This document shows positions 1 through 64,000 of a DNA stretch of 64,000 nucleotides, piece by piece. The position numbers and the translations under genes are program-made. A model generated the notes under the pieces. That model was not told where the DNA came from. It saw only the letters and a program-made list of their open reading frames with translations, and ran no database searches. This DNA comes from an uncultured Candidatus Saccharibacteria bacterium (GTDB taxonomy: Bacteria; Patescibacteriota; Minisyncoccia; Phycocordibacterales; UBA918). Every line of letters begins with the position of its first letter. Positions within the stretch are counted from its first letter, which is position 1. Location of the stretch: assembly GCA_964469295.1 (NCBI GenBank), contig CAYXYJ010000001.1, positions 34,334 through 98,333 of the forward strand, written 5' to 3'.

Positions 1-637
1 GTATAATAGCAACGAGTACCGTACCAGTCACTACAGAACGAACCGATTTAGTGATTCGATCAAGAATAATCTGATCTTCGGTGTCTTTAAGAGGACTGAC
101 GGAAATCAGCCACGCAACTAAGCGATCACCATCACGAAATAGATAAAATGATCCAAACATCGCTATAAGAAACGTAAAAACAACAGAAATAGTGCCGGTA
201 AAGATGGTACCTAGACTACCAGCAAACCAAGACATACTTTGCCGAAGTTGTTCAGAAACATTTATATCAAAACCGGGGATGTAGGTTTGAATAGTCGTTT
301 CAATGCCTTGCAACAACGTATCAACTTCCAGTTGCCCAGAGTTATCAAACGATCGATAAAAAGAAACAATTTCGTGTACGAGCAACGATGACATTAGCGA
401 CACTGGGGTAACAATGGCCAGAAACACCACAATAGTGGCCAAGAATGCAGCCAAGCTTTTTTTGCCACGAGCAATATACTGCAATATAAACTTATACAAG
501 GGGTAACAAATAACGACAATAATTGCAGATAAGGACAGCGCGCTTACAAATGGCGCAAACATTTGCCATGTAAAAAAACTTACAGCACCAAGCGTAATAA
601 AGAAGAACAAATATTCAATGAACTGACTATTGACCAT
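1..637 (-). CDS. AI-2E family transporter (PerM/YhhT-like), N-terminal part; gene continues past the window start
   Basis: Minus-strand ORF from ATG (revcomp of 635-637) to the window edge. It translates MVNSQFIEYLFFFITLGAVSFFTWQMFAPFVSALSLSAIIVVICYPLY...LFRDGDRLVAWLISVSP. Several hydrophobic helices and the FRDGDRL-type motif are typical of the AI-2E/UPF0118 permease family. It is absent from the ORF track only because it is truncated. Confidence 0.55.
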   Translation of the reverse strand, partial: MVNSQFIEYLFFFITLGAVSFFTWQMFAPFVSALSLSAIIVVICYPLYKFILQYIARGKKSLAAFLATIVVFLAIVTPVSLMSSLLVHEIVSFYRSFDNSGQLEVDTLLQGIETTIQTYIPGFDINVSEQLRQSMSWFAGSLGTIFTGTISVVFTFLIAMFGSFYLFRDGDRLVAWLISVSPLKDTEDQIILDRITKSVRSVVTGTVLVAII

Positions 638-799
638 AGTTTCTATATGTATTACCACTATACCAATAAATAATATATGCGCCTAGTCAGTATTTGACCA
701 AAACACGGTATAAGTTAGTAAAATCAAATTGGGTGTGTTACCAGGACTTTGAAATTGGTTAACTGCACAAATAACATTCACAGGTTGCTTCAATGATCA

Positions 800-1351
800 T
801 TATTGCGCCGTCAGCAGTGACTCCACCAGGGTTTTCATAGCGTCTTTGGTAAGCGGTTGGCGTTCATGAGTGACGAGCGCCCCTTCGCTGTCATACACTA
901 GTGTTTCGGGCATGGCATAACCGCCAACTTGTCCATAAAAATTATCCGTCGTATCAATGACTATAGTGAGGTGTGGCAATGGTGGCATGGTACTGAGAAA
1001 TCGTTCCGCTACATCTTTGGTTTCCTTACGATTGAGTGCAATAAAGGTAATACCGCGATTTTGATATTCACCAGCGATTTCATTTAGAGCAATGAGTTCA
1101 TCTCGTGATAACGGGCTCCAACTAGCCCAAGAGTTAATGTAGAGAATTTGATTGGTGTACGATTCGAGCGACACTTCTTCGCCTTGCATACCAATATATC
1201 GAACCAGTTCAGGGTTGCCAAATAATGCATCTTCAAGTGCTGACGGGGGTTGGTTATTTGTATACACACGATATGTCGCATAGCCCACCGCGCCAGCAAC
1301 AATAAGAATGCCAGACAGAACCAGGATTGCCTGTTTGCGCTCACGTACCAT
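800..1351 (-). CDS. TlpA/ResA-like thioredoxin-fold protein lacking both active-site cysteines (WASWSPLS instead of WASWCGPC)
   Basis: 183 aa with an N-terminal TM/signal (ILVLSGILIVAGAVGYA). The redoxin-like core NSWASWSPLSRDELIALNEIAGEYQNRGITFIALN...MPETLVYDSEGALV aligns with the TlpA/ResA pattern. The CXXC motif is replaced by SPLS. Confidence 0.6.
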   Translation of the reverse strand: MVRERKQAILVLSGILIVAGAVGYATYRVYTNNQPPSALEDALFGNPELVRYIGMQGEEVSLESYTNQILYINSWASWSPLSRDELIALNEIAGEYQNRGITFIALNRKETKDVAERFLSTMPPLPHLTIVIDTTDNFYGQVGGYAMPETLVYDSEGALVTHERQPLTKDAMKTLVESLLTAQ

Positions 1352-1354
1352 ACA

Positions 1355-1840
1355 CTAGCCTTTTATATACAGCTCAAAGTCATCAGGAGTTTCTCCTGGC
1401 TCAGCCTCTATAAGATTAAGTTCTATTGGTTGTCCGTTAAAGGTAGCTTGTAGCGTGGCTTGATTGCTGGCAGTAGCAGATACCATAAACCGCTGTATGG
1501 TTACGACTTGGGCGCATGTATCGGCGTCATTTTTTACCCCAAAAGCAAACGTAACTTGTTCCGGGTGTGATTCCGCAACGCGAGAATCGTACGTCAACAA
1601 ATCACATGGCGTTGGCATTGGAACTTCACCAACGATGGTATGTACACCATCAATATAAAAGTGTTTGGCATCAATACGCGTAATACCATACGTATCAACA
1701 TTTTGTGTGTCAGTGTCTGCGGTGTCTTCAGGTGACGGCGCGGTCGCTTCTTTAGCTAAAAATGTATAGGTAAACATTCCAGCAACAATGGCTCCTAATA
1801 GAATAACGACGAGTATAATAGTACGTGATTGCATATACAT
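1355..1840 (-). CDS. small secreted/membrane-anchored hypothetical protein
   Basis: 161 aa with an N-terminal hydrophobic segment IILVVILLGAIVAGMFTYTFL. Its start is 3 nt from the preceding gene's stop. I recognise no motif. Confidence 0.4.
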   Translation of the reverse strand: MYMQSRTIILVVILLGAIVAGMFTYTFLAKEATAPSPEDTADTDTQNVDTYGITRIDAKHFYIDGVHTIVGEVPMPTPCDLLTYDSRVAESHPEQVTFAFGVKNDADTCAQVVTIQRFMVSATASNQATLQATFNGQPIELNLIEAEPGETPDDFELYIKG

Positions 1841-1873
1841 GATATTACTCGAATAAACTTCCTAATTATTATA

Positions 1874-3535
1874 TCACTGTTTTTCCACTGCGTCCCGACC
1901 AACGTATATAACAATGTCAATCGGGAGTGCAGTGTCCGATTCTACCGATGATAGCGGTGCGCCACTGAAAAATTTACTTAATTCTAGAGCAGTTGATAAT
2001 GCCGACGGTCGAAATACAATAACCGTTCGGTTTTCAACGGTAGATTCGTCTACTGTAAGTGATTCAATGGCATATCCTGCCTCAATTAACCGTAGCTTTT
2101 GTACTGCAGCAGTACCAGGTATACCGCTTCGATTAGTAATAGCAATAGTACTACTAGTGATATTTGACACAACTATGTTTTGATTGTTTTCTGCTAACTT
2201 TTCGAAATACACGTCTTCTGATGAGAGTGTCTTGGCCGATCCGTCATGCATGACACTCACTTCATACGATACCGTATCAATAGTCATGCGATGAATAATA
2301 ATTACTATCCCAACAATCACCCCAACAAGAATCAGACAGCCCATGAAAAACAATCTATAGGTGTAGAGCGAGCGCACCAGCGAACGTAACCGATGCGTAA
2401 AAATATCATGATTACGCCACGAATTTATCATGTCATCTACCCCAACCCGCACTGGAGCGGTGACGGTTTGGTAGCGACTGATGACGACGGTATTTTTCTG
2501 TGAACTGGCCACTCGTTTTGAGTAGTAATAATCACGATGGTCGCTAGATAACGCGATCATTCTTTTTACATAACGACGGACAAGGATAGACAAAATATAA
2601 AACGCTAACGCAAAACCAACAACAACAACCAGTATAACTTTATAGGGGAAAACCCAAAAATACGTTGTGCTCGTGGCAAACTGTTTTGATTCATCGCCAT
2701 AGCCAACCGTAGCCACTGCTTTATATCGACCTATATCAAATAATGAGGTATTACTCTGCCAATCAAACGAAAATTTTCTTACGCTATTAGGCAATACATT
2801 TCCAAAACGTGTCTGATAATTAATCGGAATTTCTCCCCGAAGATTACCCCACATGTTGTATACATTGATGTTGCCTTGTGGTCGTAAATGAACATTGCCT
2901 TTATTTTCAAAGCGCAAATCAAAAGTGGTACCAGCTTTTTCCATAATAGTATGGGAAGTGGTGAATTCTCGAATGTCACCAGATTCAATAACATCTCCGG
3001 CTACACGAATAAAAAATAACGACGTAACAAATTGTGCCGTCTGCACTGATGATTCGCCCTCCGGTTCGTTAGTTGTGGGTTTCGTTCCCACCAAAACCGC
3101 AGCGTAGTGTCCACCTGGGGTAGCGTCAGCCGGTACAGCGACAGAAATAGGAATGGTCACAGTTTGTTGTTTTGGAACAACAATAGCTTCAGAAGAAATT
3201 TTCATCCATTCACCGAGTGTTGTATTCTTGGTTTCATTTGTATTGATCGGCACAAAATCACCACGCCCGTCTTCTCCCTGCGGTTCAAAGTTGTAAATCT
3301 CGGGATAGACTGTTAAATCGTATAAATTTACATTAACGATTCGTAATTCACTTTGCCATACTTGTCCCGGATTAGCTTTTACTTCAAAAAGCGTCGGGGA
3401 AATACTTAAGGTCTGACTTTCTGGCGATTCTTGTGCGAGAACTAACAGTGGCGTACAACAAAGCACGACAAAAAGCAACAAGATTGTTGCCAGTGTACGT
3501 AGAGAAAAACTAGCGGTCTTTAAGGTTAACATCAT
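1874..3535 (-). CDS. B-family paralog B1: signal peptide + DUF916-like two-domain ectodomain + TM + cytoplasmic loop + TM + C-terminal LytR_C-like domain
   Basis: 553 aa. Signal peptide LLLFVVLCCTPLLVLAQESP. The ectodomain shares the B-family pattern (...NPGQVW...LGEWMKIS...VPADATPGGHYAAVLVG...). TM VILVVVVGFALAFYILSILV is followed by a basic stretch RRYVKR. A second TM is LFFMGCLILVGVIVGIVIII. The C-terminal ~150 aa (NIVVSNITSSTIAITNRSGIPGTAAVQKLRLIEAGYAIESL...IDIVIYVGRDA) resembles the LytR_C (LCP C-terminal) domain pattern. Confidence 0.55.
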   Translation of the reverse strand: MMLTLKTASFSLRTLATILLLFVVLCCTPLLVLAQESPESQTLSISPTLFEVKANPGQVWQSELRIVNVNLYDLTVYPEIYNFEPQGEDGRGDFVPINTNETKNTTLGEWMKISSEAIVVPKQQTVTIPISVAVPADATPGGHYAAVLVGTKPTTNEPEGESSVQTAQFVTSLFFIRVAGDVIESGDIREFTTSHTIMEKAGTTFDLRFENKGNVHLRPQGNINVYNMWGNLRGEIPINYQTRFGNVLPNSVRKFSFDWQSNTSLFDIGRYKAVATVGYGDESKQFATSTTYFWVFPYKVILVVVVGFALAFYILSILVRRYVKRMIALSSDHRDYYYSKRVASSQKNTVVISRYQTVTAPVRVGVDDMINSWRNHDIFTHRLRSLVRSLYTYRLFFMGCLILVGVIVGIVIIIHRMTIDTVSYEVSVMHDGSAKTLSSEDVYFEKLAENNQNIVVSNITSSTIAITNRSGIPGTAAVQKLRLIEAGYAIESLTVDESTVENRTVIVFRPSALSTALELSKFFSGAPLSSVESDTALPIDIVIYVGRDAVEKQ

Positions 3536-4586
3536 GATCGTGATGATTACTTTCTAAACCGGTTCTCACATATACTGGTACCGAATCATCATGATCGGTA
3601 TGATCAATATCGTGATGAGTGCGACGATAATATAACCACGTAAGGACGGCTGATATAAAAAGCAACGCACCAAGTAATGTCACTAAAAAGTATAATGGCA
3701 CAACAGTAAAAAAAGTAGTGTCATACAAAGAGGCTTTTTGCTTTTCACCGTAGGTTAAATTTAAGAAAGCTTTATGACGACCAAAATGATGGGTATTTGG
3801 TAGCGGTTCAGTAAAGGTTTTTTGTTCACTTGGAGCAAGACTTATTTGATCGCTATTGAGTGGTACGGCACCAACTTCTTTTCCACGTACGTCATATAAA
3901 ATTACTTCACCTGAAGGCACTAGAGGAATGTCACCGGTATTTTCAAGTTCATATGTCACACTAGCGTCATTGATATCAGTCACATAACGATCAACAGTAA
4001 AGCGGTGTAACCGCAAATATTCCGATGTTGTATCAGTCACATCGATACGAACAGTCACACCCGGAGCGACGCCAGAGGCAACAATACGTTCAGCTTCGTC
4101 ACGTTTATCACCCTCAGCAAAGCCGATAAACGCGTAATATTCACCCGGCTTCGCGTTTGGGTTGATGGTGACTGATAATGGAATGCGAATCGTTTCGCCG
4201 GGAGCTAATTCTATTCGAGCTCTGGAAATTGCCAACCAACTTGCCACATTAGTGGTTTGGTCGGTCATGACAGGTGCAATAAATTCTTCAATTTTTCCAT
4301 CGATACCGAGAGTAATCGCATTTACTGTTGGAAAAATTTTTACCGGTACTGACCCTTGATTGGTTAATTTAATTTCTTCAACAATAGAACCTCGTGGTTC
4401 AAGTTCGTGTTCGATTACTCGGGGAGTGATTGCGTAAGAACTAGCAAAAAGCAGGTGTGGCAAGAAAAGAAAACTACCTACTATGAAAAGTAGTCTAGTA
4501 GACAGGAAGGGCAATGTAAACAATTTCAGTTTCATAATCACCGGCCGGTTGAGCTGACCTAACCAATACTCGATATAGCATATCAT
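3510..4586 (-). CDS. B-family paralog B2 (DUF916-like surface protein with C-terminal TM anchor and His/Asp-rich tail)
   Basis: ORF of 358 aa. The likely true start is the internal Met at nt 4535 (MKLKLFTLPFLSTRLLFIVGSFLFLPHLLFASSYA is a signal peptide). Two beta-rich domains are followed by TM LYFLVTLLGALLFISAVLTWLYY and a tail RRTHHDIDHTDHDD. It overlaps the 3' end of the 2049-aa gene and overlaps B1 by 26 nt, which suggests translational coupling. Confidence 0.55.
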   Translation of the reverse strand: MICYIEYWLGQLNRPVIMKLKLFTLPFLSTRLLFIVGSFLFLPHLLFASSYAITPRVIEHELEPRGSIVEEIKLTNQGSVPVKIFPTVNAITLGIDGKIEEFIAPVMTDQTTNVASWLAISRARIELAPGETIRIPLSVTINPNAKPGEYYAFIGFAEGDKRDEAERIVASGVAPGVTVRIDVTDTTSEYLRLHRFTVDRYVTDINDASVTYELENTGDIPLVPSGEVILYDVRGKEVGAVPLNSDQISLAPSEQKTFTEPLPNTHHFGRHKAFLNLTYGEKQKASLYDTTFFTVVPLYFLVTLLGALLFISAVLTWLYYRRTHHDIDHTDHDDSVPVYVRTGLESNHHDHDVNLKDR

Positions 4587-7500
4587 GAGATTCGTTCCCC
4601 GGGATAGGGCTATACATAATTTCAGCTAGTGCAGTGTGTAACCCAGCATAACTATCAAGCGGAGAAAACCGGGTTGATCCGTTTAATAAGGTCGCGTCAG
4701 TACTGTGATAGCCGACACAACCCGTCGCACTCGCTGTACAGCCAGTACTCCACCCAACGGGTATTGCATTTGATCCCGTGACAGATGGAATTGATACACC
4801 ATACGAATTTATAAGTTGTTGTCTAGCATACGTATAAATGCGGTACCCATCAGTGGCGTTTGTCGTGATACCAATACGATGCGCGGCGTACACATTTGTA
4901 TTAGGAGCAATCGAACCAAAGGCAATAGCGGTCGGCGTCGTCGACACCGTTGTAGTAACTCCAGCGGTTGACGTACCACTCGGTAAACCACTGACGGTAA
5001 AAGACAACTTTGGAGTTTCTGCCACCAAACTTGGGTACACTTCCCCACTCGCTGCTGGCACAGGTAGGTTTTCATAGACATCGTATAAACGGAAATAGTA
5101 CACTGCACCAGCCCGAGCTGCTGCGTGCTTTAAATAAAAAGCATATTCAGCATTTGCGCCAGCATTGTGTGTATGACCAGCAGCATACACCGCCGAACGA
5201 TTATGTGTCCCACAACCAGAACCAACAGCACTCACACAAGTATCTGCGTCAGATAATACTTTTGTTGTAATGGTAGCATTTTCTTGACCGCCACCATCGG
5301 CATAACACCAGGTCGAAGTGGCCGTGCAGCTGGATGAAGCAACGAGTGTTGTTGGATGGGTAAAGTTAGGATCTTCGTCATATTGCAAACTAAATTTAGT
5401 ATCAATGCCACGAACATGTTTTTGTTCACCAACAGTTACTCGTAACGCAATCACATTTCCATTTTGTACTTCTGTTGGTGCCACTATTTCATTAGCCATA
5501 GCCGTTGCCGGAGTTTCGTTTTGCGCATCATCGTAAAATCGCCAATTTTTTGTTTGCGGGGTAAAACCAGCAGTGCGTATTTGTGGATAATTGAAATACC
5601 CATCAAGAGGCGTTCCATCAGCATGTACCATGCGGAAACAGTAAACACTTTTTTCAGCCGCGCCGTTTTGTTCAACAAACCACTCATATTCAACATCTTC
5701 GCCAGCGTCAACCGGATACGGGTTACTTGGTGACGTACCATCTTCAATCAAACTACCGACTCGATCGGATACCGAAATAAGTAGTTCACCGGGGTTGGGT
5801 GGATTGCTTCCAATTGATACGCCATCAGTCGTGCCGGTCGCCGCATAACCACGCCATAGTTCGCCACTTCCAGCATCACCCAAATTAGTCCACGAACCAA
5901 CCGTCGCACACGAAGTAGTTCGTAACCCGTATTGCAAACGGAAAACATACAGTCCGCTTGGTAAGGTGGCGTTGGCTACTCGCAATGTCATACGTAACCG
6001 TACGTGTTCATTTTCGCCAAGCGGACTGTCGGTAACAGTAATTGGACTATTTTCACCTAAATCGGTGACACCCGGTGGCCATGGATCAGTGGGGGTTACC
6101 GTATTGTTATCAGCATATAAACGATAGTAGTTTTGACGCACTGCTAATCCCGATGTTGGCCATTCGACAATTTCTGAACGAAATACCATGTCCGCCGAAG
6201 CTTCACTTCGCCAAACTTCGTATGTACTTGTTGAAGTGATTCGCGCCCCAGCAAATACCAAGGGGAAATTTGAATTAGCACCAACCACTCGTGAGGTAGC
6301 GAATATCGATGTGTTGTCCGTAGCAGACACTGGATCAATGATGCTTTGCGATAGGACATAGGGTTCACTATTGCTACTAGGGATAGTGAGCTTTTCACGT
6401 GACGTAACCATTGCACCAGCGCTTGTTTGCATGTTTTCAATTACCCAAGCTACAGACGTATGACCACTCGGTGTCGTAGCAGCGCTTTCCAACTGAAACG
6501 AAACAGCGCCAATGCTGGACAACCATACTTCATGACCAAAATTGTTAACGTTAGACAAATTACTTATTCGCTTTTGCGCGTGAATAAATGTCCGCTCAAG
6601 GCTATTGACGGGATTCATTGCTTCGGTTTCGGTAATGGTTGACGAGGCATAGGTGTGTTCAATTCGCTGCACATTCCAGTTAATTCCGCTGTATTCAACA
6701 ACAGCGTAACTTACATCGACAATTGCACCCGTAGAACCACGTAAAAATGTCGGGAGATTATTGTTTGCGTCCCAGTTGGTAGTCACTTGACTGGCATAAA
6801 AGAAATTTCGACCAGTATTGCGATTTTGTATACCGGTAATAAACACCACTACATCAGCATCATCAGTCACACCACTAACCGTTGTGCCCGTCGCGGATGT
6901 GCTGGCACTCGCTAAACTCATTGTGCCAGTACCCAACACTTTCATTTCGTTATCAGTACCGGGGTCGGCAATAAACTCCACAATTTCCCATGTAACACGG
7001 GTATTATTAATCGCCGTTGTCGGCCGAGAAATTGTAAAACTAGTCAATAAGTTGCTTTGACTGATATAGGCAGTAGTATCGTCAGCATTTTGCGCACCAC
7101 CACCAGCGGTTACTTTTCCGGCTCCAGTGAAGTGAGTGTCCGTGATCCGCACAAAGGCAGTTGACGTACTACTTGGTGCCACATAATCGACACCAGCCAC
7201 TAAGGTTGTGCTGGTGCCGGTGACCACGGCCACTCCTTGTTGTACTTTAAAATCTCGTTTTGGTGCCGTTCTTATTTCGGCGTAATTTGTATACTGCGGA
7301 AGCATTTCTCCTCCACCAGTTAACCGAAAACAATATGCCGAATCTACCAACGTTATATTAGTAGAAGTAATACTAAATTCAAATTCAGTGTATTCATTTG
7401 TTGCGAGCACTAGAGCAGTGGTAGTTGATGTGGTATCACGGACTCCGGCATTACTTACCAAAAAATTAACGTTTTCGTCAGTAATTCCCCCATTTCCGTT

Positions 7501-10500
7501 GGCAATATTTGTTGTATTGTTACCATTAGTAATATTTATTGAATCATACATATCCCAATCATCTGTAGCACTTCCTACTGGCGTCCATACAGCGACCATA
7601 TCGCACGTTGTTACTTTCGGTCCAAATTCTAATCGGTACGTTCGTGATACTGATGTGGCATAGCCTTCGTTACTAATACCAATACGTAAACGAATTGGAG
7701 TATTGGCAGAATGATTGGTTAGTGGAGTATTTTCCATACCAAGCGTAGCTGACGTCGCTCCAGTTTCATTCCCGTTATCGTTACGCCAGTGATAATTCGT
7801 CTGGGTAATGATTGAACCGGATAAAGTAGTTGTGCCTGTTAAGGTTATCGATTCTGACGGTGACACAGATCCACTTGATACCACCACATCATTGGTTGGT
7901 GACTGTATACCAATATGAATCGTTTCCCCATTGTGAGCACCGGCTTCCACATCAAAAACCGCATAAATACACATGGTGGTAGTGGTACTAATACCCACCG
8001 AACCCGAAAACGTCGACGTTCCATTGGGCCCAGAAAAACCATCAGCGTCGGTAGTGCCAAATTGTGACTCACTGCCACTATATGATTCACTGGTACAGTC
8101 GTATGGTGCAGTAGTGTCGAGGTCGTAGCGGAGTTTTATGTTCTTTAGGTTGGTGTTGGCGTTGATGGTACCATCTTCGGCGATGGTGATATTCGAAACG
8201 GTTCTTGTGCTTACATTTTCTTTTATGACAAATTTTCCACCAACATAGGCATTGGTTGTTGGAACAATGAGTGACGATACTTGTGTACCGGTAGCCGCCA
8301 CCGATACATCAGCCGCAATCGTCGCACTCGGGTACCGGTCATACACAGGCAATGCTTGACCATTGTCAGTCAAGCGAAAACAATATGTCGTTCCTTCGTG
8401 TGCACTCGTCGATGCAACAATAGAAAATTCTAATTCAACAAAATTTGTGCTGGTTAATGTTAATGATCCAGTTTCTGACGATGTGTCACGGATACCATCA
8501 TTTGGTGTTAAAAACGTAGTGTTTTCGTCAGTCACCCCCCCGTTCCCAACCGCAATATTGGTAGTGTTGTTGCCGTTGGTCACAAACGATGAATTATACA
8601 TATTCCATGCGTCATTGGTCGCATTCACATCAATCCAAGACGCCGCGGCTTCACAAGTTGGAGCGGCTGTAGCATATTCCAAACGAAAACGAGTTGTGGT
8701 GGCAGTAATCGAACCTTCATTTGAAACCTGTACACGTAGCCGTCGTGGCGAGTTTGCCAGTAATGTTGATAAATCAGTATCTTGTACCCCACCAGTGACA
8801 GAAGTCGCGCCGGTTTCATTCCCGTCATCATTTCGCCAATGATAATGAGTTTGTGTAAACTTACTGTTTTTAATTACAGTGCTTGAAGCTATTTGAACCG
8901 CCGTAATCGGCATGACGGTTTGTCCACCAGTCACCACTACATCGTTATTTGGTGATTCTATAGTAATAGACAGCGTATCGCCATCAACGGCTGTCTTTGA
9001 TACATCTACAACTGCATAGACACACATGCTTTGGGTTGGAGAAATACTTACTAATCCCGAAAACGTCGACGTTCCATTGGACCCAGAAAAACCATCAGCG
9101 TCGGTAGTGCCAAATTGTGACTCACTGCCACTATATGATTCACTGGTACAGTCGTATGGTGCAGTAGTGTCGAGGTCGTAGCGGAGTTTTATGTTCTTTA
9201 GGTTGGTGTTGGCGTTGACGGTGCCTCGTTCGGTAACGGTAATTGTTGTGACATTGCGACTCGCTTGACTTTCGCGTATCGCATATTGACCACCAACATA
9301 CACATTGGAAGAGCTTGCGATGACCGTGCTGGTGGCGGTGCCGTTAGCGTACACTTTTACGGCCGGAGCAATATCAGCAATCGTATCACCGAACATATCA
9401 TCCGGCGACGGGTCATACCATGAGATAAAAATACGTTCATCGCTCATGGTGTTCATATCTAATCCACGAAAGTCTCCCGCTGTACTATTTACTGGACCTT
9501 GAGCCGTTGACCATGACGACATTGCGGATGTCGATGTCGACCAGTAGACATTACCGGTAGTAGCAGTGGCAGGCGTAGTGCGAAGTACATAACCAACGTA
9601 AATATTGTTGGTATTCGTATCCATTGATACTGCCACCATCGTTAATCCTCTTGAAGCAATATTTGTAAAAACATCAGCAGTATTTGACCACGCGTTTGAA
9701 GAATATTTTGCTGTTCTAATGTCATGATCAAGAGTGGTGAATTGATCATTATCGGCAGCATATACCAAATACACATCACCAGAGACAGGATCAACCGTTG
9801 CCGCCATACCAGTGTCGTATGTCGCATTTTCTATAGCGTTGGCATCAAATGTTGTCCAAAGTCCAGACCAACTTGCACCGTTCCAAACCCGAGATCTCAT
9901 GTCATCAGCAGACGTATCTCGATTGATAATCATCACTTTACCACCAAGCAACGGTACGAGTAAATTCCAATCATTGGTCACATCCAAAAAGGCACTTCCC
10001 GCTTCAGTCCAATTTGCAGTATTGTTACAGGTTGTAGAACAATGAACCACAAACGCGTCAGATGCGTCAGCGGTGGCAATAAGTACATCACCGGTAGTAC
10101 TTTTCGTCATTGTGATGTTATTGGTTCCAACTGCCAACGTGGGCACTTGTCCAGAATTGGTCGTGGCATTTACTGGTGACGACCCCAACCATAAAGTATC
10201 GCTTGTTGTATCCAAACGATTGTAATACAAACTATCAGCTGCAGCTGACGTTTCCATAGTGGCAATATGGATATAGTTTCCGCTATCACCTGGCGTCCAC
10301 TGATCATACCAAACCACCATACTGCCACAGTCCGTACGAGCGTCCACAGTAACAGCGCTATTCCAACTTGTACCTCCGGTAGTAGTTTTACTATAAACAC
10401 ATGACCCGTTACTATCCCGATAGAATTTATACCCCACGGTATCAGAAACAAACACGGTTTGTGAACCACCAAAAAAATAGGAGTTGGCATCGGTGCTTGT

Positions 10501-10644
10501 TGTGGCATCTATGGTAACTTGCGCGGCTTCAACTATGACTGGACTAAATAAATATTGTAAAAAACCCCACTGCGATAAAAAAATTATCACAATCAAAAAG
10601 CCAGTTAATCCTTTACAGGCAAAAAGCGCTGGACACCTCCACAT
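4495..10644 (-). CDS. giant secreted surface protein (2049 aa): N-terminal BNR/Asp-box-like propeller region, two tandem ~351-aa modules, C-terminal A-type anchoring-like domain
   Basis: Signal peptide FLIVIIFLSQWGFLQYLF. The N-terminal region has Asp-box-like motifs (KTTTGGTSWNS, SNAWSNT, STSAMSSWST). A tandem duplicated module is present (NANTNLKNIKLRYDLDTTAPYDCTSESYSGSESQFGTTDADGFSG... then YHWRNDDGNETGATS...LRLRIGISNEG...YRLEFG...YCFRLT). The C-terminus ...SAQPAGDYETEIVYIALPVY matches the A1/A2 C-termini. Confidence 0.75.
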   Translation of the reverse strand: MWRCPALFACKGLTGFLIVIIFLSQWGFLQYLFSPVIVEAAQVTIDATTSTDANSYFFGGSQTVFVSDTVGYKFYRDSNGSCVYSKTTTGGTSWNSAVTVDARTDCGSMVVWYDQWTPGDSGNYIHIATMETSAAADSLYYNRLDTTSDTLWLGSSPVNATTNSGQVPTLAVGTNNITMTKSTTGDVLIATADASDAFVVHCSTTCNNTANWTEAGSAFLDVTNDWNLLVPLLGGKVMIINRDTSADDMRSRVWNGASWSGLWTTFDANAIENATYDTGMAATVDPVSGDVYLVYAADNDQFTTLDHDIRTAKYSSNAWSNTADVFTNIASRGLTMVAVSMDTNTNNIYVGYVLRTTPATATTGNVYWSTSTSAMSSWSTAQGPVNSTAGDFRGLDMNTMSDERIFISWYDPSPDDMFGDTIADIAPAVKVYANGTATSTVIASSSNVYVGGQYAIRESQASRNVTTITVTERGTVNANTNLKNIKLRYDLDTTAPYDCTSESYSGSESQFGTTDADGFSGSNGTSTFSGLVSISPTQSMCVYAVVDVSKTAVDGDTLSITIESPNNDVVVTGGQTVMPITAVQIASSTVIKNSKFTQTHYHWRNDDGNETGATSVTGGVQDTDLSTLLANSPRRLRVQVSNEGSITATTTRFRLEYATAAPTCEAAASWIDVNATNDAWNMYNSSFVTNGNNTTNIAVGNGGVTDENTTFLTPNDGIRDTSSETGSLTLTSTNFVELEFSIVASTSAHEGTTYCFRLTDNGQALPVYDRYPSATIAADVSVAATGTQVSSLIVPTTNAYVGGKFVIKENVSTRTVSNITIAEDGTINANTNLKNIKLRYDLDTTAPYDCTSESYSGSESQFGTTDADGFSGPNGTSTFSGSVGISTTTTMCIYAVFDVEAGAHNGETIHIGIQSPTNDVVVSSGSVSPSESITLTGTTTLSGSIITQTNYHWRNDNGNETGATSATLGMENTPLTNHSANTPIRLRIGISNEGYATSVSRTYRLEFGPKVTTCDMVAVWTPVGSATDDWDMYDSINITNGNNTTNIANGNGGITDENVNFLVSNAGVRDTTSTTTALVLATNEYTEFEFSITSTNITLVDSAYCFRLTGGGEMLPQYTNYAEIRTAPKRDFKVQQGVAVVTGTSTTLVAGVDYVAPSSTSTAFVRITDTHFTGAGKVTAGGGAQNADDTTAYISQSNLLTSFTISRPTTAINNTRVTWEIVEFIADPGTDNEMKVLGTGTMSLASASTSATGTTVSGVTDDADVVVFITGIQNRNTGRNFFYASQVTTNWDANNNLPTFLRGSTGAIVDVSYAVVEYSGINWNVQRIEHTYASSTITETEAMNPVNSLERTFIHAQKRISNLSNVNNFGHEVWLSSIGAVSFQLESAATTPSGHTSVAWVIENMQTSAGAMVTSREKLTIPSSNSEPYVLSQSIIDPVSATDNTSIFATSRVVGANSNFPLVFAGARITSTSTYEVWRSEASADMVFRSEIVEWPTSGLAVRQNYYRLYADNNTVTPTDPWPPGVTDLGENSPITVTDSPLGENEHVRLRMTLRVANATLPSGLYVFRLQYGLRTTSCATVGSWTNLGDAGSGELWRGYAATGTTDGVSIGSNPPNPGELLISVSDRVGSLIEDGTSPSNPYPVDAGEDVEYEWFVEQNGAAEKSVYCFRMVHADGTPLDGYFNYPQIRTAGFTPQTKNWRFYDDAQNETPATAMANEIVAPTEVQNGNVIALRVTVGEQKHVRGIDTKFSLQYDEDPNFTHPTTLVASSSCTATSTWCYADGGGQENATITTKVLSDADTCVSAVGSGCGTHNRSAVYAAGHTHNAGANAEYAFYLKHAAARAGAVYYFRLYDVYENLPVPAASGEVYPSLVAETPKLSFTVSGLPSGTSTAGVTTTVSTTPTAIAFGSIAPNTNVYAAHRIGITTNATDGYRIYTYARQQLINSYGVSIPSVTGSNAIPVGWSTGCTASATGCVGYHSTDATLLNGSTRFSPLDSYAGLHTALAEIMYSPIPGNESHDMLYRVLVRSAQPAGDYETEIVYIALPVY
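8003..8166. repeat. 164-bp near-identical direct repeat, copy 2 (inside the 2049-aa gene)
   Basis: Compared by eye with 9056..9219. It is identical except for one G/A difference (gggccc vs ggaccc, giving FSGPNG vs FSGSNG). The spacing is 1053 nt, equal to 351 codons. Confidence 0.8.
9056..9219. repeat. 164-bp near-identical direct repeat, copy 1 (inside the 2049-aa gene)
   Basis: Partner of 8003..8166. The flanking module homology is only ~60% at the amino-acid level, so this core looks recently homogenised. Confidence 0.8.
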
Positions 10645-10782
10645 GACAATATTTTGTCACAGAATGACTGATTTTCATATGTATAGACTGTAGATTTGCT
10701 GAATTAACAACCATCGTCACGCTAAACAAATTTAATCACATATCAAACCAGTAAATGATTAGATACTGAAAAATTAATTATA

Positions 10783-12411
10783 TTAAAAATCAGCCACATC
10801 AGCATTGATGACAAAATCATCAAAAGCTGGAACAAGGACATCCGGAATCGCCACCGATGTTGTCGCTATGGAAGTAGAGGTCGCTAAATCTCCCACTACT
10901 TCTAATATGGCCGGCGCCTGCATATCAATTGTCATTGTTGTGGTTCCGGTAACAATGGTTGGTGTAGCTCCAGCGTTAATGCCTAAATTATTTGTTGATG
11001 AAGCTACATCATCAAGGTTTTCGGTGGCATCATCACGGTTGGTGGGTTTTGGTTGTATCAAAGCTCTTGTTTCCCCGGTCGTATCTGGTTCTGGGATATC
11101 AGTGGGAAATGGCGCCGGTATTGACGCAAACGAGGTGATTTCACCAGTAATCAAATCGTATCCACGAGTAACCACATCACCATTATCCATGGCGGCATCA
11201 TAGACTAACACCATTCGTGGATTTGAAATTGCGCCACCGTTACTGTCAGATATAGTAGTGTATACGCCGGTCGCAATGTCATACACTTCAATTACCTTTT
11301 CTTCACCATTCATATGGTGCCACATCACGAGACCGTTTCGAATTACCGGTGCCAGATTGTGGGTACTTCCAGAAGTGAGTTCGAGTGTTTTTCCGTTATT
11401 ATATAACATAATTTGCCACGCATTATCTGCCCAATGTTGCCACACAATATCTATGCCAAAACGGTGGGGTTCCATATTGTTAGTAGTAGTATCAGTAATT
11501 TGAGTTTCAGTACGGGTATTTATATCGTACACCACGATTTGATATCTTTCGTCGACTAATCGATGCCACACAATTGAATTAGATATTTGATCGTAATATG
11601 GCGACGCGTCATCAACTGTATTAAAAGTAATTTGTGATAGCTGTCCGTCCTTTTGAATGTAAATTTCCAAATCACCATCAACATCCGGTAATGACAAAAT
11701 CGCATCCTCTTTTACCTGAGTTTTGTCTGATTTTTGACAATAATATGACCCATCTTCAACGGCGACACATTCGTCAGTTAAAAACGTTAATGCCCGATCA
11801 TTTTCTGCGATAACCGTGTTAGAAGACGAGGCAGATAAATCTCCCTCCAGATTTTCTGATGTTGTTGAGGTGCCCGTAGTGTCCACAACATTGTCAGCCA
11901 GTTCTGAGTCAACAGTTTCATCACTATTGGTATCTTGATTTTCCGATAGTGATTCAACATCAAAGACAGCACCACTAGTACCGGTGGCTGACTCGTCAGA
12001 TAGCACCTCTTCGGTTGTTATGGGTTCAGTGTCAGTAACTGGTTGATTCACTTCATCGACGACAATTGGTGAAGTTTCTTGAGCCAACACGTCTGTCGTC
12101 GACGGCGGTGTGTTTGTATCAGTATCTTCACCAGATTCGTTGGTGTTAATGGCTTCACCAGTAGCATTTGTCGATACACCATCATCGGCGCTAGAAACAT
12201 GGTTATGCTCCAGTGTATTATCAGTCACTACCGGTAATACTGGTGCTAAATTTTCAGTATCAACTATTTCATTAGCAAATACACGATCAACTGATTGTAA
12301 TGTAAAAGACACAAAAAGAGCCAGTACGATATACGCACTAAAGCGACTCGCATACACCCACCGATATAATGGTGATCCCCTCTCTGAATATTGCGTGATT
12401 TTCTTTTTCAT
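10783..12411 (-). CDS. membrane-anchored protein with acidic low-complexity region and C-terminal beta-propeller-like repeats
   Basis: 542 aa. N-terminal anchor FSAYIVLALFVSFTLQSV. It has a long D/E/T/S-rich stretch. The C-terminal half carries repeated Y-D-[IL]-x-T-G/IxxYD units (YDINTRTETQITD, YDIATGVYTTISD, GYDLITGEITSF) reminiscent of TolB/PD40-type propeller blades. Confidence 0.45.
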   Translation of the reverse strand: MKKKITQYSERGSPLYRWVYASRFSAYIVLALFVSFTLQSVDRVFANEIVDTENLAPVLPVVTDNTLEHNHVSSADDGVSTNATGEAINTNESGEDTDTNTPPSTTDVLAQETSPIVVDEVNQPVTDTEPITTEEVLSDESATGTSGAVFDVESLSENQDTNSDETVDSELADNVVDTTGTSTTSENLEGDLSASSSNTVIAENDRALTFLTDECVAVEDGSYYCQKSDKTQVKEDAILSLPDVDGDLEIYIQKDGQLSQITFNTVDDASPYYDQISNSIVWHRLVDERYQIVVYDINTRTETQITDTTTNNMEPHRFGIDIVWQHWADNAWQIMLYNNGKTLELTSGSTHNLAPVIRNGLVMWHHMNGEEKVIEVYDIATGVYTTISDSNGGAISNPRMVLVYDAAMDNGDVVTRGYDLITGEITSFASIPAPFPTDIPEPDTTGETRALIQPKPTNRDDATENLDDVASSTNNLGINAGATPTIVTGTTTMTIDMQAPAILEVVGDLATSTSIATTSVAIPDVLVPAFDDFVINADVADF

Positions 12412-12513
12412 ACTGTCAGTTTTTTACATCGCGACTTTAAAAAACCCCGCATTAGAATAATAATAGCAGTGTTCTGTCAATATTTTTTTACTGTTATCAA
12501 CACGTTTTTGCTT

Positions 12514-13251
12514 TTAATACGCTAGTTTTGTTAACAAAATCGAAAAATCTCTGAAATTCATGACTCCGTCATCATTAAAATCGTACACGGTTGAATGTTT
12601 TGTCCAAGCTGCCAAAAAAGCGCTCACATCAGCCAGTGAGACCTTGCCATCAGTAGTAATATCAAATTGGGTATTTACGGCCGTAATAATTGTATCGTTT
12701 TGATCATTGGTGTGTTTTACTTCAGCCGTTAAAAGACCAACATCTTTGTCAGCCAATTCTGTTCCTCGACCATCACCGGCTAATAATGATACCTTTTTAA
12801 TGGTAAAAACAGCTGAATCAAGTGAATCTGATACCACTTTCAGTGAAGCGATTTTATGCTTTCCGACAAATCCTTTACGGTACGTACCTCCTTCAAAATA
12901 AGCAACATGATCAGTCACAACTGGATCTTTTGTCCATAAGGTAATGACTGATTCACCTTTATCGATAGATTGTACGACTACCGAATTGGGGATGTTGATT
13001 TCTAAATTAACAGCATTTACCGGTTCTTTGGCGAATACATAAATATTCACCGTATATGACTGACCAACAAGTTGTTTGGTGCTGGGCACCTCAATAATAA
13101 CTCGAGTTTCAGCGTTACTTTGCAATACAGCTGCCAAACCTGAAGCAGCCAAAATGAAGAGAAGCCAAGAAAAGGTAAACCGTACGGTTGCTGTACGATT
13201 AGGATAAAAATTTTGAAAATACCGCTTTATCCAAGTGACCGCACGGTTCAT
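12514..13251 (-). CDS. cohesin-like domain protein with C-terminal dockerin
   Basis: 245 aa. After an N-terminal TM there is a cohesin-like beta domain (VIIEVPSTKQLVGQSYTVNIYVFAKEPVNAVNLEINIPNSVVVQSIDKGESVITLW...). The C-terminal part is a tandem EF-hand-like dockerin (DITTDGKVSLADVSAFLAAW...DFNDDGVMNFRDFSILLTKL). Confidence 0.6.
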   Translation of the reverse strand: MNRAVTWIKRYFQNFYPNRTATVRFTFSWLLFILAASGLAAVLQSNAETRVIIEVPSTKQLVGQSYTVNIYVFAKEPVNAVNLEINIPNSVVVQSIDKGESVITLWTKDPVVTDHVAYFEGGTYRKGFVGKHKIASLKVVSDSLDSAVFTIKKVSLLAGDGRGTELADKDVGLLTAEVKHTNDQNDTIITAVNTQFDITTDGKVSLADVSAFLAAWTKHSTVYDFNDDGVMNFRDFSILLTKLAY

Positions 13252-13934
13252 ATTGAAGTTAAATCTGCGCGTAAGTTTTCATTTTGCTTTGTCAAAAAGG
13301 TCATTTGATCACGAATATCCTGTACTTCAGTTAATGTAGCCTTGATTTCTGGTGACGTCGCCACTTTCCCTGACAGTAACGCTTCAATAATTCTGCCTTG
13401 ATGCAGAACGAGTGCATTGAAATGTTCTGCCAACAACATTTCATTATCAGCAATTTGCTGCCACTTTGTTACCTGCATTTCATGTTCAGTTTGACGTCCT
13501 GGAACAATACCTTCATAGAGAGCAACGTATTCTTGATACACCGACACTTCGCGCAACAACCGAGCGGCCATGACCGCTTTGCGGTCAGCGAAAAACCGAC
13601 CACATTTATAAAACAATGAATCAACCCGTTCTAAATCAGCTCTTGATAGACCATTAGATAATTGACCCAATAATTCATCGAATTGCTTTCGTTCTTCAAT
13701 AGCGCAATCGACAATGATTTTTTCAGTCACCGTATCAGCACCATTTTGTTTGGTTAAATCGGCCACTGTTGTAACCTCTCGTTCTTGATTAAGCAAGGCT
13801 AACTCTAGGGTGATTTGCGTTCTCTCAAGGGCTTCGGCCACTTCCCTGTCGGCATACCACATCATTAGAGCAAATACCATAATAACGGCTACGGCACCAA
13901 TAACATAATTTTTATGATTTTTGATTGTCTGCAT
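13248..13934 (-). CDS. membrane-anchored coiled-coil protein
   Basis: 228 aa. TM VIGAVAVIMVFALMMWYA is followed by a heptad-rich Q/E/L region. A 4-nt ATGA overlap with the downstream gene suggests translational coupling. Confidence 0.4.
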   Translation of the reverse strand: MQTIKNHKNYVIGAVAVIMVFALMMWYADREVAEALERTQITLELALLNQEREVTTVADLTKQNGADTVTEKIIVDCAIEERKQFDELLGQLSNGLSRADLERVDSLFYKCGRFFADRKAVMAARLLREVSVYQEYVALYEGIVPGRQTEHEMQVTKWQQIADNEMLLAEHFNALVLHQGRIIEALLSGKVATSPEIKATLTEVQDIRDQMTFLTKQNENLRADLTSI

Positions 13935-13935
13935 A

Positions 13936-15669
13936 TTATTCTACAAGATCAGTAACATCTTTCACTTCTTTATTTACACGTTGTTTTAGTGTGTTTAAAC
14001 CATCAGTCACTAATGTGATAATTTTTTCTTCACTGGTAGTTAATTTGTTAGTTTTTCTTGACTCAGATAATTCAACGACATACTCGTGTAAAGTTTTTTG
14101 TAATCTAGTAAATTCCGCACTAAGTACCGAAGACACTTCAACAGCTTCTTTATCAACATACTGACGCAAGCGTCGTACTCGATACCAGGTATACATGGTC
14201 ACGATAACCAACAATGCCAATAAGGCGATGAGTGGGATAAATACCGTTAAGAACGAAATAACATATGAACCAACTCGTAGTATACCACTTTGTTCGACTA
14301 ATAGTTTTACTGGCGCAGATACAACACTTTGTGCCCCATATTGATCTTTGGCTGAAACCGTAAGTGTATACACACCAGTAGCAAAAGCGTTATCAGGAAT
14401 AAATCTAAATTGACCGGATTCATCAGCAGTCACGGTATAGTTTTTTGGTTCAACACCAGTTTCAAAAACAGTAATAGTCACTTCAGCTCCACCGCGAGTT
14501 TTACCGGTTATGGCGGGAATAATACCGGGCGGAATACGGACGGGTACATCCAGTAGCACCGGAGCATCAAATGCCTCAATCGTAATTGACAGGTTGGCAA
14601 AAGCGCTATTGCCAGCTTCGTCAATCGCTTCAATTACAAGGTTATGGGCTCCTGGTGCCAGATCAGTTACCGTTAGAGAATTTTTGTTGTCGGGATTAGT
14701 AAACTCTTTTATTTCTCCACCATCAACTTGCACTTTGAATGTTTTAATTGGCGCACCATTATTGCTCGTCGTGGTTGCAATAATTGTTTGGCTTGGATTG
14801 GCTAAGTTATTGTCAGGAGCAAGACTAACCGAAAAATTTTCCGGCGCACTGCCATCCACGGCCAAACGATAATGCGTCACCTTACCCCAACCGTCAGCAT
14901 TTTTAAATTGAATATGAAGATACGAAATACCCTCATCCAAATCACGAAGTGTCAGTGATGAGATTGGCGTGTCGTATACTTTGGTGGGAATAGCGGTCGG
15001 GTTACTATCTAAACTGGTACGCACCGCCGTCACTCCGGCTGGTACTGTCCACGTTAACTCAGCGGTGGTACTTTTTGACCAACCATCAGCCGGATGAGTG
15101 ACTGAAGTAACTTTGGGAGCGGTCGGTGTATTCGCTGATGGCACAAATTCCACGACAACTTCTGGCGCGGGGGCCGAACTGGCAGCGGTGACGGTGTAGG
15201 TTCCGCTATTCATATTTGTTAGCACATTTGTACCACGACCATCAGCAGCAAGCACTGAACCACCTGACATCGTAATCCGCGCTGTTCCTGCTACTAACGT
15301 ACGGAACGTTACTGTCATAATGGTACCAGCGGCACCAGTATATCCGCTTGGCGAACCACCACTAAAAGTGATAGTGCCAGCACTATTAGAAAACGTGGGT
15401 TCAGTAGTCCATAGTGAAAAAATAGAACTCCCGCGAGAAACTGCTACAACCGATAATTGGGACGGATCAAATGATACGGTGCCGTCAGCAGCGTTAATTG
15501 ATTTTCCACTCGTATTAACTAAGACCGACACGGTAAATGTGTTACCAATCGTATAGACTCCGGTACTAGGTGACACCGACACTGACGCAGCGTTCACTGA
15601 TACACCAACCCCCAAACCAGCAAATATCACCACGAAAAATACTATTGTTTTATACAAAGAACGAATCAT
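13936..15669 (-). CDS. membrane-anchored cohesin-like scaffold protein with Ig/FN3-like domains
   Basis: 577 aa. The N-terminal domain AASVSVSPSTGVYTIGNTFTVSVLVNTSGKSINAADGTVSFDPSQLSVVAVSRGSSIFSLWTTEPTFSNSAGTITFSGGSP... matches the cohesin pattern. The C-terminus has a TM (FLTVFIPLIALLALLVIVTMYTWY) and a coiled-coil tail. It is a paralog of 50054..51616 (shared SLWTTEPTFSNSAGTITF). Confidence 0.6.
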   Translation of the reverse strand: MIRSLYKTIVFFVVIFAGLGVGVSVNAASVSVSPSTGVYTIGNTFTVSVLVNTSGKSINAADGTVSFDPSQLSVVAVSRGSSIFSLWTTEPTFSNSAGTITFSGGSPSGYTGAAGTIMTVTFRTLVAGTARITMSGGSVLAADGRGTNVLTNMNSGTYTVTAASSAPAPEVVVEFVPSANTPTAPKVTSVTHPADGWSKSTTAELTWTVPAGVTAVRTSLDSNPTAIPTKVYDTPISSLTLRDLDEGISYLHIQFKNADGWGKVTHYRLAVDGSAPENFSVSLAPDNNLANPSQTIIATTTSNNGAPIKTFKVQVDGGEIKEFTNPDNKNSLTVTDLAPGAHNLVIEAIDEAGNSAFANLSITIEAFDAPVLLDVPVRIPPGIIPAITGKTRGGAEVTITVFETGVEPKNYTVTADESGQFRFIPDNAFATGVYTLTVSAKDQYGAQSVVSAPVKLLVEQSGILRVGSYVISFLTVFIPLIALLALLVIVTMYTWYRVRRLRQYVDKEAVEVSSVLSAEFTRLQKTLHEYVVELSESRKTNKLTTSEEKIITLVTDGLNTLKQRVNKEVKDVTDLVE

Positions 15670-16694
15670 ATAATTTCATTTATCTCGTCGGTGATAGTTG
15701 TCGTCGCTTGTTTTTTCAATCTTCGACGTCGCCAGAAAATCACACTAATAATAATTAGAATAACAACAAACAAACCACCAGCTCCAATAATCAAAAAGTT
15801 GGTTGCGTTTTTATACCATGGCATAGAAAGGCCTTGTGGGGCTAACGTGGCCACATATTCATTTCCAGCTTTATCAATAGCTCGAACTCGAATGATACTT
15901 CGTAATGTCTGATCTTTAAGCACGTATGGACTACGCACTTCAGCCCATGGAGCAGTCGCCGCTCCAAATGAAAACCAATTAGCTTCTTCAGTGGATTCTT
16001 CTAGCACCTCGTAGTGACTAATGCCAGTTTGTTTGTCGGTAGTGTTAAAAACAATGAAATATTTATTATCAAACGCATAATTGTCTTGCTCAAGTGAAAT
16101 ATCAAATGGTTCTGGAGTGATGGTATCTTCGGCTACAGTATCGCGCCAACCATCAATAATATCCGAGCCAACGAAACTATTAAGTGTTAGCGTGGTGCCA
16201 AGTGTAGTCATAGTTGCCGCTGTACCAAAACCATCGTTTAAATATGCCGTTGTTTCTGGGGCAAAATTAACAGCAGCCATACCAGCCGATTCACCGCCGC
16301 CGATTTGCAATCCGGGTGAGCGAAATACGATTTCAGCCACCACATTAGTCAAACGAGGGTCACCTTCTATTCGTCTGCAATAACCATTGGGAATACCGCC
16401 AGCAAAAGTGATGGTACGATGTTCTTTATCAATCTTTGGATTTTCAACCCACACTGGGAAAATTGACCGACCAATTGACACATCAACGGGAACGATACTT
16501 GCATCATAGGTTACCACACCGTCAATCGCATTAATACATTCACCTTCAGCTTCATTAGTGTCCACTCGTAACGCTATCGTTACCGCATCACCACGATTTA
16601 ATGTGGCGGTTGGCGGATCCATATATAATGTCGCGGCCATTACTGGTGCACAAGACACAGACCAAAGAACTGCTCCAATTAAAAATTTCCACAT
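15666..16694 (-). CDS. cohesin-like domain protein with C-terminal TM anchor
   Basis: 342 aa. Signal peptide WSVSCAPVMAATLY. The domain ...DAVTIALRVDTNEAEGECINAIDGVVTYDASIVPVDVSIGRSIFPVWVENP...ITFAGGIPNGY fits the cohesin pattern. C-terminal TM LIIGAGGLFVVILIIISVIFW is followed by RRRRLKK. A 4-nt overlap with the upstream gene is present. Confidence 0.5.
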   Translation of the reverse strand: MWKFLIGAVLWSVSCAPVMAATLYMDPPTATLNRGDAVTIALRVDTNEAEGECINAIDGVVTYDASIVPVDVSIGRSIFPVWVENPKIDKEHRTITFAGGIPNGYCRRIEGDPRLTNVVAEIVFRSPGLQIGGGESAGMAAVNFAPETTAYLNDGFGTAATMTTLGTTLTLNSFVGSDIIDGWRDTVAEDTITPEPFDISLEQDNYAFDNKYFIVFNTTDKQTGISHYEVLEESTEEANWFSFGAATAPWAEVRSPYVLKDQTLRSIIRVRAIDKAGNEYVATLAPQGLSMPWYKNATNFLIIGAGGLFVVILIIISVIFWRRRRLKKQATTTITDEINEII

Positions 16695-16749
16695 ATCCGT
16701 TAATGTTAGTATACGTCATCATTTACCGCAAAAAGTGAATTTTACACAA

Positions 16750-16784
16750 AGCAAAAACCCTACTCGTGGTGGGAGATAGGGTTA
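16750..16784 (-). terminator. rho-independent terminator downstream of A1
   Basis: The minus-strand transcript reads AACCCTAtCTCccaccacGAGTAGGGTTTTTGCTTTG. That is an ~8-bp stem with one bulge and a 7-nt loop, followed by a U5 tract. Confidence 0.5.
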
Positions 16785-16818
16785 TTTGCATATTACTCCA
16801 AGCTTGGACCAATATTCT

Positions 16819-18024
16819 TTAGAACACTGGTGTTGCTACGTATGTCAGCGTAGCGGTATAGTCGTCTCCGGCTTCTTGTAGATCTGAGATTTCAACTTTG
16901 TATCCAACGCGCGTTCGACCGATATTTGCAGTCGTTCCGTCTGATGGACCATCATGTCTGAATACCTCAACCGGTGTAGTTGAAGCAGAAACAAATAATT
17001 GTCCTGTTCCTCCCACATCAAACGGATCATCAAGATTTTCCGTTAACGTCTCATCTTCAGTTGTCAGACCCCAATGTCCCCAAGTGTCTTCATCACTAAT
17101 AGATTCTGAAGGTTGTACCCACGTCACAGGTGTCGTGGTATATGCTCCATCAATAAATCCATCAATATCAGCACCCGTTGATGACAATAATTGTTGGTCT
17201 ACAGCCACCGTAACAACGAATCCATAGCTGGCGTTAGTTGCTACTGATAGCTGTTGAGCTGCGGTTGAAGCAGTCCCAGCTTCCAAGACTCCAAATGGAA
17301 TCGCCGTAGCGGTGGTATCGCCGGTGATTAATTCGCTATTTACATAGCCACCCGCGTTTACTCCATCAACGGTAAAAGTGAAACTGGTATCAACTGAAGC
17401 GGTGACAACGACTGGTGACACGATCGCGACTCGAGTAGCTCCAGTATCTGTTGCTCCGGCTTCAATGTTAATCTCATATGAACCAACCGTAGGATTAGTA
17501 ATCTGATTTACACCAGAAGCACCAAAAGTGGCATTTGTTCCAATTTCAATGGTTGTTGTCCCATTAACTGGCAGTGAGCCCCCATCACCAGGACAGAAGG
17601 TCAGAATGATTTCATCAGACAAAGCTGAAAAACCAACTTGTTCTGATCCGGTACAGTCAGCAGCCACATCAAGATCGGTAGCGTCATCAGCAATATCAAC
17701 ATCTTCATAGTCCACCGCACCAAGTACGAATGGTCCATCGGAAAAGTCGATAGTGATAGAATCCCCTTCTGCCACTCCTGTTGGAGTAACAAATGTGATC
17801 GTGTGATTGGCACCAACTGATGGTGCTGAATCTGATAATGTATCACTTACTAATTTGACATTTGCGGCTTCCGCAAAGCGAAATGTAGGCACTCCGAGTG
17901 TCCACATAAGGACAGTGAAAGTAACTACAAAAGCCACAGCTTGGAGTAGACCGAACGTGGTTTTCGTTCTACTCATGTAACTACTACGTTGTATTAGCCT
18001 GACACTGCCGTATCTGAAAAACAT
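16819..18024 (-). CDS. A-family secreted surface protein A1 (S-layer-like/WxL-like candidate) with conserved C-terminal motif ...AGDDYTATLTYVATPVF
   Basis: 401 aa with a signal anchor (LLQAVAFVVTFTVLMWTLGVPTF). It is acidic and T/G/A/V/S-rich. It shares long blocks with 56947..58074 (GTNATFG..G.N.ITNPT.GSYE, TSFTFTV, WGHWGLT, C-terminal LQEAGDDY..(L)TY(V/I)ATP.F). It has its own terminator and a 445-nt upstream leader. Confidence 0.7.
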   Translation of the reverse strand: MFFRYGSVRLIQRSSYMSRTKTTFGLLQAVAFVVTFTVLMWTLGVPTFRFAEAANVKLVSDTLSDSAPSVGANHTITFVTPTGVAEGDSITIDFSDGPFVLGAVDYEDVDIADDATDLDVAADCTGSEQVGFSALSDEIILTFCPGDGGSLPVNGTTTIEIGTNATFGASGVNQITNPTVGSYEINIEAGATDTGATRVAIVSPVVVTASVDTSFTFTVDGVNAGGYVNSELITGDTTATAIPFGVLEAGTASTAAQQLSVATNASYGFVVTVAVDQQLLSSTGADIDGFIDGAYTTTPVTWVQPSESISDEDTWGHWGLTTEDETLTENLDDPFDVGGTGQLFVSASTTPVEVFRHDGPSDGTTANIGRTRVGYKVEISDLQEAGDDYTATLTYVATPVF

Positions 18025-18296
18025 TTACAGCAACGCACAGCGCGACCCTGCATCGTTCGTGAGTGTGGTCTCCACCCCACTTCCCAACTATTGAATGAAA
18101 GGCATATCAAGTCTGTAACACCGGCTGAGTGCCCTCTTACGCGACGAGAGCAGCGTCACTAAAATTTGACACCTCCAAACTTGATACAAATTTATTGTAC
18201 ATGGTAATGATTGCTAAGTCTGTCGGTTATACACAAAAGATTGCAGCCATTATCACTCGCTCACAGAAAAATAATATTCTGTTGATATGTTGGCAC

Positions 18297-18364
18297 CTAT
18301 CCCTTCACTACATATTCGTAATGTAGTCGCTTGGCAGGGAATGGAGAATATGTAGTGAAGGGAT
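18297..18364. promoter_or_regulatory. 22-bp perfect inverted repeat (cctatcccttcactacatattc / gaatatgtagtgaagggatagg) with a 24-nt loop in the long A1 upstream region
   Basis: Seen directly in the sequence. No U-tract follows on either strand, so it is unlikely to be a simple intrinsic terminator. It may be a leader-RNA structure or a protein-binding palindrome. Confidence 0.45.
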
Positions 18365-18468
18365 AGGAACCGATATGGTACATCAATCAAAGTGAAAATA
18401 AATATATCCTGCAATGAAGATATTCAACTTAGAATACTGAATCAATCGACGATAAATAATAGTAAAAT

Positions 18469-19593
18469 TTATCCAGTCCAGTTAAAAAGCAAAATTGAAA
18501 AATCTTCCAACCCAACTTTTCCATTACCATTTATATCTGCCGGCGGATTAGAATCCCCACCATTTGTTTGCCACCAAAATATTAAAATTGAAAAGTCGGT
18601 CAGGTTAATTTTTCCGTCACGACTTAAATCGCTTGGAGTAGCCGGCGCTCCATCCACACCGACAAACAGTTGCACAATCGAACTATACCCACTTTGCGTT
18701 AACAACGGCGCCGTTCCGGTCACTGATCGAGCTTTTAACGCATACTGGGCGTTAGCTAATCCTGTTGTATTAAGGGTGTAAGAAAATTTTCCACTCGCGT
18801 CACTGGTTGCTCGTTCTATCCTCGCACTACTACCAATTTGTAATTCAATTTGTGCATTCGGGATACCTTGACCGGCGATAGTCACCGGGCTTCCCGCTGC
18901 AATTTTTGCTGGTGTTACTGCTATCGTCGGCGGCAAAATCAGGCCAGACAAATTTGTGATGGCCCCTTGTGTAACGTCAAACGTATTATTTAAGGTAATT
19001 GATCGACGCCCCGCTGAATCGTTTGCCCACACTCCTAATGTTGCCGTTCCCGGCGAAACTTCCGTGGCAAATTCAAAACGACCGTTACTTCCCGCCCGGA
19101 CAGAGCCGACTGAACGCGAATCGATTAGAAAGTTAATTTGTTGACCAGGGTATCCCAATCCAGTTACACTAACTGATGTATCACCTAAATCTTTAGTGCT
19201 TCCACCGCGCCCACCACTTCCACCGCCACTACTTCCACCACCACCAGAACCAGCTGGTTCGACAGTACAGGTGGCCGAACAAAAGTCACCACTATCATTA
19301 TTAGTATCATCGCACTCTTCTCCATAAAGAGTTTGCAAAATACCATCTCCGCAATAGGGTCCAAAATCGCAGGTAGCTGTACATTGTCGGCCAGCAATGG
19401 TTGTACTGTAGAGACCCGTTTCTCCTAATACATCACATTCTTCGCCAGCATCAACCAATTCATTACCACAAATACTTAAATTAATGACCGTATCAATATT
19501 CTGAGTTGATGTGGCAATCAATTGAGCATTCACGGTTGTAGCTGACAAAGCGAGCGCGAGTAATGCACTTATGGTCAGCAAATACACACGCAT
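18469..19593 (-). CDS. secreted protein with Myxococcus-type cysteine-rich repeats, Gly/Ser linker, Ig-like region and C-terminal dockerin
   Basis: 374 aa with a signal peptide. The Cys-rich repeats are CGNELVDAGEECD... and CGDGILQTLYGEECDDTNNDSGDFCSATC. A linker GSGGGGSSGGGSGGRGGS follows. The C-terminal dockerin is SDLSRDGKINLTDFSILIFWW...DINGNGKVGLEDFSILLFNWTG. Confidence 0.6.
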   Translation of the reverse strand: MRVYLLTISALLALALSATTVNAQLIATSTQNIDTVINLSICGNELVDAGEECDVLGETGLYSTTIAGRQCTATCDFGPYCGDGILQTLYGEECDDTNNDSGDFCSATCTVEPAGSGGGGSSGGGSGGRGGSTKDLGDTSVSVTGLGYPGQQINFLIDSRSVGSVRAGSNGRFEFATEVSPGTATLGVWANDSAGRRSITLNNTFDVTQGAITNLSGLILPPTIAVTPAKIAAGSPVTIAGQGIPNAQIELQIGSSARIERATSDASGKFSYTLNTTGLANAQYALKARSVTGTAPLLTQSGYSSIVQLFVGVDGAPATPSDLSRDGKINLTDFSILIFWWQTNGGDSNPPADINGNGKVGLEDFSILLFNWTG

Positions 19594-19594
19594 A

Positions 19595-20551
19595 TTATTT
19601 TTGTCTTGACCGTCGAGAACGACGATTATGAATAATAAAGAGCGTTGTTACGATTAATGCAAACACTGGCAGTGTTACAGAAATTTTATGGGCCAAAGAT
19701 AAACCAATAAACCCAAAACCAGCCGTTTGTAATGTGCCATACGGCAAGATACTAAGATTTAATTCACCTTCTTGTTTTACATCTTCACCATTATAGATTA
19801 CATAGCGAGCAATATAGCTACCGCTAGGTAAATTAGTAGGAATTTCCGCTACCACTTCTTCAGTTGCATATGGAGCAATCTTTTTGATACGGCCGAGGTG
19901 ACTGGTATCTTGTAACAAAACAGCACCAGAACGGTCATAAATTTTAAACTGTACGCGTGAAGGCGCAATATCAACGTTACCAGTATTTTCTAATAACATT
20001 GAGAACTGAATTTTTCCTGGGAAGTATAGCCAACCAAATTTATGCCCTTCATTTAAATCACTTACTGTAATTTTACGAACACGAAAATCCTCAATCACTT
20101 TATCAATAACAGACAAATCAATATCAACTTGTGCTCCTAAAGAAATACTAACCACACCTTCAGACACCTGATCGTTTGCCGGCATAGTTCTGATACGAAT
20201 TTTGCCACTGTAATCACCGAATTCAGCGTCACTCGGCACTTTTACTCGTACCGTCATTGGCACCTTCTGTTCACCACGTGGCATTGGAATAGATGTTCCT
20301 TCCACAATTTCAATCCAATCCAAAATCTCAGGAGCATCAACTACCACTTCAGCAGCCAATGCTTCATTTGGGTCACCACGTACTAAAAGAATTTGCTGTT
20401 CGTAAACACTGTTACGAGTCAAACTCGTATTACGCACATACGGCGGTGTAATACCAAAACTAGCAAATGACGTAGCGGGAAAAAGTATTAGTGTAACAAG
20501 CACCAAAAAAAACAATGAACGTATATAACGGGCTCTAAAACGTATCAACAT
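19595..20551 (-). CDS. B-family paralog B3 (DUF916-like surface protein with C-terminal TM anchor)
   Basis: 318 aa. Signal peptide LFFLVLVTLILFPATSFASFG. Two beta domains are followed by C-terminal TM TLPVFALIVTTLFIIH and tail NRRSRRSRQK. Its stop is 2 nt from the next gene's start. Confidence 0.55.
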   Translation of the reverse strand: MLIRFRARYIRSLFFLVLVTLILFPATSFASFGITPPYVRNTSLTRNSVYEQQILLVRGDPNEALAAEVVVDAPEILDWIEIVEGTSIPMPRGEQKVPMTVRVKVPSDAEFGDYSGKIRIRTMPANDQVSEGVVSISLGAQVDIDLSVIDKVIEDFRVRKITVSDLNEGHKFGWLYFPGKIQFSMLLENTGNVDIAPSRVQFKIYDRSGAVLLQDTSHLGRIKKIAPYATEEVVAEIPTNLPSGSYIARYVIYNGEDVKQEGELNLSILPYGTLQTAGFGFIGLSLAHKISVTLPVFALIVTTLFIIHNRRSRRSRQK

Positions 20552-20580
20552 GCGTTCCCACTATTATCGAAAATAAATGT

Positions 20581-20620
20581 CTAAAAAGCAATAACCACTG
20601 TTAGGATAACAGTGGTTAAC
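20581..20620 (-). terminator. rho-independent terminator downstream of the 624-aa gene
   Basis: Minus-strand RNA reads UUAACCACUGUUA-ucc-UAACAGUGGUUA followed by UUGCUUUUU. That is a 12-bp perfect stem (20592..20603 / 20607..20618) plus a U-tract. Confidence 0.6.
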
Positions 20621-20690
20621 TTGCTTTTCAATTTAATTTTATTCTACCTGTACCCTCATTAAATCATGCAGTATCTTTATGAAGTTTGAT

Positions 20691-22565
20691 TTACCAGTTG
20701 GCAGGTGCAGAAATCGCTCCCGTGAAGGTGTTGCGTCCAGTATATGAACCAGCAAGGCTAATGGTTCCTGGAACAGCAATACCCCAATATGTTACACCCG
20801 ATGTTGGTGTGGTTGTACTTGTTGGTTTAAGAATGCGAATGTCCAAAGTTGCTGGTGTTGAGGTAGGCTGTAATTGTGTCCCCGAAGCAAAGGCTACTGC
20901 TGATGTAGCATATCGCTGTTGATCTTGTGGAATAGTTGATGAAGCAGAAACTGGACATGGATTAAGTGGCGAGTATGTTGTACACATTGAGTCGCCTCCC
21001 AGTAATTGATTAAGCCCAGTGTTACCAACAGCGCGCATGGTTGTGGTTGCGGTTAGGTTGTTCATTTGGTTACCCGGCTCAAGTTGGTCGTACGCAATTA
21101 ACTGAGTCACTAAATCAATTGCTACTAATGACAATAGTTCGACAGGACTGGTAGAAGTTGACATCGAACCAGTAGCGTTATTATTATCAACTCCAGCAAT
21201 ACCAGCTACCCAATGTTGCGCACTAAACGGTGTACCCGAAACTGTTGGATCAGCGATAAACCATAATGGGAAAGTACAGTTATAAATGATTGTGTCATCA
21301 GTAGCACCAGTACAAGACGTTGTTGACGCCGTACATGAAAGGTTCCAGTTAGAAGCTCCAACACCGCTTGGGTAACAGTTGTTGGCGTTATAACTACCAG
21401 CAGTACCATTACATGTTGAGGTACCAATATTACTTCGAAATACTGAAGCAACGTACCCAGTGATTTCATCAGCCGCTCCTCCACCAACCGCATCACAACT
21501 GTTAGCATCAGCAACAGTAAACTGCAATGAGAAACCGGTTGTTTGTCCGGCAGGGGTAGTTAAAATAATATCATTACCACCGTTAAGACTAATGGTACCT
21601 CCAGCCACTGTTGGCGCTACATTACTAACAGTAAACGTAACATTTCCACCTTGCGCACCACCAGTTGCTTCATGACCATGTTGGTCGTATAAATACGCAT
21701 AGGCATTATAAGTGGTGTCTTGCACAATTGCCGGTAACGTATAGGTAGCCGAAGCATTAGCGAGCACACCAATAGTCGTGGTAGCCAAAACATCAAGTGG
21801 GTTACAAGTATTGGTGGTTGTACTGTATGTAGGGTTACTACAGACGACTAAGAAAATATTGTCTTCAGCATCAACAACGTCAGGGTCAGTAGAGGTTGAT
21901 CCAAAGACCAGGATACCTCCTGGATTTACTGGACCATTGTTGCCAAACGTTGTAAATACTGGTCGACGGTTAACGTTAAATGGTGACGTGTTAGTTGCTG
22001 CTGTTCCTTGTGAATAAGACGTACTGCAGCGTGGGTTTACTGGATCATCGTCACACACCCAAGCATACCAAGCATTTGATTCGGCAAATGGAGCTACTTC
22101 AGTCGTGGTGGTCGCCGCTCTTGCTTGTGTACCACTGATGGTACTGGTTGACACGGCATACCGTGTACCAGCACTACAGATTGGCGCTGCCGTTCCAAGC
22201 GTTGAAGTGGACATTTGCGCCGTTGGTGTCGCTGAAGTGCTGCAGATAATAAGAAAGTAAGGCGCGCCGTTAGCATCAGTGGCGGTTCCTACCCAAGAAA
22301 TCGTATCACCAGAATTTGTCGGTGTGGACGTTGACGATTCATATTGTTCACGCCCCTCTTGACCGACCACCCATACTGGCGGGGTGTTCAATACTGTCAA
22401 TGTGGTGGTAGCAGTACTGGTCGCTTCGGCTTTTTGCAATTCAGTTTTACCGATGTTAAAGATAAAGATAAAGGCAAAAATTAATACCCCTGTTAAAGCT
22501 GTTAATATGGTAATTTTTCCCGCTTGTTTCATGTAGTGCGGGGCTACGTATTTGTTGTACAACAT
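20691..22565 (-). CDS. Thr/Ser/Cys-rich membrane-anchored surface protein
   Basis: 624 aa. N-terminal anchor ITILTALTGVLIFAFIFIF. The rest is very T/S/A/N-rich with many Cys and no recognisable catalytic motif. It is not a type IV pilin (no G-FTLIE). Confidence 0.45.
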   Translation of the reverse strand: MLYNKYVAPHYMKQAGKITILTALTGVLIFAFIFIFNIGKTELQKAEATSTATTTLTVLNTPPVWVVGQEGREQYESSTSTPTNSGDTISWVGTATDANGAPYFLIICSTSATPTAQMSTSTLGTAAPICSAGTRYAVSTSTISGTQARAATTTTEVAPFAESNAWYAWVCDDDPVNPRCSTSYSQGTAATNTSPFNVNRRPVFTTFGNNGPVNPGGILVFGSTSTDPDVVDAEDNIFLVVCSNPTYSTTTNTCNPLDVLATTTIGVLANASATYTLPAIVQDTTYNAYAYLYDQHGHEATGGAQGGNVTFTVSNVAPTVAGGTISLNGGNDIILTTPAGQTTGFSLQFTVADANSCDAVGGGAADEITGYVASVFRSNIGTSTCNGTAGSYNANNCYPSGVGASNWNLSCTASTTSCTGATDDTIIYNCTFPLWFIADPTVSGTPFSAQHWVAGIAGVDNNNATGSMSTSTSPVELLSLVAIDLVTQLIAYDQLEPGNQMNNLTATTTMRAVGNTGLNQLLGGDSMCTTYSPLNPCPVSASSTIPQDQQRYATSAVAFASGTQLQPTSTPATLDIRILKPTSTTTPTSGVTYWGIAVPGTISLAGSYTGRNTFTGAISAPANW

Positions 22566-22575
22566 AACTACTTAC

Positions 22576-22621
22576 TTGTATATTGTATCGGAATATACAC
22601 CAGTTATGCACCAGTTATGCA
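22576..22621 (-). promoter_or_regulatory. operator-like inverted repeat TGTATATT-N7-AATATACA plus tandem 11-mer (ccagttatgca x2) just upstream of the 624-aa gene start
   Basis: Seen directly in the sequence: inverted repeat at 22576..22598 and tandem repeat at 22599..22620. It lies 10-55 nt upstream of the start codon at 22565. Confidence 0.35.
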
Positions 22622-22641
22622 CAACTTTTATTCTTTCATTA

Positions 22642-23856
22642 TTATTCGTAGCGAATGGCGTCAAGTGGATTTAGTGATGACGCTCGACGCGCTGGAAAAA
22701 TACCTGTGAGATAGCCAACCGCGGCCGAAAACACCGCAATAAAAACCAAAAAACCAACCGGAAAAGAAAACAATTGTACTGCCTGTCCACCAAACTGCCC
22801 AGCTACAATATTTAGAAAAATATTAACGGTGAGTCCTAATCCGACACCCATTACAATACCGCTAATACCACCCAAAAACCCTACCACGACCGATTCAGAC
22901 ACGAATAAATATTTTACATCGTTTGGTGACGCGCCAATAGTACGCATGATGCCGATTTCTTTGGTGCGTTCAAGGAGTGTCACTGTCATAGTGTTAAACA
23001 TGCCAATAGCTGATACCACGAGTGCAATCCCACCAAACGTCGCGAGGACAATTTGAATACCTTGAAAGATTTTAGAAGCTTGTTCAACTGTTTTTGACAA
23101 AGCAGTCACACGATACCCTTCTTCAATAAGTTGCTTTTCGACGATTGGTAGATTTTCATTTGTATCAACCCGCACCTGAATACGTTCATATTCGTCAATG
23201 CCAACGTAGTTACGTAACTCCGGCAACATCATCATTGCATTAAGTAACCCCTCTTCTTTGGTAATCCCTCGTACCGTGTATTCTTTGTCAATAACGATTT
23301 CTGTATTGGCAGCAGTACCGTCATTGGCGGGAATCAGGATACGAAACGTGACTTTTTGTCCAACAAATTCTTTTGGATCATCTACACCGAATAATTTAAG
23401 TACCGCCGGCGATAACATCACACTGCTGGTATCTCCAGCATCTTCGTCATCAAACACTTCGCCAGCATTGGCAGATACTCCAGCATATCGCAAATACGGT
23501 GGTTCTACTCCTTGAATAAACACGTTCCCGGTGAGACCTTTATAGGTAACCAGCGCCGGGAACCGAGCCAGTGGTGCAGCATCAAGCACTTCAGGTAGCT
23601 CTTCAAAATTCGCTACAGTGTCATTTGTTAATTTGAGATTTTGTGCGCCCGTGGCTGACACACCAAGGGATAAAAGGGTTTCTCCAAATACAATCTGTTC
23701 AAGAATAATTTGTTGTAAACCAAACCCTAGCCCCACCAATACCACGACCGCTCCAGTACCGACACCCATACCTAAAATGGTCAACCACGTTCGCAAAGGA
23801 TTGGTTTTGAACATACGTGTCGAGAGTTGGGCAAGATCTTGAAGCCGCATAGACAA
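22642..23856 (-). CDS. ABC transporter permease, FtsX/MacB-LolCE family
   Basis: 404 aa. N-terminal TM (TWLTILGMGVGTGAVVVLVGLGFG), a large extracytoplasmic domain, and three C-terminal TMs with a conserved FtsX-type tail (LERTKEIGIMRTIGASPNDV...GIFPARRASSLNPLDAIRYE). Confidence 0.8.
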   Translation of the reverse strand: MSMRLQDLAQLSTRMFKTNPLRTWLTILGMGVGTGAVVVLVGLGFGLQQIILEQIVFGETLLSLGVSATGAQNLKLTNDTVANFEELPEVLDAAPLARFPALVTYKGLTGNVFIQGVEPPYLRYAGVSANAGEVFDDEDAGDTSSVMLSPAVLKLFGVDDPKEFVGQKVTFRILIPANDGTAANTEIVIDKEYTVRGITKEEGLLNAMMMLPELRNYVGIDEYERIQVRVDTNENLPIVEKQLIEEGYRVTALSKTVEQASKIFQGIQIVLATFGGIALVVSAIGMFNTMTVTLLERTKEIGIMRTIGASPNDVKYLFVSESVVVGFLGGISGIVMGVGLGLTVNIFLNIVAGQFGGQAVQLFSFPVGFLVFIAVFSAAVGYLTGIFPARRASSLNPLDAIRYE

Positions 23857-23882
23857 TTACATTATGACACACTGGTTGCGCA

Positions 23883-25205
23883 TTAATTTTTGTAACTCAC
23901 ATCTACTCCTTGGGCAATGAGTTTTTCAAAGTACCGAGTAATATCGTCAGCTTCTTTTTCAGACAAGGCTAATCCATGAGTCCGCACCCCTTGCATAAGT
24001 CGAGCATTAAAATCAACTTCTTCAGCCACACCAGTCACTCGGTCAGCAATCAATTCAACCAAATTTGCATTTTGGTCTTTTGATAATTTCATATTCCACG
24101 TATGGAGCAAATGGTCACGCAATCGTTCAGCAAGTGTATGCTGACTGAAAAATACCCCGGCGTTGTCTTTTTTTGCTCGAAACCGCCGAATATCATCAGC
24201 TTGGTGAATCATCTTTTCACTACGTTTCGCCATTTCTTTGGCAACTTTCTCTTCTATTTGTACTCCCCCTCTCTCTAGTGGCAACACGAGTGATTTGATA
24301 AAAGCATCCCGATCAATTTTTCCTTTTATAAAAAAGCCAATGGCACGCTCGAGGCGTTGTAATTGATCAAACGTGTAATCTTGAGTTAAATAGTTGACCA
24401 TGCTTTTGATACGTAACGTATCAACCGAATCATAGGGAAATAAACGAGCTAATTGTTCTAACTCAGTCACAATTGTTTCACCTTCACGCACTGGTTTGAT
24501 TTGTTTTCGTTGTGGATTAACGACTTCACGGACAATAAAGCCATCCTTGAGGTAATACACTCGGTGAGCGTACGACAAGTGAGCCGCGTTGTGCGATACC
24601 ATAATAATGGTCCGTCGATCAAACGTATTAATTTCGTCAATTTTGTCCATTACTTGTTGTGTCGAAATAGAATCAAGGTTACCGGTTGGTTCATCCGCAA
24701 GTAAAATTTTTGGATCATTCACCATACTTCTTGCTACCGATACACGCTGCTGTTGACCGCCAGACAACATTGAAGGAATTTTATGTGACACATGCCCTAC
24801 CCCAAATCGATCAAGCAGTGACTGGGCGCGACGATTACGGGCTTGTTTGTCAGCGTTACAAAAAATCATTGGGAGTGCTACATTATCAAGCACCGAAAGA
24901 GACCCAATGAGGTTAAAGGATTGAAAAATAATCCCCATTACATACCGCTGAAAATATACTCGTTCTGATGGCGGATACGAATAAATATCGTCACCGCGAA
25001 TGAGGAGGGTTCCATCGCCAGGAGGTAACGAACCTTGAATGGAATACATGAGGGTTGATTTACCCGAACCAGAAGCACCGAACAAAATAATATATTCGCC
25101 TTCGTAAATGTCGGTATTTACATTTTGGAGCGCTCGAAACTCGTTGCTTTTACCTTTGTTATATATTATCGAAAGATCCCGACAAACGATGAGCGGTTTT
25201 GCCAT
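23883..25205 (-). CDS. ABC transporter ATP-binding protein (MacB/LolD-type NBD) with ~210-aa C-terminal extension of unknown function
   Basis: Walker A GASGSGKST, signature LSGGQQQRVSVARS, Walker B ILLADEPTGNLD and H-loop MVSHN. An additional 210 aa follow the NBD, which is unusual. Confidence 0.8.
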   Translation of the reverse strand: MAKPLIVCRDLSIIYNKGKSNEFRALQNVNTDIYEGEYIILFGASGSGKSTLMYSIQGSLPPGDGTLLIRGDDIYSYPPSERVYFQRYVMGIIFQSFNLIGSLSVLDNVALPMIFCNADKQARNRRAQSLLDRFGVGHVSHKIPSMLSGGQQQRVSVARSMVNDPKILLADEPTGNLDSISTQQVMDKIDEINTFDRRTIIMVSHNAAHLSYAHRVYYLKDGFIVREVVNPQRKQIKPVREGETIVTELEQLARLFPYDSVDTLRIKSMVNYLTQDYTFDQLQRLERAIGFFIKGKIDRDAFIKSLVLPLERGGVQIEEKVAKEMAKRSEKMIHQADDIRRFRAKKDNAGVFFSQHTLAERLRDHLLHTWNMKLSKDQNANLVELIADRVTGVAEEVDFNARLMQGVRTHGLALSEKEADDITRYFEKLIAQGVDVSYKN

Positions 25206-25268
25206 ACGTGTGTATTATGACATACGGTAAGTAACATAAAGGTCTTTTGTATCCCCATTTATCAAGTT

Positions 25269-26750
25269 CTAGTTAGTTATATTCTTAACCCAACCAAAAG
25301 TCGACTCGAAGTTTTCGAGAATCAAATCAATAATATTTTTCTCTTGTATGGGCGTAAACAAGACAAAATTTTCTGATTGAATAGCATTTCCAGCCTCATC
25401 AGTGCAATTTAACCAAAATTGGTACACTGTCGCCGGGGCAAAATCAACGATTACTTCGACGTGATTGGTTTTATATTCAGTCACTTCTTTTTCCAATACC
25501 ACCGGATCAACGCCCGCAGCCACTCCTTCACGATACGTCATAATGCACGAAGCCGGTTCATCGGTATTCCACTCCACGATCGTTTGAATTCTGGATTCAC
25601 CGCCTGGGAAAATTGTTGATTCGTTTGTAACATTTGAAATAATTGGCGCGGCGGTGTCACGGACAGTAATAAATTGAATTGGTTGACTGCGAACCCGATC
25701 ACCACCAGAATTTTCGGCAATCACAAACGCTACATAGCGAGTACCAAGCGTGAGATCAGACAAACGCATTTGGTGTGTCGTGGCTAATGTTGGTCGCCCA
25801 ACGGAATTTTGGGTACCGGTCGTCAGATCTTGAAACTCAATCAGAGCCTTGGCCGGAACAGTAGTTTCCCAGGCCAAAGTAGCCGCATTCTCTTCTACTT
25901 TTACAATACGTAAGTTACGAATATCTGGTAGTGCCGCTTTGGTCTTAAAGGTATAGGTACGACTCTCGCCAGTGATTTGGTATTCATCAGTGGAACGAAC
26001 TTGAAAACTATAGTCAGTATATGGTTCGAGTCCAATCAAGCGCACTTCATGATCGGTCGTTGCACCATTGGTTGACGCCTGAGAAAATTCAAATGTTGAT
26101 CCGTCAAAACCATTGGTTTTAGCAAAGCGCACTTCAGAATCCGCCGAACGATCAGTTACCCAGGTGACGAGGGCCGTTGTAGTTTCAGGTACAACCGTCG
26201 GTGGTCCAATGATGGTTAAATCTTCGGTAATACCTTGAATGGCCTTAACAACTTCATTGAGAATTTCTTGTAATTGTTGTGGGTCTTGGATTTCTTGAAT
26301 TTGTTCAATAATTTCCTCAGGGGTTTTGGGCACTTCGCCTGGACCGACACCGGTACCATCATCAGCCGAATCACTTTCCGTTTCAATGCGATAATCAGCG
26401 GAAATCCCTTGGTTCCCTTCTTCATCAGCAGAAATCACTCGAAAATAATAGGTTTTCCCTGGCTCCAAATTATCCAGTGTGACTGAATGAGTGGTCCGGT
26501 CAGCCACCGGTACTCGCACCATACCGTAATTTGGCTGCAAACTATAATTTACGGCTGAATCAGCTTTTTCGTTGGTCTGCCACGTGATAGTAGTCGAGGT
26601 ATCAGTGGAAGAAGCGATTTGCACATTGCTAATCTCTGGCGCCGTCGTGTCGTCTGATTGCGCGAGCACCAAGAAATGACTTGGATACACCATTGTAACC
26701 ATTAGCATCACACCGATAAACCTCTTTAACATACTTGATACAGTATACAT
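25269..26750 (-). CDS. secreted protein with three fibronectin-III-like domains
   Basis: 493 aa with a signal peptide. FN3 patterns are present (TAPEISNVQIASSTDTSTTITWQTNEKADSAVNYSL...GKTYYFRVISADEEGNQG; ...YSFQVRSTDEY; ...RYVAFVIAENSGGD). It ends 5 nt after the giant gene's stop. Confidence 0.6.
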   Translation of the reverse strand: MYTVSSMLKRFIGVMLMVTMVYPSHFLVLAQSDDTTAPEISNVQIASSTDTSTTITWQTNEKADSAVNYSLQPNYGMVRVPVADRTTHSVTLDNLEPGKTYYFRVISADEEGNQGISADYRIETESDSADDGTGVGPGEVPKTPEEIIEQIQEIQDPQQLQEILNEVVKAIQGITEDLTIIGPPTVVPETTTALVTWVTDRSADSEVRFAKTNGFDGSTFEFSQASTNGATTDHEVRLIGLEPYTDYSFQVRSTDEYQITGESRTYTFKTKAALPDIRNLRIVKVEENAATLAWETTVPAKALIEFQDLTTGTQNSVGRPTLATTHQMRLSDLTLGTRYVAFVIAENSGGDRVRSQPIQFITVRDTAAPIISNVTNESTIFPGGESRIQTIVEWNTDEPASCIMTYREGVAAGVDPVVLEKEVTEYKTNHVEVIVDFAPATVYQFWLNCTDEAGNAIQSENFVLFTPIQEKNIIDLILENFESTFGWVKNITN

Positions 26751-26755
26751 GACAG

Positions 26756-29700
26756 TTATGGTGAAACTGGAGTAAAAACGTTGATACCTTGGTGTGGCGC
26801 ACTATTAACACCAAGAGGTACCGAGATTCCCCAATACAATTGTGTCGAGACGAGAGGGCTTTCAGTTACTGGTTTGTCCAGATTAACTGCCAATTCAACG
26901 GGTGTCGTACTTGACAGAAGTGAACAGGTAGCACAAGCACTATATGAGAACGTTGAAGTTGCCAGTTTTTGTTGTGAGGCTGGAATCACTGATGAATGTC
27001 CGTCAGAGAGATCGGTTCCGAGAATTTCGAGATCAAAGGCAACATTACCAGTATTTGAGACTGTCGTAGTTGGATTATAGGTTCCAGTGTTATCATCAGG
27101 CGCTAATGACCCATAATTAATCGCACTATCAACAGTTAGAGCACGCAACGTGAGCAACTCGACACCGAGCGCTGAGGCAAAATCATACCCACCACCCGTA
27201 TCATTGACTTCCATATAGGCCATCCATTCTTCCCCTTCATATGCACCGGCATCAGTTGGATCGGCATGGAAGTAAATATCAGATGAACACACCAATGAAC
27301 AAGTGTTACCGCTACATGCCGTTAAGTGACAACTATTATTGGTGGTTGAAATGTAACAATTGTTTGTGTTTGCCGAACAAGCCGCACCGGCACCACTGCG
27401 ATACATGGTTGAGGTACCACTGACAATATCAGCGTACCCATTAAAGTCAGTAACTGTACTTGAAGCAACGATCGTTGTGGTTGCGTTTGGTGTCAGCACA
27501 ATCGGCTGTCCATTATTTAGCGTCACTGGACCAAATACCGGATCGAATTGCAACCCTAATTCAGGAACCGCTTCATAATAGTCTAATGGAGTACCATTAT
27601 TGGTCACACGGAAACAATAGCTATCGGACGCCGCTACAGTCGGAGTGATGACATACTCTAGTTCAGTATATGTATGTTGAGGAACATCCATTGCGCTGGT
27701 ACTCGTGGCTGGACTTTCCACGATTCGACCAGTGGTATAGCCGCCACTCATATTTGCCAGTAAGTCAGTAGTATTGTCGTCACCAGTAATATATGACGAT
27801 GATTGCATACATACGGGTGAAGATCCGCATGAAGCCTGGTTTGGTACTGGCGCAAACGAACCTTGAGCCACTGACTCGCAACTTGGAGCCGACGCTTTCG
27901 CTGCGTAATCTAGGCGGAATTGTTGACTGGTAATATCAAGACCAGTGTTTTCAATACCAATACGTAAGCGACGAGTTTCACCCGGAATGGCTCCACCCAT
28001 AGCATTTTGAGCCGCTGCCCACGTAGAGCCACCAGCCGTTTGCTTGGCTCCAAAGTACACTGTTGGTCGCCGTGGACTAAGACCGCGGACAGTGTAACTA
28101 TCCCAAGAACCGTTTTGGAACCAGAAAGTAAAGCCCATACCGCCAGAAGTGTAACTACTGTTAATAACAGTCGTACTCGCCACCAATGATCCGGCGGTGT
28201 TATACAAGTAGGCACTGATGCGGTTGTTGGTAAACCAATCGACTTCAACTTCGTACCAACCCGTAGCGTACGTGACGGTGGTCGATGCCAAAATAGTTCC
28301 AGACACATCGTTATCATCAACGTCTTTTGATATCACCATACGATCTGTACCGAATTGTTCCAAACAAATTGCGTAATTATTATTTGCATTTTGTACAGCA
28401 AACAATGTACACGCTTCATCACCGGAACCAGCACTAATATCAATATATTGCATCCAACGGATTGTTTGATCTTGCGCTGTTTGCGAACCAGTGCGGTAAA
28501 TACCATCAGTGGTACGGCCACTCTTATTTGATGCTTCAAGCGCATAGGTACCACCGTATACTGGAGCAGTATCCGTTTGGAAGAGACTGGTGTCACCACT
28601 ATATTCAGTAATATTGTTGTCTTCAAACGTATCGACAAAGGTAAAGGTATTACCTGCATTACTGGTTGATGAAGCCGTTCCATTACCATAATACATAAAT
28701 ACAGTCGCTGCACCGGTGGCTGGAACACTTGGTACTTGCACCCACACTACGGCTTCGGTACTCGCCACATAGCGTTCGATCCAATACGGTAACGATGTCA
28801 ACCCATTATTACCAGTGAATCGTAGATCATCGAAGTCCGATTGCATACTGTTATCGTACGTCACTAACAACTTTACAGAGGTTGTCGCATACGAGTTGCC
28901 AGTAGCATTATGTACGCGAACACGTTGACGATAATCCCAGTCTCCGTCAAACCATTCGCTATCTGGGGCTCCTTCTCCACCGTTGTCCATACGCCACCGA
29001 GCATCAGATTGGGTGGTCAACAGACAAGCACTGTCATTAAATCGAATTGATCCACAAGCATCAAGACCGTCAATGTCAAATCCTTCAGTTCCAAGTGAGC
29101 CGTAGGCATCAGTAAACCGCCACGCGTTTGTTGTCGTACCAACCAACTCCACACCGTATCCAGATACGGCACCCGCATGCATTCCAATCGCGTTATAAAT
29201 TTCCGATGCGTTGGCGTCTACCACACTACTGGTGACAGTAATCAAAGATCCAGTATCAACCACTAATCGTAAATTATTATTACTGAATTGTGATAGATTG
29301 ACATTTCCTGATAACGCAATACCTTCTGACCACATATCAGTCACTGAGGCATACCGCATTGACAATGAACCACCCATAGCGCTAAAAGCATAGGTGCCAC
29401 CATTAAGCGCTGCTATCGATGTGGTTGCGCCAACGCCACCAATAATATCCAGGGTACCAGACATCAATGTACTTGAAGCTGACGGGGCAAAACGTACCGT
29501 TACCGAACGTTGGGCTGGACCAGTGAGTGTTGTTCCATCAAAATCAATTGAATAACTCCAATATTCAGACGTCGTAGCAATGGTAAAGTCACCATAAATA
29601 TTAAGTACCCCATCAACCGCTCCGTGATCTTGTGAATACAACGAAGCAGTCAATCCAGTCGTAGTCGTGGCAGCTGAACTGTTCCACATACGAACGTGCG

Positions 29701-32700
29701 CCGAATTAATGGTTACTGTTGCATACACATCGCCACCAGCAGTCTTGGTATTAATGGTAAATGGATTAGTTCCAGTGAGTTGCAACGTACTATTTGTCCA
29801 ATTTGTCGCACTACCACCAACAAGGTTAGTAAAGACTCCACCAACAACGAGGACGGTACTCGAGGCTTTCGTGAACGATGACGCTGACGAGAGCGTAACA
29901 TTATTAGTAGCGGTCGCATTTCCAAGCCAGGTCCAACCACCAGACGCACTACCAAAATTAACATTGTACAGTGTACTGCTACCAACAGCGATGGTTTTAC
30001 CTGTCGTCACCGCATTAAATAACACGGTGCCTGATGAATGAGTAAAGTTGGTACCGGTTATACTCATTGATCCACCAATCGACAACGTTCCAGTCGCTGC
30101 AACTAACGTACCAGAGGCAACGACCAAATCATCACGAAGAGTTAGTGAATTATCCAACATGGTGAGGGTACCGTTACCGGTCTTGCGGAGGGCAAATAAA
30201 TCGGAATTATTCGCTCGCAACACTAACGATCCTGAACCGGTCATAATGATATCTGAGGTGTTATGAGTGACGGTCCCGCTTGCCACTTCAAATGAACCGC
30301 CAACGGTCAAAGAACCGCTTGGAAGCGTTACCGCCCCACCAGCGATATATACCGAACCAGTGGTTGTGGCGTTAGTATCAGTCATTGACCACGATCCTCC
30401 ATTTCCGGTGAATCGGACTGGTGGCACGACACCGTCATCAAAGCGTACAACATTACCCGTTGAAGTGCTGGTAAAGATTAAAGCGGTGCTTGGCATAGTA
30501 AAGCTGCCGCCAGTCGCATTAAACGAAGCGCCTATTGTTGTAGTGCCGCTACCAAAAGTAACTGAACCAGCAGACTGTGAGTATGATCGTTGTGTAGTAA
30601 AAGTGTTATCTGTTACGGTATACGATCCCGAACCAGTAAATCCAACGTTGTAGAAATGATTACTGTTCACATCAATCGTGCGACCAGATACCGACGACGT
30701 AAAGGTGGTTGTCGATTGCCCCGCTTCAAAGACGGCTCCCGTTCCAAATAGGAAGTCCCCGGCCACGCTATGAGTTTCACCGTTTGCGGCTCTGAATCGT
30801 GCATTCGTAAGCGCTTCCATGGTGCCATCGACAGCATCACCAGCGCCACCACCGGCGAGCGTGACATTACCATTTGGGGCAAAGGTTTTACCGCTCCAAA
30901 TAATGAGTTTGCGATTAGCTCCAATATCGAGCGTATCATTTCCGGAATCAACCGCCGTAAATGGAATATCGGCATCATCAGAGCTATCCCATACGGCCAT
31001 ATCAGCAATTGTTATCGGATCAGTATTTTCGTGACGAACGATAATTCGGTTTTCATACAAATGCATGTTGCTAATTGATGAAATTGGCGATTTAGTAACA
31101 TGGGCGGCTTTTTGGGTTTTGCCATCAATGTACACAATCAAACTATCGAGAGTGTTAAAGGCCACATTACTGATACTATATGCACCAGTAGATGCATTAC
31201 AGGTAGTACTGTAACTTGTAAGACCAGCCACTCGTAATGTTACGGCATTGGTTACCCCGTCACAGACCATTGATACCGTACTCCCTTCGTCACTATACAC
31301 ATTACCAGACACAGTAATGAGTGCTTGCGAATCATCCCACACCAAGTATCCTGGGTCACCGGTTGGATCCACGTCATAATTTTCACCAGCAATATTTCCG
31401 ACGTGGTTAGTAAAGCGCCAAGAAGTTACCGCCGTACCCGTAGCCGTAACGTTACTCGCGCCAGTAACACCAATATCCGCCGCAAATACATTATTTGTAA
31501 AGTTTCTAGCTTCGTTCGCATTGAGGACTGTACCACCAACAGTAATACCAGTACCACCGTTGACTTGTACCAGGTGATCGGTTCGTGAAAAATCAACGAC
31601 TGTCGGGGTACCAGAAAATTCAAGTCCACTACTCTTTAGATTGCGTAACACCACGCGATTCCAACTCGTTGACGCCGTACCACCAATCATCAAGTTATAT
31701 GAACCACTACCTTGATTTTGAATCGTCGTCGATGCACTCGTGCTACCAATGACAGACAACGATCCACCAGTCCACGTACCACGAGCATTATCAGCAAAAG
31801 CTACCGTTACCGCCCGACCATTTCCACCCAAAAGAGGTGTCCCATCAAAGTCCGTGGCGTAACTCCAATAATCATTAGCAGTTGTTTCGTTGAAATTACC
31901 ATAAATGTGCAACAATCCATTGGTGCTATTGTGATCCTGTGAATACAATCCACCGTCAATAATATAACTCGAGGCATCAGAGTTCCACATTCGTACACGA
32001 GTGCTCGATGCAACTGATAACGTTCCGTAACTATCGGCGGTTGTTGACGCGTTGATGCTCATACTGCCACCACCAAACAAATGGAGTCGGGAGCCAGTCC
32101 AAGTCGTTGATGTTCCACCGATACTGTTAATGAAAGAACCTCCAATCGCCAACGACTGACTCGATGCAACAGTGAAATTGGTATGATTAGAGAGAAGCCA
32201 TGAAGCGGTCGCAGTGGCATGTTCGGTCACAGTAAAGTTACCAGTACCGTTGATTGTCACCGAACTAAATGGTGAAGCTCCGGCAGCGATAGTTTCCGTA
32301 CCACTACCAGTGAAAGCGACCGTACCACTATTCCCCACAAAATTTCCGTTATTATCGTAACTACCAACAATAGTGAGGGTGGAGCTATTACTGGCTAACA
32401 CTGTTCCGCCGGTATTAATCAACAAATCGTTTCCAACCGTCACCGCCGGATCGTTGGTGTTGAGGTTGAAGGTAGTACTCGCTGTGCCACCAATTACCAA
32501 ATTATTAAGTGTAGCGAGACCACTGCCAATTGCCGTCATCGTTGAACTACCAGCGGCCGCATTTATTACCAAATCATAATACGTGGTACCGAGTACCGTT
32601 GCCGAGTTACCACTGTAACGCACTCGACTGGTTCCTTCTATAAAAGTACCAGTTTCAGTAAAGACCGTACCAGTGCCTGCCAAATCCCACGTCGATGACC

Positions 32701-35700
32701 CCGCCGCAAAGAAATGAGAAGATTGGATGAAGAGTAGCCCTAATACGGTAGTAGTCGTGGCGGTTGCTGGTGTGGTTGTACCCACTATTGATCCGTTTCC
32801 TAAGGTGAGATTGTTGACCGTCCACGCAGTATTACCACCAAAGGTATTTGATTGTTGTAATGTCAGCGTGCCACCACCCAATGACAACACACCGTTACCA
32901 GTAATTGAACCATTGGTTAAAGTGATATTACTCGTACCGGTAACAGTTCCCGCATTAACATTCATTGCGCCATTAACAACGAGCGGTGCCGTAATATTCC
33001 ACGCCCCACCCGCACCAACAAATTGCAGGTTATTGAACGTAACGGTATTTGGAGCAGTAATGCTCTTACCGGTGGTAGTGGCTGTAAAGACAAACGTTGA
33101 TGAAGCCGGGGTAAGGATCGACGTTGTGGCCATCACCAATCGGCCGGCCAATGAATGAGTTTCTGTACTAGTTGCCAAGAACGTGGCGTCAGCACCAATT
33201 TGTAGGGTCCCTTCAGCACTTGAGGTTCCGGCGTTACCAAGCAATGATACATTGCCACCCGGCGCGAAAGTCGATGAAGCAAACACCGACAACCCTGACC
33301 CTGACAACACTGACAGCGAAGACGTCGTCGCGATGAAGCGAATATCCGTATCATTATCGTAGTCATACAATACCAAATCAGCAATCGTTAACGGTGCGAC
33401 ATCTTGGTGTCTTGTCGTCAAATAATTTGCATAAATATTCATATTGGTGATATTGGCAGTCGGCGTTTTGGTCACACTCACCCCTTGCGCACCACCGTTG
33501 GTATTGAGGTACACCGTAATCTTTGGATCGCCAATGTATGTCACATTACTAAATGTGTACGCACCAGTGGCCGCATTACAACTCGTTGACGCCGTGTATG
33601 AACCGCTATTTACCACTAATCGAACATTTGGTGTGGAACCGTTACAGGTTGGAGCACCGATTGGTGAACTACCGTTAGCACCATAGACAAAGCCAGACAC
33701 GGTGATGGTATTCGAACTGTCGTCAAAACGAATTGACCCCGGATTACCATCATTAGTATCAAACGATTCGCCGTATAAATTCCCCACCCCGTCACGGAAC
33801 CAAATAAATGATGAGGTAGTGCCAACCAGCGTAACGTTTGACGCTAGACCGGTTGAGGTGGCAAAACCGATACGGTATAACTGGGCTGACGCATTTTTTG
33901 TCACGGTGCTACTACTAACAGTGATAGCAGTTGAACCAGACGCGACGGTAAAGAATCCATCTCTAAAGATACTGAGAGTCGATGACGCATATAAACCAAG
34001 TCCAGCGTTGTTCGTACCAGACACCCTAAATTGTTCGGCGGTAACAGTTGTATTTGAAGCATTTAATGTATAAGTACCTGCCAATGCATCAATAGTAGAC
34101 GATGCCCCAGCCACACCAACAAAATTGAGTGATGAGTTTACAAATCCAATATAGCCACTCGTTGCTACTCGTATATCCACTTGTCGAGCACTACTCGTGC
34201 CCAATGCTGTGCCGTCAAAGTCCGTGGCGTAACTCCAATATTCAGTACCAGTTGAACGAATATAATTACCATAAATATTCAAATCACCATCAACGCCGGC
34301 ATGATCTTGTGAATAAATTGAACTGGTATCAAGTGTACTGTACGTAGAGGCACTACTATTCCACATAGCCACATCGGTATCACCAACCACTTGTAACGTG
34401 CCGTACACATCACCACCATGAGATTTATTATTCATTGTATGGTCCGTACCAGACAACCGCAAAATCGAACCCGTCCAGGTTGTCGCTGTTCCCGAAGCGG
34501 CGTTGGTAAACGTCCCGGTTGATTCAAGAATGCGACCATTCTGTAGCGTAAACTGCGACGCTGCTGACAACAAGATAGCCGTCGTGGCGGTGGCGTTTTC
34601 GGTTACGGTGAAGTCACCTGATGCACTATTAAATTCCAATGTCGCAAAGGTGGAACTACCCGCGGCAATTGTTTCAGCTCCCGCAGTTGAATTAAAGCGA
34701 ACCGTTCCCCCGTTAGCAATAAATTTGGCGTTATTATCAAATGAGCCACCAACGCTCAGGATTCCCGTTGGGAAAGTAGCATCACCAGAAGTATCCAGGA
34801 TAAAGTTGCCGAGGATTGATACATTTGTATCTGTGAAAATTCTTGATCGCACCAATTCTACGCCGCCAATTGTATAAAAATTAGTGGTAGTACTGGTATT
34901 TTTGTATTCAGCATCCTGCCAAGCCGTACTACGAATAACGTTTGAAATACGAATTTCATCAAGCCGGCCATCAAATTCAATATTACGGTTATCACGCAGG
35001 TCTCCAATTGTTGAGTAAGAGTTCCAGGTGGCTGCACCATCGTTGCTAAATGAAAGCACAGGATTAGCGTTGACTCGTACTGTTGAGGCACCACCGTCAA
35101 TGGCCGTCGCTGACACGAAATTCCATTGTCCGGTCGAAATACCCGCGCCTGATGTTGTGTTACAAGTTGAATTTGATGTAAAAGCACAGAATTTCAATTC
35201 CGAGGTAGCTCCCGTCCCTCCAGCCGTTAACCAGGTGTAATTCGTATCGTGGGCTGAGAAAATGGTAAACCCATACGTTGCCGTGTCGCCAGAACCAGTT
35301 AAATCATCCGGATTAAACCAAGCAGATATAGTGATATTTGCCGAGCCGTAACCAACATTTGGAATAGTAATATCGTCACCGCTGTAATCTTGGGCATTAT
35401 ATATTTTGCCGGTTGTAACGACTTGTGGGTTATTTGCGCTATCTTTTGTTCCATCTCGTGATGTCGTTGCACTGTTTTTGATGCTACTGGTAGTAAGGTC
35501 ATTCATGTGCGCTACAATAACGTACCCATTATTCCACACTGCTAATGAGCCATACGTCGCATTGTTGGCATAACCACTCGCCGCAGCGTTGCCGTAATAT
35601 ATATAGAATGTTGCATCAGTAGTAGAAGAAAGTGCGTTAGCTCTAAAATATAATTCTCCGACTTGCGTACCAGTGTTGATTGACACCAATTCAATTGGTA

Positions 35701-38700
35701 CTTCGGTCATACCATCACTTTGAGTAACGCGAATATCACCACCATCAGCTTTAGTATTACTAAAGAAACTACTTGGCAAATCATGCAAATCAACATAAAC
35801 AGGGAAATTCGTAAGACCAGCACTGATTTGATTGGCTTTGACGACAATTGGTAAACGATAATTCCAACTATCGTTATACCAAGAACCCGCTACGCCACCA
35901 CGAGTACGCACATGATTAAAGGCTGAACCATTGGCACGAACCGTATTCGCATCCTGTACCAGAAATACTACCTCACCATTATTGTGAGCAAAGGCGCCGG
36001 TACCACTTACATTAAAATCACCGCCGACTGTTAGGGTACCTGTCGGCATCGTCACCGTACCTGATTGGATGCGGAAATGTCTTGTGGTAGTAGCAGCTGA
36101 TTCACTAAAGCTCCAGGCGCCACTACCAGCAAATACCACGTCATAAAATGTATTGAGGAACGCCGTTGCCCGTTGTGTGATTGTTCGTCCACCGGATGTA
36201 CTGGTAAATCGTACTTCACCATTATTGTGAGCAAACGTACCACCAGTATTCAAGAATGAACCAGCGATGGTTGTTGTGCCTGTCGGTAAGGTGACGGTTC
36301 CGGTAGCAATCGTCAAATTGCCGGTTAACGCTAGTGTCGATGTTGAAAATGACCAATTGCCCCCCACGCCAGTAAAAGCGAGGTTATTAAATGATGAAGC
36401 ACCTCGGTAAATAACCCCGGTTGATGTTCCCACAAAAGTAACGGTACCGGTTTGAGGAATAAACGAATTGTTATTCACCCATGCTTTATAAACATTGATA
36501 TTATACCCACTACCAGAGCTATTTAGGGTATCGTCAGCACCAATCGTAACGGTATCAGCACCAACGTTACCAGACAGCGTAATAGTTTTAGCGGTGCCAT
36601 CAACCACCACATACCCGGCGTTAGTACTTGTAGTAGCAGACTTAGCATCACCCCAGGTATGAGCACCACTTCCAGTAAATGACGTTGTAGCCAGACCGGT
36701 CATTGTACCACTACTTCCCAAACTCAGATTACCCATAATGGCTATAGTTTGAGTATTTCGCGCCAATGTTCCGTAATTAATTGCCAATGATCCCTTCACT
36801 GATAATGGCTTGCTGAGTGTCCAAATTGCTGCCCCAGACGTTTCACCAAAGGTAACGTTAGCAAACTCAATACTCGTCGTTGCTGATTCAATTTGTGGAC
36901 TGGTACTCGTTGCAGTGAAAATAATAGTTGATGCATCAGTAGTAAAGGTGCCGAGCTGCTTCCAGTCACCACGGACACGCAATGTGTTCATGGTTGGCAA
37001 AAATGTTCCGTTATTTTGGAAATGAATGACCGAACCATTAGCCCCAGGCTGGTAGGTACTACCAGAAAGTACACGCAAACCAGCATCACCACAAGTGGAT
37101 TCATTACATAGATTTAATATGTTGCCGCCAGCTACATCGTAAAAGATGTCTTCATTATCAGAGTTTTTGTAGACTTCCAAATCATTATTCGCAATAATTG
37201 GAGCATCATCAGAGCCAATCGTTACATGTCGGGACGACAATTGCATACCGGTAATATCACCGTTACCGTCATATTTTGTTACGGCGACCGCTTCGAGCGA
37301 TCCGTCAACACTTTGTCTAAAAATTGTCACTACATCACCGACGGCAACGTTTACGTTTGGAATATTCCACACTCCCGGCGTTGTTGATCCTACCCAACTA
37401 ATAACTACTCGTCCGTTACCACCAGCAGTACCCGCACTTCCTGCAGCGCCTCCAGCGCCACCGTTACCAGCGCCGCCAGCATAATCAGCATCACCAATAT
37501 TGGCTGCTCCAGCGCCACTACCAGCAATCGTACTGGTGGCAGTAGCACTGGCATATATATATGACGAACCACCAGCGCCGCCAGCACCAGAATGTAACGC
37601 ATTCATACCGCGCGCACCGCCACCGCCGCCAAAATATCCAGCGCCACCGCCACCGCCGCCAGCTTCGGCCGTAGCACTATTTCCAGTTCCGCCAGCGCCG
37701 CCACCAAATACTTCGGCAGTACCACCGGCACCACCACTGACTCCGCTGTCACCAGCGCCACCTAATAGGGACGCGCCGGATGTAGCGGCACCACCGGCAG
37801 TACCACCGGCACTTTGTGTACCACCAGTACTGGCCAATAGTGGAATGCGATATCGAGCAATAACCAATCCTGATCCGCCGCCACCGCCATATTGAGTCGC
37901 CGATGTACCGCCAGCGCCGCCGCCGCCGCCGCCAGTGTTAGCCGTAGCCGTTACTCCATTATTATTACCAACGCCACCATTACCGCCACCGTGACTAGCT
38001 GTTCCGGCAGTTTCTGCATTTCTTTTTCCACCACCACCACCGCCGCCAAACCAACCACTCACACCCACACTGGTTCCCCACCAAGCACTGAGATCACGAC
38101 CAACGCCACCATTACCGCCTGAGGTATTAGAACCAGCACTCCCAGCACTTCCAGCGCCACCACCACCACCGCCAGACTGGTCATTCGTCGCATTCGCCGA
38201 GCCACCCGCCCCTCCATCATTACCAAATCCCGCCGTACTCGTACCACCAGCATGCGATACTGCATTAACATTAGTGCTACCACCACCACCACCTGAGGCA
38301 CCAAAGAAACCAGTTGATCCATCATTTGGTCGATCTCCACGTAAACCACCACCACCACCAATAGCTGTATTAGCAGCGAACGACGTCGTACCACCAGTCT
38401 GGCCATTTCCATTGGCGGTATCAGTGTTATCGCCACCAGTTCCGCCCGCGCCAATCGTTACTGCATAAGAACTGGTTCCGAGGACTTGGTTTTCCAATAT
38501 TTTTATCGCGCCAGCGCCGCCACCACCACCGCCGTACCGATAGCCACCACCACCACCACCACCACCCACAAGGAGTAAATCAACAGATCGGGTGCCGCTC
38601 GTCACCTGGAAAGTGTCACTACTCGTAAATACATGGTGTCTAAAGCCGAACATATCAGTTGTCGCACCACCAGTAACACTAAAGACAGTATCGTTAGCGC

Positions 38701-41700
38701 CACCATTGCCACCAACTAATCCACCACCAGCACCGCCAGCGCCAGCACTTGCTAATTGAGTCGCTGTTTCTGGACGCAGATTAAAATTAAATGATCGTCC
38801 GGCGAATGCCGCTGATTGTGTCATACTTGGCACCCCAAGAGAACCGGCACTATTTGTCGGGGTATCATCAAAACATAAAAAGATAGAGTTATCGTTACCG
38901 TTCGTGTTTGTCGAATAAAACGCTGTATTAACGCCACTCGGCATACCACAAGAACCACCTGATGGTCCCCAATCACGGTCATCAAGCGAACCACCAACAA
39001 ACACCAACATTGAATTAGCTACCGTGCTGGAAAGATTTGGACCAGTGTACGTTGTCGCCGCGGTTTGGCTATTGTTTGCACTCACTTGGTCAAATGGATT
39101 ACCTGTTCGCGCTACCCCACGGAAAGCCCAAATACGACCAATGTAACTATCCGTTGCCGGTCCGCCAAATGTTGGCATCAAAGGAGTGGTCGTACCTTGT
39201 CGTAAATACCACACTGACAATTGTCCATTGCCACTTGTCTGTGAAGAAAATTCAGTCCATCCACTACAGTTTGTTACACACGTGTGCGCTGTGGCCGTAC
39301 GTGAATGCAACACCGCAATCAGTACGTCATGTTCAGCAGTTCCTTGTGGAATATTTGGTGAACAATTGGTTGCGCTTACGGCACATTCAATTCCCACTCC
39401 AACATACCCGATACCGCCGCCGCCGGCACCACCACCACCGCCGGCACCCGCAATCACAAGAGGTGTCGAACTACGGTATATCCCAGCGTAACCGCCGCCA
39501 GCGCCAGCGCCAGCAGGTGAAGCAAACAATCCGCCGCCGCCGCCGCCGCCAACTCGAACTGACAAGTTCTCTGCCGGTGTGACTGGTAATGTTGCCTGCA
39601 CAAATCCGCCGCCGCCGCCAAAGGCCCCAGCATTACTCACACCACCACCACCGCCGCCGCCGCCGCCACCCCAGGCTTTCACCGTCACGGCAGTTACACT
39701 CGCTGGCACCGTAAAGGTGGAAGTACCGGTGCTTGAGAAGATAGCTTTTTGTGTTCCTGTCGCTGCGGATATATTGGCAGTTTTACCAGATTGCAATACA
39801 CCATTAATCGCAACTGCAATAGTGCCTTCGGTTAATGGAGTAGATTGATCATACGCAAAGGCTATTCCTGAAATGGAAATACCTTCAGACCATTCCACAT
39901 ACCAATCAAGTAATGCCGGGCAGTCACCACTATCACATATCAGTTCAGCTTCTAATTGTAATTTTTTATATATGACGGGTTCGAGATCAGTGATATCAAC
40001 TGGACCACTCGTAATCCCGGCAGCATTACCAGCAATTTCACTATCTGGTACCAATGCATATGTTCCAGTAGACACTTCGTAATAGACCCGATATTTAATC
40101 AAACTAGCCCCCGGAGTAGTGTCGTTCCAGCCAATTGATTCCCAACGCGGACTACCGCCATCGCTAAAATTAATTGGAGTTGATCGTATGGTACCGTCAA
40201 CGAAATTAGGGGAAATTTGTGCGGCCATGGCAATAGAATCATGGAATGGCGTACCATTAACAGACGGTAGACTGCTTATTACCTCTTGTCCCGTCCACGC
40301 TGTTCCATCCCAGTAGGTAAATAAATATTGGTCAGCCGGGGCAATACTGTCATCTTTCAAAAACATCGCTAAAATCAAACCATTTGCCGTACGAATCGTT
40401 TGTGTTGTCCAGGCTCCGACGTTGAGATTAAGACCGGTGATATTTTGTTCACCAGAATATGATGACGTGGCGTAATATTGGTAACGAGCATTTACGGTGT
40501 CAGAATAAGGAATCATTACATACCCATCACGACTTGGGGTGGTTTCAAATTCACAACTTACTGGTCGACCTGCTTGACTATTACCAGCGGTATCAAGGGT
40601 GGTGTACGTATCCCACGCGGCACCGTCCCATAACGTTGTACTAATTTGTCCATCAATGTCAATGGCACAGAACGCTAATCGGTCAGTACCAACGTCTCTT
40701 TTAATAACGCCATGTTCAAAATCATCTTGCAACGTTTGAGCAAGAGTCCCAGACCAATTTGAACCATCCCAAGTGTTGTAAAGAAAACCGGCATTATTAC
40801 CATTACTTACGACTATTATTGCTTGATTACCTGAAGCTTCGTAGTCAACGGCAATACCTTCGTTAGCCGCCCGGCTCATATCGCCGAAGGTTAAACTATG
40901 TCCCCAACTTGAACCGTTCCACACCAACGCTTCATAATCTGGTGAACCGGTAATTTCGTGCTTAAATACGGCAATAATTTCATCTGAGGTCGGATCAGAC
41001 GCGGTTTGAATAAACTGACAGTTTGTTCCTTTTGTAAGAGAAATCGAAGAAGTGGCGCTCCAACTTGAACCATTCCAAACACTATAAACAGCATTAGTAC
41101 CCTCACAAGCAATCGCGAGTAAATCGCCGGAATTAGTTTCGTAAGCGATACTTTCCCCGCGATATCCGGTATTGGCAATACTCGTCACTAATTCGTTCAT
41201 ATCACCCCATGTCCCCGTCAATCCGTCGTAGATTTGCACATTGACATCCCCGTCGGTACCTAACGTTGCCAGAGCGTATTCATTACGTTTTGGTGCTGCT
41301 TTGAGGTCAGACCATTCAATCAGAGCACCCACTTCAAGGGCTGTTTGTGGATCACTCCAGGCGGCACCGTCCCAAATGCGGTATCGTGGCAAAAATGATG
41401 TGGATTCACCATACGCTACCATCGCTTCGGTAATGGTTGTCGTGATTTGTGCTTGTGTTTCAGTTTTTTCAATATTGCGATTATCATTGGTTAAAAATTG
41501 ATCACCAGTAGTTTGAAACCACGTTGACACACCTAATCCGACACTGACGGTAAAGCTATTTGGAGCACTCCAATCTGAATACGCGTTTTCGTCGTTAATA
41601 TCACGGGCCCGCACTCGCCACCAATAGGTGGTGTTGTTACTAAGAGGAGATTGGAACGTATACGAAATAACTTCATTGGAATTAAATGGTGTGGTGTCTG

Positions 41701-44700
41701 CTGGAGTAATCTCATTAGCAAAACCACTAACGACTCCAGACACATACGTTGTAGAAGAGACAAAATTTGCGGTCGTAGAAATCTGTACCTCATATTCCAT
41801 ACTATCTCCCTGAGGATCAGCAGTTTGGAAACGCAAAATCGGTGTTGCAGAATTTACTTTAGCGTTATCAAACGGGGTAATATGATTTGGCATTGTGATA
41901 CGCTCGCCCCACAATAATGACCAGCTTTCCAGTCGTGGTAAGCTATCATTCCCCGTCATAATCGCCCTAATGCGAATAGTGTGATACACCGTAGTACTGA
42001 GACTAGCGAGACTCACACCAGACGTATCAAACCCAGCCGCATTACCAGGCAAATCAGCATCCGGTATCAATTCCCATTCGTTTCCGGACACCAGATATTC
42101 AATCGAATATTTTATATCTCCTGATGATTCATTGTCGGTAAATTGTAGTAAGCCCCACGCATTGCCGGTATCAACATCAGAAAAATGAATAGCCGTACTT
42201 GTTGTTGTGGCCACCGTAAAGCCAGTAGCAATACGAATATCGTCAGCAACATTAATAGCGGCATCGATTAAATCATCGGTGTCAAATTGTTCTTTGGTAG
42301 TTTGGAACCACGTCGTAATAGCAGTGGCAGTATTGATGGTGACACTTTTTGCCGTTGACCATTCACCATAGGCTCCAGAGCCTTCATCATCACGGGCTCG
42401 CACTCGCCACCAATAGGTGGTGTTGTTACTAAGAGCAGTTTCCGGAATAAAACGGATGATTTGGCCAGGTGTATACAATCCACGTTCAGACGGACTTGAT
42501 AAATTGGTGAATTGAGAGAAATTAGCTCCCGATTCACTGACAACATCTGGCGAACCAAACGTGTAGTCAGTATCCACTTCAATTTCGTACGACAACATAT
42601 CATCCAAAGCGTCAGTAGTAGCAAATTCAAACCACGGTGTTGTTGATGCTGTTTGTTCGTTATCAAATGGCGCAAACAAATCTGTCGATAGAGGCGGTGC
42701 ATTAGTGATCAGTCGAGGGTATCGATTATATACACTTAACAACGCATCATTCTCATACACTAAACGGAAACAATAATTAGTATTAGCAACAGCATTGTTA
42801 TTTTGAAGGACAAAATCCCATTCAGCACTACTTCCGACCACAATTTGGTGTTGATTTTCACGAGTAGGATTTTCCTCTTCATACGTTTCGGCATAGGTTG
42901 AAGACGCAAGTAATGTACTTGGTAAATTGCGACCGTCACTAATCAATTGTTCTTCAGAAATATCGTAAAATCCAGTTGGATTACCTTGGTTAAAATACTC
43001 CGTTCTTAACCAACCATTGGTACGACGAACATTTGAAAAACGTAATTCATCGATATCTCCTTCAAAGCCTTGTGATGGATCACCGCCAAAATTGTGCCAA
43101 TTTGAATTACCGTTTTGAGCCACATCTCCAAATAAACGGGTGGTTGAACCATTAAAATGGACGTCAACTTTGTTGCTACTGTCTCGTGTAACGACAACAT
43201 ATGTCCACGTACCATCTGCCGGGTGATTAATTGCCGTGTCACTGGAACCTCCTGGCAACACCCGCACAAAGGCTCGTCCGTTACTTGGTGTATTCCAAGC
43301 ACCAATTTTTTCATTTGAACCGCCATCAGCACTCGCCAATGCAAAACCATTACCATCAACAATATTTTGGGTTCGCCACCACAAAGAGACGGTGAAGGTT
43401 CCTGAAAAAGTAAGTACATTTTCAAAGAATGCCCCATCGTTTCCATCGTGATTTATAGCTTGACCAACCTTACCACCAACCACATCTCCAGCAGTCATAC
43501 CAGCAGTACCTCGCACCACCGCATCATTACTATACGACGTACTGTCTTTTATTTGTGGACTGGACGCAGCCGGATTATCGTCCATAGCATACCGCAATCG
43601 ATATCCATTAGACCACACATTTTCCGAGCCGTATGTTCCATTTGCAGCATACCCCGAAGCACCGGGATTGTTGTAGTAAATATAAAATTCGCTATCAGTA
43701 GTTGAAGATACCGACGCTTTAAAATGTAGCTCTCCCGTTTTGCTAATCGTATTAATGGCTACTAAATCTCGCGGTACTTCAGTCAAGCCATCAGCAGTCG
43801 TAACGCGAATATCATCACCATCACTTTGAACACTCGCAAAGAAACCGTCAGGTAGATCTGCTAAATCTACATATACCGGGAAATCCGTGAGGTCTTCGCT
43901 TACTAATGTATGATCAACGGTAATTTTTAATCGGCGAGCCCAACCAGAGGCATACCAATCATCACCAACCACCGCATTAGCATAACCACGCCACAACGCA
44001 GTCGTACTGCCGATTTCTCCTACATCTTGCCAATTTAGCGAAGGTGAACACGTCAAACCAGGAGCATATTGCAACTTTAATGTGACGGTGCTGGTTGGTG
44101 TATTAATATTCAATCCCCGCAATGATGTCCGTAAACGAATTGTCTCATTAACACTAATAGCATCTCCCGCACCAAACGATGTATTGATGGGAGTATCAAT
44201 GATACCAACCGGCCACGGATCAGTCGGCGTCAAGAAACTACCATTTACAAACCACTGATATTCATTTTGAATTAACTTTGGTTGACGTACCCAAGTAATA
44301 TTCCAATCATTGAGAGAGGCCGATACTTCAGCGGCGGTCGTAATTGCTGCTTCAAGACAAATTTGTGAATAGGTAGTGGTACTAAGACCAGAAAGATCAA
44401 TCGGAGCAGAGGCCGCTGAAAAACCTGTATCATTTCCGGTGAGTACACCATCAGGAATATAGGCATCACATGTTCCCACGTTTGAATATTTGACTCGCAC
44501 CTTTATCGTAGCGCCAATTGGCTCAGTTGTCGAAAACGACAAGTCGCCCCATTTTGACTGACCAGCAACACTAGAGAAAGCGACTGGGCGCGTAGTCATC
44601 GTACCAGCCGAATAACTAAATCGCCGTGTAGCAATTGAAAATGATTCACTACGCGGATCAGCGTTCGTTTCCGCCGGATTAGCTTGAATCAGTGTATTTG

Positions 44701-47700
44701 GGGACCAATTTGTACCATTAAACGTACTCGCGCGTAATGGATCAACGCCTTGATTTTCCATTCCGACTGCCAATATTGTACCGTCCCCAGTTCGCGCTGT
44801 TTGTAGGTACCAAAATTCCTCCATATCCGACATATCGAGCGGACCCGACCAACTGGTATTAAGATACTGATATTCATCAGTATTGGCATCAGAATAAGCC
44901 ACGATAAAATTACCGTCCCGGCCAGGTATCGTTTCAAATTCACAATCAAATGGACGACTTTGAGTAGATTCTGTTGTGCTTTCAAGTTGGACCTCAGTAC
45001 CCCACACTTCACCATCCCAAATAATTGCGTTGATATCAGAGGCGTCGTCCACCATACAAAAACCAATTCGGTCAGTACCTTGGTCACGCACCAGCTGTCC
45101 ATTTTCAAAATCATTAGTATTCCCAGATACCTGCACCGTAAAGACCGCTGACCAATCAGCTCCATTCCAGGTAGCGTATCGGAACTCATTATCGTTACCA
45201 TCAGATGATACGACCATGGCCTGATCACCAGATTCTTCATAGACCACACTCATACCCTCAGTGGCAACGTTGGTCCCGGCTACCCGTCCAAGAGCAATAC
45301 TATCAATCCACGCAGTACCGTCCCAAACATGGGCTTCGTAATTATCAGCCGCATTTTTTGTCACCAGAATCAATTCATCGGACGTCGGATCAGCGGCAAT
45401 CGTGAGCCAATTACAGTTATTGGTTGATGCGACATCAACCGAGCTTGTTGCCGACCAAGTACTGCCATTCCAAATAGTGTACACCGGATCTGCTCCAACA
45501 CTACACGCCACCACCATTGCATCTCCAGATGTGGTCTCGTGGGCAACAGCTAGTCCACGTCTTGCTGGGGTATTTAAATCTGTTACAAACTCGTTTTGAT
45601 GTCCCCACGATGATGTACTGGCACTGTACACAAGAGCATTCACATCACCGTCAGCAGTAATAAACGATGCCACGTATTCATCACGAATATTGCCAGCAGA
45701 TGATTCGGCCCAATAAATTTCCGCTCCAAGATTAGGTCCGTTGGTTTGTGCTCCCCAGGCTGTCCCATCCCATAATCGGTACATCATGACGGTTTCAGTT
45801 TTTTCACCGTATACCAGCATCGCTTCCGTGTTATCGATAACATCAACCACAGCACCACCAGATCCATTACCAACGACACCAACTAAGTTATTACTTAAAA
45901 ATTGCGCGTCGACAGTTTGATACCAATCAGGCAATGTCATCAATGTATTGACAGTAAGACTCTGTGTCGTCGACCAATCGCCAAATTCATTTGAACCAGA
46001 CACGTCCTTAGCCCGTACGCGCCAATAATAAGTGTTGCCACTTACCAAAGCATCAGCCCCTTGTAATTGATACCGAATTTTTTGTCCTTCAATAAATGGA
46101 CTGGTATCGCTTGTTGAAGCAGTATTAGTAAAACCACTGTCAATATTAGAAAATCGCTCTATCGCTCCAACGAAATCACTCGACGTTGAAATTGAAAATT
46201 CGTACACCAAATCAGAACTGCCATCAGGATCGGTTGTACTAAAATCAAAATATGGCGTTGTCGACGCAAAGCGAACATTATCAAATGGAGCATTGTAATA
46301 GGTAGCAGCACCTGGTCGAAAATTGAGCTCCTTCTTTTTCCATAGCATTAACAATGCGTCAGTACGATCATTTACGACAGTAGTATTGGCATCCCGTAAT
46401 GCCTGCACACTCACGATGGTTCCCGGCGTTAAACCAGCTAAATTATAAACCAGTGAACCAGAAGAATCTTGGTGGCCGGAGCTGTTTGTTACATAGTGAG
46501 ATTTCGTTTGAGCGCCCGGCACTGCCACTCCATTTACAAACACACTAATTATAACGTTATTGGTTCCTCCTGCAGTGTAGAGCGCATCGTTATACGTCAA
46601 GAGATAGTCTCCACTTTCGTTAATTGTCACATCACCAGTGTTGGAAGATGTAGAATGAGTAAAGGTGATGTTATCGTACGCTATTTGTGTATCCCATAGT
46701 ATCTTTTGAGCAGGACTTGGGTTCCAGTTAGTACCACCAGAAAGATCACGTCCTCGTAAAGCAATAACGTCATCAGTCGGGAGTTTTTGAATAAAAACTG
46801 ATCCAGTAAATCCATTCGGCACGGTTGTGGTACCCGCCGACGCTTCTTGTTCCATCGTGATAGTCAATATTTGGTTGGTAGTGGTAGCCACAACAATACC
46901 CGACCAGTGGTTTGTGGAATAATAGTCAGCATTGGCCGTAACTATTTGTAATCCCTGAGAAAAAACTCCTCCAGGCACTTGTGCTCCATCAAGAAATACT
47001 CTTCCGAGCACGTTACGGTAGGCAGTCGCTCGTGAATCGAATGGCATATTAACATACACTAAATACATACCGGGGTCTGAAATAGTGATATTCTCAGGAT
47101 TTATGGTGTCAGAGTGAACATAGCCAGAATCTTGGCGGGTTTCTGTCCACAATAACGCCGATGTCGCCGTGTTAAGACTCGTTGATGCTACCGTTCTGGT
47201 CGCTGTGGCCGCAAACACATCAGCGGTTGTCGGCATATGCTCGACATAGAGACTGGCCTGACCGCTAATAGTAATCGGTTGCGCCACATAACTAGTAAGT
47301 GCTTGTGCATATACTTCAATATAATCACCAACATGGAGATTCGTAAGTAAAAAACTACCATGATCAGATGATTCATTTTGCCGATCAGTGGAACTAGCGT
47401 TATAAATTAAACCACTTCGACCAATAGCGTGTGGCACCACGACACCATTCACTCGCACTTCAAATCCAACACGGGCCCATTGGTTATTAATTGTGTCATT
47501 ACGTTCCAGCGGTATAGTGACAGATACTTGATAATCACCATTTTTCTGAACATACAATCGCTGTGGCGATGAACTCGTCGAGTGCGCAAAATAAAATGAA
47601 TCAACGGTACTTGTACTCCATAATAATGCACTTGGTGACACTTCATTAAGATTGGTTCCCAACTGTGAACGAGTGCCAGTTAACCACGCTACCGAAGAAA

Positions 47701-50005
47701 TCGCATCAGAAGCAATTTGCCATTGACGCAACTCCTTAAATCCATCCATGTCAAGTGGCCCAAGCAAATACAAATATGGACTAATATCCGGAGCATCAAA
47801 GACATACGTTAGTTGCTTGGTTTCACCAACTTCCATCGTCACATCTTTCCACGTAATAAGCGTCGCCTCTTCCAGTGTTGTCACTTCTCCACCACTGGTG
47901 TCAGCAAAAACAAATCCCCGAGGAACACGTTCGACAATATCGCCGGTAAATGATCGATTCGCTTTAATATCGAGTGTCACTGTATATGGTGCAGGCGGAT
48001 AAATACGCGTTGGTGCCGTGCGCGTAATATCGTACGGAATGTAGTCACTCACCGTAAACGAATCAGAAATTTTATGAACAACTTCCCCTTCCAGATTTCG
48101 ATTTTCTAGTTGGATGGTATAGACACCCCATTCGTCAGTATCAGTAAAGGTGGCAATATAATCCGGTTCTTCGGTCACATTATTTGGTCCACAGGCACCA
48201 GTTTGTGTCACAGGCACTTCAAAAATTTCATTTTTGGGATCAATAATTTTAAGTGACAAATCTGCATTACAAATTGTGTCACCCTTGGCTGTCAAAGCCG
48301 CAATATCCAGCTCTACAGTTTCGTTCGGAGAATATTGACTTTTGTGTGTGTTAATAGCAAGCACTCCCCAATAAAATTCAAAACTATCAGAATATTCCGT
48401 TTCGTTTTCATTAACAGTAACTCGCAACCGATAAACGCCAGGTACAAATTTTTGTGGTTGACGCATGACTTTTATTGTCCAGGTTGTTTCGTCTTGGTAT
48501 ACAATTGAAAATGGCACGTCAAGAACGTCACCGTTCTTGTCGACTAATTCGATTTTATCTACAGCGTATAAATTTTCTCCAAAAAGATTATTAAAAATCC
48601 GCTTTATAAACGCTTGTTGTGGGTCATAACTCATCGTAAACGATGGCAAATTATTCACCGTCATGTCCGTCCCTTCAATGGAAAGTTCATGAAACTTCGG
48701 TTTCTCCAAATCGCGTTCATAATCAAGACGATCGGTTAAAGCCGGGTCAGCTGGATTTTCATAAAATTGACCGGACGTTACTTCCAACCATACGCCATCA
48801 ACATACACAGCATCGAGATCTGACTTAATACCTTCATACGTCACTTTTACTGCCAATGCCGATAAATCTTTGGTGTACGATGGCACTTCTAGTGAAACAA
48901 GAAAATGATCACCATTGATACTGTTGGAAATTTCTTCGTTAATATCAATAACGGTTCCAGTTTTCCACGCCACTCCATCAAGCGCATATGATACGACGAT
49001 TCTTTGCACCTCACTTGATACTTTGGCACGCGCTGCCAAAGACAATCGTAACTGTACAGTATCAAGAACGGTACCAGGCAAAAATTCTGGCAAAGCAAAA
49101 CCTTTGAAAGTAAGTGTATCTGATTCACATTTAATGATTTCACTACAAGGAGTCACTCCAAATACTTCAGGTAGTTGCGAATTTTGGTCTGTTGTTGACG
49201 AGTTAGTCGACTCATCTATTGGTATTGGTGAGGATTCAGCAATAGAAGAATCTTCAGTGGTAGTTGACGATACAGCAGCGTCAACTGATTCAGTTTCGGT
49301 AGTATCAATTGTCTCAATAACTGCGACAGTTTCTTCTTCGGTAGTAGTAACATCATCAGACGTCATTTCATCTTCAACGGATACCTCATTGTCATATTGC
49401 GCCCAAGGAAAACGATCGGTGGTGGTAGTGTACGTCGGAATACTCAATGGCACAACTACCGATACTGATTCATTAGTGGCTTCTGAATTATTATTTGTTT
49501 CAACTTCAGTAATCGGCTCATTATCGTCTGTTGGAACTACTGTAGTTTCTTCGGCTCCAGCATCGGGCACTGCGCCATCAACACCAGAATCAGTATCTTC
49601 ACTACCGTTGTTGGTTGATTCGTTTGTTTCATCAATAATTGGTTCTTCGACACTATTTACATTCTCACCAGTATCAATAGTATCGTCAACAATATATGTT
49701 ATGTAAGCCGAATTTTCTTTTGAAAAGGATTGGTATAGCCCATCACCAGACACATCTTCAATTAATACCGAACCGAGGCCCTGCCAGGTATCTGAGGTTA
49801 CTTCACTAGGAACTATAATCAATTGTTCAGTGGTATACACCGTTCTATCAATCGTGGCCGCAAACGCCAAAAAGCCACTGATAAAAACAATTACCAGTAG
49901 GACCCTCCAAGTCACACGGTTTAAAAATGGAATGTGGTGTAACACAACTCTAACGTCCAACTCATTGCAGAGATTGGACTGCATATAGTATAACGCGCCG
50001 GTCAC
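26756..50005 (-). CDS. giant (7749-aa) multidomain secreted surface/adhesin-like protein
   Basis: A single uninterrupted 23.25-kb ORF. It has an N-terminal signal/TM (VTWRVLLVIVFISGFLAFAA). It carries three FN3-like modules (..TYYWRVRAKD, ..TTYWWRVRARDDEG, ..TTYWWRVRARDINDEN). Two ~450-aa propeller-like duplications have W[DN]G..W blades. A ~760-aa Gly-rich region is present. Long G/T/S/N-rich beta-helix-like repeats occur (..GTFAHNNGEVRF..). Three DUF2341-like + LamG-like modules are present (DWYASGWARRLKITVDH..., SWNYRLPIVVKANQISAGLTNFPVYVDL..., DWDYRQRVRVHNATG..., each followed by ..GDIDELRFSNVRRT-type jelly-roll). A Cys-rich C-terminus closes the protein. The annotated first codon is GTG; an ATG lies 7 codons downstream (49984). 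Confidence 0.85.
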   Translation of the reverse strand: MTGALYYMQSNLCNELDVRVVLHHIPFLNRVTWRVLLVIVFISGFLAFAATIDRTVYTTEQLIIVPSEVTSDTWQGLGSVLIEDVSGDGLYQSFSKENSAYITYIVDDTIDTGENVNSVEEPIIDETNESTNNGSEDTDSGVDGAVPDAGAEETTVVPTDDNEPITEVETNNNSEATNESVSVVVPLSIPTYTTTTDRFPWAQYDNEVSVEDEMTSDDVTTTEEETVAVIETIDTTETESVDAAVSSTTTEDSSIAESSPIPIDESTNSSTTDQNSQLPEVFGVTPCSEIIKCESDTLTFKGFALPEFLPGTVLDTVQLRLSLAARAKVSSEVQRIVVSYALDGVAWKTGTVIDINEEISNSINGDHFLVSLEVPSYTKDLSALAVKVTYEGIKSDLDAVYVDGVWLEVTSGQFYENPADPALTDRLDYERDLEKPKFHELSIEGTDMTVNNLPSFTMSYDPQQAFIKRIFNNLFGENLYAVDKIELVDKNGDVLDVPFSIVYQDETTWTIKVMRQPQKFVPGVYRLRVTVNENETEYSDSFEFYWGVLAINTHKSQYSPNETVELDIAALTAKGDTICNADLSLKIIDPKNEIFEVPVTQTGACGPNNVTEEPDYIATFTDTDEWGVYTIQLENRNLEGEVVHKISDSFTVSDYIPYDITRTAPTRIYPPAPYTVTLDIKANRSFTGDIVERVPRGFVFADTSGGEVTTLEEATLITWKDVTMEVGETKQLTYVFDAPDISPYLYLLGPLDMDGFKELRQWQIASDAISSVAWLTGTRSQLGTNLNEVSPSALLWSTSTVDSFYFAHSTSSSPQRLYVQKNGDYQVSVTIPLERNDTINNQWARVGFEVRVNGVVVPHAIGRSGLIYNASSTDRQNESSDHGSFLLTNLHVGDYIEVYAQALTSYVAQPITISGQASLYVEHMPTTADVFAATATRTVASTSLNTATSALLWTETRQDSGYVHSDTINPENITISDPGMYLVYVNMPFDSRATAYRNVLGRVFLDGAQVPGGVFSQGLQIVTANADYYSTNHWSGIVVATTTNQILTITMEQEASAGTTTVPNGFTGSVFIQKLPTDDVIALRGRDLSGGTNWNPSPAQKILWDTQIAYDNITFTHSTSSNTGDVTINESGDYLLTYNDALYTAGGTNNVIISVFVNGVAVPGAQTKSHYVTNSSGHQDSSGSLVYNLAGLTPGTIVSVQALRDANTTVVNDRTDALLMLWKKKELNFRPGAATYYNAPFDNVRFASTTPYFDFSTTDPDGSSDLVYEFSISTSSDFVGAIERFSNIDSGFTNTASTSDTSPFIEGQKIRYQLQGADALVSGNTYYWRVRAKDVSGSNEFGDWSTTQSLTVNTLMTLPDWYQTVDAQFLSNNLVGVVGNGSGGAVVDVIDNTEAMLVYGEKTETVMMYRLWDGTAWGAQTNGPNLGAEIYWAESSAGNIRDEYVASFITADGDVNALVYSASTSSWGHQNEFVTDLNTPARRGLAVAHETTSGDAMVVACSVGADPVYTIWNGSTWSATSSVDVASTNNCNWLTIAADPTSDELILVTKNAADNYEAHVWDGTAWIDSIALGRVAGTNVATEGMSVVYEESGDQAMVVSSDGNDNEFRYATWNGADWSAVFTVQVSGNTNDFENGQLVRDQGTDRIGFCMVDDASDINAIIWDGEVWGTEVQLESTTESTQSRPFDCEFETIPGRDGNFIVAYSDANTDEYQYLNTSWSGPLDMSDMEEFWYLQTARTGDGTILAVGMENQGVDPLRASTFNGTNWSPNTLIQANPAETNADPRSESFSIATRRFSYSAGTMTTRPVAFSSVAGQSKWGDLSFSTTEPIGATIKVRVKYSNVGTCDAYIPDGVLTGNDTGFSAASAPIDLSGLSTTTYSQICLEAAITTAAEVSASLNDWNITWVRQPKLIQNEYQWFVNGSFLTPTDPWPVGIIDTPINTSFGAGDAISVNETIRLRTSLRGLNINTPTSTVTLKLQYAPGLTCSPSLNWQDVGEIGSTTALWRGYANAVVGDDWYASGWARRLKITVDHTLVSEDLTDFPVYVDLADLPDGFFASVQSDGDDIRVTTADGLTEVPRDLVAINTISKTGELHFKASVSSTTDSEFYIYYNNPGASGYAANGTYGSENVWSNGYRLRYAMDDNPAASSPQIKDSTSYSNDAVVRGTAGMTAGDVVGGKVGQAINHDGNDGAFFENVLTFSGTFTVSLWWRTQNIVDGNGFALASADGGSNEKIGAWNTPSNGRAFVRVLPGGSSDTAINHPADGTWTYVVVTRDSSNKVDVHFNGSTTRLFGDVAQNGNSNWHNFGGDPSQGFEGDIDELRFSNVRRTNGWLRTEYFNQGNPTGFYDISEEQLISDGRNLPSTLLASSTYAETYEEENPTRENQHQIVVGSSAEWDFVLQNNNAVANTNYCFRLVYENDALLSVYNRYPRLITNAPPLSTDLFAPFDNEQTASTTPWFEFATTDALDDMLSYEIEVDTDYTFGSPDVVSESGANFSQFTNLSSPSERGLYTPGQIIRFIPETALSNNTTYWWRVRARDDEGSGAYGEWSTAKSVTINTATAITTWFQTTKEQFDTDDLIDAAINVADDIRIATGFTVATTTSTAIHFSDVDTGNAWGLLQFTDNESSGDIKYSIEYLVSGNEWELIPDADLPGNAAGFDTSGVSLASLSTTVYHTIRIRAIMTGNDSLPRLESWSLLWGERITMPNHITPFDNAKVNSATPILRFQTADPQGDSMEYEVQISTTANFVSSTTYVSGVVSGFANEITPADTTPFNSNEVISYTFQSPLSNNTTYWWRVRARDINDENAYSDWSAPNSFTVSVGLGVSTWFQTTGDQFLTNDNRNIEKTETQAQITTTITEAMVAYGESTSFLPRYRIWDGAAWSDPQTALEVGALIEWSDLKAAPKRNEYALATLGTDGDVNVQIYDGLTGTWGDMNELVTSIANTGYRGESIAYETNSGDLLAIACEGTNAVYSVWNGSSWSATSSISLTKGTNCQFIQTASDPTSDEIIAVFKHEITGSPDYEALVWNGSSWGHSLTFGDMSRAANEGIAVDYEASGNQAIIVVSNGNNAGFLYNTWDGSNWSGTLAQTLQDDFEHGVIKRDVGTDRLAFCAIDIDGQISTTLWDGAAWDTYTTLDTAGNSQAGRPVSCEFETTPSRDGYVMIPYSDTVNARYQYYATSSYSGEQNITGLNLNVGAWTTQTIRTANGLILAMFLKDDSIAPADQYLFTYWDGTAWTGQEVISSLPSVNGTPFHDSIAMAAQISPNFVDGTIRSTPINFSDGGSPRWESIGWNDTTPGASLIKYRVYYEVSTGTYALVPDSEIAGNAAGITSGPVDITDLEPVIYKKLQLEAELICDSGDCPALLDWYVEWSEGISISGIAFAYDQSTPLTEGTIAVAINGVLQSGKTANISAATGTQKAIFSSTGTSTFTVPASVTAVTVKAWGGGGGGGGGGVSNAGAFGGGGGFVQATLPVTPAENLSVRVGGGGGGGLFASPAGAGAGGGYAGIYRSSTPLVIAGAGGGGGAGGGGIGYVGVGIECAVSATNCSPNIPQGTAEHDVLIAVLHSRTATAHTCVTNCSGWTEFSSQTSGNGQLSVWYLRQGTTTPLMPTFGGPATDSYIGRIWAFRGVARTGNPFDQVSANNSQTAATTYTGPNLSSTVANSMLVFVGGSLDDRDWGPSGGSCGMPSGVNTAFYSTNTNGNDNSIFLCFDDTPTNSAGSLGVPSMTQSAAFAGRSFNFNLRPETATQLASAGAGGAGGGLVGGNGGANDTVFSVTGGATTDMFGFRHHVFTSSDTFQVTSGTRSVDLLLVGGGGGGGGYRYGGGGGGAGAIKILENQVLGTSSYAVTIGAGGTGGDNTDTANGNGQTGGTTSFAANTAIGGGGGLRGDRPNDGSTGFFGASGGGGGSTNVNAVSHAGGTSTAGFGNDGGAGGSANATNDQSGGGGGGAGSAGSAGSNTSGGNGGVGRDLSAWWGTSVGVSGWFGGGGGGGKRNAETAGTASHGGGNGGVGNNNGVTATANTGGGGGGAGGTSATQYGGGGGSGLVIARYRIPLLASTGGTQSAGGTAGGAATSGASLLGGAGDSGVSGGAGGTAEVFGGGAGGTGNSATAEAGGGGGGAGYFGGGGGARGMNALHSGAGGAGGSSYIYASATATSTIAGSGAGAANIGDADYAGGAGNGGAGGAAGSAGTAGGNGRVVISWVGSTTPGVWNIPNVNVAVGDVVTIFRQSVDGSLEAVAVTKYDGNGDITGMQLSSRHVTIGSDDAPIIANNDLEVYKNSDNEDIFYDVAGGNILNLCNESTCGDAGLRVLSGSTYQPGANGSVIHFQNNGTFLPTMNTLRVRGDWKQLGTFTTDASTIIFTATSTSPQIESATTSIEFANVTFGETSGAAIWTLSKPLSVKGSLAINYGTLARNTQTIAIMGNLSLGSSGTMTGLATTSFTGSGAHTWGDAKSATTSTNAGYVVVDGTAKTITLSGNVGADTVTIGADDTLNSSGSGYNINVYKAWVNNNSFIPQTGTVTFVGTSTGVIYRGASSFNNLAFTGVGGNWSFSTSTLALTGNLTIATGTVTLPTGTTTIAGSFLNTGGTFAHNNGEVRFTSTSGGRTITQRATAFLNTFYDVVFAGSGAWSFSESAATTTRHFRIQSGTVTMPTGTLTVGGDFNVSGTGAFAHNNGEVVFLVQDANTVRANGSAFNHVRTRGGVAGSWYNDSWNYRLPIVVKANQISAGLTNFPVYVDLHDLPSSFFSNTKADGGDIRVTQSDGMTEVPIELVSINTGTQVGELYFRANALSSTTDATFYIYYGNAAASGYANNATYGSLAVWNNGYVIVAHMNDLTTSSIKNSATTSRDGTKDSANNPQVVTTGKIYNAQDYSGDDITIPNVGYGSANITISAWFNPDDLTGSGDTATYGFTIFSAHDTNYTWLTAGGTGATSELKFCAFTSNSTCNTTSGAGISTGQWNFVSATAIDGGASTVRVNANPVLSFSNDGAATWNSYSTIGDLRDNRNIEFDGRLDEIRISNVIRSTAWQDAEYKNTSTTTNFYTIGGVELVRSRIFTDTNVSILGNFILDTSGDATFPTGILSVGGSFDNNAKFIANGGTVRFNSTAGAETIAAGSSTFATLEFNSASGDFTVTENATATTAILLSAASQFTLQNGRILESTGTFTNAASGTATTWTGSILRLSGTDHTMNNKSHGGDVYGTLQVVGDTDVAMWNSSASTYSTLDTSSIYSQDHAGVDGDLNIYGNYIRSTGTEYWSYATDFDGTALGTSSARQVDIRVATSGYIGFVNSSLNFVGVAGASSTIDALAGTYTLNASNTTVTAEQFRVSGTNNAGLGLYASSTLSIFRDGFFTVASGSTAITVSSSTVTKNASAQLYRIGFATSTGLASNVTLVGTTSSFIWFRDGVGNLYGESFDTNDGNPGSIRFDDSSNTITVSGFVYGANGSSPIGAPTCNGSTPNVRLVVNSGSYTASTSCNAATGAYTFSNVTYIGDPKITVYLNTNGGAQGVSVTKTPTANITNMNIYANYLTTRHQDVAPLTIADLVLYDYDNDTDIRFIATTSSLSVLSGSGLSVFASSTFAPGGNVSLLGNAGTSSAEGTLQIGADATFLATSTETHSLAGRLVMATTSILTPASSTFVFTATTTGKSITAPNTVTFNNLQFVGAGGAWNITAPLVVNGAMNVNAGTVTGTSNITLTNGSITGNGVLSLGGGTLTLQQSNTFGGNTAWTVNNLTLGNGSIVGTTTPATATTTTVLGLLFIQSSHFFAAGSSTWDLAGTGTVFTETGTFIEGTSRVRYSGNSATVLGTTYYDLVINAAAGSSTMTAIGSGLATLNNLVIGGTASTTFNLNTNDPAVTVGNDLLINTGGTVLASNSSTLTIVGSYDNNGNFVGNSGTVAFTGSGTETIAAGASPFSSVTINGTGNFTVTEHATATASWLLSNHTNFTVASSQSLAIGGSFINSIGGTSTTWTGSRLHLFGGGSMSINASTTADSYGTLSVASSTRVRMWNSDASSYIIDGGLYSQDHNSTNGLLHIYGNFNETTANDYWSYATDFDGTPLLGGNGRAVTVAFADNARGTWTGGSLSVIGSTSASTTIQNQGSGSYNLMIGGTASTSWNRVVLRNLKSSGLEFSGTPTVVDFSRTDHLVQVNGGTGITVGGTVLNANEARNFTNNVFAADIGVTGASNVTATGTAVTSWRFTNHVGNIAGENYDVDPTGDPGYLVWDDSQALITVSGNVYSDEGSTVSMVCDGVTNAVTLRVAGLTSYSTTCNASTGAYSISNVAFNTLDSLIVYIDGKTQKAAHVTKSPISSISNMHLYENRIIVRHENTDPITIADMAVWDSSDDADIPFTAVDSGNDTLDIGANRKLIIWSGKTFAPNGNVTLAGGGAGDAVDGTMEALTNARFRAANGETHSVAGDFLFGTGAVFEAGQSTTTFTSSVSGRTIDVNSNHFYNVGFTGSGSYTVTDNTFTTQRSYSQSAGSVTFGSGTTTIGASFNATGGSFTMPSTALIFTSTSTGNVVRFDDGVVPPVRFTGNGGSWSMTDTNATTTGSVYIAGGAVTLPSGSLTVGGSFEVASGTVTHNTSDIIMTGSGSLVLRANNSDLFALRKTGNGTLTMLDNSLTLRDDLVVASGTLVAATGTLSIGGSMSITGTNFTHSSGTVLFNAVTTGKTIAVGSSTLYNVNFGSASGGWTWLGNATATNNVTLSSASSFTKASSTVLVVGGVFTNLVGGSATNWTNSTLQLTGTNPFTINTKTAGGDVYATVTINSAHVRMWNSSAATTTTGLTASLYSQDHGAVDGVLNIYGDFTIATTSEYWSYSIDFDGTTLTGPAQRSVTVRFAPSASSTLMSGTLDIIGGVGATTSIAALNGGTYAFSAMGGSLSMRYASVTDMWSEGIALSGNVNLSQFSNNNLRLVVDTGSLITVTSSVVDANASEIYNAIGMHAGAVSGYGVELVGTTTNAWRFTDAYGSLGTEGFDIDGLDACGSIRFNDSACLLTTQSDARWRMDNGGEGAPDSEWFDGDWDYRQRVRVHNATGNSYATTSVKLLVTYDNSMQSDFDDLRFTGNNGLTSLPYWIERYVASTEAVVWVQVPSVPATGAATVFMYYGNGTASSTSNAGNTFTFVDTFEDNNITEYSGDTSLFQTDTAPVYGGTYALEASNKSGRTTDGIYRTGSQTAQDQTIRWMQYIDISAGSGDEACTLFAVQNANNNYAICLEQFGTDRMVISKDVDDNDVSGTILASTTVTYATGWYEVEVDWFTNNRISAYLYNTAGSLVASTTVINSSYTSGGMGFTFWFQNGSWDSYTVRGLSPRRPTVYFGAKQTAGGSTWAAAQNAMGGAIPGETRRLRIGIENTGLDITSQQFRLDYAAKASAPSCESVAQGSFAPVPNQASCGSSPVCMQSSSYITGDDNTTDLLANMSGGYTTGRIVESPATSTSAMDVPQHTYTELEYVITPTVAASDSYCFRVTNNGTPLDYYEAVPELGLQFDPVFGPVTLNNGQPIVLTPNATTTIVASSTVTDFNGYADIVSGTSTMYRSGAGAACSANTNNCYISTTNNSCHLTACSGNTCSLVCSSDIYFHADPTDAGAYEGEEWMAYMEVNDTGGGYDFASALGVELLTLRALTVDSAINYGSLAPDDNTGTYNPTTTVSNTGNVAFDLEILGTDLSDGHSSVIPASQQKLATSTFSYSACATCSLLSSTTPVELAVNLDKPVTESPLVSTQLYWGISVPLGVNSAPHQGINVFTPVSP
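37414..39685 (-). repeat. Gly-rich low-complexity coding region of the giant gene containing in-frame (GCC)n/(CCA)n trinucleotide tracts
   Basis: Protein aa ~3440-4200 is ~45% Gly (GGGGGGGGGVSNAGAFGGGGGF..., GGTGGDNTD-type GGXGXD units). The DNA shows (ccg)7 at ~39530..39549, (gcc)6 at ~37912..37933 and (cca)4(ccg)6 at ~39641..39672. Antisense Pro-rich ORFs (37500..37895, 39579..39848) are shadows of this region. Confidence 0.7.
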
Positions 50006-50018
50006 TCATGACCGGCGC
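49995..50018. promoter_or_regulatory. GC-rich perfect hairpin (gcgccggtca-ctca-tgaccggcgc) overlapping the annotated GTG start of the giant gene
   Basis: A 10-bp perfect stem with a 4-nt loop, seen directly in the sequence. It lies between the upstream cohesin gene stop (50054) and the first ATG of the giant ORF (49984). Confidence 0.5.
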
Positions 50019-50053
50019 GTTTACCCCGTTAATATGTGGATTCCGAAGTCAAA

Positions 50054-51616
50054 CTACTTCAAAATTGATTTTACGTCATTGATTTCTTTTTCAATCAAGG
50101 TCTCAGATACTTCGAGTGCTTGATTTAATCCTTCGACGGCTTCCTTTTCTTTTTTCGATAATCGCGGTCGTTTGGTAATCAAATTAATTTGGTCATAAAT
50201 TTCATCCCGTAAAGCCGAGAATATTTTTTCCATCTGATCTTGAATTTCTCGAGTTTCGCGGCGCAATTTATCTTCTCGTAATTTATTTTGTTTGCGATCA
50301 TACCAAAGGAAAATGAATTGCAATAAAATGATGGTCAACAATAACGTCGTGACAATATTTCGAGTAGTAAAGTAATCCCAGATGGTTGTTTCTACTACTA
50401 CTTCTACCGGCTTAATCCACCCGGCGGTAATTTGCACAGCCACACTCGCTTCACGCACGTTACCAGCTTTATCATACGCTACTACTTTAACAGTGTACGT
50501 ACCATCTTCTAACTCCTTTAGGAGATATCCGACTTTAGCTTCGTCAGGAGTTACTTTTATTGGCTCATTGTCAGCAATGGTCATTTCGTAGTAATCAATG
50601 CCAGAGGTGACATCCACCGCTTCAAAATTAAGTTGCGGGAATCCAGTTGGTGAATTTGACACCCGAACATCAATGGCAAACTCTTCTGGTGGTGTCGTGT
50701 CAATCATGATTTTTCGATTTAACACAGTCCCCCAACCAACTTGATTTTTAAATTTGATGCTTAGGTATTGTACCCCATCAACGACAGTATCTTTGTTGAT
50801 GGCAAACTCTTCGATTGGTGGGTCATACACTGCATCTTCTGTTTTTTCCGGTTGATTATCAGACGATGTCGCAATCATCACCGCAACCACATTCACGTCA
50901 AATGGCAGCTCCCAAGTAAATAATCCATCGGTAATGTTGTACCACAATTCAGCATCAAGGAAGGCTTGTGATCCGACTTCTGGCGCCCGTGGCGGATCGC
51001 CAAATATAATCGCCTCTCGGTCATCTGTTGGTTCTGATTCCGTTGGAGTTGGCGTTTCTGGTTGTGGCGTTGATGTCGGAGTTGGTGTCGTTGCTGCAGC
51101 TACGGTGAAAGAACCATTGGTGCTCTTTTGATAGACATCCGTTCCCCGACCATCGGCTGCCAGCACCGATGCATTAGCCACCGACACCGCACCAGTTCCC
51201 GCTGCTACCGTACGAAATGTCACACTAACCAAGTTTGATTGCGCGGTAAATGGTGAAGGGCTACCACCGCCAAACGTAATTGTTCCGGCACTATTGGAAA
51301 ATGTTGGTTCGGTTGTCCAGAGAGAAAATACCGATCCAGTTTTACTGACACTAACTACTGACAATACCGCCGGATCAAATTTTAATGATGCTTCCACCGC
51401 GTTAACGCTGGTGCCACCTGGGTTAACGCGCACGTTAACGGTAAATGTTTGCCCAGGAGTGTAGTTACCAGTGGCTGGCGCCACCAAAAGATCCGCCGCT
51501 GATGCGATGGTCACCCCACAAAATAACAAACCTACAATACACAACGGTACGACTATTCGATAAATGTTATGAAGGATGTCGTGAACAAAATTGAAGAGCA
51601 TAGGAACTAACTGCAT
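50054..51616 (-). CDS. membrane-anchored cohesin-like scaffold protein (paralog of 13936..15669)
   Basis: 520 aa. N-terminal anchor, then ADLLVAPATGNYTPGQTFTVNVRVNPGGTSVNAVEASLKFDPAVLSVVSVSKTGSVFSLWTTEPTFSNSAGTITFGGGSP... A Pro/Thr linker and Ig-like domains follow. A TM (LLLTIILLQFIFLWY) and a coiled-coil charged tail close the protein. Confidence 0.6.
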   Translation of the reverse strand: MQLVPMLFNFVHDILHNIYRIVVPLCIVGLLFCGVTIASAADLLVAPATGNYTPGQTFTVNVRVNPGGTSVNAVEASLKFDPAVLSVVSVSKTGSVFSLWTTEPTFSNSAGTITFGGGSPSPFTAQSNLVSVTFRTVAAGTGAVSVANASVLAADGRGTDVYQKSTNGSFTVAAATTPTPTSTPQPETPTPTESEPTDDREAIIFGDPPRAPEVGSQAFLDAELWYNITDGLFTWELPFDVNVVAVMIATSSDNQPEKTEDAVYDPPIEEFAINKDTVVDGVQYLSIKFKNQVGWGTVLNRKIMIDTTPPEEFAIDVRVSNSPTGFPQLNFEAVDVTSGIDYYEMTIADNEPIKVTPDEAKVGYLLKELEDGTYTVKVVAYDKAGNVREASVAVQITAGWIKPVEVVVETTIWDYFTTRNIVTTLLLTIILLQFIFLWYDRKQNKLREDKLRRETREIQDQMEKIFSALRDEIYDQINLITKRPRLSKKEKEAVEGLNQALEVSETLIEKEINDVKSILK

Positions 51617-51628
51617 ATTATGAATAAA

Positions 51629-52108
51629 TTATTTTACTGGTCGTCGTCTGTCCGGAGTAATTTTTAATCTGACCTTTTCTTTTTCTTCCGGTTTTAATAA
51701 TGGCAATATCAATATCAAAACGCCATTTTTAATTTTGGCTTCAGCTTTTTCAATTTCAACACTTTCAGGCAAAATAATCCGGCGATAAAAATCTCCCCAC
51801 ACGCACTCTTCAGTAAAAAATGCACCCCGTGGCTTTGTTTTTGGAAACACCAAAAATTCTGGACGCACTCGTCGTCCTTCAATTAAAACAATATCAGCAT
51901 CGCCCTCAATAGAGACGTGTACATCGCTCATATCCGCGCCTGCAGCTTGCGCATAAATAACAATTGTTCGTTCAGTTTGAAAAACGTCAACATCAAGCTG
52001 AGCAATTTTATCAACCGCAGTTTCCTCCTCACTTGATTGAAGGGTTTGGTCCGATCGAACACCCTTTCCTTTTAGTCGTTGTAAAAAAGACATATGTACA
52101 CTATTCAT
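51629..52108 (-). CDS. Hsp20/alpha-crystallin family small heat-shock protein
   Basis: 159 aa. The alpha-crystallin domain pattern is ...ERTIVIYAQAAGADMSDVHVSIEGD...ILPESVEIEKAEAKIKNGVLILILPLLKPEE. Confidence 0.7.
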   Translation of the reverse strand: MNSVHMSFLQRLKGKGVRSDQTLQSSEEETAVDKIAQLDVDVFQTERTIVIYAQAAGADMSDVHVSIEGDADIVLIEGRRVRPEFLVFPKTKPRGAFFTEECVWGDFYRRIILPESVEIEKAEAKIKNGVLILILPLLKPEEKEKVRLKITPDRRRPVK

Positions 52109-52272
52109 TTACTATTATATAAGTCGATTTCTGCAAAAATGCATACTTACCCACATTAACCGCTGACAATACCGAAAATGAATGATCCCTATTTTTTCGA
52201 CATACTTCTCTACTTCCTACCAAGCAACGGTATCACGACGCTAATTATGATAGGATAGAACTTTGTTGACAC

Positions 52273-54201
52273 TTACCCTGTCCAGTTAAATAACAAAATC
52301 GAAAAGTCAGTCAGATTAACTTTTCCGTCTCGACTAATGTCAGCTGGAGGTTCTGAGTTACCGCCGGCGGTATTCCACCAATACAACAAAATCGAAAAGT
52401 CAGTCAGATTAACTTTTCCGTCTCGACTCAAATCAGAGGCGCCACCAGCACTGACCGCAGCTTGCCCCACACCATAGAGTGTATACGTTGAAAACGCACT
52501 CGTGCTGCCACCATCAACCACACCTTTGGCACGCACTTTATACGTACCATTTGAAAAGCCACCAGTATCAACCGACACAGACCACGCTCCGTTACTGCCC
52601 GCGGTGGCTGTCAAAACTTTGCGACTGGCAGTGTTTTTATCTTTTTCATTTTCGAGAGTGATGATCGCATTAGGAAACGAGTACCCCGAAATGGTTAATG
52701 GAGCACCAACATCAACCGGATCAGGGGTAACTTTAATCGATGGCGCCAAATTAATATTTGACAATGCAGACGTTCGAGCACCTGCCACACTAAATGAGGT
52801 GCTAAAGGTAGAGGTTTTGACAGCAGCCGCGTCAGTGGCGTAGATACCAAAAGTATATGCTCCGCGCGCGATTTTATCGACGGTAATTTCATAGCCGCCA
52901 TCAACACCGGCGGTTCCTGATTCAGCAATTTTTCCATCTACCAAAACAGTTACTTTGGCGCGCGGGAAAGTCCTACCGGTAATGACCACTTGTCCATCAC
53001 CACTACGATATGGTCCGTCGGTACTTTCAAAACCGCCTCCGCCACCACTGCTGGATCCACCACCGCCTCCACCACCGCCTCCGCCGCCAGACCCACCTGA
53101 GTTATTTGAAGATGATTCATTAGAACTTCCTGATCCACTACTATTACTGCCTCCAGTATTATTACCCGTACCACTACCGGAATTACCAGTGCCTGACCCA
53201 TCGCCGTTATCACTTCCTTCAGAATTCGTTTCTCCAGTTGGACGCGCGTTCACACTAAAGGTAATTAAATAATCGTCAGTGTTAATGTTAAATTCATCGT
53301 CCATACATCGGACGTACACATTGTTTACTGATTCGGGCACCACTGACATAATGGTTGTATGCACGACTAAGCCTGTATTATCGAATCGGTGTGGCATATC
53401 ATTATACAAAACATCCGGCACAAGACTGTACCGACAGATTGAAAACTCGTTGGTTTCTACTGACACCTCGACATTTACGGTTGTCCCGCTCAACTGTCCA
53501 CTCGGTTGACCATTAAACCGATCTGGAGGGATATCTTCTCGCGTATCTGCTGGACCGACGCCAACCTGTTCGATCATAAACACCACAAATCCAGCATCGG
53601 CTATTTCTGTATGAGCCGCATCATATGCCCGGACCATAATGCTGTGACTGCCAACAGTATCACTATTTTGAATCGGCTTAATATCACCAGGTTCAGTGGT
53701 CGTACCCGTTGAGGTACTGTATACATCGTACGGGACCTGAGTTAAATCAGTATGGTTACCAATTTTAAATTCCAATCGACTGCCAGTCGAAATACCAGCC
53801 GATTGATTTAATTGGTAGCGAATCACTCCATCAGGACCTGGTGTGACGGTAACCAAATCGTCGGATAGAGATAACACGGCTCCCACTTCACGCCGCACAC
53901 CATCAACCGACAATTGCACATTTCTCAGACCAGAAAAAAGACTGCTCGTTGAAATACTAAAATCTGCTGGAAAATCTATATCAATGTAGCCCTCGGCAGG
54001 AATATCAGTATTAATAACAAACGATAACGTGTGGTTGGCGTATAAAGACGGGGCTGACGTAGAAACCACATCACGATACTCGGCAATATTCCGAGCGCTA
54101 CTATGGTGAATAAAAAAACCACCAACAACGATAATCGTTGTTACAGCCAACAACAACGCAAACCTCATTGGTGCCATTTTTTTACTCATCATCCGGTACA
54201 T
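52273..54201 (-). CDS. secreted multi-domain protein with long Gly/Ser/Asn linker and C-terminal dockerin
   Basis: 642 aa with a signal peptide. Ig-like domains are followed by the linker NSGSGTGNNTGGSNSSGSGSSNESSSNNSGGSGGGGGGGGGGGSSSGGGGG. The C-terminal dockerin is SDLSRDGKVNLTDFSILLYWW...DISRDGKVNLTDFSILLFNWTG. Confidence 0.6.
   Translation of the reverse strand: MYRMMSKKMAPMRFALLLAVTTIIVVGGFFIHHSSARNIAEYRDVVSTSAPSLYANHTLSFVINTDIPAEGYIDIDFPADFSISTSSLFSGLRNVQLSVDGVRREVGAVLSLSDDLVTVTPGPDGVIRYQLNQSAGISTGSRLEFKIGNHTDLTQVPYDVYSTSTGTTTEPGDIKPIQNSDTVGSHSIMVRAYDAAHTEIADAGFVVFMIEQVGVGPADTREDIPPDRFNGQPSGQLSGTTVNVEVSVETNEFSICRYSLVPDVLYNDMPHRFDNTGLVVHTTIMSVVPESVNNVYVRCMDDEFNINTDDYLITFSVNARPTGETNSEGSDNGDGSGTGNSGSGTGNNTGGSNSSGSGSSNESSSNNSGGSGGGGGGGGGGGSSSGGGGGFESTDGPYRSGDGQVVITGRTFPRAKVTVLVDGKIAESGTAGVDGGYEITVDKIARGAYTFGIYATDAAAVKTSTFSTSFSVAGARTSALSNINLAPSIKVTPDPVDVGAPLTISGYSFPNAIITLENEKDKNTASRKVLTATAGSNGAWSVSVDTGGFSNGTYKVRAKGVVDGGSTSAFSTYTLYGVGQAAVSAGGASDLSRDGKVNLTDFSILLYWWNTAGGNSEPPADISRDGKVNLTDFSILLFNWTG
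52292..52428. repeat. two perfect 44-nt direct repeats (52292..52335 and 52385..52428) encoding the two Ca-binding halves of the dockerin
   Basis: aacaaaatcgaaaagtcagtcagattaacttttccgtctcgact occurs twice with 93-nt spacing, i.e. the two dockerin segments are identical at the DNA level. Confidence 0.75.
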
Positions 54202-54275
54202 ATATATGTATACCTATTGTACCGTGTCATTTACCAAAAATGCACGGTCACCCACAGGCTCATTTTTCGTTTACA

Positions 54276-55268
54276 TTACAGAAAAAGTGCCACAATATAG
54301 AAATACAGCACGAGCGTCAGCACATCTCGTACCACGGTAGCAACCGGACCACTCGTCAGTGCTGGATCGTACCGCAATCTCGTGGCCACAAACGGGATAA
54401 AAAGAGCCACCAACATTGCCGCTACCAAGGTGACGATAATCGCAGTAAAAATAACCGGCACTAGTTCCGGTGTCTGAAACCACCACGTGGTTACCACACT
54501 CATACACAATCCTAATAGCAACGCCAACGAAACAGAAACCACACACTCACGAGCCAGATATGCTTTAAATCGACCAACCGAGCGCAGACTAGGATCAAGC
54601 GCCAACGCCCGAACAAAAATAATTTCCGTTTGCGACCCCACCGCATCCGCCAAATACACCACCAAAGGAATAAAGGCAATGATAAGCACGTGCGCTGCCA
54701 AGGCGGTTTCAAAGCTTTGTACGATTAATGCCGCCACAAACCCACCTAATAATCCTAATAATAACCACGGTAATCTTTTACGGATGTGTAGGAACGGTGA
54801 CCCAGACAATAACGATGATTTTGGATCATCAAATGGTCCAGCTCCCGATAACTGTAAAAGATCATGAATTCGACCATAATGTAAGACATCACGGATGGTT
54901 TCAGACGTCACCACGCCAAGTAAACGATTTGATACTTTATCAATGACAGGCACTGCTTTTAGATTATGGTCGATAGCGGTCAAAGCGACTCGTTCCATCG
55001 ACACGTCTCCTGACACTGACACCAAGGATTTTTTGGCGGCAACGGCGATAATCGTTTGCGCTGAATAGACAAAAATGTCACGAATAGATACCACTCCTAC
55101 TAACGTACGATTACCATCAACGAGATAGACATACGATATACTCGCAAAATCACGCGCATGCTGATGTAATAATGCCAAAACATCTGCCACCGTCGTCTTG
55201 GACGAAACTGCAGGCACATTCTCTACCATACAATCAATGGCTGTTTTTTGTTGGTACCGGGAAGACAT
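54276..55268 (-). CDS. mgtE: MgtE-type magnesium transporter (CBS pair + MgtE TM domain; N-terminal MgtE_N domain absent)
   Basis: 330 aa. A CBS-like pair (AIDCMVENVPAVSSKTTVADVL...; VALTAIDHNLKAVPVIDKVSNRLLGVVTSETI) is followed by five hydrophobic helices with the conserved DAVG/acidic positions of MgtE (AFIPLVVYLADAVGSQTEII). Confidence 0.65.
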   Translation of the reverse strand: MSSRYQQKTAIDCMVENVPAVSSKTTVADVLALLHQHARDFASISYVYLVDGNRTLVGVVSIRDIFVYSAQTIIAVAAKKSLVSVSGDVSMERVALTAIDHNLKAVPVIDKVSNRLLGVVTSETIRDVLHYGRIHDLLQLSGAGPFDDPKSSLLSGSPFLHIRKRLPWLLLGLLGGFVAALIVQSFETALAAHVLIIAFIPLVVYLADAVGSQTEIIFVRALALDPSLRSVGRFKAYLARECVVSVSLALLLGLCMSVVTTWWFQTPELVPVIFTAIIVTLVAAMLVALFIPFVATRLRYDPALTSGPVATVVRDVLTLVLYFYIVALFL

Positions 55269-55323
55269 AGGAACGTATAATTTTTAGTGACAATAATTTC
55301 CAGACTAATAATCAGTATTACTT

Positions 55324-55734
55324 TTACTTTGTAGCAAAACGCTGTTCCCGCGCCCGGAGGTAATCAAGAAAATAATTTAATATAATTAAAATGAGAATAA
55401 TAAATAATAGTGTGGCAATCACAAAAGTTGAACGGTTGACACCGACAGATTCACCACTCGAGAGACCAATTTCTATTTCTCGATCTCTGATTTTTGATTC
55501 TCGTTGCTGTAATTGTTGCTCGTACTCCGTCAAAGCGCTGGTGAGTTGATTCAACTCAGTCGGCGCCACTCCAACGCTCACTCCCACCGAATTAGCAACA
55601 TAATATCCCGCCCGCGATGACAAATCACTGGTCATGGAATTAAGCAATCCACTATCCATCAATAACACAAACGCCAACACTGCTCCGCTAATGCGTAGCA
55701 AGCTATGATAGGTAGTGTTCGAGAGCGATGACAT
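55324..55734 (-). CDS. small membrane protein with coiled-coil segment
   Basis: 136 aa. N-terminal TM AVLAFVLLMDSGLL, a Q/E-rich coiled coil, and a C-terminal TM IATLLFIILILIILNYFL. Confidence 0.4.
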   Translation of the reverse strand: MSSLSNTTYHSLLRISGAVLAFVLLMDSGLLNSMTSDLSSRAGYYVANSVGVSVGVAPTELNQLTSALTEYEQQLQQRESKIRDREIEIGLSSGESVGVNRSTFVIATLLFIILILIILNYFLDYLRAREQRFATK

Positions 55735-55744
55735 GGTGACAAAT

Positions 55745-56836
55745 CTACGAAAATAGCACCAATAATATGAGGAAGAATACAGCAGTGACTGTCATCATAA
55801 CTAAGAACATCATCAAGAAAGGATTCCCGGAATTTTTGCCGCGACGGACAACGCGACGACCAGCCGTCGCTTGGTAATACGCCAACTGGCGTCGCACGTA
55901 CATTTTTGTGGCCACATAGATGATAAGGAACAATACCGCCAAGACACCCAAGGCTGGACCAATAATATTCATCGGCAAAATCCAAAACGTTACGGTACTT
56001 GTCATGGTTTGTTTAGATCCTTCTTCACCATAGACCGCACTCAACACTGCTTCATATCGACCAAATCGTGTATCACTTCCCACCCACTCCAACACGAATT
56101 CTCGTGATGTTCCCGGAAAAACTCCGGCAGCGTCAGTGTTAAATAAGACCGTTCCAACCTTTTGACCAAACATGTTATTTATTTCCAACGGTCCAGTTGG
56201 GCGAATCAACGTACTTCCATTATTTTGAATATGGACGTTAAATTCAACATTTTGTGAACTATAGATATAATTATTGGTTGATAGTTGTCGAATTTCTGCT
56301 TTTTCAATAACGTCACCAGCAACACGCATCACAACAATGTGGGCGACCTCATAACCAACCGCTGCTCCACTTTCGCGAATTTCCGGCGCGTCCACTGACA
56401 CAAAAATTCCGGCAAAGTGACTTCCTGGCGTAGCGTTTGCTGGAGCATTCACCGTATATTGGATAGGCACTTCTTGACCAGCCGGCACAAAAATTGAATC
56501 CGTTGCAATTGTAATCCACTGACTTAATTCAAAACCGGTTGTTTCAATATTCTCGACAGCAAAAATTGGTACATTACCATCACGAACACCGGTAATATCA
56601 CGTTTACTTAAATAAAACGTTTGATCAATATTGCTTTCGTTCCGAACGGTGACAGTATGCGTTTGACTCGTTCCTAATTCAATTGCCTCATCAAGTGTCG
56701 CTGGCTTTAAGGTAATGCCGGCCCCTCCTTGTGCCATAACTATCGTAGCCGGAGACAATAACAATAAAGAAACAAACATTCCCAGGATAACAAGCAACGA
56801 ACGCATAACAAAAGATACATTAATGGTAAACAACAA
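55745..56836 (-). CDS. B-family paralog B4 (DUF916-like surface protein with C-terminal TM anchor)
   Basis: 363 aa. Signal peptide LLVILGMFVSLLLLSPATIVMAQG. The pattern ...LSQWITIATDSIFVPAGQEVPIQYTVNAPANATPGSHFAGIFVSV... is shared with B1-B3. C-terminal TM ALGVLAVLFLIIYVATKMYV is followed by RRQLAYY, then a second hydrophobic segment. Confidence 0.55.
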   Translation of the reverse strand: MLFTINVSFVMRSLLVILGMFVSLLLLSPATIVMAQGGAGITLKPATLDEAIELGTSQTHTVTVRNESNIDQTFYLSKRDITGVRDGNVPIFAVENIETTGFELSQWITIATDSIFVPAGQEVPIQYTVNAPANATPGSHFAGIFVSVDAPEIRESGAAVGYEVAHIVVMRVAGDVIEKAEIRQLSTNNYIYSSQNVEFNVHIQNNGSTLIRPTGPLEINNMFGQKVGTVLFNTDAAGVFPGTSREFVLEWVGSDTRFGRYEAVLSAVYGEEGSKQTMTSTVTFWILPMNIIGPALGVLAVLFLIIYVATKMYVRRQLAYYQATAGRRVVRRGKNSGNPFLMMFLVMMTVTAVFFLILLVLFS

Positions 56837-56879
56837 CAGTATATCACTTGTCTGTCATCATAGATTACTCCTATAAACA

Positions 56880-56916
56880 GGTACACAAAAAGCCCCTAAA
56901 GGGCTTTTTGTGTACC
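56880..56916 (-). terminator. strong rho-independent (bidirectional-type) terminator downstream of A2
   Basis: A perfect 16-bp inverted repeat ggtacacaaaaagccc / gggctttttgtgtacc with a 5-nt loop (ctaaa). A U-run follows the stem on the minus transcript. Confidence 0.7.
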
Positions 56917-56946
56917 TCTAATATTCAATTTTAGAACAGTGAATCT

Positions 56947-58074
56947 TTAGAAGGTTGGTGTTGCGATGTAGGTCAAAATCGTATTGTAGTCATCACCCGC
57001 TTCCTGGAGTGGCGTGATTTGAATTTGATATGCTACATCAGTTTCACCAATATCAACGGTAGTTCCATCTGATGGTCCGGTATGTGAGAACACTTGACGA
57101 GGTGTGGTACTAGCAGCTACGAAGAGTGCTGAACCAAACTCATCACCATTAAGGTTTGAGTCTTCTGAAGTAAGACCCCAGTGACCCCAAGTGTTTTCGT
57201 TAGCAATGTTATTGGTTGGTGTTACCCACGCGGTTGGCGTGTTGGTGTAAGCACCATCAATAAATCCATCAATATCAGCTCCTGTTGATGACTGTAGGTT
57301 TTGATCCTGTTCAACCGTTACTACGAATCCGTTACGAGCGTTCGTGGTGACGTTAAGTCGTTGACCAAGGGTCTTGATTTCACCAGCAGTTAACACACCG
57401 AATGGGATTGCGGTTGGAGTAGTTGAACCAGTGGTACTCGTACCGTTAACCGCTGTTGATGTTGCCAATCCACTTACAGTGAAAGTGAAACTGGTGTTAA
57501 CAATAGCGGTAACATCTACGTTGTCGAGAATTGCCACACGTGTGCGACCGGTATCAACAGTCCCCGCTGTCACGTAGAATTCGTATGAACCCGCAGTTGG
57601 GTTAGTGACACGGTTAGTACCCGTTGTACCGAAAGTAGCATTCGTACCGACTTCGATGACCACTGTTTGTCCAGCAGTTACCACACCTGTACCTGAAGTA
57701 AGCGTGAGCACTTGTCCTGAAACAGCTGCTCCCCAAGTGGCACCAGACTGTGTTGCTGCCAAAGTTTGGTCAACGCCGTTGATACTGAAGTCAACGTCTC
57801 CGAACGCAACTGATCCCAGGTTGAATCCAGCTGGAAATGTGACAGCAATAGTTTGTCCAGCGCTCACACCACCTGACGATGTCGCCATGGTAAAACGAAT
57901 CGTATGATTCGAAAGAGCTGATACATCAGAGTCTGATAATGTGTTGCTTAACACGGTAAGGTTAGCAGCATTAGCGATATTGTAGAATCCAATGGAAGCT
58001 ACCATAACGGCTGCAGCAACGAGCATCGCGACTACTCGGTGCAAAGCTTCAACAGATGTTGAAATTTTTTGCAT
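56947..58074 (-). CDS. A-family secreted surface protein A2 (paralog of A1; C-terminus ...LQEAGDDYNTILTYIATPTF)
   Basis: 375 aa with a signal anchor (VAMLVAAAVMVASIGF). It shares blocks with A1. It has its own terminator and a ~300-nt upstream region. Confidence 0.7.
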   Translation of the reverse strand: MQKISTSVEALHRVVAMLVAAAVMVASIGFYNIANAANLTVLSNTLSDSDVSALSNHTIRFTMATSSGGVSAGQTIAVTFPAGFNLGSVAFGDVDFSINGVDQTLAATQSGATWGAAVSGQVLTLTSGTGVVTAGQTVVIEVGTNATFGTTGTNRVTNPTAGSYEFYVTAGTVDTGRTRVAILDNVDVTAIVNTSFTFTVSGLATSTAVNGTSTTGSTTPTAIPFGVLTAGEIKTLGQRLNVTTNARNGFVVTVEQDQNLQSSTGADIDGFIDGAYTNTPTAWVTPTNNIANENTWGHWGLTSEDSNLNGDEFGSALFVAASTTPRQVFSHTGPSDGTTVDIGETDVAYQIQITPLQEAGDDYNTILTYIATPTF

Positions 58075-58372
58075 GAATATATTATTTTAAATAACTAATT
58101 ATGTAGTCGCAGGCGACTCTGCGGTACAAGCTCGGTTGTGATTATTGTGGAGAGGTATCTATCCATTTTTGTGAAAAACTCAGCCAATGGACATCTACCT
58201 TCACAACCGATCTACCCCTAGTATAAAAAAGTTTCATTCTTCTGTCTCTCACATTCTGTTGATAACTTTATGAGTGACAGCGATTGTACGATACAATGCG
58301 GTTTATTTTCCTCATTTTTTGATTGTAGCAATGACGTTTATACCAAAATCATTTCAAGAACAACTGTCGTTA

Positions 58373-59641
58373 TTACGGTATTGCGGACACTACGGCAATA
58401 TCAGACCACCGTGTCGTGTATGATGGCGACAAAGCGTCTTTTTTGTTTTCCCACAGAGGCTGTTTGGCAAAGGCGCCAATCCGAATCACATCGGTGTGGT
58501 GTTTATCATTAATTTTTTGCAATACCTGATCAATGGCAAAACGCCTTGTAATTGTTGTGTCTCCATAATCATTTTCCCATAAAGCCGGTGTTACATAGTG
58601 CCGCGGAATCAATCCGCCAACTACACACCCAACTTTGCTATAGACAACTCCTGGTTGGTACATAGTATCGATCATCCGCATCGCTAACTTCATTCCCGTC
58701 ATGACATCTCCTAATGGCGTTGTGGGTATTTCGACCATTGCCGTTCCTTGGCGAGCAAAATCACCGTGGCGACTCGTCAATAGTAAAATTCTTATCATAC
58801 CGACCAATAATGATTGCTGTTGTAAATCATTAAAGACATTACGGACATGATGAGCGAGAGCGTCCTTTATGACCGATAAGTCTGTCGTCTTGGTACCAAA
58901 AGATCTCGTTGACATGATACTTTGTGGTAGGACGGATGTTATTGCTATGTCATACATGGAAATTCCTTGCAATTCATATTGCAAGCGGACGCCCACCACT
59001 CCAAACAACGTCTCCACTCGACGCGGTGGTGTATCAACCAAATCACGAACTGTCGTGATACCTGCTCTATGGTACCGTTCTCTTAATTCACGACCGACAC
59101 CCCAAACATCACCAATCGGCGTACTACCATACGTTGCCACAAAATCACCAAGACATATACCAATACCGCCCGTACGCTTGGCTTGGGCATTCACTAATTT
59201 TGCCAGGGTTTTTGTTTGAGCAGCTGCTACTGACACCGGAATACCAACTCGTTGCTCGACGGCATTTTTAATCCGAGATAATTCCGATTGAATAGTGGCG
59301 ACGTCAGTTCCTGTCACTCTAAAAAACGCCTCATCAATTGAATACTGTTCAACGGTCGCACAGAGCGATCGTAATACCGTAAATACCCGGGCTGAGATAT
59401 CCCGGTACAGCGCGAAATTTGAAGAAAAGCAGGTAACACCGTTGTCTTTTATGATGTCCTTTATTTGAAAGTAAGGGACACCCATGGAAATACCCATGTC
59501 CTTTACTTCTTGTGACCGAGCGACCACACACCCATCGTTACTTGACAGAACCAAGACCGGCCGATTCCGCAAATCTGGTCGAAACAGTCGCTCGCATGAC
59601 ACGAAAAAATTATTACAATCGATCAAGCCAACAAGTTCCAT
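58373..59641 (-). CDS. umuC: Y-family translesion DNA polymerase (UmuC/DinB-like)
   Basis: 422 aa. The N-terminus is MELVGLIDCNNFFVSCERLFRPDLRNRPVLVLSSNDGCVVARSQEVK, which is the classic UmuC/ImpB start. The palm motif is ...YSIDEAFF.... Confidence 0.8.
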   Translation of the reverse strand: MELVGLIDCNNFFVSCERLFRPDLRNRPVLVLSSNDGCVVARSQEVKDMGISMGVPYFQIKDIIKDNGVTCFSSNFALYRDISARVFTVLRSLCATVEQYSIDEAFFRVTGTDVATIQSELSRIKNAVEQRVGIPVSVAAAQTKTLAKLVNAQAKRTGGIGICLGDFVATYGSTPIGDVWGVGRELRERYHRAGITTVRDLVDTPPRRVETLFGVVGVRLQYELQGISMYDIAITSVLPQSIMSTRSFGTKTTDLSVIKDALAHHVRNVFNDLQQQSLLVGMIRILLLTSRHGDFARQGTAMVEIPTTPLGDVMTGMKLAMRMIDTMYQPGVVYSKVGCVVGGLIPRHYVTPALWENDYGDTTITRRFAIDQVLQKINDKHHTDVIRIGAFAKQPLWENKKDALSPSYTTRWSDIAVVSAIP

Positions 59642-59650
59642 ATTTCTTTG

Positions 59651-59659
59651 AGTATAACA
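59651..59659 (-). promoter_or_regulatory. candidate extended -10 (TGTTATACT) for umuC
   Basis: The revcomp of 59651..59659 is TGTTATACT. It lies ~20 nt upstream of the umuC start codon inside the 170-nt gap after the NUDIX gene. Confidence 0.3.
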
Positions 59660-59811
59660 GAATGATTTATAGTATCCTCATTATTGCCTGTTTGTAGTAT
59701 CGAAATATCAACTAATCTTTCATCAATACAGATGATGACAAAAAGCGAAACGAACACATGTAAAGACACCGCCCCGTCGAATGTGGAGCGGTGTCAGAAG
59801 TCACCTAAAAG

Positions 59812-60393
59812 TTACTGGTCACCCTTTGATAGCAGTTCGCGCTCAGCATACTGCAACAGTATCCTGTTGTTTTCTGCCTTAAAACCTGGCATGCGCGCGA
59901 GCGCATGATCAATTGGCAAAAATTCAACCACATCGAATTCCTTGTCCGGCGCTTCTGACAGGTCAATGACAACCGTTGGCTTAAGGCGCAGATACCACCA
60001 CTGATGTATCTGACCTTGATAGTATTCCTTCCCCGCTTTCCCCAAGTCTCGAGACTTGGTCGTTTCAAATGTGTAGCAGGTGAGGGCCGGGTATTGGCCG
60101 ATGATATGATAATCAATCGGTCGCAATCCCGTTTCTTCCTGTAGCTCGCGTTTCATTCCCGCCAATGGTATTTCCGGTGTTCTTTTGACCAACCGACCCC
60201 GATCCCGAGTTTCTTGGCAATCAAGTCCACCTTGCTGCAATTGCCAGATGGACGTACCGTCCCGCCGAAAGACAGCTACCTCGTTGCTGTCAGCAGCAAA
60301 AATCACCGTTCCAACACCCATTCGCATTGAAACGATATGAGATGCGGTGGGTTCTTTCTTTTTTTTCATAGCGTTATCCTCTTTACCATTCAT
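59812..60393 (-). CDS. NUDIX hydrolase
   Basis: 193 aa. The Nudix box reads GGLDCQETRDRGRLVKRTPEIPLAGMKRELQEETGL (E-x7-REUxEExGU present). The likely start is the internal MKKKKEPT. Confidence 0.65.
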   Translation of the reverse strand: MNGKEDNAMKKKKEPTASHIVSMRMGVGTVIFAADSNEVAVFRRDGTSIWQLQQGGLDCQETRDRGRLVKRTPEIPLAGMKRELQEETGLRPIDYHIIGQYPALTCYTFETTKSRDLGKAGKEYYQGQIHQWWYLRLKPTVVIDLSEAPDKEFDVVEFLPIDHALARMPGFKAENNRILLQYAERELLSKGDQ

Positions 60394-60442
60394 CTAGACT
60401 GTACAGTACAGGCAAAACACTATTACTGTCAAACGATATATT

Positions 60443-61654
60443 TTATAAATTATTCCACAAGTCCATGTCTTCTTCTCCATCAATCTTAAATAACGCAATC
60501 CCGCGGACTCCGTACTTTTTGACCAAATCCATTTTATCTTCAATCGCCGCCGCGTCACTGTAGGTAATAAATCGCACTGAGACTGTTTGTCCGGTTTTAT
60601 TGGCATACGCCAGGGCTTTCGCTGCTGCTTCCATACCTTTTGGTGTTCCTTTTGGTGTTTTGGTTTTGGCTAGATGCGCATACAATCCATCCGTTGGGAA
60701 ATAACTCATCACCGCTTCCCCGCCAGCACTCCGACCAATTGGTGTCTTGTAGATTTTTTTTGACAGTTCTTTAATGCGTGGAGGATTTAAAGTCGCCACT
60801 CGCGTATACGCTTGGTACCAGTCTGGCGACACCGTTACGTCCCACGCGCGACCATACGTGGCTGTGCCAATCATCACTTTTTCTTTCGAAAAATCTTCGA
60901 GAGCAAGTTTAACCACTTTTTCCACCCATTCGTTATCAGCGACTGGTGCGTATGGCACTCCGGAACGCTTTTTATTCAACGTCAAATCAGCGCGTTGTTG
61001 GTCGTACGTCATCAACTCGATTCGATCGCAATATTCACCAATCGCCTGATAATCGTTCGCATAGCGCAATGGATTGGGAATAGTGGTGTATAAATCTTTC
61101 GCTGGGGTCCGGGCTTCAATGGCACAGGTCAATACTTTGTCACCAAGAGCCTTATTTAAATCACGTAAAAAAATGGAGAAAAAATCCTTTGTCTCGGCAT
61201 TTTTATCTTCGTAATCAATATTCACGCCATCAAATTTTCCGTTTTTTACTAATTTTACAATCGAGGCAATTTGTTCATTTCTTAACTTTTCATTACTAAG
61301 AACCGGATGAATCTGGTCGCCATCAAACCATGCAATCGTGGGAATAATTTCCACTTTGTTCTTGCGGGCGGTTTTAAAGAACGTCTGCCACTGTTTTTCT
61401 GACAAATTAGCTTTGTCAATGATGCTCCCCGCAGCATCCACTTCGTACACAAATGGATAGACCGTATCAAGTTTTTTAATATTTTTGGTAGCACTTTTGA
61501 GGCCCGCGGTATCACTCCACCACGGTATCCATCCGGCGACTTCACCTTCGTACGCAGCCAACGCAGGCGTTGGCGCCAGTATACCAAGCGTGATACCACA
61601 TACCATCATTCCAGCGGTAATAAACTTTTTGGTTGTCTGTGTGTGTGTAATCAT
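60443..61654 (-). CDS. secreted glycoside hydrolase family 18 (chitinase/SleL-like) protein
   Basis: 403 aa with a signal peptide. The GH18 core contains [10 protein letters not shown], a DxxDxDxE motif with Asn at the second Asp position. Upstream GH18-like strands are [12 protein letters not shown]. Confidence 0.6.
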
Positions 61655-61752
61655 ATTCGTAGAGACGAAGCTACCGGGAAATTCTTACGCGCAATATATA
61701 ATATATGTACTGTATCGTACGTGTTTGTTGCTGAAAAGAGGAAATACTTTTA

Positions 61753-62184
61753 TTAAAACTGTCGCACACTGCCAGTAACCGCTCCCCAAATAAAACACTC
61801 TCGGGTATCTGCAACAAAAATCGGCGCATATCCATCTTGTTCCGAACACAACCACATACCAACATGATCAATGCGTAATCGTTTTACTACCAATCCGCCA
61901 TCTACCGCCGCCACGACAATCATACCGGAACGTGGTTCAATACTGCGATCAATCACGAGCACATCACCAGAAAATATCCCAGCACCTTCCATGGAATCCC
62001 CTTCAACTCGAACAAAGAACGTGCTTTCGGGATGCTTGACGAGTAAATCATGAACATTCAGTGACATTTCTACCATATCGTCGCCCGGAGCCGGAAAGCC
62101 CGCTTGGGGAGCGCTTTGATATAACGGTACACTACCAACAACACTTGACCCGGCAGAAGTCCACTTTTTAGTCACTTGAAGCAT
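61753..62184 (-). CDS. umuD: UmuD-like S24 self-cleaving peptidase (LexA C-terminal domain homolog without DNA-binding domain)
   Basis: 143 aa. ...QAGFPAPGDDMVEMSLNVHDLLVKHPESTFFVRVEGDSMEGAGI...GGLVVKRL. It has the Ala-Gly cleavage site, the Ser nucleophile (GDSM) and the Lys base (VVKRL). It aligns with the E. coli UmuD [36 protein letters not shown] region. Confidence 0.75.
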   Translation of the reverse strand: MLQVTKKWTSAGSSVVGSVPLYQSAPQAGFPAPGDDMVEMSLNVHDLLVKHPESTFFVRVEGDSMEGAGIFSGDVLVIDRSIEPRSGMIVVAAVDGGLVVKRLRIDHVGMWLCSEQDGYAPIFVADTRECFIWGAVTGSVRQF

Positions 62185-62197
62185 AGAAGATTACTTT

Positions 62198-63412
62198 TTA
62201 TAAGATAGTGGCGCCACTGGTAACAACCGTATGGATGTAAAAGAGTATCGACATTCCCAACAATAACGCTACTCCATACCACACATGTCGCATCCGTTGT
62301 TCGCGCCACTCAATAAAAATCGAAGTGAGCAATAAACCGACCACGATACTCCCGATACTCACGTATAACCACCACATAAGTTGCTGTGATGAAGTGAGGA
62401 GACCAACAAGACCCGGATTATCTCGAGGGGCGGCTGTCGCCGCCACTGGTATCGGAGCCAAACCACTAGTGGTGGCAATTGTATCGCTTACAATAGCAAT
62501 ACCCTCATCGGTGACCACTGTATCTGCCACCACCAAGCGTTCGGGCACAATCGGATCCAAAGATTCGGACACTAATGTCGTTGAATCCGTCTCATTATGA
62601 GCCACAGCGGGAGTAGCGGTAGCGACTGTTTCTGTTGACGCAACATCTCCTACATCATTGGCCAACTCTATTTCCGCTCCAGCAATTTCTTCTGCCGGTT
62701 CTGACGAAGAAACATCGGTGGTCATGGCAATAGTTTCAGCATTTTTAGGAGCACTATTGGTCGCAACCACAACATCAGTGGCACTCGTTGACTCTAATCC
62801 ATTAGTCAGACGATTAGGTACCAATCCAGTAGCGACTGGTGAGACGTTCCCGGCCGCTGGGGTACCAAATAATTGCACCACAAACACCGTATCATAGCCC
62901 TCGTAGCGACCGCGGGCGGTACCGACGCCAATTTCAGTAAAATTAGCGTTCACAATATTGGCGCGGTGGGTTGGTGATTTCATCCACGCAGTCACCACTT
63001 CATGTGAATCGGAAAAATGCACTGCCAGATTTTCACCAGCATTAGCAAAAACATATCCCGCTTCCTCAAACCAATACCACGGTGACACTCCCGTTGGGCT
63101 GTAATGAGCAAAGTAACTGTTTTGGGCCATATCCTCAGCCTTTAACCGCGCCGCCACATCCAACACCTCATTACGACGTAACTCTGGAAGTGCTTCATCG
63201 GCGCGTTCTTCGTTCGTAAGCGTTACCACGACCGCCGGTAACACGGCACCAACCAACCAATTAGATGATTGCCATAAAATGGCTTGAAGGTTGGCCGCGA
63301 GAAAAGTGAGCAAAATAAGACTGGCCATTCCCATCAGGGCCGCCCGCTGCAATAAGTGCGGCGTGTAGTCATTATCCTGACTCGGAATAAAGGCGTCTTT
63401 TGTCAATTTCAT
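62198..63412 (-). CDS. membrane-anchored CAP/SCP (PR-1-like, YkwD-type) domain protein
   Basis: 404 aa. N-terminal TM and a CAP domain (LTNEERADEALPELRRNEVLDVAARLKAEDMAQNSYFAHYSP...AGENLAVHF...TAWMKSPTHRANIVNANFTEIGVG). A T/A-rich linker and two C-terminal TM helices follow. Its stop is 13 nt before the umuD start. Confidence 0.65.
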   Translation of the reverse strand: MKLTKDAFIPSQDNDYTPHLLQRAALMGMASLILLTFLAANLQAILWQSSNWLVGAVLPAVVVTLTNEERADEALPELRRNEVLDVAARLKAEDMAQNSYFAHYSPTGVSPWYWFEEAGYVFANAGENLAVHFSDSHEVVTAWMKSPTHRANIVNANFTEIGVGTARGRYEGYDTVFVVQLFGTPAAGNVSPVATGLVPNRLTNGLESTSATDVVVATNSAPKNAETIAMTTDVSSSEPAEEIAGAEIELANDVGDVASTETVATATPAVAHNETDSTTLVSESLDPIVPERLVVADTVVTDEGIAIVSDTIATTSGLAPIPVAATAAPRDNPGLVGLLTSSQQLMWWLYVSIGSIVVGLLLTSIFIEWREQRMRHVWYGVALLLGMSILFYIHTVVTSGATIL

Positions 63413-63523
63413 ACGTTATATGTCTACTAGTATAGCATTTTTACGCTCGGACAAATACTAATACGTTCAATAATCGGCAATCAGACCCGCACGTCAATCA
63501 CTATCATGATATACTCCCCTCAT

Positions 63524-64000
63524 ATGAAACGATTTTTATTGTTGGGTAGTATACTATTCGGATTAATAACGAACGCTTCGCTAGTATCGGCCAACACCTT
63601 GCTTGCCAGTCAGGTAATTCCCTTGAGTGACCAACACACTCTCTATGTGTTAACCTTTACCATACACGAAGAAAAATCTCCCTTGATCATTCCGAGTACT
63701 ATTACGCGCCAGAGCGGAACGGCCAGTACCACCGGTGACATTCTCTACAGCCTACGTACACCCGAAGGTCTCCGAGTGAAAAGCGGACTCACCGCCGCTA
63801 TGATTATTCAAGATGCCACAGCCAGCACCAGTGTCACAGGCTTTACTGTCGCTAACCACCCCACTACGTTCAGTTTACTCGTGCTTCACCAACAGCCAGG
63901 ATCAACTTCACGAGCCAATACACTACAAGTGGACCAACTACCGTTTTACTTGACCTCCCCGAACGGATTGCAACGTTTAGAATTCACTCCTCAAGAATTA
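63524..64000 (+). CDS. secreted hypothetical protein, 5' part (continues beyond the window end)
   Basis: ATG at 63524. It translates MKRFLLLGSILFGLITNASLVSANTLLASQVIPLSDQHTLYVLTFTIHEEKSPLIIPSTITRQSGTASTTGDILYSL..., which looks like a signal peptide. No stop occurs before 64000. It is the only plus-strand gene, so the 111-nt gap 63413..63523 is a divergent promoter region. Confidence 0.5.
   Translation, partial: MKRFLLLGSILFGLITNASLVSANTLLASQVIPLSDQHTLYVLTFTIHEEKSPLIIPSTITRQSGTASTTGDILYSLRTPEGLRVKSGLTAAMIIQDATASTSVTGFTVANHPTTFSLLVLHQQPGSTSRANTLQVDQLPFYLTSPNGLQRLEFTPQEL

What the first reader, a model, noticed from the sequence alone, without database searches (positions are those of the whole stretch)
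16750..18468. A-family genes look like independently transcribed, highly expressed structural genes: own strong terminators and long structured upstream regions
A1 is followed by a hairpin + U5 terminator (16750..16784). A2 is followed by a 16-bp perfect-stem terminator (56880..56916). Both are preceded by unusually long non-coding regions (445 nt and ~300 nt) in an otherwise tightly packed region. The A1 leader contains a 22-bp perfect inverted repeat (18297..18364). Long stabilising 5' leaders plus dedicated terminators are hallmarks of S-layer and major surface protein genes. A proteins are acidic, Cys-poor and T/G/A/V-rich, like S-layer proteins.
Basis: inference. Interest (0 to 1): 0.5.

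Follow-up and report, generated by a model that had tools for sequence, protein, structure and literature searches.

The report
Pilus subunit genes with structured leaders
The two "A" genes most likely encode the building blocks of a recently described kind of surface filament (Pam-type pilus) in an ultra-small Patescibacteria bacterium, not an S-layer, and each is a stand-alone gene with its own promoter, a long conserved folded RNA leader and a strong terminator.

Summary
Both terminators are real and conserved: 64 of 71 related loci have one. The long upstream gaps are real too, about 285-350 nt in nearly all relatives. The proteins are about 35 kDa, pI 4.05, Cys-poor and rich in T/S/G/A/V.

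Two corrections. A1 starts at M17 (CDS 16819..17976), so its upstream gap is 492 nt. The 22-bp inverted repeat is real but unique to this genome. It lies about 110 nt upstream of the conserved A1 promoter, so it is not in the leader.

The leaders are structured, but for other reasons. The A2-type leader carries an about 80-nt hairpin element that begins at the predicted transcription start. It has strong covariation (25 of 27 pairs), occurs once per locus in 42 loci, and has no Rfam match. The A1 leader has its own covarying 5' stem.

High expression is supported for A2 by codon bias. In 33 of 33 orthologues NNC codon use exceeds that of flanking genes. The bias is weak for A1.

The S-layer reading is not supported. 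The C-terminal domain is homologous to the Pam pilin C-terminal domain (NF058581). The conserved neighbour is a membrane-anchored WxLIP-like two-Ig-domain protein. A 2049-aa protein ends in the same pilin domain, and a 642-aa protein joins the A N-terminal domain to a dockerin.

The parts
56947..58074 (-). A2 coding sequence, 375 aa: signal peptide, N-terminal beta-sandwich domain, linker strand, C-terminal Ig-like domain. Proposed major Pam-like pilin.
   Evidence: AF2 model pLDDT 94.8. Family members match NF058581. Codon bias.
56879..56917 (-). A2 intrinsic terminator: A-tract, 17-bp perfect stem, U-tract.
   Evidence: dG -28.9. Conserved with compensatory changes in orthologues.
58220..58266 (-). 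A2 promoter region: conserved GTTATCAACA box (58257..58266), -35 GAGACA (58243..58248), 17-nt spacer, -10 TATACT (58220..58225). The transcription start is inferred near 58213.
   Evidence: Alignment of orthologous upstream regions. A -10-like hexamer lies 6-9 nt upstream of P1 in most of 38 loci. The start site is an inference.
58130..58212 (-). Conserved leader RNA element: long hairpin P1-P2-P2b-P3, with GGCUGA (58180..58185) in the apical region and CUCCAC (58147..58152) in a 3' internal loop. P1 arms are 58201..58210 and 58132..58141.
   Evidence: Covariance model R1 gives 76.8 bits, the only hit in the window. Covariation. Individual folds. No Rfam match.
58075..58131 (-). Rest of the A2 5' UTR: a hairpin P4 that varies in sequence but is conserved in structure (58096..58131), the nearly invariant GUUAUUUA (58088..58095), and an A/U-rich stretch without a Shine-Dalgarno sequence up to the AUG.
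   Evidence: Present in 39 of 39 loci. No Shine-Dalgarno sequences anywhere in the window.
16819..17976 (-). A1 coding sequence, 385 aa after correcting the start to M17. Paralogue of A2 (53% identity). Proposed minor or alternative pilin.
   Evidence: NF058581 E 4.5e-6. Weak codon bias.
16751..16789 (-). A1 intrinsic terminator. The loop CCCACCAC is conserved among A1 orthologues.
17977..18238 (-). A1 promoter and 5' UTR: conserved TTTTGTGTATAA (18227..18238), -10 TACAAT (18194..18199), inferred transcription start near 18187. The 5'-terminal helix pairs 18176..18187 with 18104..18115. Also a GGAGG hairpin (18152..18176), GUGGGGUGGAGACCAC (18065..18080) and GGCUAAUACAACGUAG just before the AUG.
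   Evidence: RNAalifold: 37 pairs, 21 with compensatory changes, from 8 sequences.
18287..18376 (.). Palindromic element specific to this genome: 22-bp perfect core at 18296-18317 / 18346-18367, with a 28-nt spacer. It sits between the upstream dockerin gene and the A1 promoter and is not part of the conserved leader.
55745..56846 (-). Conserved partner gene (probable start ATG at 56806) with its own extended -10 box TGATATACT (56838..56846). The product has a signal peptide, two Ig-like domains of WxLIP type and a C-terminal transmembrane helix. Candidate membrane-anchored chaperone or assembly factor.
   Evidence: Synteny. PF06030 matched by 25 of 28 family members. PDB EfmWxLIP1 E 5e-5. Promoter box.
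52273..54201 (-). 642-aa protein: A-type N-terminal domain (and possibly the linker), then Big_6 Ig domain and dockerin, with no pilin C-terminal domain. Candidate base or anchor subunit.
   Evidence: hhalign probability 97.9%, E 4e-13. hmmsearch E 6e-18. Pfam Dockerin_1 and Big_6.
4495..10644 (-). 2049-aa protein whose last about 171 aa (about 4498..5010) form an A-type linker strand plus C-terminal domain. Candidate tip adhesin.
   Evidence: hhalign probability 99.1%, E 1.2e-18, profile columns 194-379.
19595..20551 (-). 318-aa membrane-anchored protein, a weak paralogue of the WxLIP-like partner.
   Evidence: BLASTP E 4e-6. hmmsearch E 2.4e-8.

Best explanation
A1 and A2 are shaft subunits (pilins) of a Pam-like pilus in a Paceibacteria (Parcubacteria) bacterium. 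Pam pili are extracellular filaments built by donor-strand exchange and were described in 2026 in the CPR bacterium Ca. Mycosynbacter amalyticus.

[quoted passage not shown] Each gene has conserved promoter boxes, a long 5' UTR whose structure is kept by covariation, and a canonical intrinsic terminator.

Inferred: each gene is transcribed on its own. The 5' UTR begins, at or within a few nucleotides of the transcription start, with a long stem. It ends in an unstructured A/U-rich stretch without a Shine-Dalgarno sequence. The 5'-terminal stem and the tight 3' hairpin would protect the mRNA ends and give a stable, abundant message. The invariant unpaired motifs (GGCUGA, CUCCAC, GUUAUUUA) suggest that a protein or RNA also reads the leader.

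A2 is the major, highly expressed subunit. A1 is a minor or alternative one.

Inferred, lower confidence: subunits are handled by WxLIP-like chaperones anchored in the membrane. The filament may be capped by the 2049-aa protein that ends in the same pilin domain. It may be held at its base by the subunit that fuses the A N-terminal domain to a dockerin, docked on membrane-anchored cohesin proteins.
For: Protein.
- 58 of 102 diverse family members match NF058581 CPR_Pam_pilin_C, best E 1.5e-10. Several matches cover model positions 2-148 of 148. A1 itself scores E 4.5e-6.
- The partner gene family is WxLIP-like: two Ig domains plus a transmembrane helix. This is the same layout as PamC and PamD. 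WxLIP is predicted to complete its partner's beta-sandwich with a strand.
- A modules recur in the 2049-aa and 642-aa proteins.

Expression units.
- Terminators are present in 64 of 71 loci.
- Upstream gaps of about 300 nt are conserved.
- The leader element has 88% of cells paired against 64% in shuffles, 25 of 27 pairs with compensatory changes, and a covariation score of 0.597 against 0.181. None of 500 shuffles reached these values, and slid controls scored 0.05-0.09.
- There is exactly one covariance-model hit per locus, always upstream of the gene.
- Individual folds have a mean z of -4.2.
- Hairpin P4 and GUUAUUUA are present in 39 of 39 loci.
- The A1 leader has 37 predicted pairs, 21 with compensatory changes.
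- Other genes in the window have -10 boxes only 7-12 nt from the ATG, so these leaders are exceptional.

Expression level.
- NNC codon use is 0.55 in A2-type genes against 0.34 in flanking genes, higher in 33 of 33 orthologues, p = 2e-10, without higher GC3.
- A2 has Nc 40.8.
- PamA and PamB are the 2nd and 9th most abundant proteins in M. amalyticus.
Against: - The NF058581 scores are all below NCBI's 55-bit cut-off. A2 itself gives no hit.
- No solved Pam structure was available for comparison.
- A monomer model cannot show donor-strand exchange.
- A2 has no Cys and A1 has only two, whereas PamA and PamB have 2-3 Cys pairs.
- The published Pam neighbourhood (ATP synthase, PamR, PamT) was not seen here.
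- No transcript, transcription-start or protein-abundance data exist for this organism.
- The covariation counts come from an alignment fitted to the model. RNAalifold on plain MAFFT alignments recovered only P1.
- Stabilisation is an inference by analogy. The conserved unpaired motifs could mean regulation instead.
Confidence: 0.6

Rival explanations
1. A1 and A2 are S-layer proteins that form a two-dimensional lattice on the cell.
Against: There is no SLH, CWB2 or other wall-anchoring domain. No S-layer relative was found by sequence or fold. The C-terminal domain is homologous to a pilin domain. At 35 kDa the proteins are small for an S-layer protein. The same modules are fused to a giant adhesin-like protein and to a dockerin, which fits a filament with a tip and a base.
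Confidence: 0.1
2. The conserved leader element is mainly a regulatory switch and not a passive stabiliser. It could be a riboswitch, or a binding site for a protein or RNA that couples pilin synthesis to assembly state or host contact. This is compatible with the pilin identity.
For: Invariant unpaired motifs (GGCUGA, CUCCAC, GUUAUUUA) sit within helices that vary freely in sequence. The element is confined to one gene family and occurs once per locus. A1-type leaders carry the reverse complements UCAGCC and GUGGAG.
Against: No ligand pocket or alternative terminator/antiterminator pairing was found. P4 is not followed by a U-tract. There is no Rfam relative. There are no expression data.
Confidence: 0.3
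3. The upstream regions encode an independent small RNA or a small protein unrelated to A1 and A2.
For: Several short ORFs of 20-37 aa exist in both gaps.
Against: These ORFs mostly start with TTG or GTG and overlap helices whose changes are compensatory. Length differences between orthologues are not multiples of three. No terminator separates the element from the ATG. The promoter-to-element and element-to-ATG geometry is fixed in 39-42 loci.
Confidence: 0.05
4. A proteins are secreted Ig-fold adhesins or hydrophobin-like coat proteins that do not polymerise by strand exchange.
For: The fold matches are generic Ig-like adhesin domains, and BslA/YweA rank at the top.
Against: The linker strand and the C-terminal domain are the most conserved parts, as in Pam pilins. 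There is full-length homology to the Pam C-terminal domain model. The chaperone-like partner is conserved.
Confidence: 0.1
5. The 22-bp inverted repeat is a recently acquired palindromic element. It may act as a terminator-like barrier or 3' stabiliser for the upstream dockerin gene, or as an operator, and it is not part of the A1 mRNA.
For: It is unique in the window, absent from 89 loci and from the metagenome scan. It sits in about 190 nt that close orthologues lack, upstream of the conserved -10 box. The hairpin is very stable.
Against: No U-tract follows it directly. A non-conserved GATAAT box downstream of the repeat could be a second A1 promoter, and a start further upstream that included the repeat in a longer A1 transcript cannot be excluded.
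Confidence: 0.4

Closest known systems
Pam pili (PamA and PamB) of Ca. Mycosynbacter amalyticus (Troman et al., bioRxiv 10.64898/2026.03.03.709456)
   Same: CPR bacterium. Sec signal peptide. [quoted passage not shown] The linker and C-terminal domain are the most conserved parts. Subunits of 35-55 kDa that are very abundant. Neighbouring two-domain chaperone-like proteins with a C-terminal transmembrane helix.
   Different: A different class: Paceibacteria, whereas Pam pilins were reported mainly in Saccharimonadia and Microgenomatia. Scores to NF058581 fall below its cut-off. Few or no cysteines. No ATP synthase neighbourhood, PamR or PamT was seen. Instead there are a giant protein with the pilin C-terminal domain, an N-terminal-domain-plus-dockerin protein and membrane cohesins. 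The structured leader and the monocistronic layout are not described in that paper.
Chaperone-usher pili (Pap/Fim) of Gram-negative bacteria
   Same: The proposed logic of donor-strand exchange: a tip adhesin carrying a pilin domain, and a terminator or anchor subunit without an acceptor groove.
   Different: No usher and no outer membrane. The subunits have two domains. The candidate chaperones are membrane-anchored. There is no detectable sequence relation.
WxL / WxLIP (DUF916-DUF3324-TM) surface clusters of Lactobacillales (PMC10599100)
   Same: The partner protein family matches PF06030 and the EfmWxLIP1 structure. Two Ig-like domains plus a C-terminal transmembrane helix. WxLIP is predicted to complete its partner's beta-sandwich with a strand.
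   Different: There is no WxL protein here, and the partner is a Pam-like pilin. The window protein scores 24.6 bits against a 27.3-bit cut-off.
Stabilising 5' UTRs of abundant envelope protein mRNAs (E. coli ompA, Lactobacillus slpA/cbsA, B. subtilis aprE). This comparison rests on general knowledge.
   Same: A long untranslated leader with a stem at or near the 5' end, a monocistronic gene and a strong terminator.
   Different: There is no sequence or structure relation and no Shine-Dalgarno sequence. This leader has invariant unpaired motifs and a second hairpin. Stabilisation has not been tested.
S-layer proteins
   Same: Acidic, Cys-poor, probably abundant secreted surface proteins.
   Different: No anchoring domain and no homology or fold match. 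The modules are shared with filament-type proteins.

Membership tests
Pam pilin (NCBIfam NF058581 CPR_Pam_pilin_C; PamA/PamB) | C-terminal domain matches the Pam pilin C-terminal domain model at or above the curated cut-off of 55 bits | tested here: inconclusive
   A1 scores 26.8 bits, E 4.5e-6, over model positions 2-40. A2 gives no hit. 58 of 102 family members hit at E <= 0.01, best 41.3 bits, and several cover model positions 2-148 of 148. Homology is supported, but every score is below the cut-off.
Pam pilin | Signal peptide, about nine-strand N-terminal beta-sandwich, single linker strand, C-terminal Ig-like domain | tested here: met
   AF2 model pLDDT 94.8: strands between 39 and 182, linker strand 196-202, C-terminal domain 234-373. 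The N-terminal hydrophobic segment ending in AxA was read from the sequence.
Pam pilin | Polymerises by donor-strand exchange into a helical filament | not testable with these tools
   Only monomer prediction is offered, and no solved Pam structure is in the PDB copy.
Pam pilin | Encoded next to PapD-like chaperones that carry a C-terminal transmembrane helix (PamC/PamD) | tested here: inconclusive
   The conserved neighbour has two Ig-like domains and a transmembrane helix and is WxLIP-like. No direct comparison with PamC or PamD was possible.
Pam pilin | Paired cysteines (2-3 pairs) | tested here: not met
   A2 has 0 Cys and A1 has 2.
S-layer protein | Cell-wall or membrane anchoring module (SLH, CWB2 and the like), or homology to a known S-layer protein | tested here: not met
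S-layer protein | Forms a two-dimensional paracrystalline lattice | not testable with these tools
   Needs microscopy.
Intrinsic (Rho-independent) terminator | G+C-rich stem-loop directly followed by a U-tract, just after the stop codon | tested here: met
   A2: 17-bp stem followed by a U-rich tail (GUUUAUAG). A1: stem followed by UUUUUGCUUUG. Found in 64 of 71 loci, with covarying stems.
Any Rfam 15 RNA family | Covariance-model match at the gathering score | tested here: not met
   No hit in the window at gathering thresholds. Only chance-level hits in the leaders; the miRNA-precursor matches are just the inverted-repeat hairpin.
WxLIP (PF06030), for the partner gene | PF06030 match at the gathering score of 27.3 bits, plus a C-terminal transmembrane helix | tested here: inconclusive
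   The window protein scores 24.6 bits. 25 of 28 orthologues hit at E <= 0.01, best 1.8e-9. EfmWxLIP1 E 5e-5. A transmembrane helix is present.

The most novel reading that the evidence does not exclude
The about 140-nt leader is a new class of cis-regulatory RNA, specific to Pam-like pilin genes across Paceibacteria, that senses a protein, RNA or small molecule. The pilus it controls is modular in an undescribed way: capped by giant adhesins that end in a pilin acceptor domain, and tethered to the cell through a dockerin-cohesin pair instead of a transmembrane or sortase anchor.
Probability: 0.2. Interest if true: 0.8.

Novelty: new variant of a known kind. Interest (0 to 1): 0.55.

Why it matters
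Pam pili were described only in 2026, mainly in Saccharimonadia and Microgenomatia. This window indicates that a very large family of distant relatives sits in Paceibacteria/Parcubacteria: about 2000 clusters at 50% identity. This is one of the largest and least understood CPR groups.

The family comes with a recognisable expression cassette. It also comes with neighbours that suggest how giant surface proteins and cohesin-dockerin pairs are wired into a filament.

The conserved leader is a candidate new RNA motif in organisms where almost nothing is known about gene regulation, and in a genome that otherwise seems to use very short leaders. It gives a concrete handle for finding the major surface filament gene in uncultured Patescibacteria (covariance model plus gene pair). 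It also suggests ways to test how these epibionts control host attachment.

Tried and rejected
- Rfam at gathering and E-value thresholds: nothing relevant.
- PDB sequence searches with A2 and with the family profile: no hits.
- First AF2 model from a shallow alignment: low confidence (pLDDT 65.9), and its Foldseek matches were uninformative. It was replaced by a 102-sequence alignment.
- Foldseek on the good model: only generic two-Ig adhesins with very large rmsd.
- RNAalifold on plain MAFFT alignments: recovered only P1, because P2 is too variable to align by sequence. This was solved with per-sequence folds, a partner-swap control and a covariance model.
- Small ORFs in the leaders: none convincing.
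- Copies of the inverted repeat elsewhere: none in the window, the 89 loci or the metagenome scan. The idea that it is a repeated mobile element therefore has no support, and the idea that it belongs to the conserved leader is rejected.
- A-like C-terminal domain in the 7749-aa and 624-aa proteins: absent. These two share a different C-terminal domain.
- The consensus terminator scan missed the A1 terminator because of its interrupted stem.
- Literature search for direct expression data on this family: only an indirect lead.
Full report
CONTEXT

Every sizeable ORF of at least 120 aa that does not overlap a larger one lies on the minus strand of the window. There are no tRNA genes and no Rfam families. 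Homologues of the A proteins come from MAGs named Parcubacteria, Paceibacteria, Kaiserbacteria and Nomurabacteria. The source is therefore a Patescibacteria (CPR) bacterium of the class Paceibacteria.

A1 is the ORF 16819..18024 and A2 is 56947..58074. They are 53% identical.

CHECKING THE OBSERVATION

Terminators.
- The A2 terminator is a 17-bp perfect stem at 56879..56917, dG -28.9. It is the strongest hairpin-plus-U-tract in the window.
- The A1 terminator at 16751..16789 has an interrupted stem followed by UUUUUGCUUUG, dG -15.5. The simple consensus scan missed it.
- Both are conserved. In 64 of 71 related loci the gene is followed within about 50 nt by an A-tract, a G+C stem and a U-tract, and the stem sequences change in a compensatory way.
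- My own scan is permissive. By my reading of it, only about four of its minus-strand hits are canonical intergenic terminators in the 64 kb.

Upstream gaps.
- They are the two largest in the window (coordinates).
- Orthologues show that A1 starts at M17 (MSRTKTTFGLLQ, ATG at 17976..17974). The A1 gap is therefore 492 nt, not 445.
- An upstream gap of 285-350 nt is found in almost every member of the family, whichever paralogue type.
- For A2 the synteny is fixed: GH18, umuC, an about 300-nt gap, A2, terminator, a 350-aa membrane protein, a 140-aa protein, MgtE.

Inverted repeat.
- It is real: 22 bp, perfect, at 18296-18317 / 18346-18367. No chance matches are expected, dG is -46.5 and z is -8.4.
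- It occurs nowhere else in the window, in none of the 89 fetched loci, and not in the metagenome collection.
- It lies in about 190 nt that the closest A1 orthologues lack. It is about 100 nt upstream of the conserved -10 box TACAAT at 18194..18199.
- It is therefore not evidence for a structured A1 leader.

Composition.

WHAT THE PROTEINS ARE

Pfam gives nothing for A1 or A2. NCBIfam gives A1 a weak hit to NF058581, "CPR_Pam_pilin_C, Pam pilus system pilin subunit".

A 2026 preprint describes this system.
- In the CPR bacterium Ca. Mycosynbacter amalyticus, PamA and PamB are the 2nd and 9th most abundant proteins.
- Each has a signal peptide, a nine-strand N-terminal beta-sandwich, one linker strand and a truncated Ig-like C-terminal domain.
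- They polymerise by inserting the linker strand into the C-terminal domain of the neighbour.
- PapD-like chaperones with a C-terminal transmembrane helix (PamC, PamD) are encoded nearby.

The A family is very large: 2283 hits in one search and 1987 representatives at 50% identity.

Homology to the Pam pilin domain.
- Of 102 diverse members, 58 match NF058581 at E <= 0.01, best 1.5e-10.
- In several members the match covers the whole model (positions 2-148 of 148) over the last about 150 residues.
- These members align full-length with A2. Homology of the C-terminal domain therefore follows by transitivity, although every score is below the curated 55-bit cut-off.

Structure.
- With the deep alignment, AlphaFold2 gives a confident model: pLDDT 94.8, pTM 0.75. 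It has an N-terminal beta-sandwich (39-182), a strand at 196-202 and a C-terminal domain (234-373).
- With a shallow alignment, the segment 182-219 was the only unconfident internal region. It contains the family's most conserved sequence.
- Fold searches return Ig-like pilins and adhesins, BslA/YweA and a protein named TLP (which I take to mean TasA-like). No S-layer protein appears.
- There is no wall-anchoring domain.

Neighbours fit a filament system.
- The gene after A2-type genes is conserved. It encodes a signal peptide, two Ig-like domains and a C-terminal transmembrane helix.
- 25 of 28 orthologues match PF06030 (WxLIP). The profile finds the solved EfmWxLIP1.
- WxLIP proteins are predicted to complete their partner's beta-sandwich with a strand. 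That is chaperone-like, and the layout matches PamC and PamD.
- The window holds three further paralogues of this protein.
- The 642-aa protein 52273..54201 has an A-type N-terminal domain, then an Ig domain and a dockerin, and no pilin C-terminal domain.
- Three membrane-anchored cohesin-like proteins are nearby. Cohesin is confirmed by Pfam only for 13936..15669. The other two (50054..51616 and 15666..16694) are judged from sequence similarity of their N-terminal regions.
- The 2049-aa protein 4495..10644 ends in an A-type linker strand plus C-terminal domain (hhalign 99.1%, E 1.2e-18).
- By the logic of strand-exchange pili, these look like a base or anchor subunit and a tip adhesin. This step is inference.

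THE EXPRESSION CASSETTE

A2 promoter.
- Upstream of A2-type genes, conserved blocks read GTTATCAACA, then 8 nt, -35 (G/A)AGACA, a 17-nt spacer and -10 TATA(C/A)T.
- In most of 38 loci the -10-like hexamer ends 6-9 nt before the first base of a long helix, P1. The inferred transcription start is therefore at or next to the foot of P1, near 58213.

A2 leader element.
- It runs P1 (10-12 bp), then an internal loop on the 3' side holding the invariant (U)CUCCAC, then P2 and P2b, whose sequences vary freely, and finally an apical region with invariant GGCUGA and a U-run.
- Forty-one sequences each fold this way on their own, with mean z -4.2.
- The basal P2 arms pair better with their own partner than with partners from other loci: 5.6 against 4.1 consecutive pairs.
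- A covariance model built from 12 sequences finds exactly one strong hit per locus, always on the gene's strand about 70-150 nt upstream of the start. There are 42 hits at E <= 0.01. In the window the only hit is 58130..58212, at 76.8 bits.
- On that alignment 88% of cells are paired against 64% in shuffles. 25 of 27 pairs show compensatory changes. The covariation score is 0.597 against 0.181 in shuffles and 0.05-0.09 in slid controls.
- This alignment is fitted to the model, which inflates such numbers. The margin is large, and the per-sequence folds are independent of the model.

Rest of the A2 leader.
- After P1 comes a second hairpin, P4, variable in sequence and present in 39 of 39 loci.
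- Then comes the nearly invariant GUUAUUUA, then 21-33 nt of A/U-rich sequence up to the AUG.
- No gene in the window has a Shine-Dalgarno sequence. Most have a -10-like box only 7-12 nt from the start codon. Leaders of about 140 and 210 nt are therefore exceptional here.

A1 leader. A1-type leaders differ in sequence but follow the same plan.
- Conserved TTTTGTGTATAA and TACAAT boxes.
- A 5'-terminal 12-bp helix (18176..18187 with 18104..18115) that covaries.
- A GGAGG-containing hairpin, and a second domain closing near the start codon.
- Overall 37 predicted pairs, 21 with compensatory changes, from only 8 sequences.

Downstream of A2. A conserved extended -10 box (TGnTAnnnT) serves the partner gene. 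The partner is therefore not simply co-transcribed.

No conserved small ORF explains these regions.

EXPRESSION LEVEL

- A2 has one of the lowest effective codon numbers in the window (40.8). It prefers AAC, TTC, TAC, ATC, CGT, GGT and CCA.
- Across 33 distinct A2-type genes, the NNC fraction in pyrimidine-ending two-fold codons is 0.55, against 0.34 in flanking genes. It is higher in 33 of 33, p = 2e-10, and GC3 is not higher.
- A third paralogue type behaves the same way.
- A1-type genes show only a weak trend.
- This is the usual mark of translational selection in highly expressed genes. No direct transcript data were found. One paper on Paceibacteria reports highly expressed secreted proteins with Ig-like and "PGBD" folds, which is only a lead.

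MECHANISM

Shown:
- the two genes have conserved promoter boxes, conserved structured leaders and conserved terminators;
- the proteins are homologous to Pam pilins in their C-terminal domain and share the Pam architecture.

Inferred:
- monocistronic transcription;
- a stem at the 5' end and a tight 3' hairpin that protect the mRNA from end-dependent decay;
- translation initiation on an open A/U-rich region;
- A2 as the major subunit and A1 as the minor one;
- assembly by strand exchange with help from the WxLIP-like proteins;
- possibly a giant tip adhesin and a dockerin-cohesin anchor.

The invariant unpaired leader motifs argue that something reads the RNA in a sequence-specific way, so a regulatory role is a serious rival or addition.

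VERDICT

- What is there is a divergent, Paceibacteria-wide branch of the newly described Pam pilus system. It comes with an undescribed conserved leader RNA and an unusual set of accessory modules.

Noticed in passing
window 4495..10644 (-), C-terminal part about 4498..5010: The 2049-aa surface protein ends in an A-type linker strand plus pilin-like C-terminal domain (hhalign 99.1%, E 1.2e-18). It may be a giant tip adhesin of the same filament.
   Followed up: partly
window 52273..54201 (-); cohesin-like genes 50054..51616, 13936..15669, 15666..16694; dockerin genes 18469..19593, 12514..13251: An A-type N-terminal domain is fused to Ig repeats and a dockerin, next to membrane-anchored cohesin-like proteins. 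This is a cohesin-dockerin set in a CPR genome that might tether surface structures. Cohesin is confirmed by Pfam only for 13936..15669.
   Followed up: partly
window 26756..50005 (-) and 20691..22565 (-): The 7749-aa giant protein and a 624-aa protein share a C-terminal domain of about 190 aa (BLASTP E 8e-16) that is not A-like. Its function is unknown.
   Followed up: partly
window 1874..3535, 3510..4586, 19595..20551, 55745..56836 (all -): There are four WxLIP-like paralogues (two Ig-like domains plus a transmembrane helix) in one 64-kb window. One of them (1874..3535) carries a long extra C-terminal region.
   Followed up: partly
whole window, 30 nt upstream of each start codon: No Shine-Dalgarno sequences were seen anywhere. 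Many genes have a -10-like TAnnnT box only 7-12 nt from the ATG, which suggests leaderless or very short-leader mRNAs as the norm.
   Followed up: no
A1 terminator loop 16765..16772 and A1 leader 18065..18080; loci L051, L056-58, L068, L071, L083, L084, L086: A1-type terminator loops keep the sequence CCCACCAC although the stems covary. A1 leaders carry GUGGGGUGGAGAC, which is partly complementary to it. Some orthologue leaders also contain CUCCCACCAC.
   Followed up: no
A2 leader 58180..58185 and 58147..58152; A1 leader about 18123..18128 and about 18070..18075: The invariant A2-type leader motifs GGCUGA and CUCCAC appear as their reverse complements (UCAGCC, GUGGAG) in A1-type leaders, in the same 5'-to-3' order. 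This is unexplained. It could mean RNA-RNA contact between the two mRNAs, or a shared DNA-binding factor.
   Followed up: no
window 58257..58266 (-), also near 18273..18281 (-): A conserved GTTATCAACA box lies upstream of the -35 region of A2-type promoters. It is one mismatch from the DnaA-box consensus TTATCCACA (from memory). A similar ATATCAACAGAAT follows the inverted repeat upstream of A1.
   Followed up: no
window 58373..59641 and 61753..62184 (-): umuC-like and umuD-like translesion polymerase genes lie upstream of A2, with umuC immediately adjacent. The umuC-A2 adjacency is conserved in many genomes.
   Followed up: no
window 55324..55734 (-): A conserved about 140-aa protein with hydrophobic segments at both ends and a coiled-coil-like middle always follows the WxLIP-like gene. 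It has no family match.
   Followed up: no
window 13248..13934 (-): This 228-aa helical protein has the lowest effective codon number in the window (40.1). It has no family match.
   Followed up: no

Follow-up and report, generated by a model that had tools for sequence, protein, structure and literature searches.

The Pam pilus of CPR bacteria comprises the pilins PamA and PamB and the chaperones PamC and PamD (Troman et al., bioRxiv 10.64898/2026.03.03.709456; NCBIfam NF058581). In the pilins, conservation is highest in the linker and in the site of the C-terminal domain that binds it, and the chaperones consist of two PapD-like domains and a C-terminal TM helix (10.64898/2026.03.03.709456). 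In M. amalyticus, PamA and PamB are the second and ninth most abundant proteins, and two chaperones, whose genes are interspersed with the pilin genes, are proposed for five or more pilin-like proteins; the hosts of the system are mainly Saccharimonadia and Microgenomatia (10.64898/2026.03.03.709456). Another comparable architecture, Ig-Ig-TM, is that of WxLIP in the WxL/WxLIP (DUF916-DUF3324) complexes on the surface of Enterococcus and Lactobacillus (PMC10599100; PDB 9i1y, 9i25); according to a proposal for WxL proteins of Firmicutes, WxLIP inserts a beta-hairpin into the partner (PMC10599100).

We analysed a window of 64,000 nucleotides from an uncultured ultra-small CPR/Paceibacteria bacterium. 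One stretch of it most likely codes for the subunit of a pilus, for a pilus chaperone anchored in the membrane and for a surface protein with a dockerin tag:

16819..17976, minus strand: A1, predicted Pam-type major pilin, 385 aa (AF2, linker conservation, NF058581 match)
18469..19593, minus strand: DOC374, dockerin/Cys-repeat protein, 374 aa (Pfam/NCBIfam matches above cut-off)
19595..20551, minus strand: B3, predicted membrane-anchored PapD/WxLIP-like pilus chaperone, 318 aa (AF2, Foldseek, paralogy)

The three open reading frames of the initial annotation are all present on the minus strand, and they are members of a large conserved gene cluster which appears to unite cohesin-dockerin attachment with a CPR pilus system described only recently. 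With moderate confidence, we read the whole, about 60 kb, as a conserved surface-appendage cluster that represents a variant Pam pilus system, with A1 as pilin and B3 as chaperone. We observe folds, domain families, paralogy, synteny, gene spacing and RNA covariation; the polymerisation of a pilus, the client served by B3, the pairing of dockerins with cohesins and the function of the leader are inferred.

Like the Pam clusters, this one occurs in a CPR lineage, has no usher, and contains several pilin-like and chaperone genes; the chaperones are two-domain PapD-like proteins with a C-terminal membrane helix, and the architecture of A1 and its one-faced invariant linker match PamA/PamB as described in that paper. 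It differs in its host class (Paceibacteria), in the sequence similarity of A1, which is sub-threshold only, in having four chaperone paralogues, and in giant proteins (2049 aa) that end in a pilin C-terminal domain. Its conserved members include cohesin/dockerin proteins, a MacB-type ABC transporter and a leader with a structured RNA, none of them described for pam; no RbmA-like PamR anchor was recognised in the cluster, and the ATP-synthase neighbourhood is not seen. With chaperone-usher pili (Pap/Fim), the locus shares the fold of the chaperone (matched by Foldseek to FimC, PapD and Caf1M with E about 1e-7), a pilin C-terminal beta-strand with alternating hydrophobic residues, a tip-adhesin logic in which a large receptor-binding part is joined to a pilin domain and, as we propose, donor-strand complementation/exchange. 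However, there is no outer membrane and no usher here, the chaperone is membrane-anchored, the proposed donor strand is the inter-domain linker rather than an N-terminal extension, and the pilin has an extra N-terminal domain.

Predicted pilin and chaperone families

The secreted protein A1 consists of two beta-sandwich domains and a linker strand that connects them. Although first called as 16819..18024 (minus strand, 401 aa), it has a conserved start at the ATG at 17976, which is common to all close homologues and preceded by an invariant CAACGTAGAG motif. In the AF2 model (pLDDT 85.9), the N-terminal domain spans residues 41-185, the linker 186-198 is unpaired, and the C-terminal domain spans 199-385. 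Among 82 sequences, one face of the linker (V189, V191, A193, V195, T197, F201) and the C-terminal strand are invariant, which is what donor-strand exchange requires. The sole NCBIfam match of A1 (which has more than 2000 homologues) is NF058581 CPR_Pam_pilin_C ('Pam pilus system pilin subunit'), a sub-threshold match of 27 bits against a curated cut-off of 55 that covers 39 of 148 model positions; the same model is matched by 41 of the 56 A-family members (best E 5e-8), and no other NCBIfam family is. The A proteins fit the pilin of the Pam pilus system.

In B3, a signal peptide precedes a pair of Ig-like beta-sandwich domains, which are followed by a TM helix at the C-terminus and a basic tail; the AF2 model (pLDDT 94.1) has a helix at 2-23, sandwiches at 32-148 and 156-269, and a helix at 286-317. 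Its top-scoring functionally comparable fold match in the PDB (Foldseek) is WxLIP (9i25/9i1y, E 6e-9 to 4e-8); FimC/PapD/CfaA/DraB/Caf1M are matched with E 1e-7 to 2e-6. B3 has homologues in 957 cluster representatives at E<=1e-3. Within the B family, of which the cluster encodes four paralogues, it is divergent (BLASTP E 4e-5 to 1e-4; profile-profile probability 97%, E 3e-11). The B proteins fit the chaperone, likewise membrane-anchored, of the Pam pilus system.

A1 and B3 had been described as the third instance of an A/B pair. The two paralogous families are real, but the order of the genes differs from that of the other instances:

55745..58074, minus strand: second A/B instance, A2 pilin (56947..58074) then B4 chaperone (55745..56836)
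1874..10644, minus strand: further A/B instance, 2049-aa protein (4495..10644) then two B genes (3510..4586 and 1874..3535)
20691..22565, minus strand: h624, conserved secreted Cys-rich protein, 624 aa, directly upstream of B3
20592..20619, minus strand: terminator-like hairpin (12-bp stem and T-run) between h624 and B3, about 40 nt upstream of the ATG of B3

In both other instances, a B gene directly follows a gene with an A-type C-terminal domain. A2, which is 53% identical to A1, forms with B4 a pair conserved in about 25 loci. The C-terminus of the 2049-aa protein aligns with the A-type C-terminal domain, that of A1 included (E 3e-8), and the donor-strand motif upstream of this domain is not retained; the protein is a candidate giant tip adhesin with its own chaperones. 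B3, on the other hand, lies upstream of A1 and not beside it, directly after h624, which always adjoins it (median gap 92 nt); a hairpin and T-run comparable to that between the two genes is found in 35 of 43 loci. The C-terminal 300 aa of h624 resemble the C-terminus of a 7749-aa giant protein (BLASTP E 6e-18) and have no detectable sequence similarity to the A-type C-terminal domain. h624 is a possible client of B3.

In the mechanism that we propose, A1 would be an abundant shaft pilin, secreted by Sec; in donor-strand exchange, the next subunit would lend its linker strand to complete the C-terminal Ig-like domain of the one before. B3 and its three paralogues would remain tethered to the cytoplasmic membrane by their C-terminal helix and cap the open domain of a subunit until its hand-over to the growing fibre.

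Probable transcription units and the A1 leader RNA

The region on either side of A1 contains the following features:

16756..16783, minus strand: terminator-like hairpin AACCCTA...TAGGGTT then TTTTGC, downstream of A1
17984..17997, minus strand: CTAATACAACGTAG(AG), invariant motif immediately 5' of the A1 start codon
18044..18193, minus strand: conserved structured RNA within the 5' leader of A1, with P1-P4 forming a multi-helix junction and P5 a hairpin
18194..18237, minus strand: A1 promoter-like region with box TTTGTGTATAA (18237..18227) and -10-like TACAAT (18199..18194)
18296..18369, minus strand: long inverted repeat (stem about 22-24 bp) between the DOC374 gene and the A1 promoter region

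The 445-nt leader initially assigned to A1 has to be abandoned: given the conserved start at 17976, the gap to DOC374 measures 492 nt, and only its last ~210 nt look like a transcribed leader, the remainder being non-conserved spacer and promoter-like region. In related loci, this gap is at least 241 nt (46 loci) and reaches 3.9 kb; in one relative (L001), it contains three additional genes, of which one lies on the opposite strand. The inverted repeat lacks a T-run and is not conserved, in a part of the gap that does not align between loci; its Rfam matches are spurious ones of miRNA type. Box and -10-like element are each at least 90% conserved (21 loci), and the latter stands 72-77 nt upstream of an invariant CAGCC in nearly all loci.

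The leader RNA, with the invariant loops UUCAGCCGA and GGAGUGGAGACC, shows compensatory changes in 28 of 36 pairs. Pairing holds in 90.8% of cells, compared with 35-46% for slid partners, and the covariation of 0.58 (against about 0.10) was reached by 0 of 500 shuffles. The leader covariance model has 51 matches in 1.45 Mb, exactly one upstream of each A1-type gene and none elsewhere (95.7 bits in the window), and no Rfam family was found for this RNA. Nearer to the gene, CAACG and neighbouring positions are invariant in 44 leaders, in what is probably the translation-initiation region of A1. On the other side, a hairpin with T-run, conserved in sequence, follows the A1 stop within 130 nt in 51 of 56 loci.

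The -10-like box, the structured leader, the terminator-like hairpin and the wide gap to DOC374 suggest that A1 is a separate transcription unit, which would be expressed from its own promoter, with about 210 nt of structured leader RNA and a terminator of its own; such signals fit a very abundant structural protein. Judged from sequence, h624-B3-dockerin-A1-cohesin-cohesin is thus not one operon. The transcriptional neighbourhood proposed for the A/B and cohesin-dockerin genes holds as a gene order kept in about 45 species and fails as a single unit running from B3 to A1.

This separation bears on a reading that we consider rather unlikely, in which the cluster is Pam-like and the pairing of A1 with B3 is spurious: B3 would serve h624, the 7749-aa giant with the same C-terminus and/or DOC374, and A1 would be served by B4, B2 or B1. 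Consistent with it, the genes beside these three chaperones carry the C-terminal domain type of A1, B3 is held at ~92 nt from h624 and coupled to the DOC374 gene, and in one locus (L058) A1 and its leader directly follow coh520, with no h624-B3-dockerin genes upstream. However, chaperone genes in M. amalyticus are interspersed rather than paired with those of their more numerous proposed clients, the C-terminal domain of h624 has no sequence similarity to the Pam-type acceptor domain, and A1 and B3 show similar, unusually high conservation.

We find it improbable that there is no pilus at all, with A1 a non-filamentous abundant surface protein (S-layer-type or adhesin) and B3 a WxLIP-like permanent anchor that inserts a beta-hairpin. 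A long stabilising 5' leader is typical of S-layer genes too, and among solved structures the fold of A1 matches, with low TM-scores, generic adhesins and pilins of the Ig-like kind, including non-pilus adhesins and BslA/YweA. The signal peptide, the two Ig-like domains and the C-terminal TM helix of B3 recall WxLIP, its best functionally comparable fold match (PMC10599100), and a few B-family members match Pfam WxLIP domains. This similarity is marginal in sequence (3 of 85 members), however; domain searches found no WxL domain in the neighbouring proteins, the partners here would be pilin-like proteins, and the A family matches the Pam pilin model specifically, though weakly, and nothing else. 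The one-faced invariant linker and invariant C-terminal strand also suit donor-strand exchange, and the 2049-aa giant protein with a terminal A-type domain resembles a tip adhesin joined to a pilin domain, in favour of the Pam-type pilus.

Dockerin and cohesin proteins and the doc642 fusion

The initial annotation correctly recognised Myxococcus-type Cys-rich repeats and a dockerin in DOC374, since both TIGR02232 (42.1 bits, curated cut-off 20.8) and Dockerin_1 (24.1 bits, cut-off 22.9) score above their cut-offs. Behind its signal peptide come two Cys-rich repeats, then a Gly/Ser linker and a pair of Ig-like domains; the dockerin forms the C-terminus. Repeats and dockerin are its most conserved regions among 45 orthologues, with both calcium-loop segments nearly invariant. 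B3 directly precedes its gene, as claimed, with a spacer of 1 nt instead of 2: the B3 stop TAA (19597..19595) is followed by a single base and the DOC374 ATG at 19593. With a median spacing of 3 nt in 44 loci, DOC374 is predicted to be translationally coupled to B3. Its possible partners are encoded nearby:

13936..16694, minus strand: cohesin-type proteins of 342 aa and 577 aa, both membrane-anchored, encoded directly after A1
52273..54201, minus strand: doc642 fusion protein, an A-type N-terminal domain, a linker-like strand and an Ig+dockerin module of DOC374 type

The 577-aa protein scores 33 bits with Pfam Cohesin (cut-off 24.1), and hhalign identifies the 342-aa protein as its homologue (E 4e-27); both have visible C-terminal TM segments, and the position of their genes after A1 is conserved. 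They are candidate dockerin receptors. DOC374, produced together with B3 through translational coupling and secreted, would dock its dockerin into a cohesin domain of these anchored proteins and thereby display its Cys-rich head at the cell surface. As in known cohesin-dockerin systems, the secreted proteins have a C-terminal dockerin with two duplicated calcium-loop segments, the anchored scaffold proteins have N-terminal cohesin modules, and one protein (12514..13251) carries both modules, like an adaptor scaffoldin. Unlike in those systems, there are no carbohydrate-active enzymes, a TM helix anchors the scaffolds instead of SLH domains or sortase, the genes are interspersed among those of the pilus, and one dockerin protein, doc642, bears a pilin N-terminal domain.

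The pilus and cohesin-dockerin systems would meet in the paralogue doc642, which matches the A-type N-terminal domain (hhalign 99.5%, E 1.8e-22) and the Ig+dockerin module of the DOC374 family (hhalign E 3.8e-67). Its linker-like strand is LVAIVDQVGVGPVDT, and the A-type C-terminal domain is absent. With a dockerin in place of the acceptor domain behind a donor-like strand, doc642 could end the pilus and dock its base to a cohesin, making it a candidate pilus terminator and adaptor to cohesins. Gene fusions of this kind are a classical sign of a functional link, and joining a pilin N-terminal domain to a dockerin module supports such a link between the two systems.

Cohesin-dockerin pairs can work autonomously, as they do elsewhere, and domain searches found no enzyme or pilus domain in DOC374 itself; the Pam paper mentions neither cohesin nor dockerin (10.64898/2026.03.03.709456). 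That they form a separate surface display or cellulosome-like system merely sharing a surface-protein gene island with the pilus genes is nevertheless very improbable in view of the doc642 fusion, the translational coupling of DOC374 to B3, and a strictly interleaved gene order over deep divergence. About 45 Paceibacteria species, across which A1 identity drops to ~47%, preserve the order h624 - B3 - dockerin protein - A1 - cohesin-like 342 aa - cohesin 577 aa, and the arrangement is present in all of the approximately 44 related species loci that span the region, more than expected by chance. The adjacency of A/B and cohesin/dockerin genes is thus supported as no chance neighbourhood, and the cooperation of the two systems suggested initially gains from the fusion and the conserved order as a functional link. 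A second interleaved order, A2-B4-...-doc642-...-cohesin, is likewise preserved over deep divergence.

Genes, paralogous families and gene order

Every gene of the window lies on the minus strand, and the three open reading frames (ORFs) at issue are present exactly as the initial annotation described them.

ORFs around the dockerin gene
16819..18024, minus strand: A1, a predicted Pam-type pilin, ORF as first described
18469..19593, minus strand: DOC374, the 374-aa dockerin/Cys-repeat protein
19595..20551, minus strand: B3, a predicted membrane-anchored PapD/WxLIP-like chaperone

The extent of A1 has to be revised, as the conserved start is the ATG at position 17976, giving a protein of 385 aa. 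We also observe an inverted repeat, GAACG-N7/8-CGTTC, in A1 codons 4-9 (17950..17970, minus strand), which is kept across species despite changed residues.

The proposal that A and B are two paralogous families is borne out by all-against-all BLASTP of the window ORFs. Family A includes A1, A2 (56947..58074, 53% identical), and the last 170 residues of a 2049-aa protein (4495..10644), while family B includes 1874..3535, 3510..4586, 55745..56836, and, weakly, B3, whose membership was confirmed by profile-profile comparison (97%, E 3e-11). The same type of comparison detected no A-type domain in DOC374, the cohesin proteins, h228, the propeller protein, or h493, and the C-terminus of h624, a Cys-rich protein of 624 aa, was rejected as a Pam-type acceptor domain for lack of similarity.

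A1 and B3 each have more than 1000 homologs, all unannotated, from Parcubacteria/Paceibacteria/Kaiserbacteria-type metagenomes, the best 120 of each being 64-80% identical to the query. A search of the GTDB species representatives with the A-family alignment found 271 stretches encoding an A1 relative, and gene order was studied in 80 of these loci. A first block is nearly invariant and comprises the giant 7749-aa protein, h493, an ABC ATPase, a MacB-type permease, h624, B3, the dockerin protein, A1, a cohesin-like protein of 342 aa, a cohesin protein of 577 aa, h228, a cohesin plus dockerin protein of 245 aa, the propeller protein, and the 2049-aa protein. A second block, equally conserved and contiguous with the first in the window, comprises A2, B4 (its B-type partner), a 642-aa dockerin protein, Hsp20, a cohesin protein of 520 aa, and a giant protein.

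Intergenic gaps around B3 and A1 in about 45 species
h624 to B3: median 92 nt, range 80 to 302
B3 to dockerin gene: median 3 nt, range -11 to 30, one outlier of 215
Dockerin gene to A1: median 509 nt, range 241 to 3869
A1 to next gene: median 133 nt, range 69 to 979

The gap 5' of A1 holds three extra genes in one related locus (L001), one of them on the opposite strand. Many of the related contigs (L004, L005, L024, and others) are titled 'uncultured Candidatus Saccharibacteria bacterium'. These titles are probably generic labels, since their gene content is that of the loci titled Paceibacteria or Kaiserbacteria.

Transcription units and the A1 leader RNA

The initial annotation placed the bracket from A1 to B3, including the dockerin gene, in one transcriptional neighborhood, but as a single operon this arrangement does not hold. 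A hairpin with a T-run is found 3' of A1 in 51 of 56 loci and 3' of h624 in 35 of 43, whereas the dockerin gene is followed by one in just 20 of 48; together with the striking conservation of the region just 5' of A1 across loci, these counts divide the genes into the separate units h624, B3 plus dockerin, A1, and cohesin genes. A1 thus stands alone as a monocistronic gene under separate control, in line with what is expected of a highly abundant subunit. Conservation between species is the basis of the promoter and terminator calls; a scan for sigma-70 promoters and terminators gave no enrichment over shuffles. The hairpin between h624 and B3 (20592..20619, minus strand; core CCACTGTTA...TAACAGTGG plus T-run) is located about 40 nt before the B3 start, and its sequence is kept in many species; it may act as a leaky terminator or as an operator.

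Elements between the dockerin gene and A1
18296..18369, minus strand: inverted repeat, 22-24 bp and near perfect, where the gap is not conserved; this genome only
18237..18227, minus strand: conserved box TTTGTGTATAA, from the A1 upstream alignment
18199..18194, minus strand: -10-like TACAAT, from the A1 upstream alignment
18044..18193, minus strand: window copy of the leader RNA, from the covariance model

The A1 leader, of about 210 nt, contains the invariant blocks CAGCC and GTGGAGAC, with CTAATACAACGTAG(AG) just 5' of the A1 ATG. Alignment folding of 34 leaders with RNAalifold gives a multi-helix junction and a hairpin, five helices in all, with compensatory changes in 28 of 36 pairs and with UUCAGCCGA and GGAGUGGAGACC as invariant loops. 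In this fold, 90.8% of the cells pair, compared to 35-46% with slid partners, and the covariation score of 0.58, against about 0.10, was reached by 0 of 500 shuffles. A covariance model finds exactly one copy 5' of each A1-type gene (51 matches in 1.45 Mb, including 12 loci outside the seed alignment) and no copy 5' of A2-type genes or elsewhere in the same 1.45 Mb. Rfam has no match at gathering thresholds across the whole window; at E<=10, positions 17900..18500 give only spurious miRNA matches on an unrelated hairpin and a weak snoRNA match 5' of the leader. This new, strongly supported structured RNA is tied to the expression of the main subunit, and it could stabilize the mRNA or could bind a ligand or a protein.

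Two other candidates in this region were rejected. The 18296..18369 hairpin has only spurious miRNA-type Rfam matches, lacks a T-run, and is not conserved. The leader also carries a conserved GGAGG far from the start codon, and a small upstream ORF (GGAGG...ATG) was considered there; its ATG is not conserved and the flanking bases covary as a hairpin.

A1 and B3 compared to Pam and other pilus systems

Pam, a pilus system of CPR bacteria, is the closest point of comparison for A1. A 2026 preprint, also the source of the NF058581 model, solved two subunits of filaments from Ca. Mycosynbacter amalyticus, a CPR bacterium; Pam pilins polymerize by donor-strand exchange, and the linker that acts as donor strand and the domain binding it are their most conserved regions (10.64898/2026.03.03.709456). 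The AF2 model of A1 (pLDDT 85.9), with a signal helix at residues 6-26, strands at 41-185, an unpaired segment at 186-198, and strands at 199-383, shows the domain layout described for Pam pilins. Across 82 A-family sequences, only one face of the linker does not vary: V189, V191, A193, V195, T197, and F201 are 99-100% conserved, and the residues between them are variable. The best-conserved parts of A1 in the same 82 sequences are windows 191-200 and 361-385, i.e., the linker and the C-terminal strands, which is the pattern reported for Pam pilins.

The sole NCBIfam match of A1 is NF058581 (CPR_Pam_pilin_C, 'Pam pilus system pilin subunit'; 27 bits, E 4e-6), which covers model positions 2-40 of 148 and does not reach the curated cut-off of 55 bits. 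Among 56 A-family members, 41 match this model and no other at E-values up to 0.01 (best E 5e-8). In fold libraries from which PamA and PamB are likewise absent, the solved structures matched by A1 are generic Ig-like adhesins, sortase pilins, BslA/YweA, a TasA-like protein, and cohesins. Sequence searches with A1, B3, and the family profiles returned nothing useful from a copy of the PDB that lacks PamA and PamB (25PZ, 25QA). The case for placing A1 in the Pam family draws on its architecture, its pattern of conservation, the gene context, and a sequence similarity that stays below the curated cut-off.

The AF2 model of B3 (pLDDT 94.1) starts with a signal helix, continues through two beta-sandwiches, and closes with a C-terminal helix and a basic tail. 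In a Foldseek search of the PDB, the best-scoring match overall is a fibril form of the peptidase Vpr (E 1.2e-9), and the functionally comparable ones are WxLIP of Enterococcus faecium (E 6e-9 to 4e-8) and, among chaperones, FimC, PapD, CfaA, DraB, and Caf1M (E 1e-7 to 2e-6); RbmA is a weak fold match only. PamC and PamD are predicted to be PapD/FimC-like chaperones that, unlike canonical ones, have a transmembrane helix at the C-terminus (10.64898/2026.03.03.709456). Likewise, the cluster encodes B3, a predicted two-domain PapD/FimC-like chaperone whose model has a C-terminal transmembrane helix, with three more paralogs in the window. In chaperone-usher pili, the chaperone is soluble and periplasmic and the donor strand is an N-terminal extension, whereas B3 has the C-terminal helix and the conserved strand of A1 is an inter-domain linker. 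No family match to an outer-membrane usher was found in the 27 window ORFs scanned (Pfam on 9; the 7749-aa protein left out).

B3 also shares the architecture of WxLIP, a membrane-anchored protein with two Ig-like domains for which hairpin insertion into the partner is predicted (PMC10599100). In the B family, Pfam WxLIP_HBD matches 2 of 85 members and WxLIP_PGBD 1 of 85, and no WxL-domain partner occurs in the nine neighboring proteins scanned with Pfam and NCBIfam.

The main alternative, which we consider somewhat unlikely, is that B3 serves its immediate neighbors and not A1. A single base separates the B3 stop codon from the ATG of DOC374, and the gene directly 5' of B3 is h624 (20691..22565), not an A-type gene; in the other two A/B instances, the B gene lies directly 3' of an A-type gene. 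In locus L058 (9778..11143), A1 and its leader RNA lie directly 3' of the 520-aa cohesin gene, and the giant protein, ABC transporter, h624, B3, and dockerin genes are absent; the A1 unit is therefore separable from B3.

The locus is best filed as a variant of the Pam pilus system, with cohesin-dockerin modules, giant adhesins, and a new leader RNA as extras, and we lean toward an overall model of a Pam-like pilus cluster with cohesin-dockerin attachment. The CPR/Patescibacteria account for much of bacterial diversity, and a life attached to other cells is assumed for most of them; to our knowledge, almost nothing is known of their attachment machinery. Structures of the Pam pilus date only from 2026 and come from a single cultured species of Saccharimonadia (10.64898/2026.03.03.709456). 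The present locus suggests that a Pam-related system belongs to the core of Paceibacteria and is highly conserved there (271 GTDB-representative stretches and thousands of metagenomic homologs), here joined by cohesin-dockerin connectors, giant adhesins, and a MacB-type transporter.

Cohesin-dockerin proteins and their proposed link to the pilus

DOC374 matches the Myxococcus-type Cys-rich repeat TIGR02232 (42.1 bits, curated cut-off 20.8) and Pfam Dockerin_1 (24.1 bits, curated cut-off 22.9), and it also carries Ig-like domains. As in known cohesin-dockerin systems, its dockerin has two duplicated calcium-binding segments, DLxRDGxVNLxDFSILIFWW and DINGNGxVGLEDFSILLFNW, which are nearly invariant in 45 orthologs, where the Cys-rich repeats are likewise well conserved. 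The cohesin module that such systems place on a partner protein is present in the 577-aa protein (13936..15669, minus strand; Pfam Cohesin, 33 bits, cut-off 24.1), whose N-terminal module recurs, as homologous sequence, in 15666..16694, 12514..13251, and 50054..51616. A transmembrane segment ends both the 342-aa and the 577-aa proteins. In the latter, residues 468-576 form a cytoplasmic tail after the transmembrane helix, with weak matches to the archaellum scaffold ArlX/FlaX that probably reflect coiled-coil composition only.

The strongest new evidence linking the pilus and cohesin-dockerin genes is the fusion in doc642, the 642-aa dockerin protein (52273..54201, minus strand). Homology to the N-terminal domain of family A covers its residues 37-194 (99.5%, E 1.8e-22), and its C-terminal 240 residues are the Ig plus dockerin module of DOC374 (E 3.8e-67). 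Because the linker-like strand LVAIVDQVGVGPVDT is kept and the A-type C-terminal domain is missing, doc642 could donate a strand to a pilus, not accept one. This domain content suggests a terminator, with a membrane-anchored cohesin as the point to which the base of the pilus would be fastened. The reverse holds for the giant secreted 2049-aa protein (4495..10644, minus strand): its A-type C-terminal domain comes last, with no conserved donor motif before it, and it may be a tip adhesin. In the Pam system, the tip subunit PamT has an acceptor domain and no donor strand; no small PamT-like protein was identified here. PamR, a membrane-anchored RbmA-like terminator, has no obvious counterpart, the candidates, doc642 and the cohesin proteins with transmembrane anchors, being different. 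The second giant secreted protein, of 7749 aa (26756..50005, minus strand), has its last 300 aa in common with the 624-aa protein encoded 5' of B3.

The cooperation of the two attachment systems put forward in the initial annotation is upheld in part: they are conserved partners in one cluster, joined by the doc642 gene fusion, but they do not form one operon. A joint reading, tentative and, taken as a whole, rather unlikely, would make the cluster a pilus that monoderm-like CPR cells assemble by donor-strand exchange, in which doc642 would give its strand to the last pilin and insert its dockerin into a membrane-anchored cohesin, fastening the base, and the giant adhesin ending in a pilin domain would be the tip. 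Dockerin-tagged Cys-rich heads such as DOC374 would sit on the same cohesin scaffolds, and the previously undescribed leader RNA would be a riboswitch or a protein-binding regulator of the major pilin. The locus yields concrete ideas on pilus anchoring in a cell without outer membrane, usher, or sortase. The Pam preprint makes no mention of cohesin, dockerin, or Paceibacteria (10.64898/2026.03.03.709456), and our literature search found no paper joining cohesin-dockerin modules to CPR pili.

Two further features of the cluster deserve mention. A MacB/FtsX-type permease and an ABC ATPase, the latter with a C-terminal extension of about 200 aa (22642..25205, minus strand), lie directly 5' of h624-B3 in all A1-type loci except L058; they are absent from the published pam operon and might energize secretion or assembly. 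At the cluster end, a ResA/DsbE-like thiol-disulfide oxidoreductase (800..1351, minus strand) may serve the many Cys-rich secreted proteins.

Follow-up and report, generated by a model that had tools for sequence, protein, structure and literature searches.

A conserved giant surface protein of Patescibacteria as a candidate attachment fibre with a phage-fibre-type glycine-rich insertion

What kind of protein is encoded by a single gene of 23 kb in an ultra-small bacterium of the candidate phyla radiation (CPR), and is such a gene real? Paceibacteria are uncultured, and a locus of this type bears on how they find and hold partner cells. The window, that is the whole stretch of 64,000 nucleotides analysed here, holds a 7749-aa ORF (Table 1) that an earlier note, made from the letters alone, had described as a single-ORF surface giant with DUF2341, LamG-like, FN3-like and propeller-like modules and a 760-aa glycine-rich spacer. 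Most of these domain calls withstood profile or structural tests, and their coordinates agree with the profile matches; the spacer did not withstand them. Placement of the organism in the CPR/Patescibacteria is borne out by 174 relatives of the N-terminal module in GTDB species genomes (top match 78%), nearly all of which are labelled Paceibacteria, Kaiserbacteria or Parcubacteria. We define a Paceibacteria giant family by three features, all of which were found for the giant: end-to-end collinearity, an N-terminal module peculiar to the family, and synteny with genes for cohesin and dockerin proteins. Its members are conserved, collinear proteins of 6,500-7,500 aa from Paceibacteria MAGs. The family is tractable, and its conservation in well over 100 species genomes shows that the giant is not a one-off.

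The ORF is real and intact, uninterrupted over its whole span as first described. Its nominal GTG start falls within a perfect hairpin, and translation more probably begins at the ATG at 49984 or the GTG at 49945. Repeats within the protein have diverged (aa identity <=48%), the longest near-identical DNA repeat in the gene is 53 nt, and neither tandem repeats nor long DNA repeats were found in it; a collapsed-repeat artefact is therefore unlikely. Moreover, P0023 (7083 aa, 48% identity), P0021 (7169 aa), P0037 (7456 aa) and P0280 (7486 aa, 48-52% identity), which come from independent assemblies, are collinear with the giant from end to end, and five independent full-length homologues are each single ORFs with an unchanged domain order. 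At the closest ortholog, the syntenic locus L001, two single-G deletions (frameshifts), both within the glycine-rich block, break the gene into ORFs of 3454, 771 and 3553 aa; in L002, L004 and L007 the reading frame stays open for >4100 codons across the insertion. The claim that the ORF is among the largest in bacteria was overstated: Omnitrophota ORFs reach 39,678 aa, a length encoded in the Velamenicoccia, where 77 of 116 genomes have ORFs >20 kb (PMC10066038). A size of 23 kb is large, not exceptional.

Table 1. Features of the giant gene and its leader; positions count from the first letter of the window, residues from the nominal GTG start
Feature	Residues (aa)	Window position	Strand	Basis or remark
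Conserved leader hairpin		49992..50021	-	perfect 13-bp stem; between cohesin gene and giant gene
Giant ORF	7749 in all	26756..50005	-	nominal GTG start; without internal stops
TM-like hydrophobic segment	30-54	49844..49918	-	hydropathy scan; sole such segment
Low-complexity linker rich in T, E, S, D	95-290	49136..49723	-	composition
Family-defining N-terminal module	515-780	47666..48463	-	alignment, 61-74% identity
Three diverged ~155-aa repeats	776-1230	46316..47680	-	self-BLAST, ~30% identity
FN3-like module 1	1240-1352	45950..46288	-	Ig_Rha78A_N 23.0 bits; homologous to modules 2 and 3
Beta-propeller A	1391-1800	44606..45835	-	eight W[DN]GxxW-type repeats, ~50 aa each
DUF2341-like + LamG module 1	2013-2355	42941..43969	-	Laminin_G_3 42.0 bits; DUF2341 13.4 bits
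FN3-like module 2	2440-2560	42326..42688	-	Ig_Rha78A_N 31.3 bits (chunk with modules 2 and 3)
FN3-like module 3	2711-2830	41516..41875	-	Ig_Rha78A_N 31.3 bits
Beta-propeller B	2859-3290	40136..41431	-	paralogue of A, 41-43% identity
Gly-rich insertion (798 aa)	3413-4210	37376..39769	-	equivalent site is 2-3 aa in 30 related loci
GR1 N-half	3413-3544	39374..39769	-	Gly_rich_2 model positions 2-109, 22.7 bits (sub-threshold)
Cys-containing domain nested in GR1, no known family	3545-3765	38711..39373	-	55-74% identical in every insertion-bearing locus
GR2, complete Gly_rich_2 domain	3775-4060	37826..38683	-	Pfam 81.6 bits
GR1 C-half	4061-4210	37376..37825	-	terminates in GRVVISW strand
T/G/S/N-rich repeat region 1	4260-4700	35906..37228	-	solenoid-like by sequence only
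DUF2341 + LamG module 2	4705-5052	34850..35893	-	DUF2341 27.3 bits; Laminin_G_3 47.0 bits
Three T/S/G-rich super-repeats, ~790 aa each	5057-7000	29006..34837	-	self-BLAST, 36-48% identity
DUF2341 module 3	7020-7310	28076..28948	-	DUF2341 77.2 bits
'RLR...YCFRV' domain	7320-7480	27566..28048	-	further copy at aa 2355-2451
Cys-rich C-terminal domain	7492-7749	26759..27532	-	kept in family members

The protein is most likely held at its N-terminus. The TM-like segment, placed from residue 30 in the first description, has counterparts in the homologues and is taken as an N-terminal signal anchor, in support of an N-terminally anchored, extracytoplasmic giant; the cysteines of the giant lie mostly in closely spaced pairs. 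Homologues also carry a comparable acidic region at the linker. The N-terminal module displays the motifs FEFYWGVLAINT and FDAPDISPYLYLLGP and draws a weak Pfam match to MG2 (15.5 bits), and the repeats that follow it match TNF and SusF_SusE, both below threshold. No profile support was found for the Ig-like label once given to the N-terminal region, which had nothing meaningful among PDB sequences. As for the three FN3-like modules, the Ig_Rha78A_N profile (PF25788, cut-off 27.4 bits) recognizes modules 2 and 3 together and module 3 alone, but module 1 stays below threshold and the best score of classical fn3 (PF00041) is 15.6 bits, under its 25-bit cut-off.

The two propeller duplications were recovered as such: aa 1240-1905 and aa 2711-3372 share 38-43% identity, and a confident AF2 model shows region A as an all-beta propeller. 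Eight blades are probable. Foldseek ranks PLL/PHL/AAL-type sugar-binding lectins first (E 2.8e-13, TM 0.6-0.7). Like region A, the seven-bladed PLL/PHL lectins of Photorhabdus, BP39L and the fucose lectins AAL and AFL are all-beta propellers built from repeats that contain Trp; they are six- or seven-bladed whereas the giant's propeller is probably eight-bladed, and sequence identity is ~14%. The propeller found no match in Pfam, NCBIfam or PDB sequences. It belongs to an unannotated domain family of ~4,500 cluster representatives that recurs in giants and in proteins of ~550-650 aa, a few of which are pilin-like. Some of these short members begin with a prepilin-type segment (P0005, PF07963; P0006, named PilV by JGI), which points to a tip-adhesin module comparable to PilY1-type adhesins. 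To speak of a pilin-fused family would be an overstatement, because the prepilin-type motif is limited to 5 of 57 short propeller proteins. A specific kinship with the PilY1 propeller was likewise set aside, as this propeller is absent among the top structural matches.

Three DUF2341 modules, each with a LamG-like part, had been proposed. Modules 2 and 3 exceed the DUF2341 cut-off (PF10102, 23.4 bits; matches at aa 4754-4816 and aa 7057-7132), whereas module 1 (match at aa 2062-2119) falls below it and is putatively assigned solely through its homology to module 2, with which it is 45% identical across 204 aa. Laminin_G_3 (PF13385, cut-off 27.6 bits) was recognized in modules 1 and 2 (aa 2190-2329 and aa 4876-5026). 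Module 3 has no LamG match in Pfam, so its "jelly-roll" label is unsupported. Module 2 and the giant's C-terminus had nothing meaningful among PDB sequences. A link between DUF2341 and pilus-tip adhesins of the PilY type has been drawn, and the giant has this domain in common with PilY1-type adhesins of type IV pili (T4P) and with archaeal DUF2341 proteins encoded at T4P loci (PMC4858521); it differs in having neither a pilin N-terminus nor adjoining T4P genes.

The glycine-rich region is present, but it is not a spacer. Judging from the alignments, the block was inserted step by step, one part nested in another, into a single loop of a small domain midway along the giant: 30 relatives have 2-3 aa at this site, a subclade has ~520 aa and the giant ~800 aa. 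The outer layer of the block, GR1, may be a Gly_rich_2 domain split by what it encloses; when its halves are spliced in silico, they cover positions 2-218 of the 226-position Gly_rich_2 model (PF21722) at 23.1 bits, against a cut-off of 24.3 bits. GR2 passes this cut-off on its own (aa 3798-4053, model positions 7-226) and is confined to the long-form clade. A recent duplication of GR1 does not account for GR2: BLAST shows no similarity between the two, and GR2 aligns end to end with stand-alone Gly_rich_2 proteins at 40-42%. The nested Cys-containing domain returned nothing from a homologue search, Pfam and PHROG, and shows a weak pairwise similarity to the N-terminus of P0001 (E 7e-5). Between species the inserted domains are 66-78% identical and the flanks 65-70%, so that the insertion is at least as conserved as its surroundings. 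A recent horizontal acquisition of the insertion finds no support, as its GC3 (0.357) matches that of the flanks (0.34-0.38); its higher total GC stems from Gly and Ala codons.

Structure prediction places GR2 among glycine-rich domains of phage fibres. Its AF2 model is confident (pLDDT 92.8, pTM 0.91), and Foldseek ranks first the Bxb1 tail tip (9d93_Qb, 9d93_Qa) and the Pam3 fibre (7ypx_A, 7yfw_a), then the glycine-rich domains of ALK/LTK (7nx3, 7nx0, 7mzy, 7ls0). TM-scores are modest (0.38-0.49), and the block had nothing meaningful among PDB sequences. The model suggests a fold of the glycine-rich PPII-helix bundle type, with PPII helices predicted from the structural neighbours. Phage glycine-rich domains have been described as PPII-helix bundles and candidate anti-receptors (PMC13243192, PMC13243795), and GR2, as a Gly_rich_2 member, shares its glycine-rich class with S16 gp38, the Bxb1 gp33 'brush' and gp29, the Pam3 fibre and ALK/LTK. 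Sequence comparisons point the same way. GR2 is 40% identical to the phage-encoded P0159, PHROG matches of the module include a 'tail fiber assembly' family, and the closest stand-alone homologue lies downstream of phage terminase, portal, capsid and adaptor genes. The 557 Gly_rich_2 homologues, of ~450 aa, carry the domain at their extreme C-terminus; in phages it forms the tip of a short fibre, whereas in the giant, a cellular protein of 7.7 k aa, it occupies a loop in mid-protein, where other domains interrupt it. Through this insertion series a glycine-rich domain of the phage-fibre type has come to lie within a probable adhesin of cellular origin, a caution that Gly-rich low-complexity stretches should not be written off as linkers during annotation.

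Taken together, we consider it fairly probable that the giant is an N-terminally anchored cell-surface fibre acting as a multivalent attachment organelle for a host or partner cell. The sequence analysis shows one hydrophobic anchor at the N-terminus and an acidic low-complexity linker, after which the extracytoplasmic modules take up ~7,400 residues: the N-terminal module, FN3-like modules, two propellers, three DUF2341 modules, of which two precede a ConA/LamG-type domain, T/S/G-rich repeats and a Cys-rich C-terminus. At mid-length a loop carries a glycine-rich domain of the phage-tail-fibre-tip type, apparently interrupted by the Cys-containing domain and a second, complete Gly_rich_2. Export would proceed via Sec, with the N-terminus keeping the protein tethered, and the repeat stretches may form a rigid shaft. 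The propellers, LamG and glycine-rich domain would then offer independent binding surfaces for glycans or lipids of another cell's envelope, and gain and loss of modules may tune binding specificity. The isolated modules are small enough for expression.

The surroundings of the gene lend themselves to another reading, in which the giant has a structural role in the envelope, as an S-layer-like coat or a spacer scaffold that shapes or protects the surface, perhaps together with its cohesin/dockerin neighbours, rather than binding a partner. The genes beside it encode cohesin, dockerin, Big and FN3 surface proteins and are kept in relatives, synteny with the cohesin and dockerin/Big_6 genes is conserved, and several paralogous surface proteins of the island have modules in common with the giant. 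A 2049-aa neighbour carries several copies of the 'RLR...YCFRV' domain, and the Cys-rich domain is 32% identical to the C-terminus of a 624-aa neighbour (ORF at 20691-22565). However, a fibre of 7.7 k aa that is present as one copy and has one anchor is unlikely to form a lattice, profile searches of the giant yielded no S-layer, SLH, cohesin or dockerin domain, and its recognizable modules are of the binding type (LamG, DUF2341, phage-fibre Gly-rich domain). We thus regard a coat as unlikely.

Slightly less likely again is an enzyme-bearing attack fibre, whose repeats would be tailspike-like beta-helices cutting host-surface polysaccharide while the lectin-type modules merely target them. The phage-like Gly-rich module would suit such a fibre, glucanases occur in the ConA-like superfamily, the L058 protein pairs a related N-terminal module with a Pfam Beta_helix domain, and Omnitrophota giants have been proposed to degrade target-cell polysaccharide (PMC10066038). 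The repeats themselves, whose first region (aa 4260-4700) shares repeats with aa 6411-6725, speak against it: aa 4200-4700 and 5050-7000 have no Pfam or NCBIfam match, including Beta_helix and relatives, and aa 5050-5850 matches no PDB sequence. No Beta_helix, pectate-lyase, glycoside-hydrolase or peptidase match was obtained across the 7749 aa at E<=0.1, nor any Pfam or NCBIfam match to cytoplasmic or enzymatic families, and NCBIfam had no match in nine chunks spanning the giant. Nevertheless, the ~2,400-aa repeat "shaft" could conceal an enzymatic beta-helix, e.g., a depolymerase. Finally, an assembly chimera of several genes, or a normally frameshifted and decaying gene, is largely refuted and very improbable, the split ortholog at L001 being outweighed by the uninterrupted ORF, the five single-ORF homologues of equal domain order, the open frames of L002, L004 and L007, the absence of near-identical repeats able to misassemble, and an insertion GC3 at flank level.

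How does an attachment fibre of this kind compare with known giants? The giant RTX-type adhesins known from Gram-negative bacteria (LapA, SiiE, MpIBP) combine a long repetitive shaft with ligand-binding modules for surface attachment. The giant differs from them by its N-terminal anchor and by the lack of a C-terminal secretion signal and of RTX nonapeptides, neither RTX (GGxGxDxUx) nor LPxTG motifs being found in it. With the large proteins of the Patescibacterium danicum study it shares phylum, size class, DUF2341 and a proposed role in adhesion or host interaction (PMC11809585). That CPR giants bear DUF2341, as had been suggested, is a documented feature of the phylum: FhaB and/or DUF2341 occur in 82 of 149 NCBI Patescibacteria proteins >4000 aa (PMC11809585). 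FhaB, present among those giants, was not detected here; conversely, the propellers and the Gly_rich_2 insertion of the giant are not reported there, and full-length homologues were not found there for the proteins studied, whereas the giant has a collinear, multi-species Paceibacteria family. Omnitrophota giants likewise come from host-dependent bacteria with small cells and are very long single ORFs; Laminin_G_3 or dockerin occurs in some of them, and adhesion has been proposed as their role. They belong to another phylum, are poorly conserved and may have many TM helices, unlike the giant with its one TM segment and well-conserved orthologs (PMC10066038). The giant is best seen as an unusual variant of known giant attachment proteins, because its "spacer" folds as a domain of the phage-tail-fibre type that a single sub-lineage gained by insertion.

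Upstream of the gene, the leader hairpin lacks a T-run after its stem and matches no Rfam family. About 21 related loci have a perfect 13-18-bp hairpin at the equivalent position, with compensatory changes in the inner stem. A bolder scenario, which we find possible yet doubtful, would join this element to the insertion: an episymbiotic CPR lineage may have acquired receptor-binding domains of phage type, namely glycine-rich helical bundles, and built them into a fibre loop by two nested insertions, one after the other, so that its bacterial host would be recognized with a phage-like anti-receptor. The 0/~520/~800-aa states would then mark host-range shifts, and the hairpin would serve specifically to control or stabilize the 23-kb mRNA. 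At the other end of the gene, FN3 and MacB-type ABC genes follow downstream, MacB-type ABC genes being among those nearby.

The giant most likely is a surface fibre, tethered at its N-terminus, that displays several independent binding modules, a reading every functional step of which we infer. Its two propellers, two ConA/LamG domains and three DUF2341 modules would provide binding surfaces, and a laterally grafted glycine-rich module of the phage-fibre type would add one more. Giant CPR adhesins are a kind already known, and the protein falls among them. DUF2341 was earlier associated with PilY-type pilus-tip adhesins (PMC4858521), and giant DUF2341-containing proteins are common in Patescibacteria, where a role in adhesion has been proposed (PMC11809585). 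Beside this reading, a structural coat is rather unlikely, and a depolymerase-bearing attack fibre, for which ~2,400 aa of repeat stretches leave room, is about as unlikely. Once ranked among the largest bacterial ORFs, the giant is large but no record holder: ORFs >20 kb occur in 77/116 genomes of Velamenicoccia (Omnitrophota), and the longest Omnitrophota giant reaches 39,678 aa against 7749 aa here (PMC10066038).

The earlier note holds as an observation, while its interpretation is only partly supported. Overlapping chunks and single modules of the giant were scanned with Pfam. Of the three proposed DUF2341+LamG-like modules, the second stands in full (DUF2341, 27.3 bits; Laminin_G_3, 47 bits). 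Module 3 matches DUF2341 (77.2 bits) but not Laminin_G_3; module 1 matches Laminin_G_3 (42 bits), and its DUF2341 score of 13.4 bits is under the cut-off, yet it shares 45% identity with module 2. As to the three FN3-like modules, Ig_Rha78A_N scored 31.3 bits both in the chunk that spans modules 2 and 3 and in module 3 on its own, but only 23.0 bits in module 1, and none reached the cut-off of the classical Pfam fn3 model. No Pfam or NCBIfam profile supported the labels Ig-like N-terminus, beta-helix and jelly-roll, and NCBIfam gave no match anywhere in the giant. Self-comparison bore out the propeller duplication, within a duplicated FN3-propeller-sandwich super-module (aa 1240-1905 versus 2711-3372, 38-43% identity), and revealed three super-repeats of ~790 aa each in aa 5057-7000 and three repeats of ~155 aa each in aa 776-1230. 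The sole hydrophobic segment lies at aa 30-54, and cysteines occur mostly in closely spaced pairs, as would be expected of an extracytoplasmic protein.

Region A, the first propeller (aa 1391-1800), has no sequence match in Pfam, NCBIfam or the PDB; its eight W[DN]GxxW-type repeats of ~50 aa each fit eight blades. A word-index search returned ten relatives, mostly of 550-650 aa, one with a prepilin N-methylation domain and another that its source names PilV. Searched exhaustively as a profile, the trimmed alignment matched 4557 cluster representatives (1487 at E<=1e-30). The best 150 of these, taken with the ten earlier relatives, include 26 proteins longer than 3000 aa and 57 shorter than 800 aa; since the canonical prepilin motif occurs in only 5/57 of the short proteins, the pilin link applies to a minority. 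The AF2 model of region A built with the propeller alignment is confident and all-beta (pLDDT 86.6, pTM 0.90). Foldseek against the PDB placed first the PLL/PHL propeller lectins of Photorhabdus (E 2.8e-13, TM 0.6-0.7), which resemble it in fold but share only 14% sequence identity, followed by other fucose-binding propeller lectins. We regard the propeller fold as established, and a lectin function may reasonably be proposed, though unproven. This widespread family without annotation is worth follow-up.

The Gly-rich block (aa 3413-4210), previously described as a 760-aa spacer, is instead an insertion at a short conserved motif (…NGVLQxGKTGTIxxxGxWSIxNV…), and contains Gly_rich_2 (PF21722) at 81.6 bits across the whole model (aa 3798-4053), with a further partial match at aa 3425-3540. 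In the homologous proteins P0021, P0023, P0025, P0037, P0018 and P0022, it corresponds to ~3 to 10 residues. A tblastn survey with flanking peptides distinguished three states: 30 loci have 2-3 aa at the site; five (L003, L009, L012, L019, L023) have 517-527 aa, as in homologues P0034/P0280; and about 800 aa are present in the window and in L001, the closest syntenic ortholog locus. The short form comprises a Gly-rich N-half, a Cys-containing domain of no known family (aa 3545-3765) and a Gly-rich C-half, to which the long form adds, after the Cys-containing domain, a complete Gly_rich_2 domain (GR2, aa 3775-4060). GR2 is also present in L002, L004 and L007, where the insertion exceeds 684 aa and reaches the end of the sequence available. 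Spliced in silico, the two Gly-rich halves cover Gly_rich_2 positions 2-218 at 23.1 bits (cut-off, 24.3). GR2 has no BLAST similarity to these flanking halves, which speaks against duplication in place, and it aligns end to end with stand-alone Gly_rich_2 proteins at 40-42%; it was thus probably acquired separately. Interspecies conservation of the inserted parts equals or exceeds that of the flanks (66-78% versus 65-70%), and third-position GC is the same as elsewhere in the gene, which argues that the insertion is old and under selection. Such stepwise nested insertion of phage-type glycine-rich domains deserves further study.

In L001 (JGI 3300056599, Ga0558124_00659; 63% identity), the giant is split into three ORFs (3454, 771 and 3553 aa) by two single-G deletions, TCCG[G]AAAG and GCG[G]GAGGA (L001:20300-20365 and L001:22600-22665). 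Both lie within the Gly-rich insertion, with none across the flanking ~21 kb; they may be genuine inactivation or mistakes made in sequencing G-rich DNA.

Two PHROG families match the Gly-rich block, one of them with the annotation 'tail fiber assembly'. GR2 has 557 homologues, which are typically ~450 aa long and carry the domain at their very C-terminal end; the gene of the closest, P0159, follows terminase, SU10-type portal, capsid and adaptor genes, a phage structural module. AF2 modelling of GR2 with 62 sequences gave pLDDT 92.8 and pTM 0.91. Its best structural neighbours in the PDB are the tail tip of mycobacteriophage Bxb1 (9d93) and the fibre of cyanophage Pam3 (7ypx, 7yfw), then the glycine-rich domains of ALK and LTK, with modest TM-scores (0.38-0.49) and no sequence-level PDB match for the Gly-rich domain. 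These structures, together with S16 gp38, have been described as glycine-rich PPII-helix bundles (PMC13243192), and mycobacteriophage 'brush' domains are candidate anti-receptors (PMC13243795).

Among the giants that the propeller search returned, several match the window protein collinearly from N- to C-terminus: P0023 (7083 aa, 48-49% identity), P0021 (7169 aa, 41-43%), P0280 (7486 aa, 48-52%) and P0037 (7456 aa). P0025 (6513 aa) lacks DUF2341+LamG modules 1 and 2 (window aa 2015-2355 and 4697-5074) and is otherwise collinear, which indicates that gain or loss affects entire modules in this family. One genome per GTDB species was scanned with an alignment of the N-terminal module specific to the family (aa 515-780). 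The scan found 174 relatives, nearly all from MAGs labelled Paceibacteria, Kaiserbacteria, Parcubacteria or Patescibacteria, in support of the CPR attribution; the best match was 78%, and no identical genome was found among those scanned. The module also occurs at ~37-41% identity in MAGs labelled Aenigmatarchaeota and Woesearchaeota (L058, L075, L081), in shorter ORFs (1736-2569 aa) whose other domains are Beta_helix/NosD (L058) and Big_3_3 (L075).

An ORF scan confirmed a single unbroken frame of 7749 codons counted from GTG, the longest among 32 window ORFs of at least 150 aa; every gene-like ORF lies on the minus strand. No tandem repeats were found in the giant ORF, the longest near-identical DNA repeat within it measures 53 nt and its protein-level repeats are at most 48% identical in self-comparison; nothing in it would lead an assembler to collapse or join copies. 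Recurrence of one architecture in independent assemblies answers the worry of a chimera, and an artefact or pseudogene is very improbable. The 53-nt stretch (94% identical, …NNTTYWWRVRARD… motif) is shared by FN3-like modules 2 and 3, elsewhere only ~40% identical in protein, and may reflect local gene conversion. Since the nominal GTG sits within a perfect 13-bp GC-rich hairpin and the closest homologue begins ~21 residues downstream of it, the ATG at 49984 or the GTG at 49945 is more likely the true start, a choice that changes nothing of substance.

In most related loci, ORFs of ~520 aa and ~640 aa lie upstream of the giant; in the window and in L001 these encode one protein with a cohesin domain and one of the dockerin/Big_6 type. 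Each type is represented in the island by two paralogues (38% identical for cohesin, 40% for dockerin/Big_6), and the order dockerin-HSP20-cohesin-giant is kept in L001. The 2049-aa neighbour has several modules in common with the giant: it carries the 'HWRNDDG…RLR…YCFRL' domain in more than one copy, a region homologous to giant aa 1913-2009, and WxGxxW-type repeats in its N-terminal region. The 624-aa protein ends in a domain that shares 32% identity with the Cys-rich C-terminal domain of the giant (aa 7492-7745), which makes this a reusable module. The 493-aa gene starts 5 nt past the giant's stop codon, so that the two are probably co-transcribed.

Coordinates of the giant gene, its neighbours and associated features in the window
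Feature	Position	Strand	Remark
2049-aa neighbour	4495-10644	-	no Pfam match
Cohesin/dockerin island proteins	50054-51616, 13936-15669, 52273-54201, 18469-19593	-	
Hairpin	20592-20618		intergenic
624-aa protein	20691-22565	-	no Pfam match
MacB-type ABC ATPase + permease pair	22642-25205	-	after 493-aa gene
493-aa FN3-repeat protein	25269-26750	-	
Giant	26756-50005	-	
53-nt repeat	41600-41652, 42389-42441		FN3-like modules 2 and 3
Leader hairpin	49992-50021		perfect, 13 bp; between cohesin and giant genes
Hairpin	56879-56917		intergenic

At the position of the leader hairpin, ~21 related loci carry a perfect hairpin of 13-18 bp, of the type TATA[AC]CGCG…CGCG[GT]TATA (L002-L004, L007-L009, L013, L014, L016-L023, L025, L030, L049, L070); in L001 it is imperfect. 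It is present once per locus, nowhere but in the cohesin-giant gap, and matches no Rfam family. Its inner stem positions show 3-4 distinct Watson-Crick pair types, an indication of compensatory change. No T-run follows it, whereas terminator hairpins elsewhere in the same loci are A/T-flanked; it may stabilise or regulate the 23-kb mRNA from the 5' end, or serve as a U-less terminator, and its conservation before the giant gene merits follow-up. Apart from the leader hairpin, the window has perfect hairpins of 10 bp or more only at the two intergenic sites tabulated, the second of which is flanked by A- and T-runs and resembles a bidirectional terminator.

Follow-up and report, generated by a model that had tools for sequence, protein, structure and literature searches.

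The window, that is, the whole 64,000-nt stretch of DNA analysed here, derives from an uncultured Candidatus Saccharibacteria bacterium and carries two giant open reading frames. ORF A (nt 26756-50005, minus strand) encodes a protein of 7749 aa and ORF B (nt 4495-10644, minus strand) a protein of 2049 aa, each with an N-terminal hydrophobic segment and a strongly T/S/G/A-rich composition. In ORF A, two interrupted copies of a shared domain were found together with three DUF2341/ConA-like modules, three Ig_Rha78A_N domains and Gly_rich_2 (Pfam); ORF B carries four contiguous copies of the same domain. Both proteins end in Cys-rich or beta-rich domains, between which no similarity was detectable and for which no Pfam matches were obtained. 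The likely orthologue of ORF B is P0029 (2047 aa), which shows four matched stretches at similar positions and has 13 members in its 90% cluster. Public assemblies contained no exact match to ORF B in a look-up of its sequence. Nearby genes encode cohesin- and dockerin-bearing proteins, WxLIP_PGBD/LytR_C, a MacB-type ABC transporter, GH18 and a CAP-domain protein. This neighbourhood is rich in surface-assembly genes, which fits a patescibacterial cell-surface locus.

Domain copies in the two proteins

The region originally flagged as an uncharacterised domain, nt 27568-28048 on the minus strand, corresponds to aa 7320-7479 of ORF A and includes RRLRIGIENTG, FRLDYAA and SYCFRVTNNGTPLDYYEA. These coordinates had been read correctly, and all motifs quoted for the domain are present in both ORFs. 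Its size and copy number required revision. Instead of about nine instances of ~120-160 aa, the window holds six homologous copies of ~175-190 aa, and the median length over 446 full-length profile matches in the collected proteins was 174 aa. Two of the sequences listed as separate instances, TIRLRTSLRGLN with LWRGYANA and NYCFRLVYENDALL, proved to be the N-terminal and C-terminal halves of a single copy.

In ORF B, all four copies lie on the minus strand, at nt 8299-8859 (B1, aa 596-782), nt 7249-7809 (B2, aa 946-1132), nt 5554-6138 (B3, aa 1503-1697) and nt 5011-5547 (B4, aa 1700-1878). B4 abuts B3 directly and is followed by the conserved C-terminal domain. Three subtypes were distinguished by sequence, differing mainly in a long excursion between two strands. 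Type I comprises B1, B2 and the flagged copy, and type II comprises B3 (WRGY...EYEW...YCFRMV) and the other split copy of ORF A. Type III, represented by B4 (CTATSTWCY...GCGTHN...YYFRLYD), has extra Cys pairs and always stands right before the conserved C-terminal domain.

Five copies were excised from the window and compared by pairwise BLAST. B1 and B2 are 51% identical (E 3e-55), and B1 aligns with the flagged copy over 155 aa at 30% identity (E 3e-17). B3 matched B1, B2 and the flagged copy with E-values of 1e-6 to 1e-11; the matches of B4 to B3 (E 2e-4) and to B1 (E 2e-3) were weaker, still significant. Following a search of all six-frame ORFs of the window, a profile made from the copies matched ORFs A and B only. 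The six copies are thus homologous, far above chance.

Copies interrupted by other modules

The main part of the flagged copy was located at nt 27542-28060 (minus strand, aa 7316-7488 of ORF A). It runs from RRLRIGIEN to YCFRVTNNG..YYEAVPE, and its profile match covers positions 10/14-178 only, beginning at aa 7319/7323. The first strand lies ~310 aa upstream, at nt 28967-29011 (minus strand, aa 6999-7013, QSDARWRMDNGGEGA), where it adjoins the start of DUF2341 on the upstream side. Between the two parts, at nt 28061-28966 (minus strand, aa 7014-7315), a module consisting of DUF2341 and a concanavalin-A-like lectin/CBM fold is nested. The copy as originally flagged was therefore real, but its boundaries were incomplete. 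The displaced strand was recognized in QSDARWRMDNGGEGAPDSEWFDGDWDYRQRVRV, in which the type-I N-terminal strand motif, Q-x-x-Y-H/R-W-R-N-D-D-G, is joined directly to the start of DUF2341.

Orthologues of the flagged region, 40-65% identical and originating from MAGs of Kaiserbacteria, Parcubacteria, Pacebacteria and Minisyncoccia, go by the NCBI name 'DUF2341 domain-containing protein, partial', which reflects that DUF2341 modules share proteins with the domain. Among the matches listed, 15 of the 17 reaching that far keep the more canonical Q.HYRWRNDDGGEG.P.SEWY..W..RK.V.V, and their strand region carries Q.HYRWRNDDGGE, the N-terminal motif of type I. In the unrelated family members P0078, P0119 and P0140, DUF2341 is likewise preceded immediately by a canonical strand-A motif, and in P0092 the motif precedes a related module. 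In ORF A, its orthologues and paralogous proteins, the domain match that resumes downstream begins at profile position 10-16. Counting by regular expression over 257 collected proteins gave 112 occurrences of the motif at ordinary domain starts, 39 orphan occurrences followed 160-720 aa further on by a domain match without profile positions 1-8 to 1-19, and 10 other cases.

The second split copy of ORF A was detected as two complementary half-matches ~330 aa apart, at profile positions 2-96 and 87-182. Its N half (nt 43958-44275, minus strand, aa 1911-2016; iE 5.4e-11) carries TIRLRTSLRGLN and LWRGYANA. The C half (nt 42695-42961, minus strand, aa 2349 to about 2437-2440; iE 1.1e-19) carries NYCFRLVYENDALL and reads EWDFVLQNN..NYCFRLVYEND..YNRYPRL. 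The module nested between them (nt 42962-43957, minus strand, aa 2017-2348) matched Laminin_G_3 (E 1.1e-10) and, weakly, DUF2341 (E 0.085) in Pfam. It is 36% identical to the third DUF2341/LamG module of ORF A (aa ~4700-5075), which has no flanking domain-profile match and is therefore free rather than nested. The original prediction had stated that the domain co-occurs with LamG/DUF2341 modules; this is true but understates the link, since two of the copies enclose such modules within their own sequence.

A further 13 split copies were found in relatives; their break points form two clusters, one in the B-C loop (after profile positions ~41-54) and one in the excursion (after ~117-125). By BLAST, the inserts of these copies are unrelated to DUF2341/LamG, and several of them are internally repetitive.

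AlphaFold2 (AF2) was applied to aa 6995-7495 of ORF A (501 aa, 36 orthologous rows), giving pLDDT 90.5 and pTM 0.77. In this model, aa 6997-7006 form a confident 10-residue strand, equal in length to strand A of the B1 model. Judging from sequence and secondary structure, this strand would dock onto the C-terminal sandwich; alternatively, the strand-A position could be taken by another long strand, aa 7315-7324. Established here are the split topology, at the level of sequence, and, for one insert, the lectin fold. As read from the alignments, the arrangement appears to be that of an Ig-like domain into which a whole foreign domain has been inserted, with the chain exiting after an early strand and coming back to complete the fold.

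Sequence family and predicted fold

With five of the window copies, a word-indexed homologue search returned only 19 short fragments, mostly consisting of a B4-type copy and the C-terminal domain, so an exhaustive profile search was required. Searching 1.84 billion cluster representatives in this way, as the original prediction had advised for an HMM of the domain, gave 3491 representatives at E<=1e-3, of which 1673 passed E<=1e-10 and 421 passed E<=1e-30. The largest number of copies in one protein was 22 matched stretches, 19 of them full-length. Among the top 148 proteins, 194 of 313 pairs of consecutive full copies follow each other with <=15 aa between them, and the distance from the last copy to the C-terminus is typically ~170 aa. 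An N-terminal hydrophobic segment, as in ORFs A and B, is present in 96 of these 148 proteins. A pilin-type N-terminus was seen in four, one being P0020, a protein with 13 copies in which the Pfam N_methyl match falls just under the cut-off.

The domain had been proposed to be lineage-specific. Scanning genomes with a type-I pattern gave 75 loci, nearly all of them in Patescibacteria MAGs, a taxonomic picture that is drawn from this single type-I-specific scan and the MAG labels and is biased by the type-I-only alignment. The proposal holds to that extent, but multi-copy members are also present in MAGs with Chloroflexota and Nitrospirota labels, where the annotation is always 'hypothetical protein'.

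Known families were compared as follows. The five window copies matched no Pfam-A family, even at E<=10, and ORFs A and B had no NCBIfam match; PHROGs gave nothing usable. Comparison of 62 diverse members with Pfam yielded only scattered sub-threshold matches to 33 unrelated families. Precomputed Pfam annotation of orthologues and relatives showed nothing, or PF10102 (DUF2341) alone, and PDB sequence searches with two profiles returned noise only. The original prediction had recognized no named family and had taken a clean mapping onto an existing Pfam family as the outcome that would speak against it. These sequence-versus-profile searches gave no such mapping, so that view was upheld: the domain is a sequence family unnamed in Pfam and NCBIfam and without a sequence relative in the PDB. 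Nor does the flagged domain belong to DUF2341/LamG, matches to which fall in the nested modules (nt 28061-28966 and 42962-43957).

For structure prediction, B1 was modelled with AF2 using 62 diverse rows (pLDDT 96.4, pTM 0.92). The model is an all-beta sandwich with the conserved motifs on its strands. To the question of whether the domain is a jelly-roll or an Ig variant, AF2 and structural superposition gave the answer of a predicted Ig-like (E-set-type) two-sheet sandwich, which superposes on solved Ig-like domains, and not a jelly-roll. On CARDB, alpha2-macroglobulin MG and other E-set sandwiches, 94-115 of the 188 residues were superposed. Near-invariant strand motifs are Y-R/H-W-R-N-D-D-G (strand A), R-L-R (B), F-x-L-x-Y (C), E-x-E (F) and Y-C-F-R (G). 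Between strands C and E, an excursion of ~65 residues (residues ~66-130) defines the subtypes.

Conservation is concentrated on the core strands, and the loops are variable. In B1 numbering, the near-invariant residues over 404 copies are R43 (400 copies), E143 (380), Y160 (379), F162 (383) and R163 (389). Cys70 and Cys161 are both present in 230 of these copies, both absent in 162 and mixed in 12, a count that takes copies as independent and ignores their relatedness. This co-occurrence suggests a disulfide, which, as far as the alignment tells, probably staples the excursion to strand G in ~57% of copies. The isopeptide-bonded pilin/adhesin class (CnaA/CnaB-type, CLIPPER) was considered following fold matches and was rejected. 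No conserved Lys was found in the invariant or near-invariant alignment columns or in the 20 key columns tabulated, so pilin-type isopeptide chemistry is not expected. Gram-positive stalk domains (RrgB, BcpA, SpaP/AgI/II; CLIPPER 9ifr) have Lys-Asn/Asp isopeptide bonds, in contrast to the co-varying Cys-Cys pair of the present domain.

Proposed role and its context

Tandem arrays, secretion or anchor signals, core-strand conservation, the probable disulfide and recurrent nesting together fit a stalk and split scaffold. The domain is probably a new Ig-like extender/split family that both builds a stalk and serves as a split socket projecting lectin-like modules. Tandem arrays would form a rigid stalk. 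At some copies the chain would exit after the first strand, or at the B-C loop or the excursion, fold as another module and then come back, completing the sandwich, so that the inserted module would be projected sideways from the fibre. Both copies of ORF A, including the flagged one, would be sockets for DUF2341/concanavalin-like lectin modules, and the four copies of ORF B would be plain stalk units. From this we infer an extracellular stalk or display function, with glycan or host-surface binding residing in the inserts. A more far-reaching version, which we regard as possible yet doubtful, is that of a disulfide-stapled Ig-like unit serving ultra-small episymbionts as a dedicated plug-in scaffold for display, in which unrelated binding modules, swapped as cassettes at three ports, would diversify the host specificity of giant adhesins. 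The ports would be those after strand A, at the B-C loop and at the C-E excursion, and the cassettes lectins, beta-helical repeats and others.

The original prediction had suggested a binding domain, which was its weak part. The domain might itself be the ligand-binding unit, CBM-like or host-receptor-binding, with its site formed by the excursion together with R43, E143, R163 and Y160, and with tandem copies providing multivalency. By the pattern of strand alternation, R43, E143 and R163 seem to lie on non-core faces and could form a binding site belonging to the domain itself. The subtypes differ chiefly in the excursion, the B1 model weakly resembles the Wzt O-antigen-binding domain and CARDB in structure, and a copy always stands right before the C-terminal domain in ORF A, ORF B and many relatives. 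The tandem arrays, the lectin-like modules nested in copies and the concentration of conserved residues on core strands, however, point to a stalk or scaffold, and we hold the ligand-binding reading to be unlikely.

Less likely still, in our assessment, is that the domain is a strongly diverged offshoot of a known Ig-like family or clan (CARDB, other E-set or Big families) missed by single-sequence HMM scans, and hence neither new nor special. The superposition on CARDB, MG and other E-set sandwiches leaves ~70 of 188 residues outside the aligned core. Not one member reached any Pfam gathering score, the sub-threshold matches being spread over 33 unrelated families, and sequence matches were absent from NCBIfam and the PDB. 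The combination of motifs (YRWRNDDG / RLR / ExE / YCFR) is moreover specific to this family, as are its insertion hot spots. CARDB (PF07705) is recognized by a profile match and a ~100-aa sandwich without large excursion, neither of which applies here. More generally, CARDB, MG and other E-set sandwiches show no above-threshold sequence matches and have neither the excursion nor the motifs nor the Cys pair. Both ORFs being T/S/G/A-rich, the shared motifs might also be regarded as a compositional coincidence in Thr/Ser/Gly-rich low-complexity giants. This is extremely improbable given pairwise E-values down to 1e-55, matches in thousands of proteins elsewhere, a very confident fold prediction and the restriction of profile matches within the window to ORFs A and B.

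The stalk and split-socket arrangement proposed here has a known counterpart. In the Gram-negative RTX fibrillar adhesins AhLap, MpIBP and FrhA, Ig-like split domains project ligand-binding domains, the chain exiting after the first strand (PMC12077191, with reference to Graham et al. 2024, Proteins 92:933 for split domains). As in those adhesins, an Ig-like sandwich of a giant surface protein is left after the first strand for a module and then re-entered, and related plain Ig-like copies are tandem extenders. The inserted modules are CBM, RTX roll or vWFA in RTX adhesins and DUF2341 with a ConA-like lectin here. No sequence relationship links the two: the RTX BIg extenders are ~100 aa in size, whereas the present domain measures ~175 aa with its 65-residue excursion, and at least three insertion sites contrast with one in RTX split domains. 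RTX extenders are rigidified by Ca2+, in place of which a disulfide is likely here. Membership of the RTX adhesin family, with its C-terminal RTX nonapeptide repeats, type I secretion signal and N-terminal retention module, does not apply. ORFs A and B gave no RTX/HemolysinCabind or related Pfam matches, neither RTX repeats nor a type I secretion signal was detected in them, and they have N-terminal hydrophobic segments instead. The hosts also differ, being mostly Patescibacteria here and Gram-negative bacteria for the RTX adhesins. DUF2341 (PF10102) and Laminin_G_3 (PF13385) occur in the same proteins as guests, the flagged domain being the host sandwich. What is new is the sequence family and its recurrent role as host of nested modules; the Ig-like extender/split-domain kind is known already. 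By analogy, split-domain display as in Gram-negative RTX adhesins may thus have a counterpart of independent origin in a lineage far removed from them.

Genetics has demonstrated that epibiotic growth of Saccharibacteria requires multiple adhesins and glycan-binding surface proteins (PMC10633639), and giant DUF2341-bearing proteins of Patescibacteria have been noted, not dissected (PMC11809585). Host recognition and attachment by Patescibacteria are largely obscure, and the domain family described here bears on them. Its value lies in annotation and in pointers to candidate host-binding modules of Patescibacteria, rather than in a new mechanism. Naming the domain would provide annotation for a sizeable share of thousands of 'hypothetical' giant proteins. 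Under the split-scaffold rule, a candidate host-binding module is to be sought in the stretch that an orphan strand-A motif and a truncated domain enclose. By allowing constructs to be designed with correct domain boundaries, this simple rule would make these proteins experimentally tractable. Should the dedicated plug-in display scaffold prove true, orphan HYRWRNDDGGE strands would be a sequence-only marker for the host-recognition modules of Patescibacteria.

Repeats and modules within proteins A and B

In the giant minus-strand protein A (7749 aa), a third DUF2341/LamG-like module was located at window positions ~34900-36000 (A aa ~4700-5075), which is 36% identical to the nested module at aa 2017-2348. 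The third module is not enclosed by the unnamed Ig-like domain; long Thr/Gly/Ser-rich repeat regions, beta-helical in appearance, extend on both sides of it. A long Gly-rich region (~36800-38600; A aa ~3800-4400), matched by Pfam Gly_rich_2 and carrying runs of GGGGG, is found upstream of three Ig_Rha78A_N-like domains.

In the second giant minus-strand protein, B (2049 aa), a ~165-aa repeat, X, was found at ~7810-8300 and ~8860-9350 (B aa ~430-595 and ~782-945), with near-identical stretches shared by both repeats (NANTNLKNIKLRYDLDTTAPYDCTSESYSGSESQFGTTDADGFSG) and no Pfam match. As X alternates with copies B1 and B2 of the Ig-like domain, B contains an (X-Y)2 arrangement.

C-terminal domains and pilin-like carriers

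The two proteins end in C-terminal domains that share no detectable similarity, and for neither was a Pfam match obtained. The ~170-aa domain of B (4495-5010; B aa ~1880-2049) is retained in many metagenomic proteins, in each case directly after a copy of type III, the subtype of B4. Its ending, GDYETEIVYIALPVY, may resemble that of WxL-type surface domains. The Cys-rich ~260-aa domain of A (26756-27541; A aa ~7489-7749), in which numerous Cys residues are invariant, is retained in orthologues and in other collected proteins carrying the Ig-like domain (P0050, P0074, P0151, P0149, P0155, and others).

Another collected protein, P0020 (MFC1925596.1; 2536 aa), originates from a Chloroflexota MAG and carries 13 copies of the Ig-like domain. 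Its N-terminus is type IV pilin-like, as judged from the sequence motif and an N_methyl match slightly under the Pfam cut-off, and its C-terminus gives a sub-threshold match to a galactose-binding-like domain. Judging by these sequence features, the Ig-like domain can therefore occur on pilin-like proteins outside Patescibacteria. Pilin-like N-termini were also found in P0022, P0023, and P0094.

Genes surrounding A and B

WxLIP_PGBD genes (1874-3535 and 55745-56836), one of them also with LytR_C, are present in the window, both a short way downstream of B and elsewhere. On the related contig L001, a WxLIP_PGBD-like gene (4746-5648) follows a fragmented B-like gene. Together, these genes hint at a conserved surface-protein cluster, with a hinted resemblance to the WxL loci of Firmicutes.

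The genes that directly follow A and share its strand (22642-25205 and 25269-26750) encode a MacB/FtsX-type ABC transporter pair as well as an Fn3/purple-acid-phosphatase-N protein, with a possible partner role in export or processing. Gene A is flanked by cohesin-domain (13936-15669 and 50054-51616) and dockerin-domain proteins (18469-19593 and 52273-54201) bearing Big_13/Big_6 modules, which suggests that this organism uses cohesin-dockerin assembly at its cell surface.
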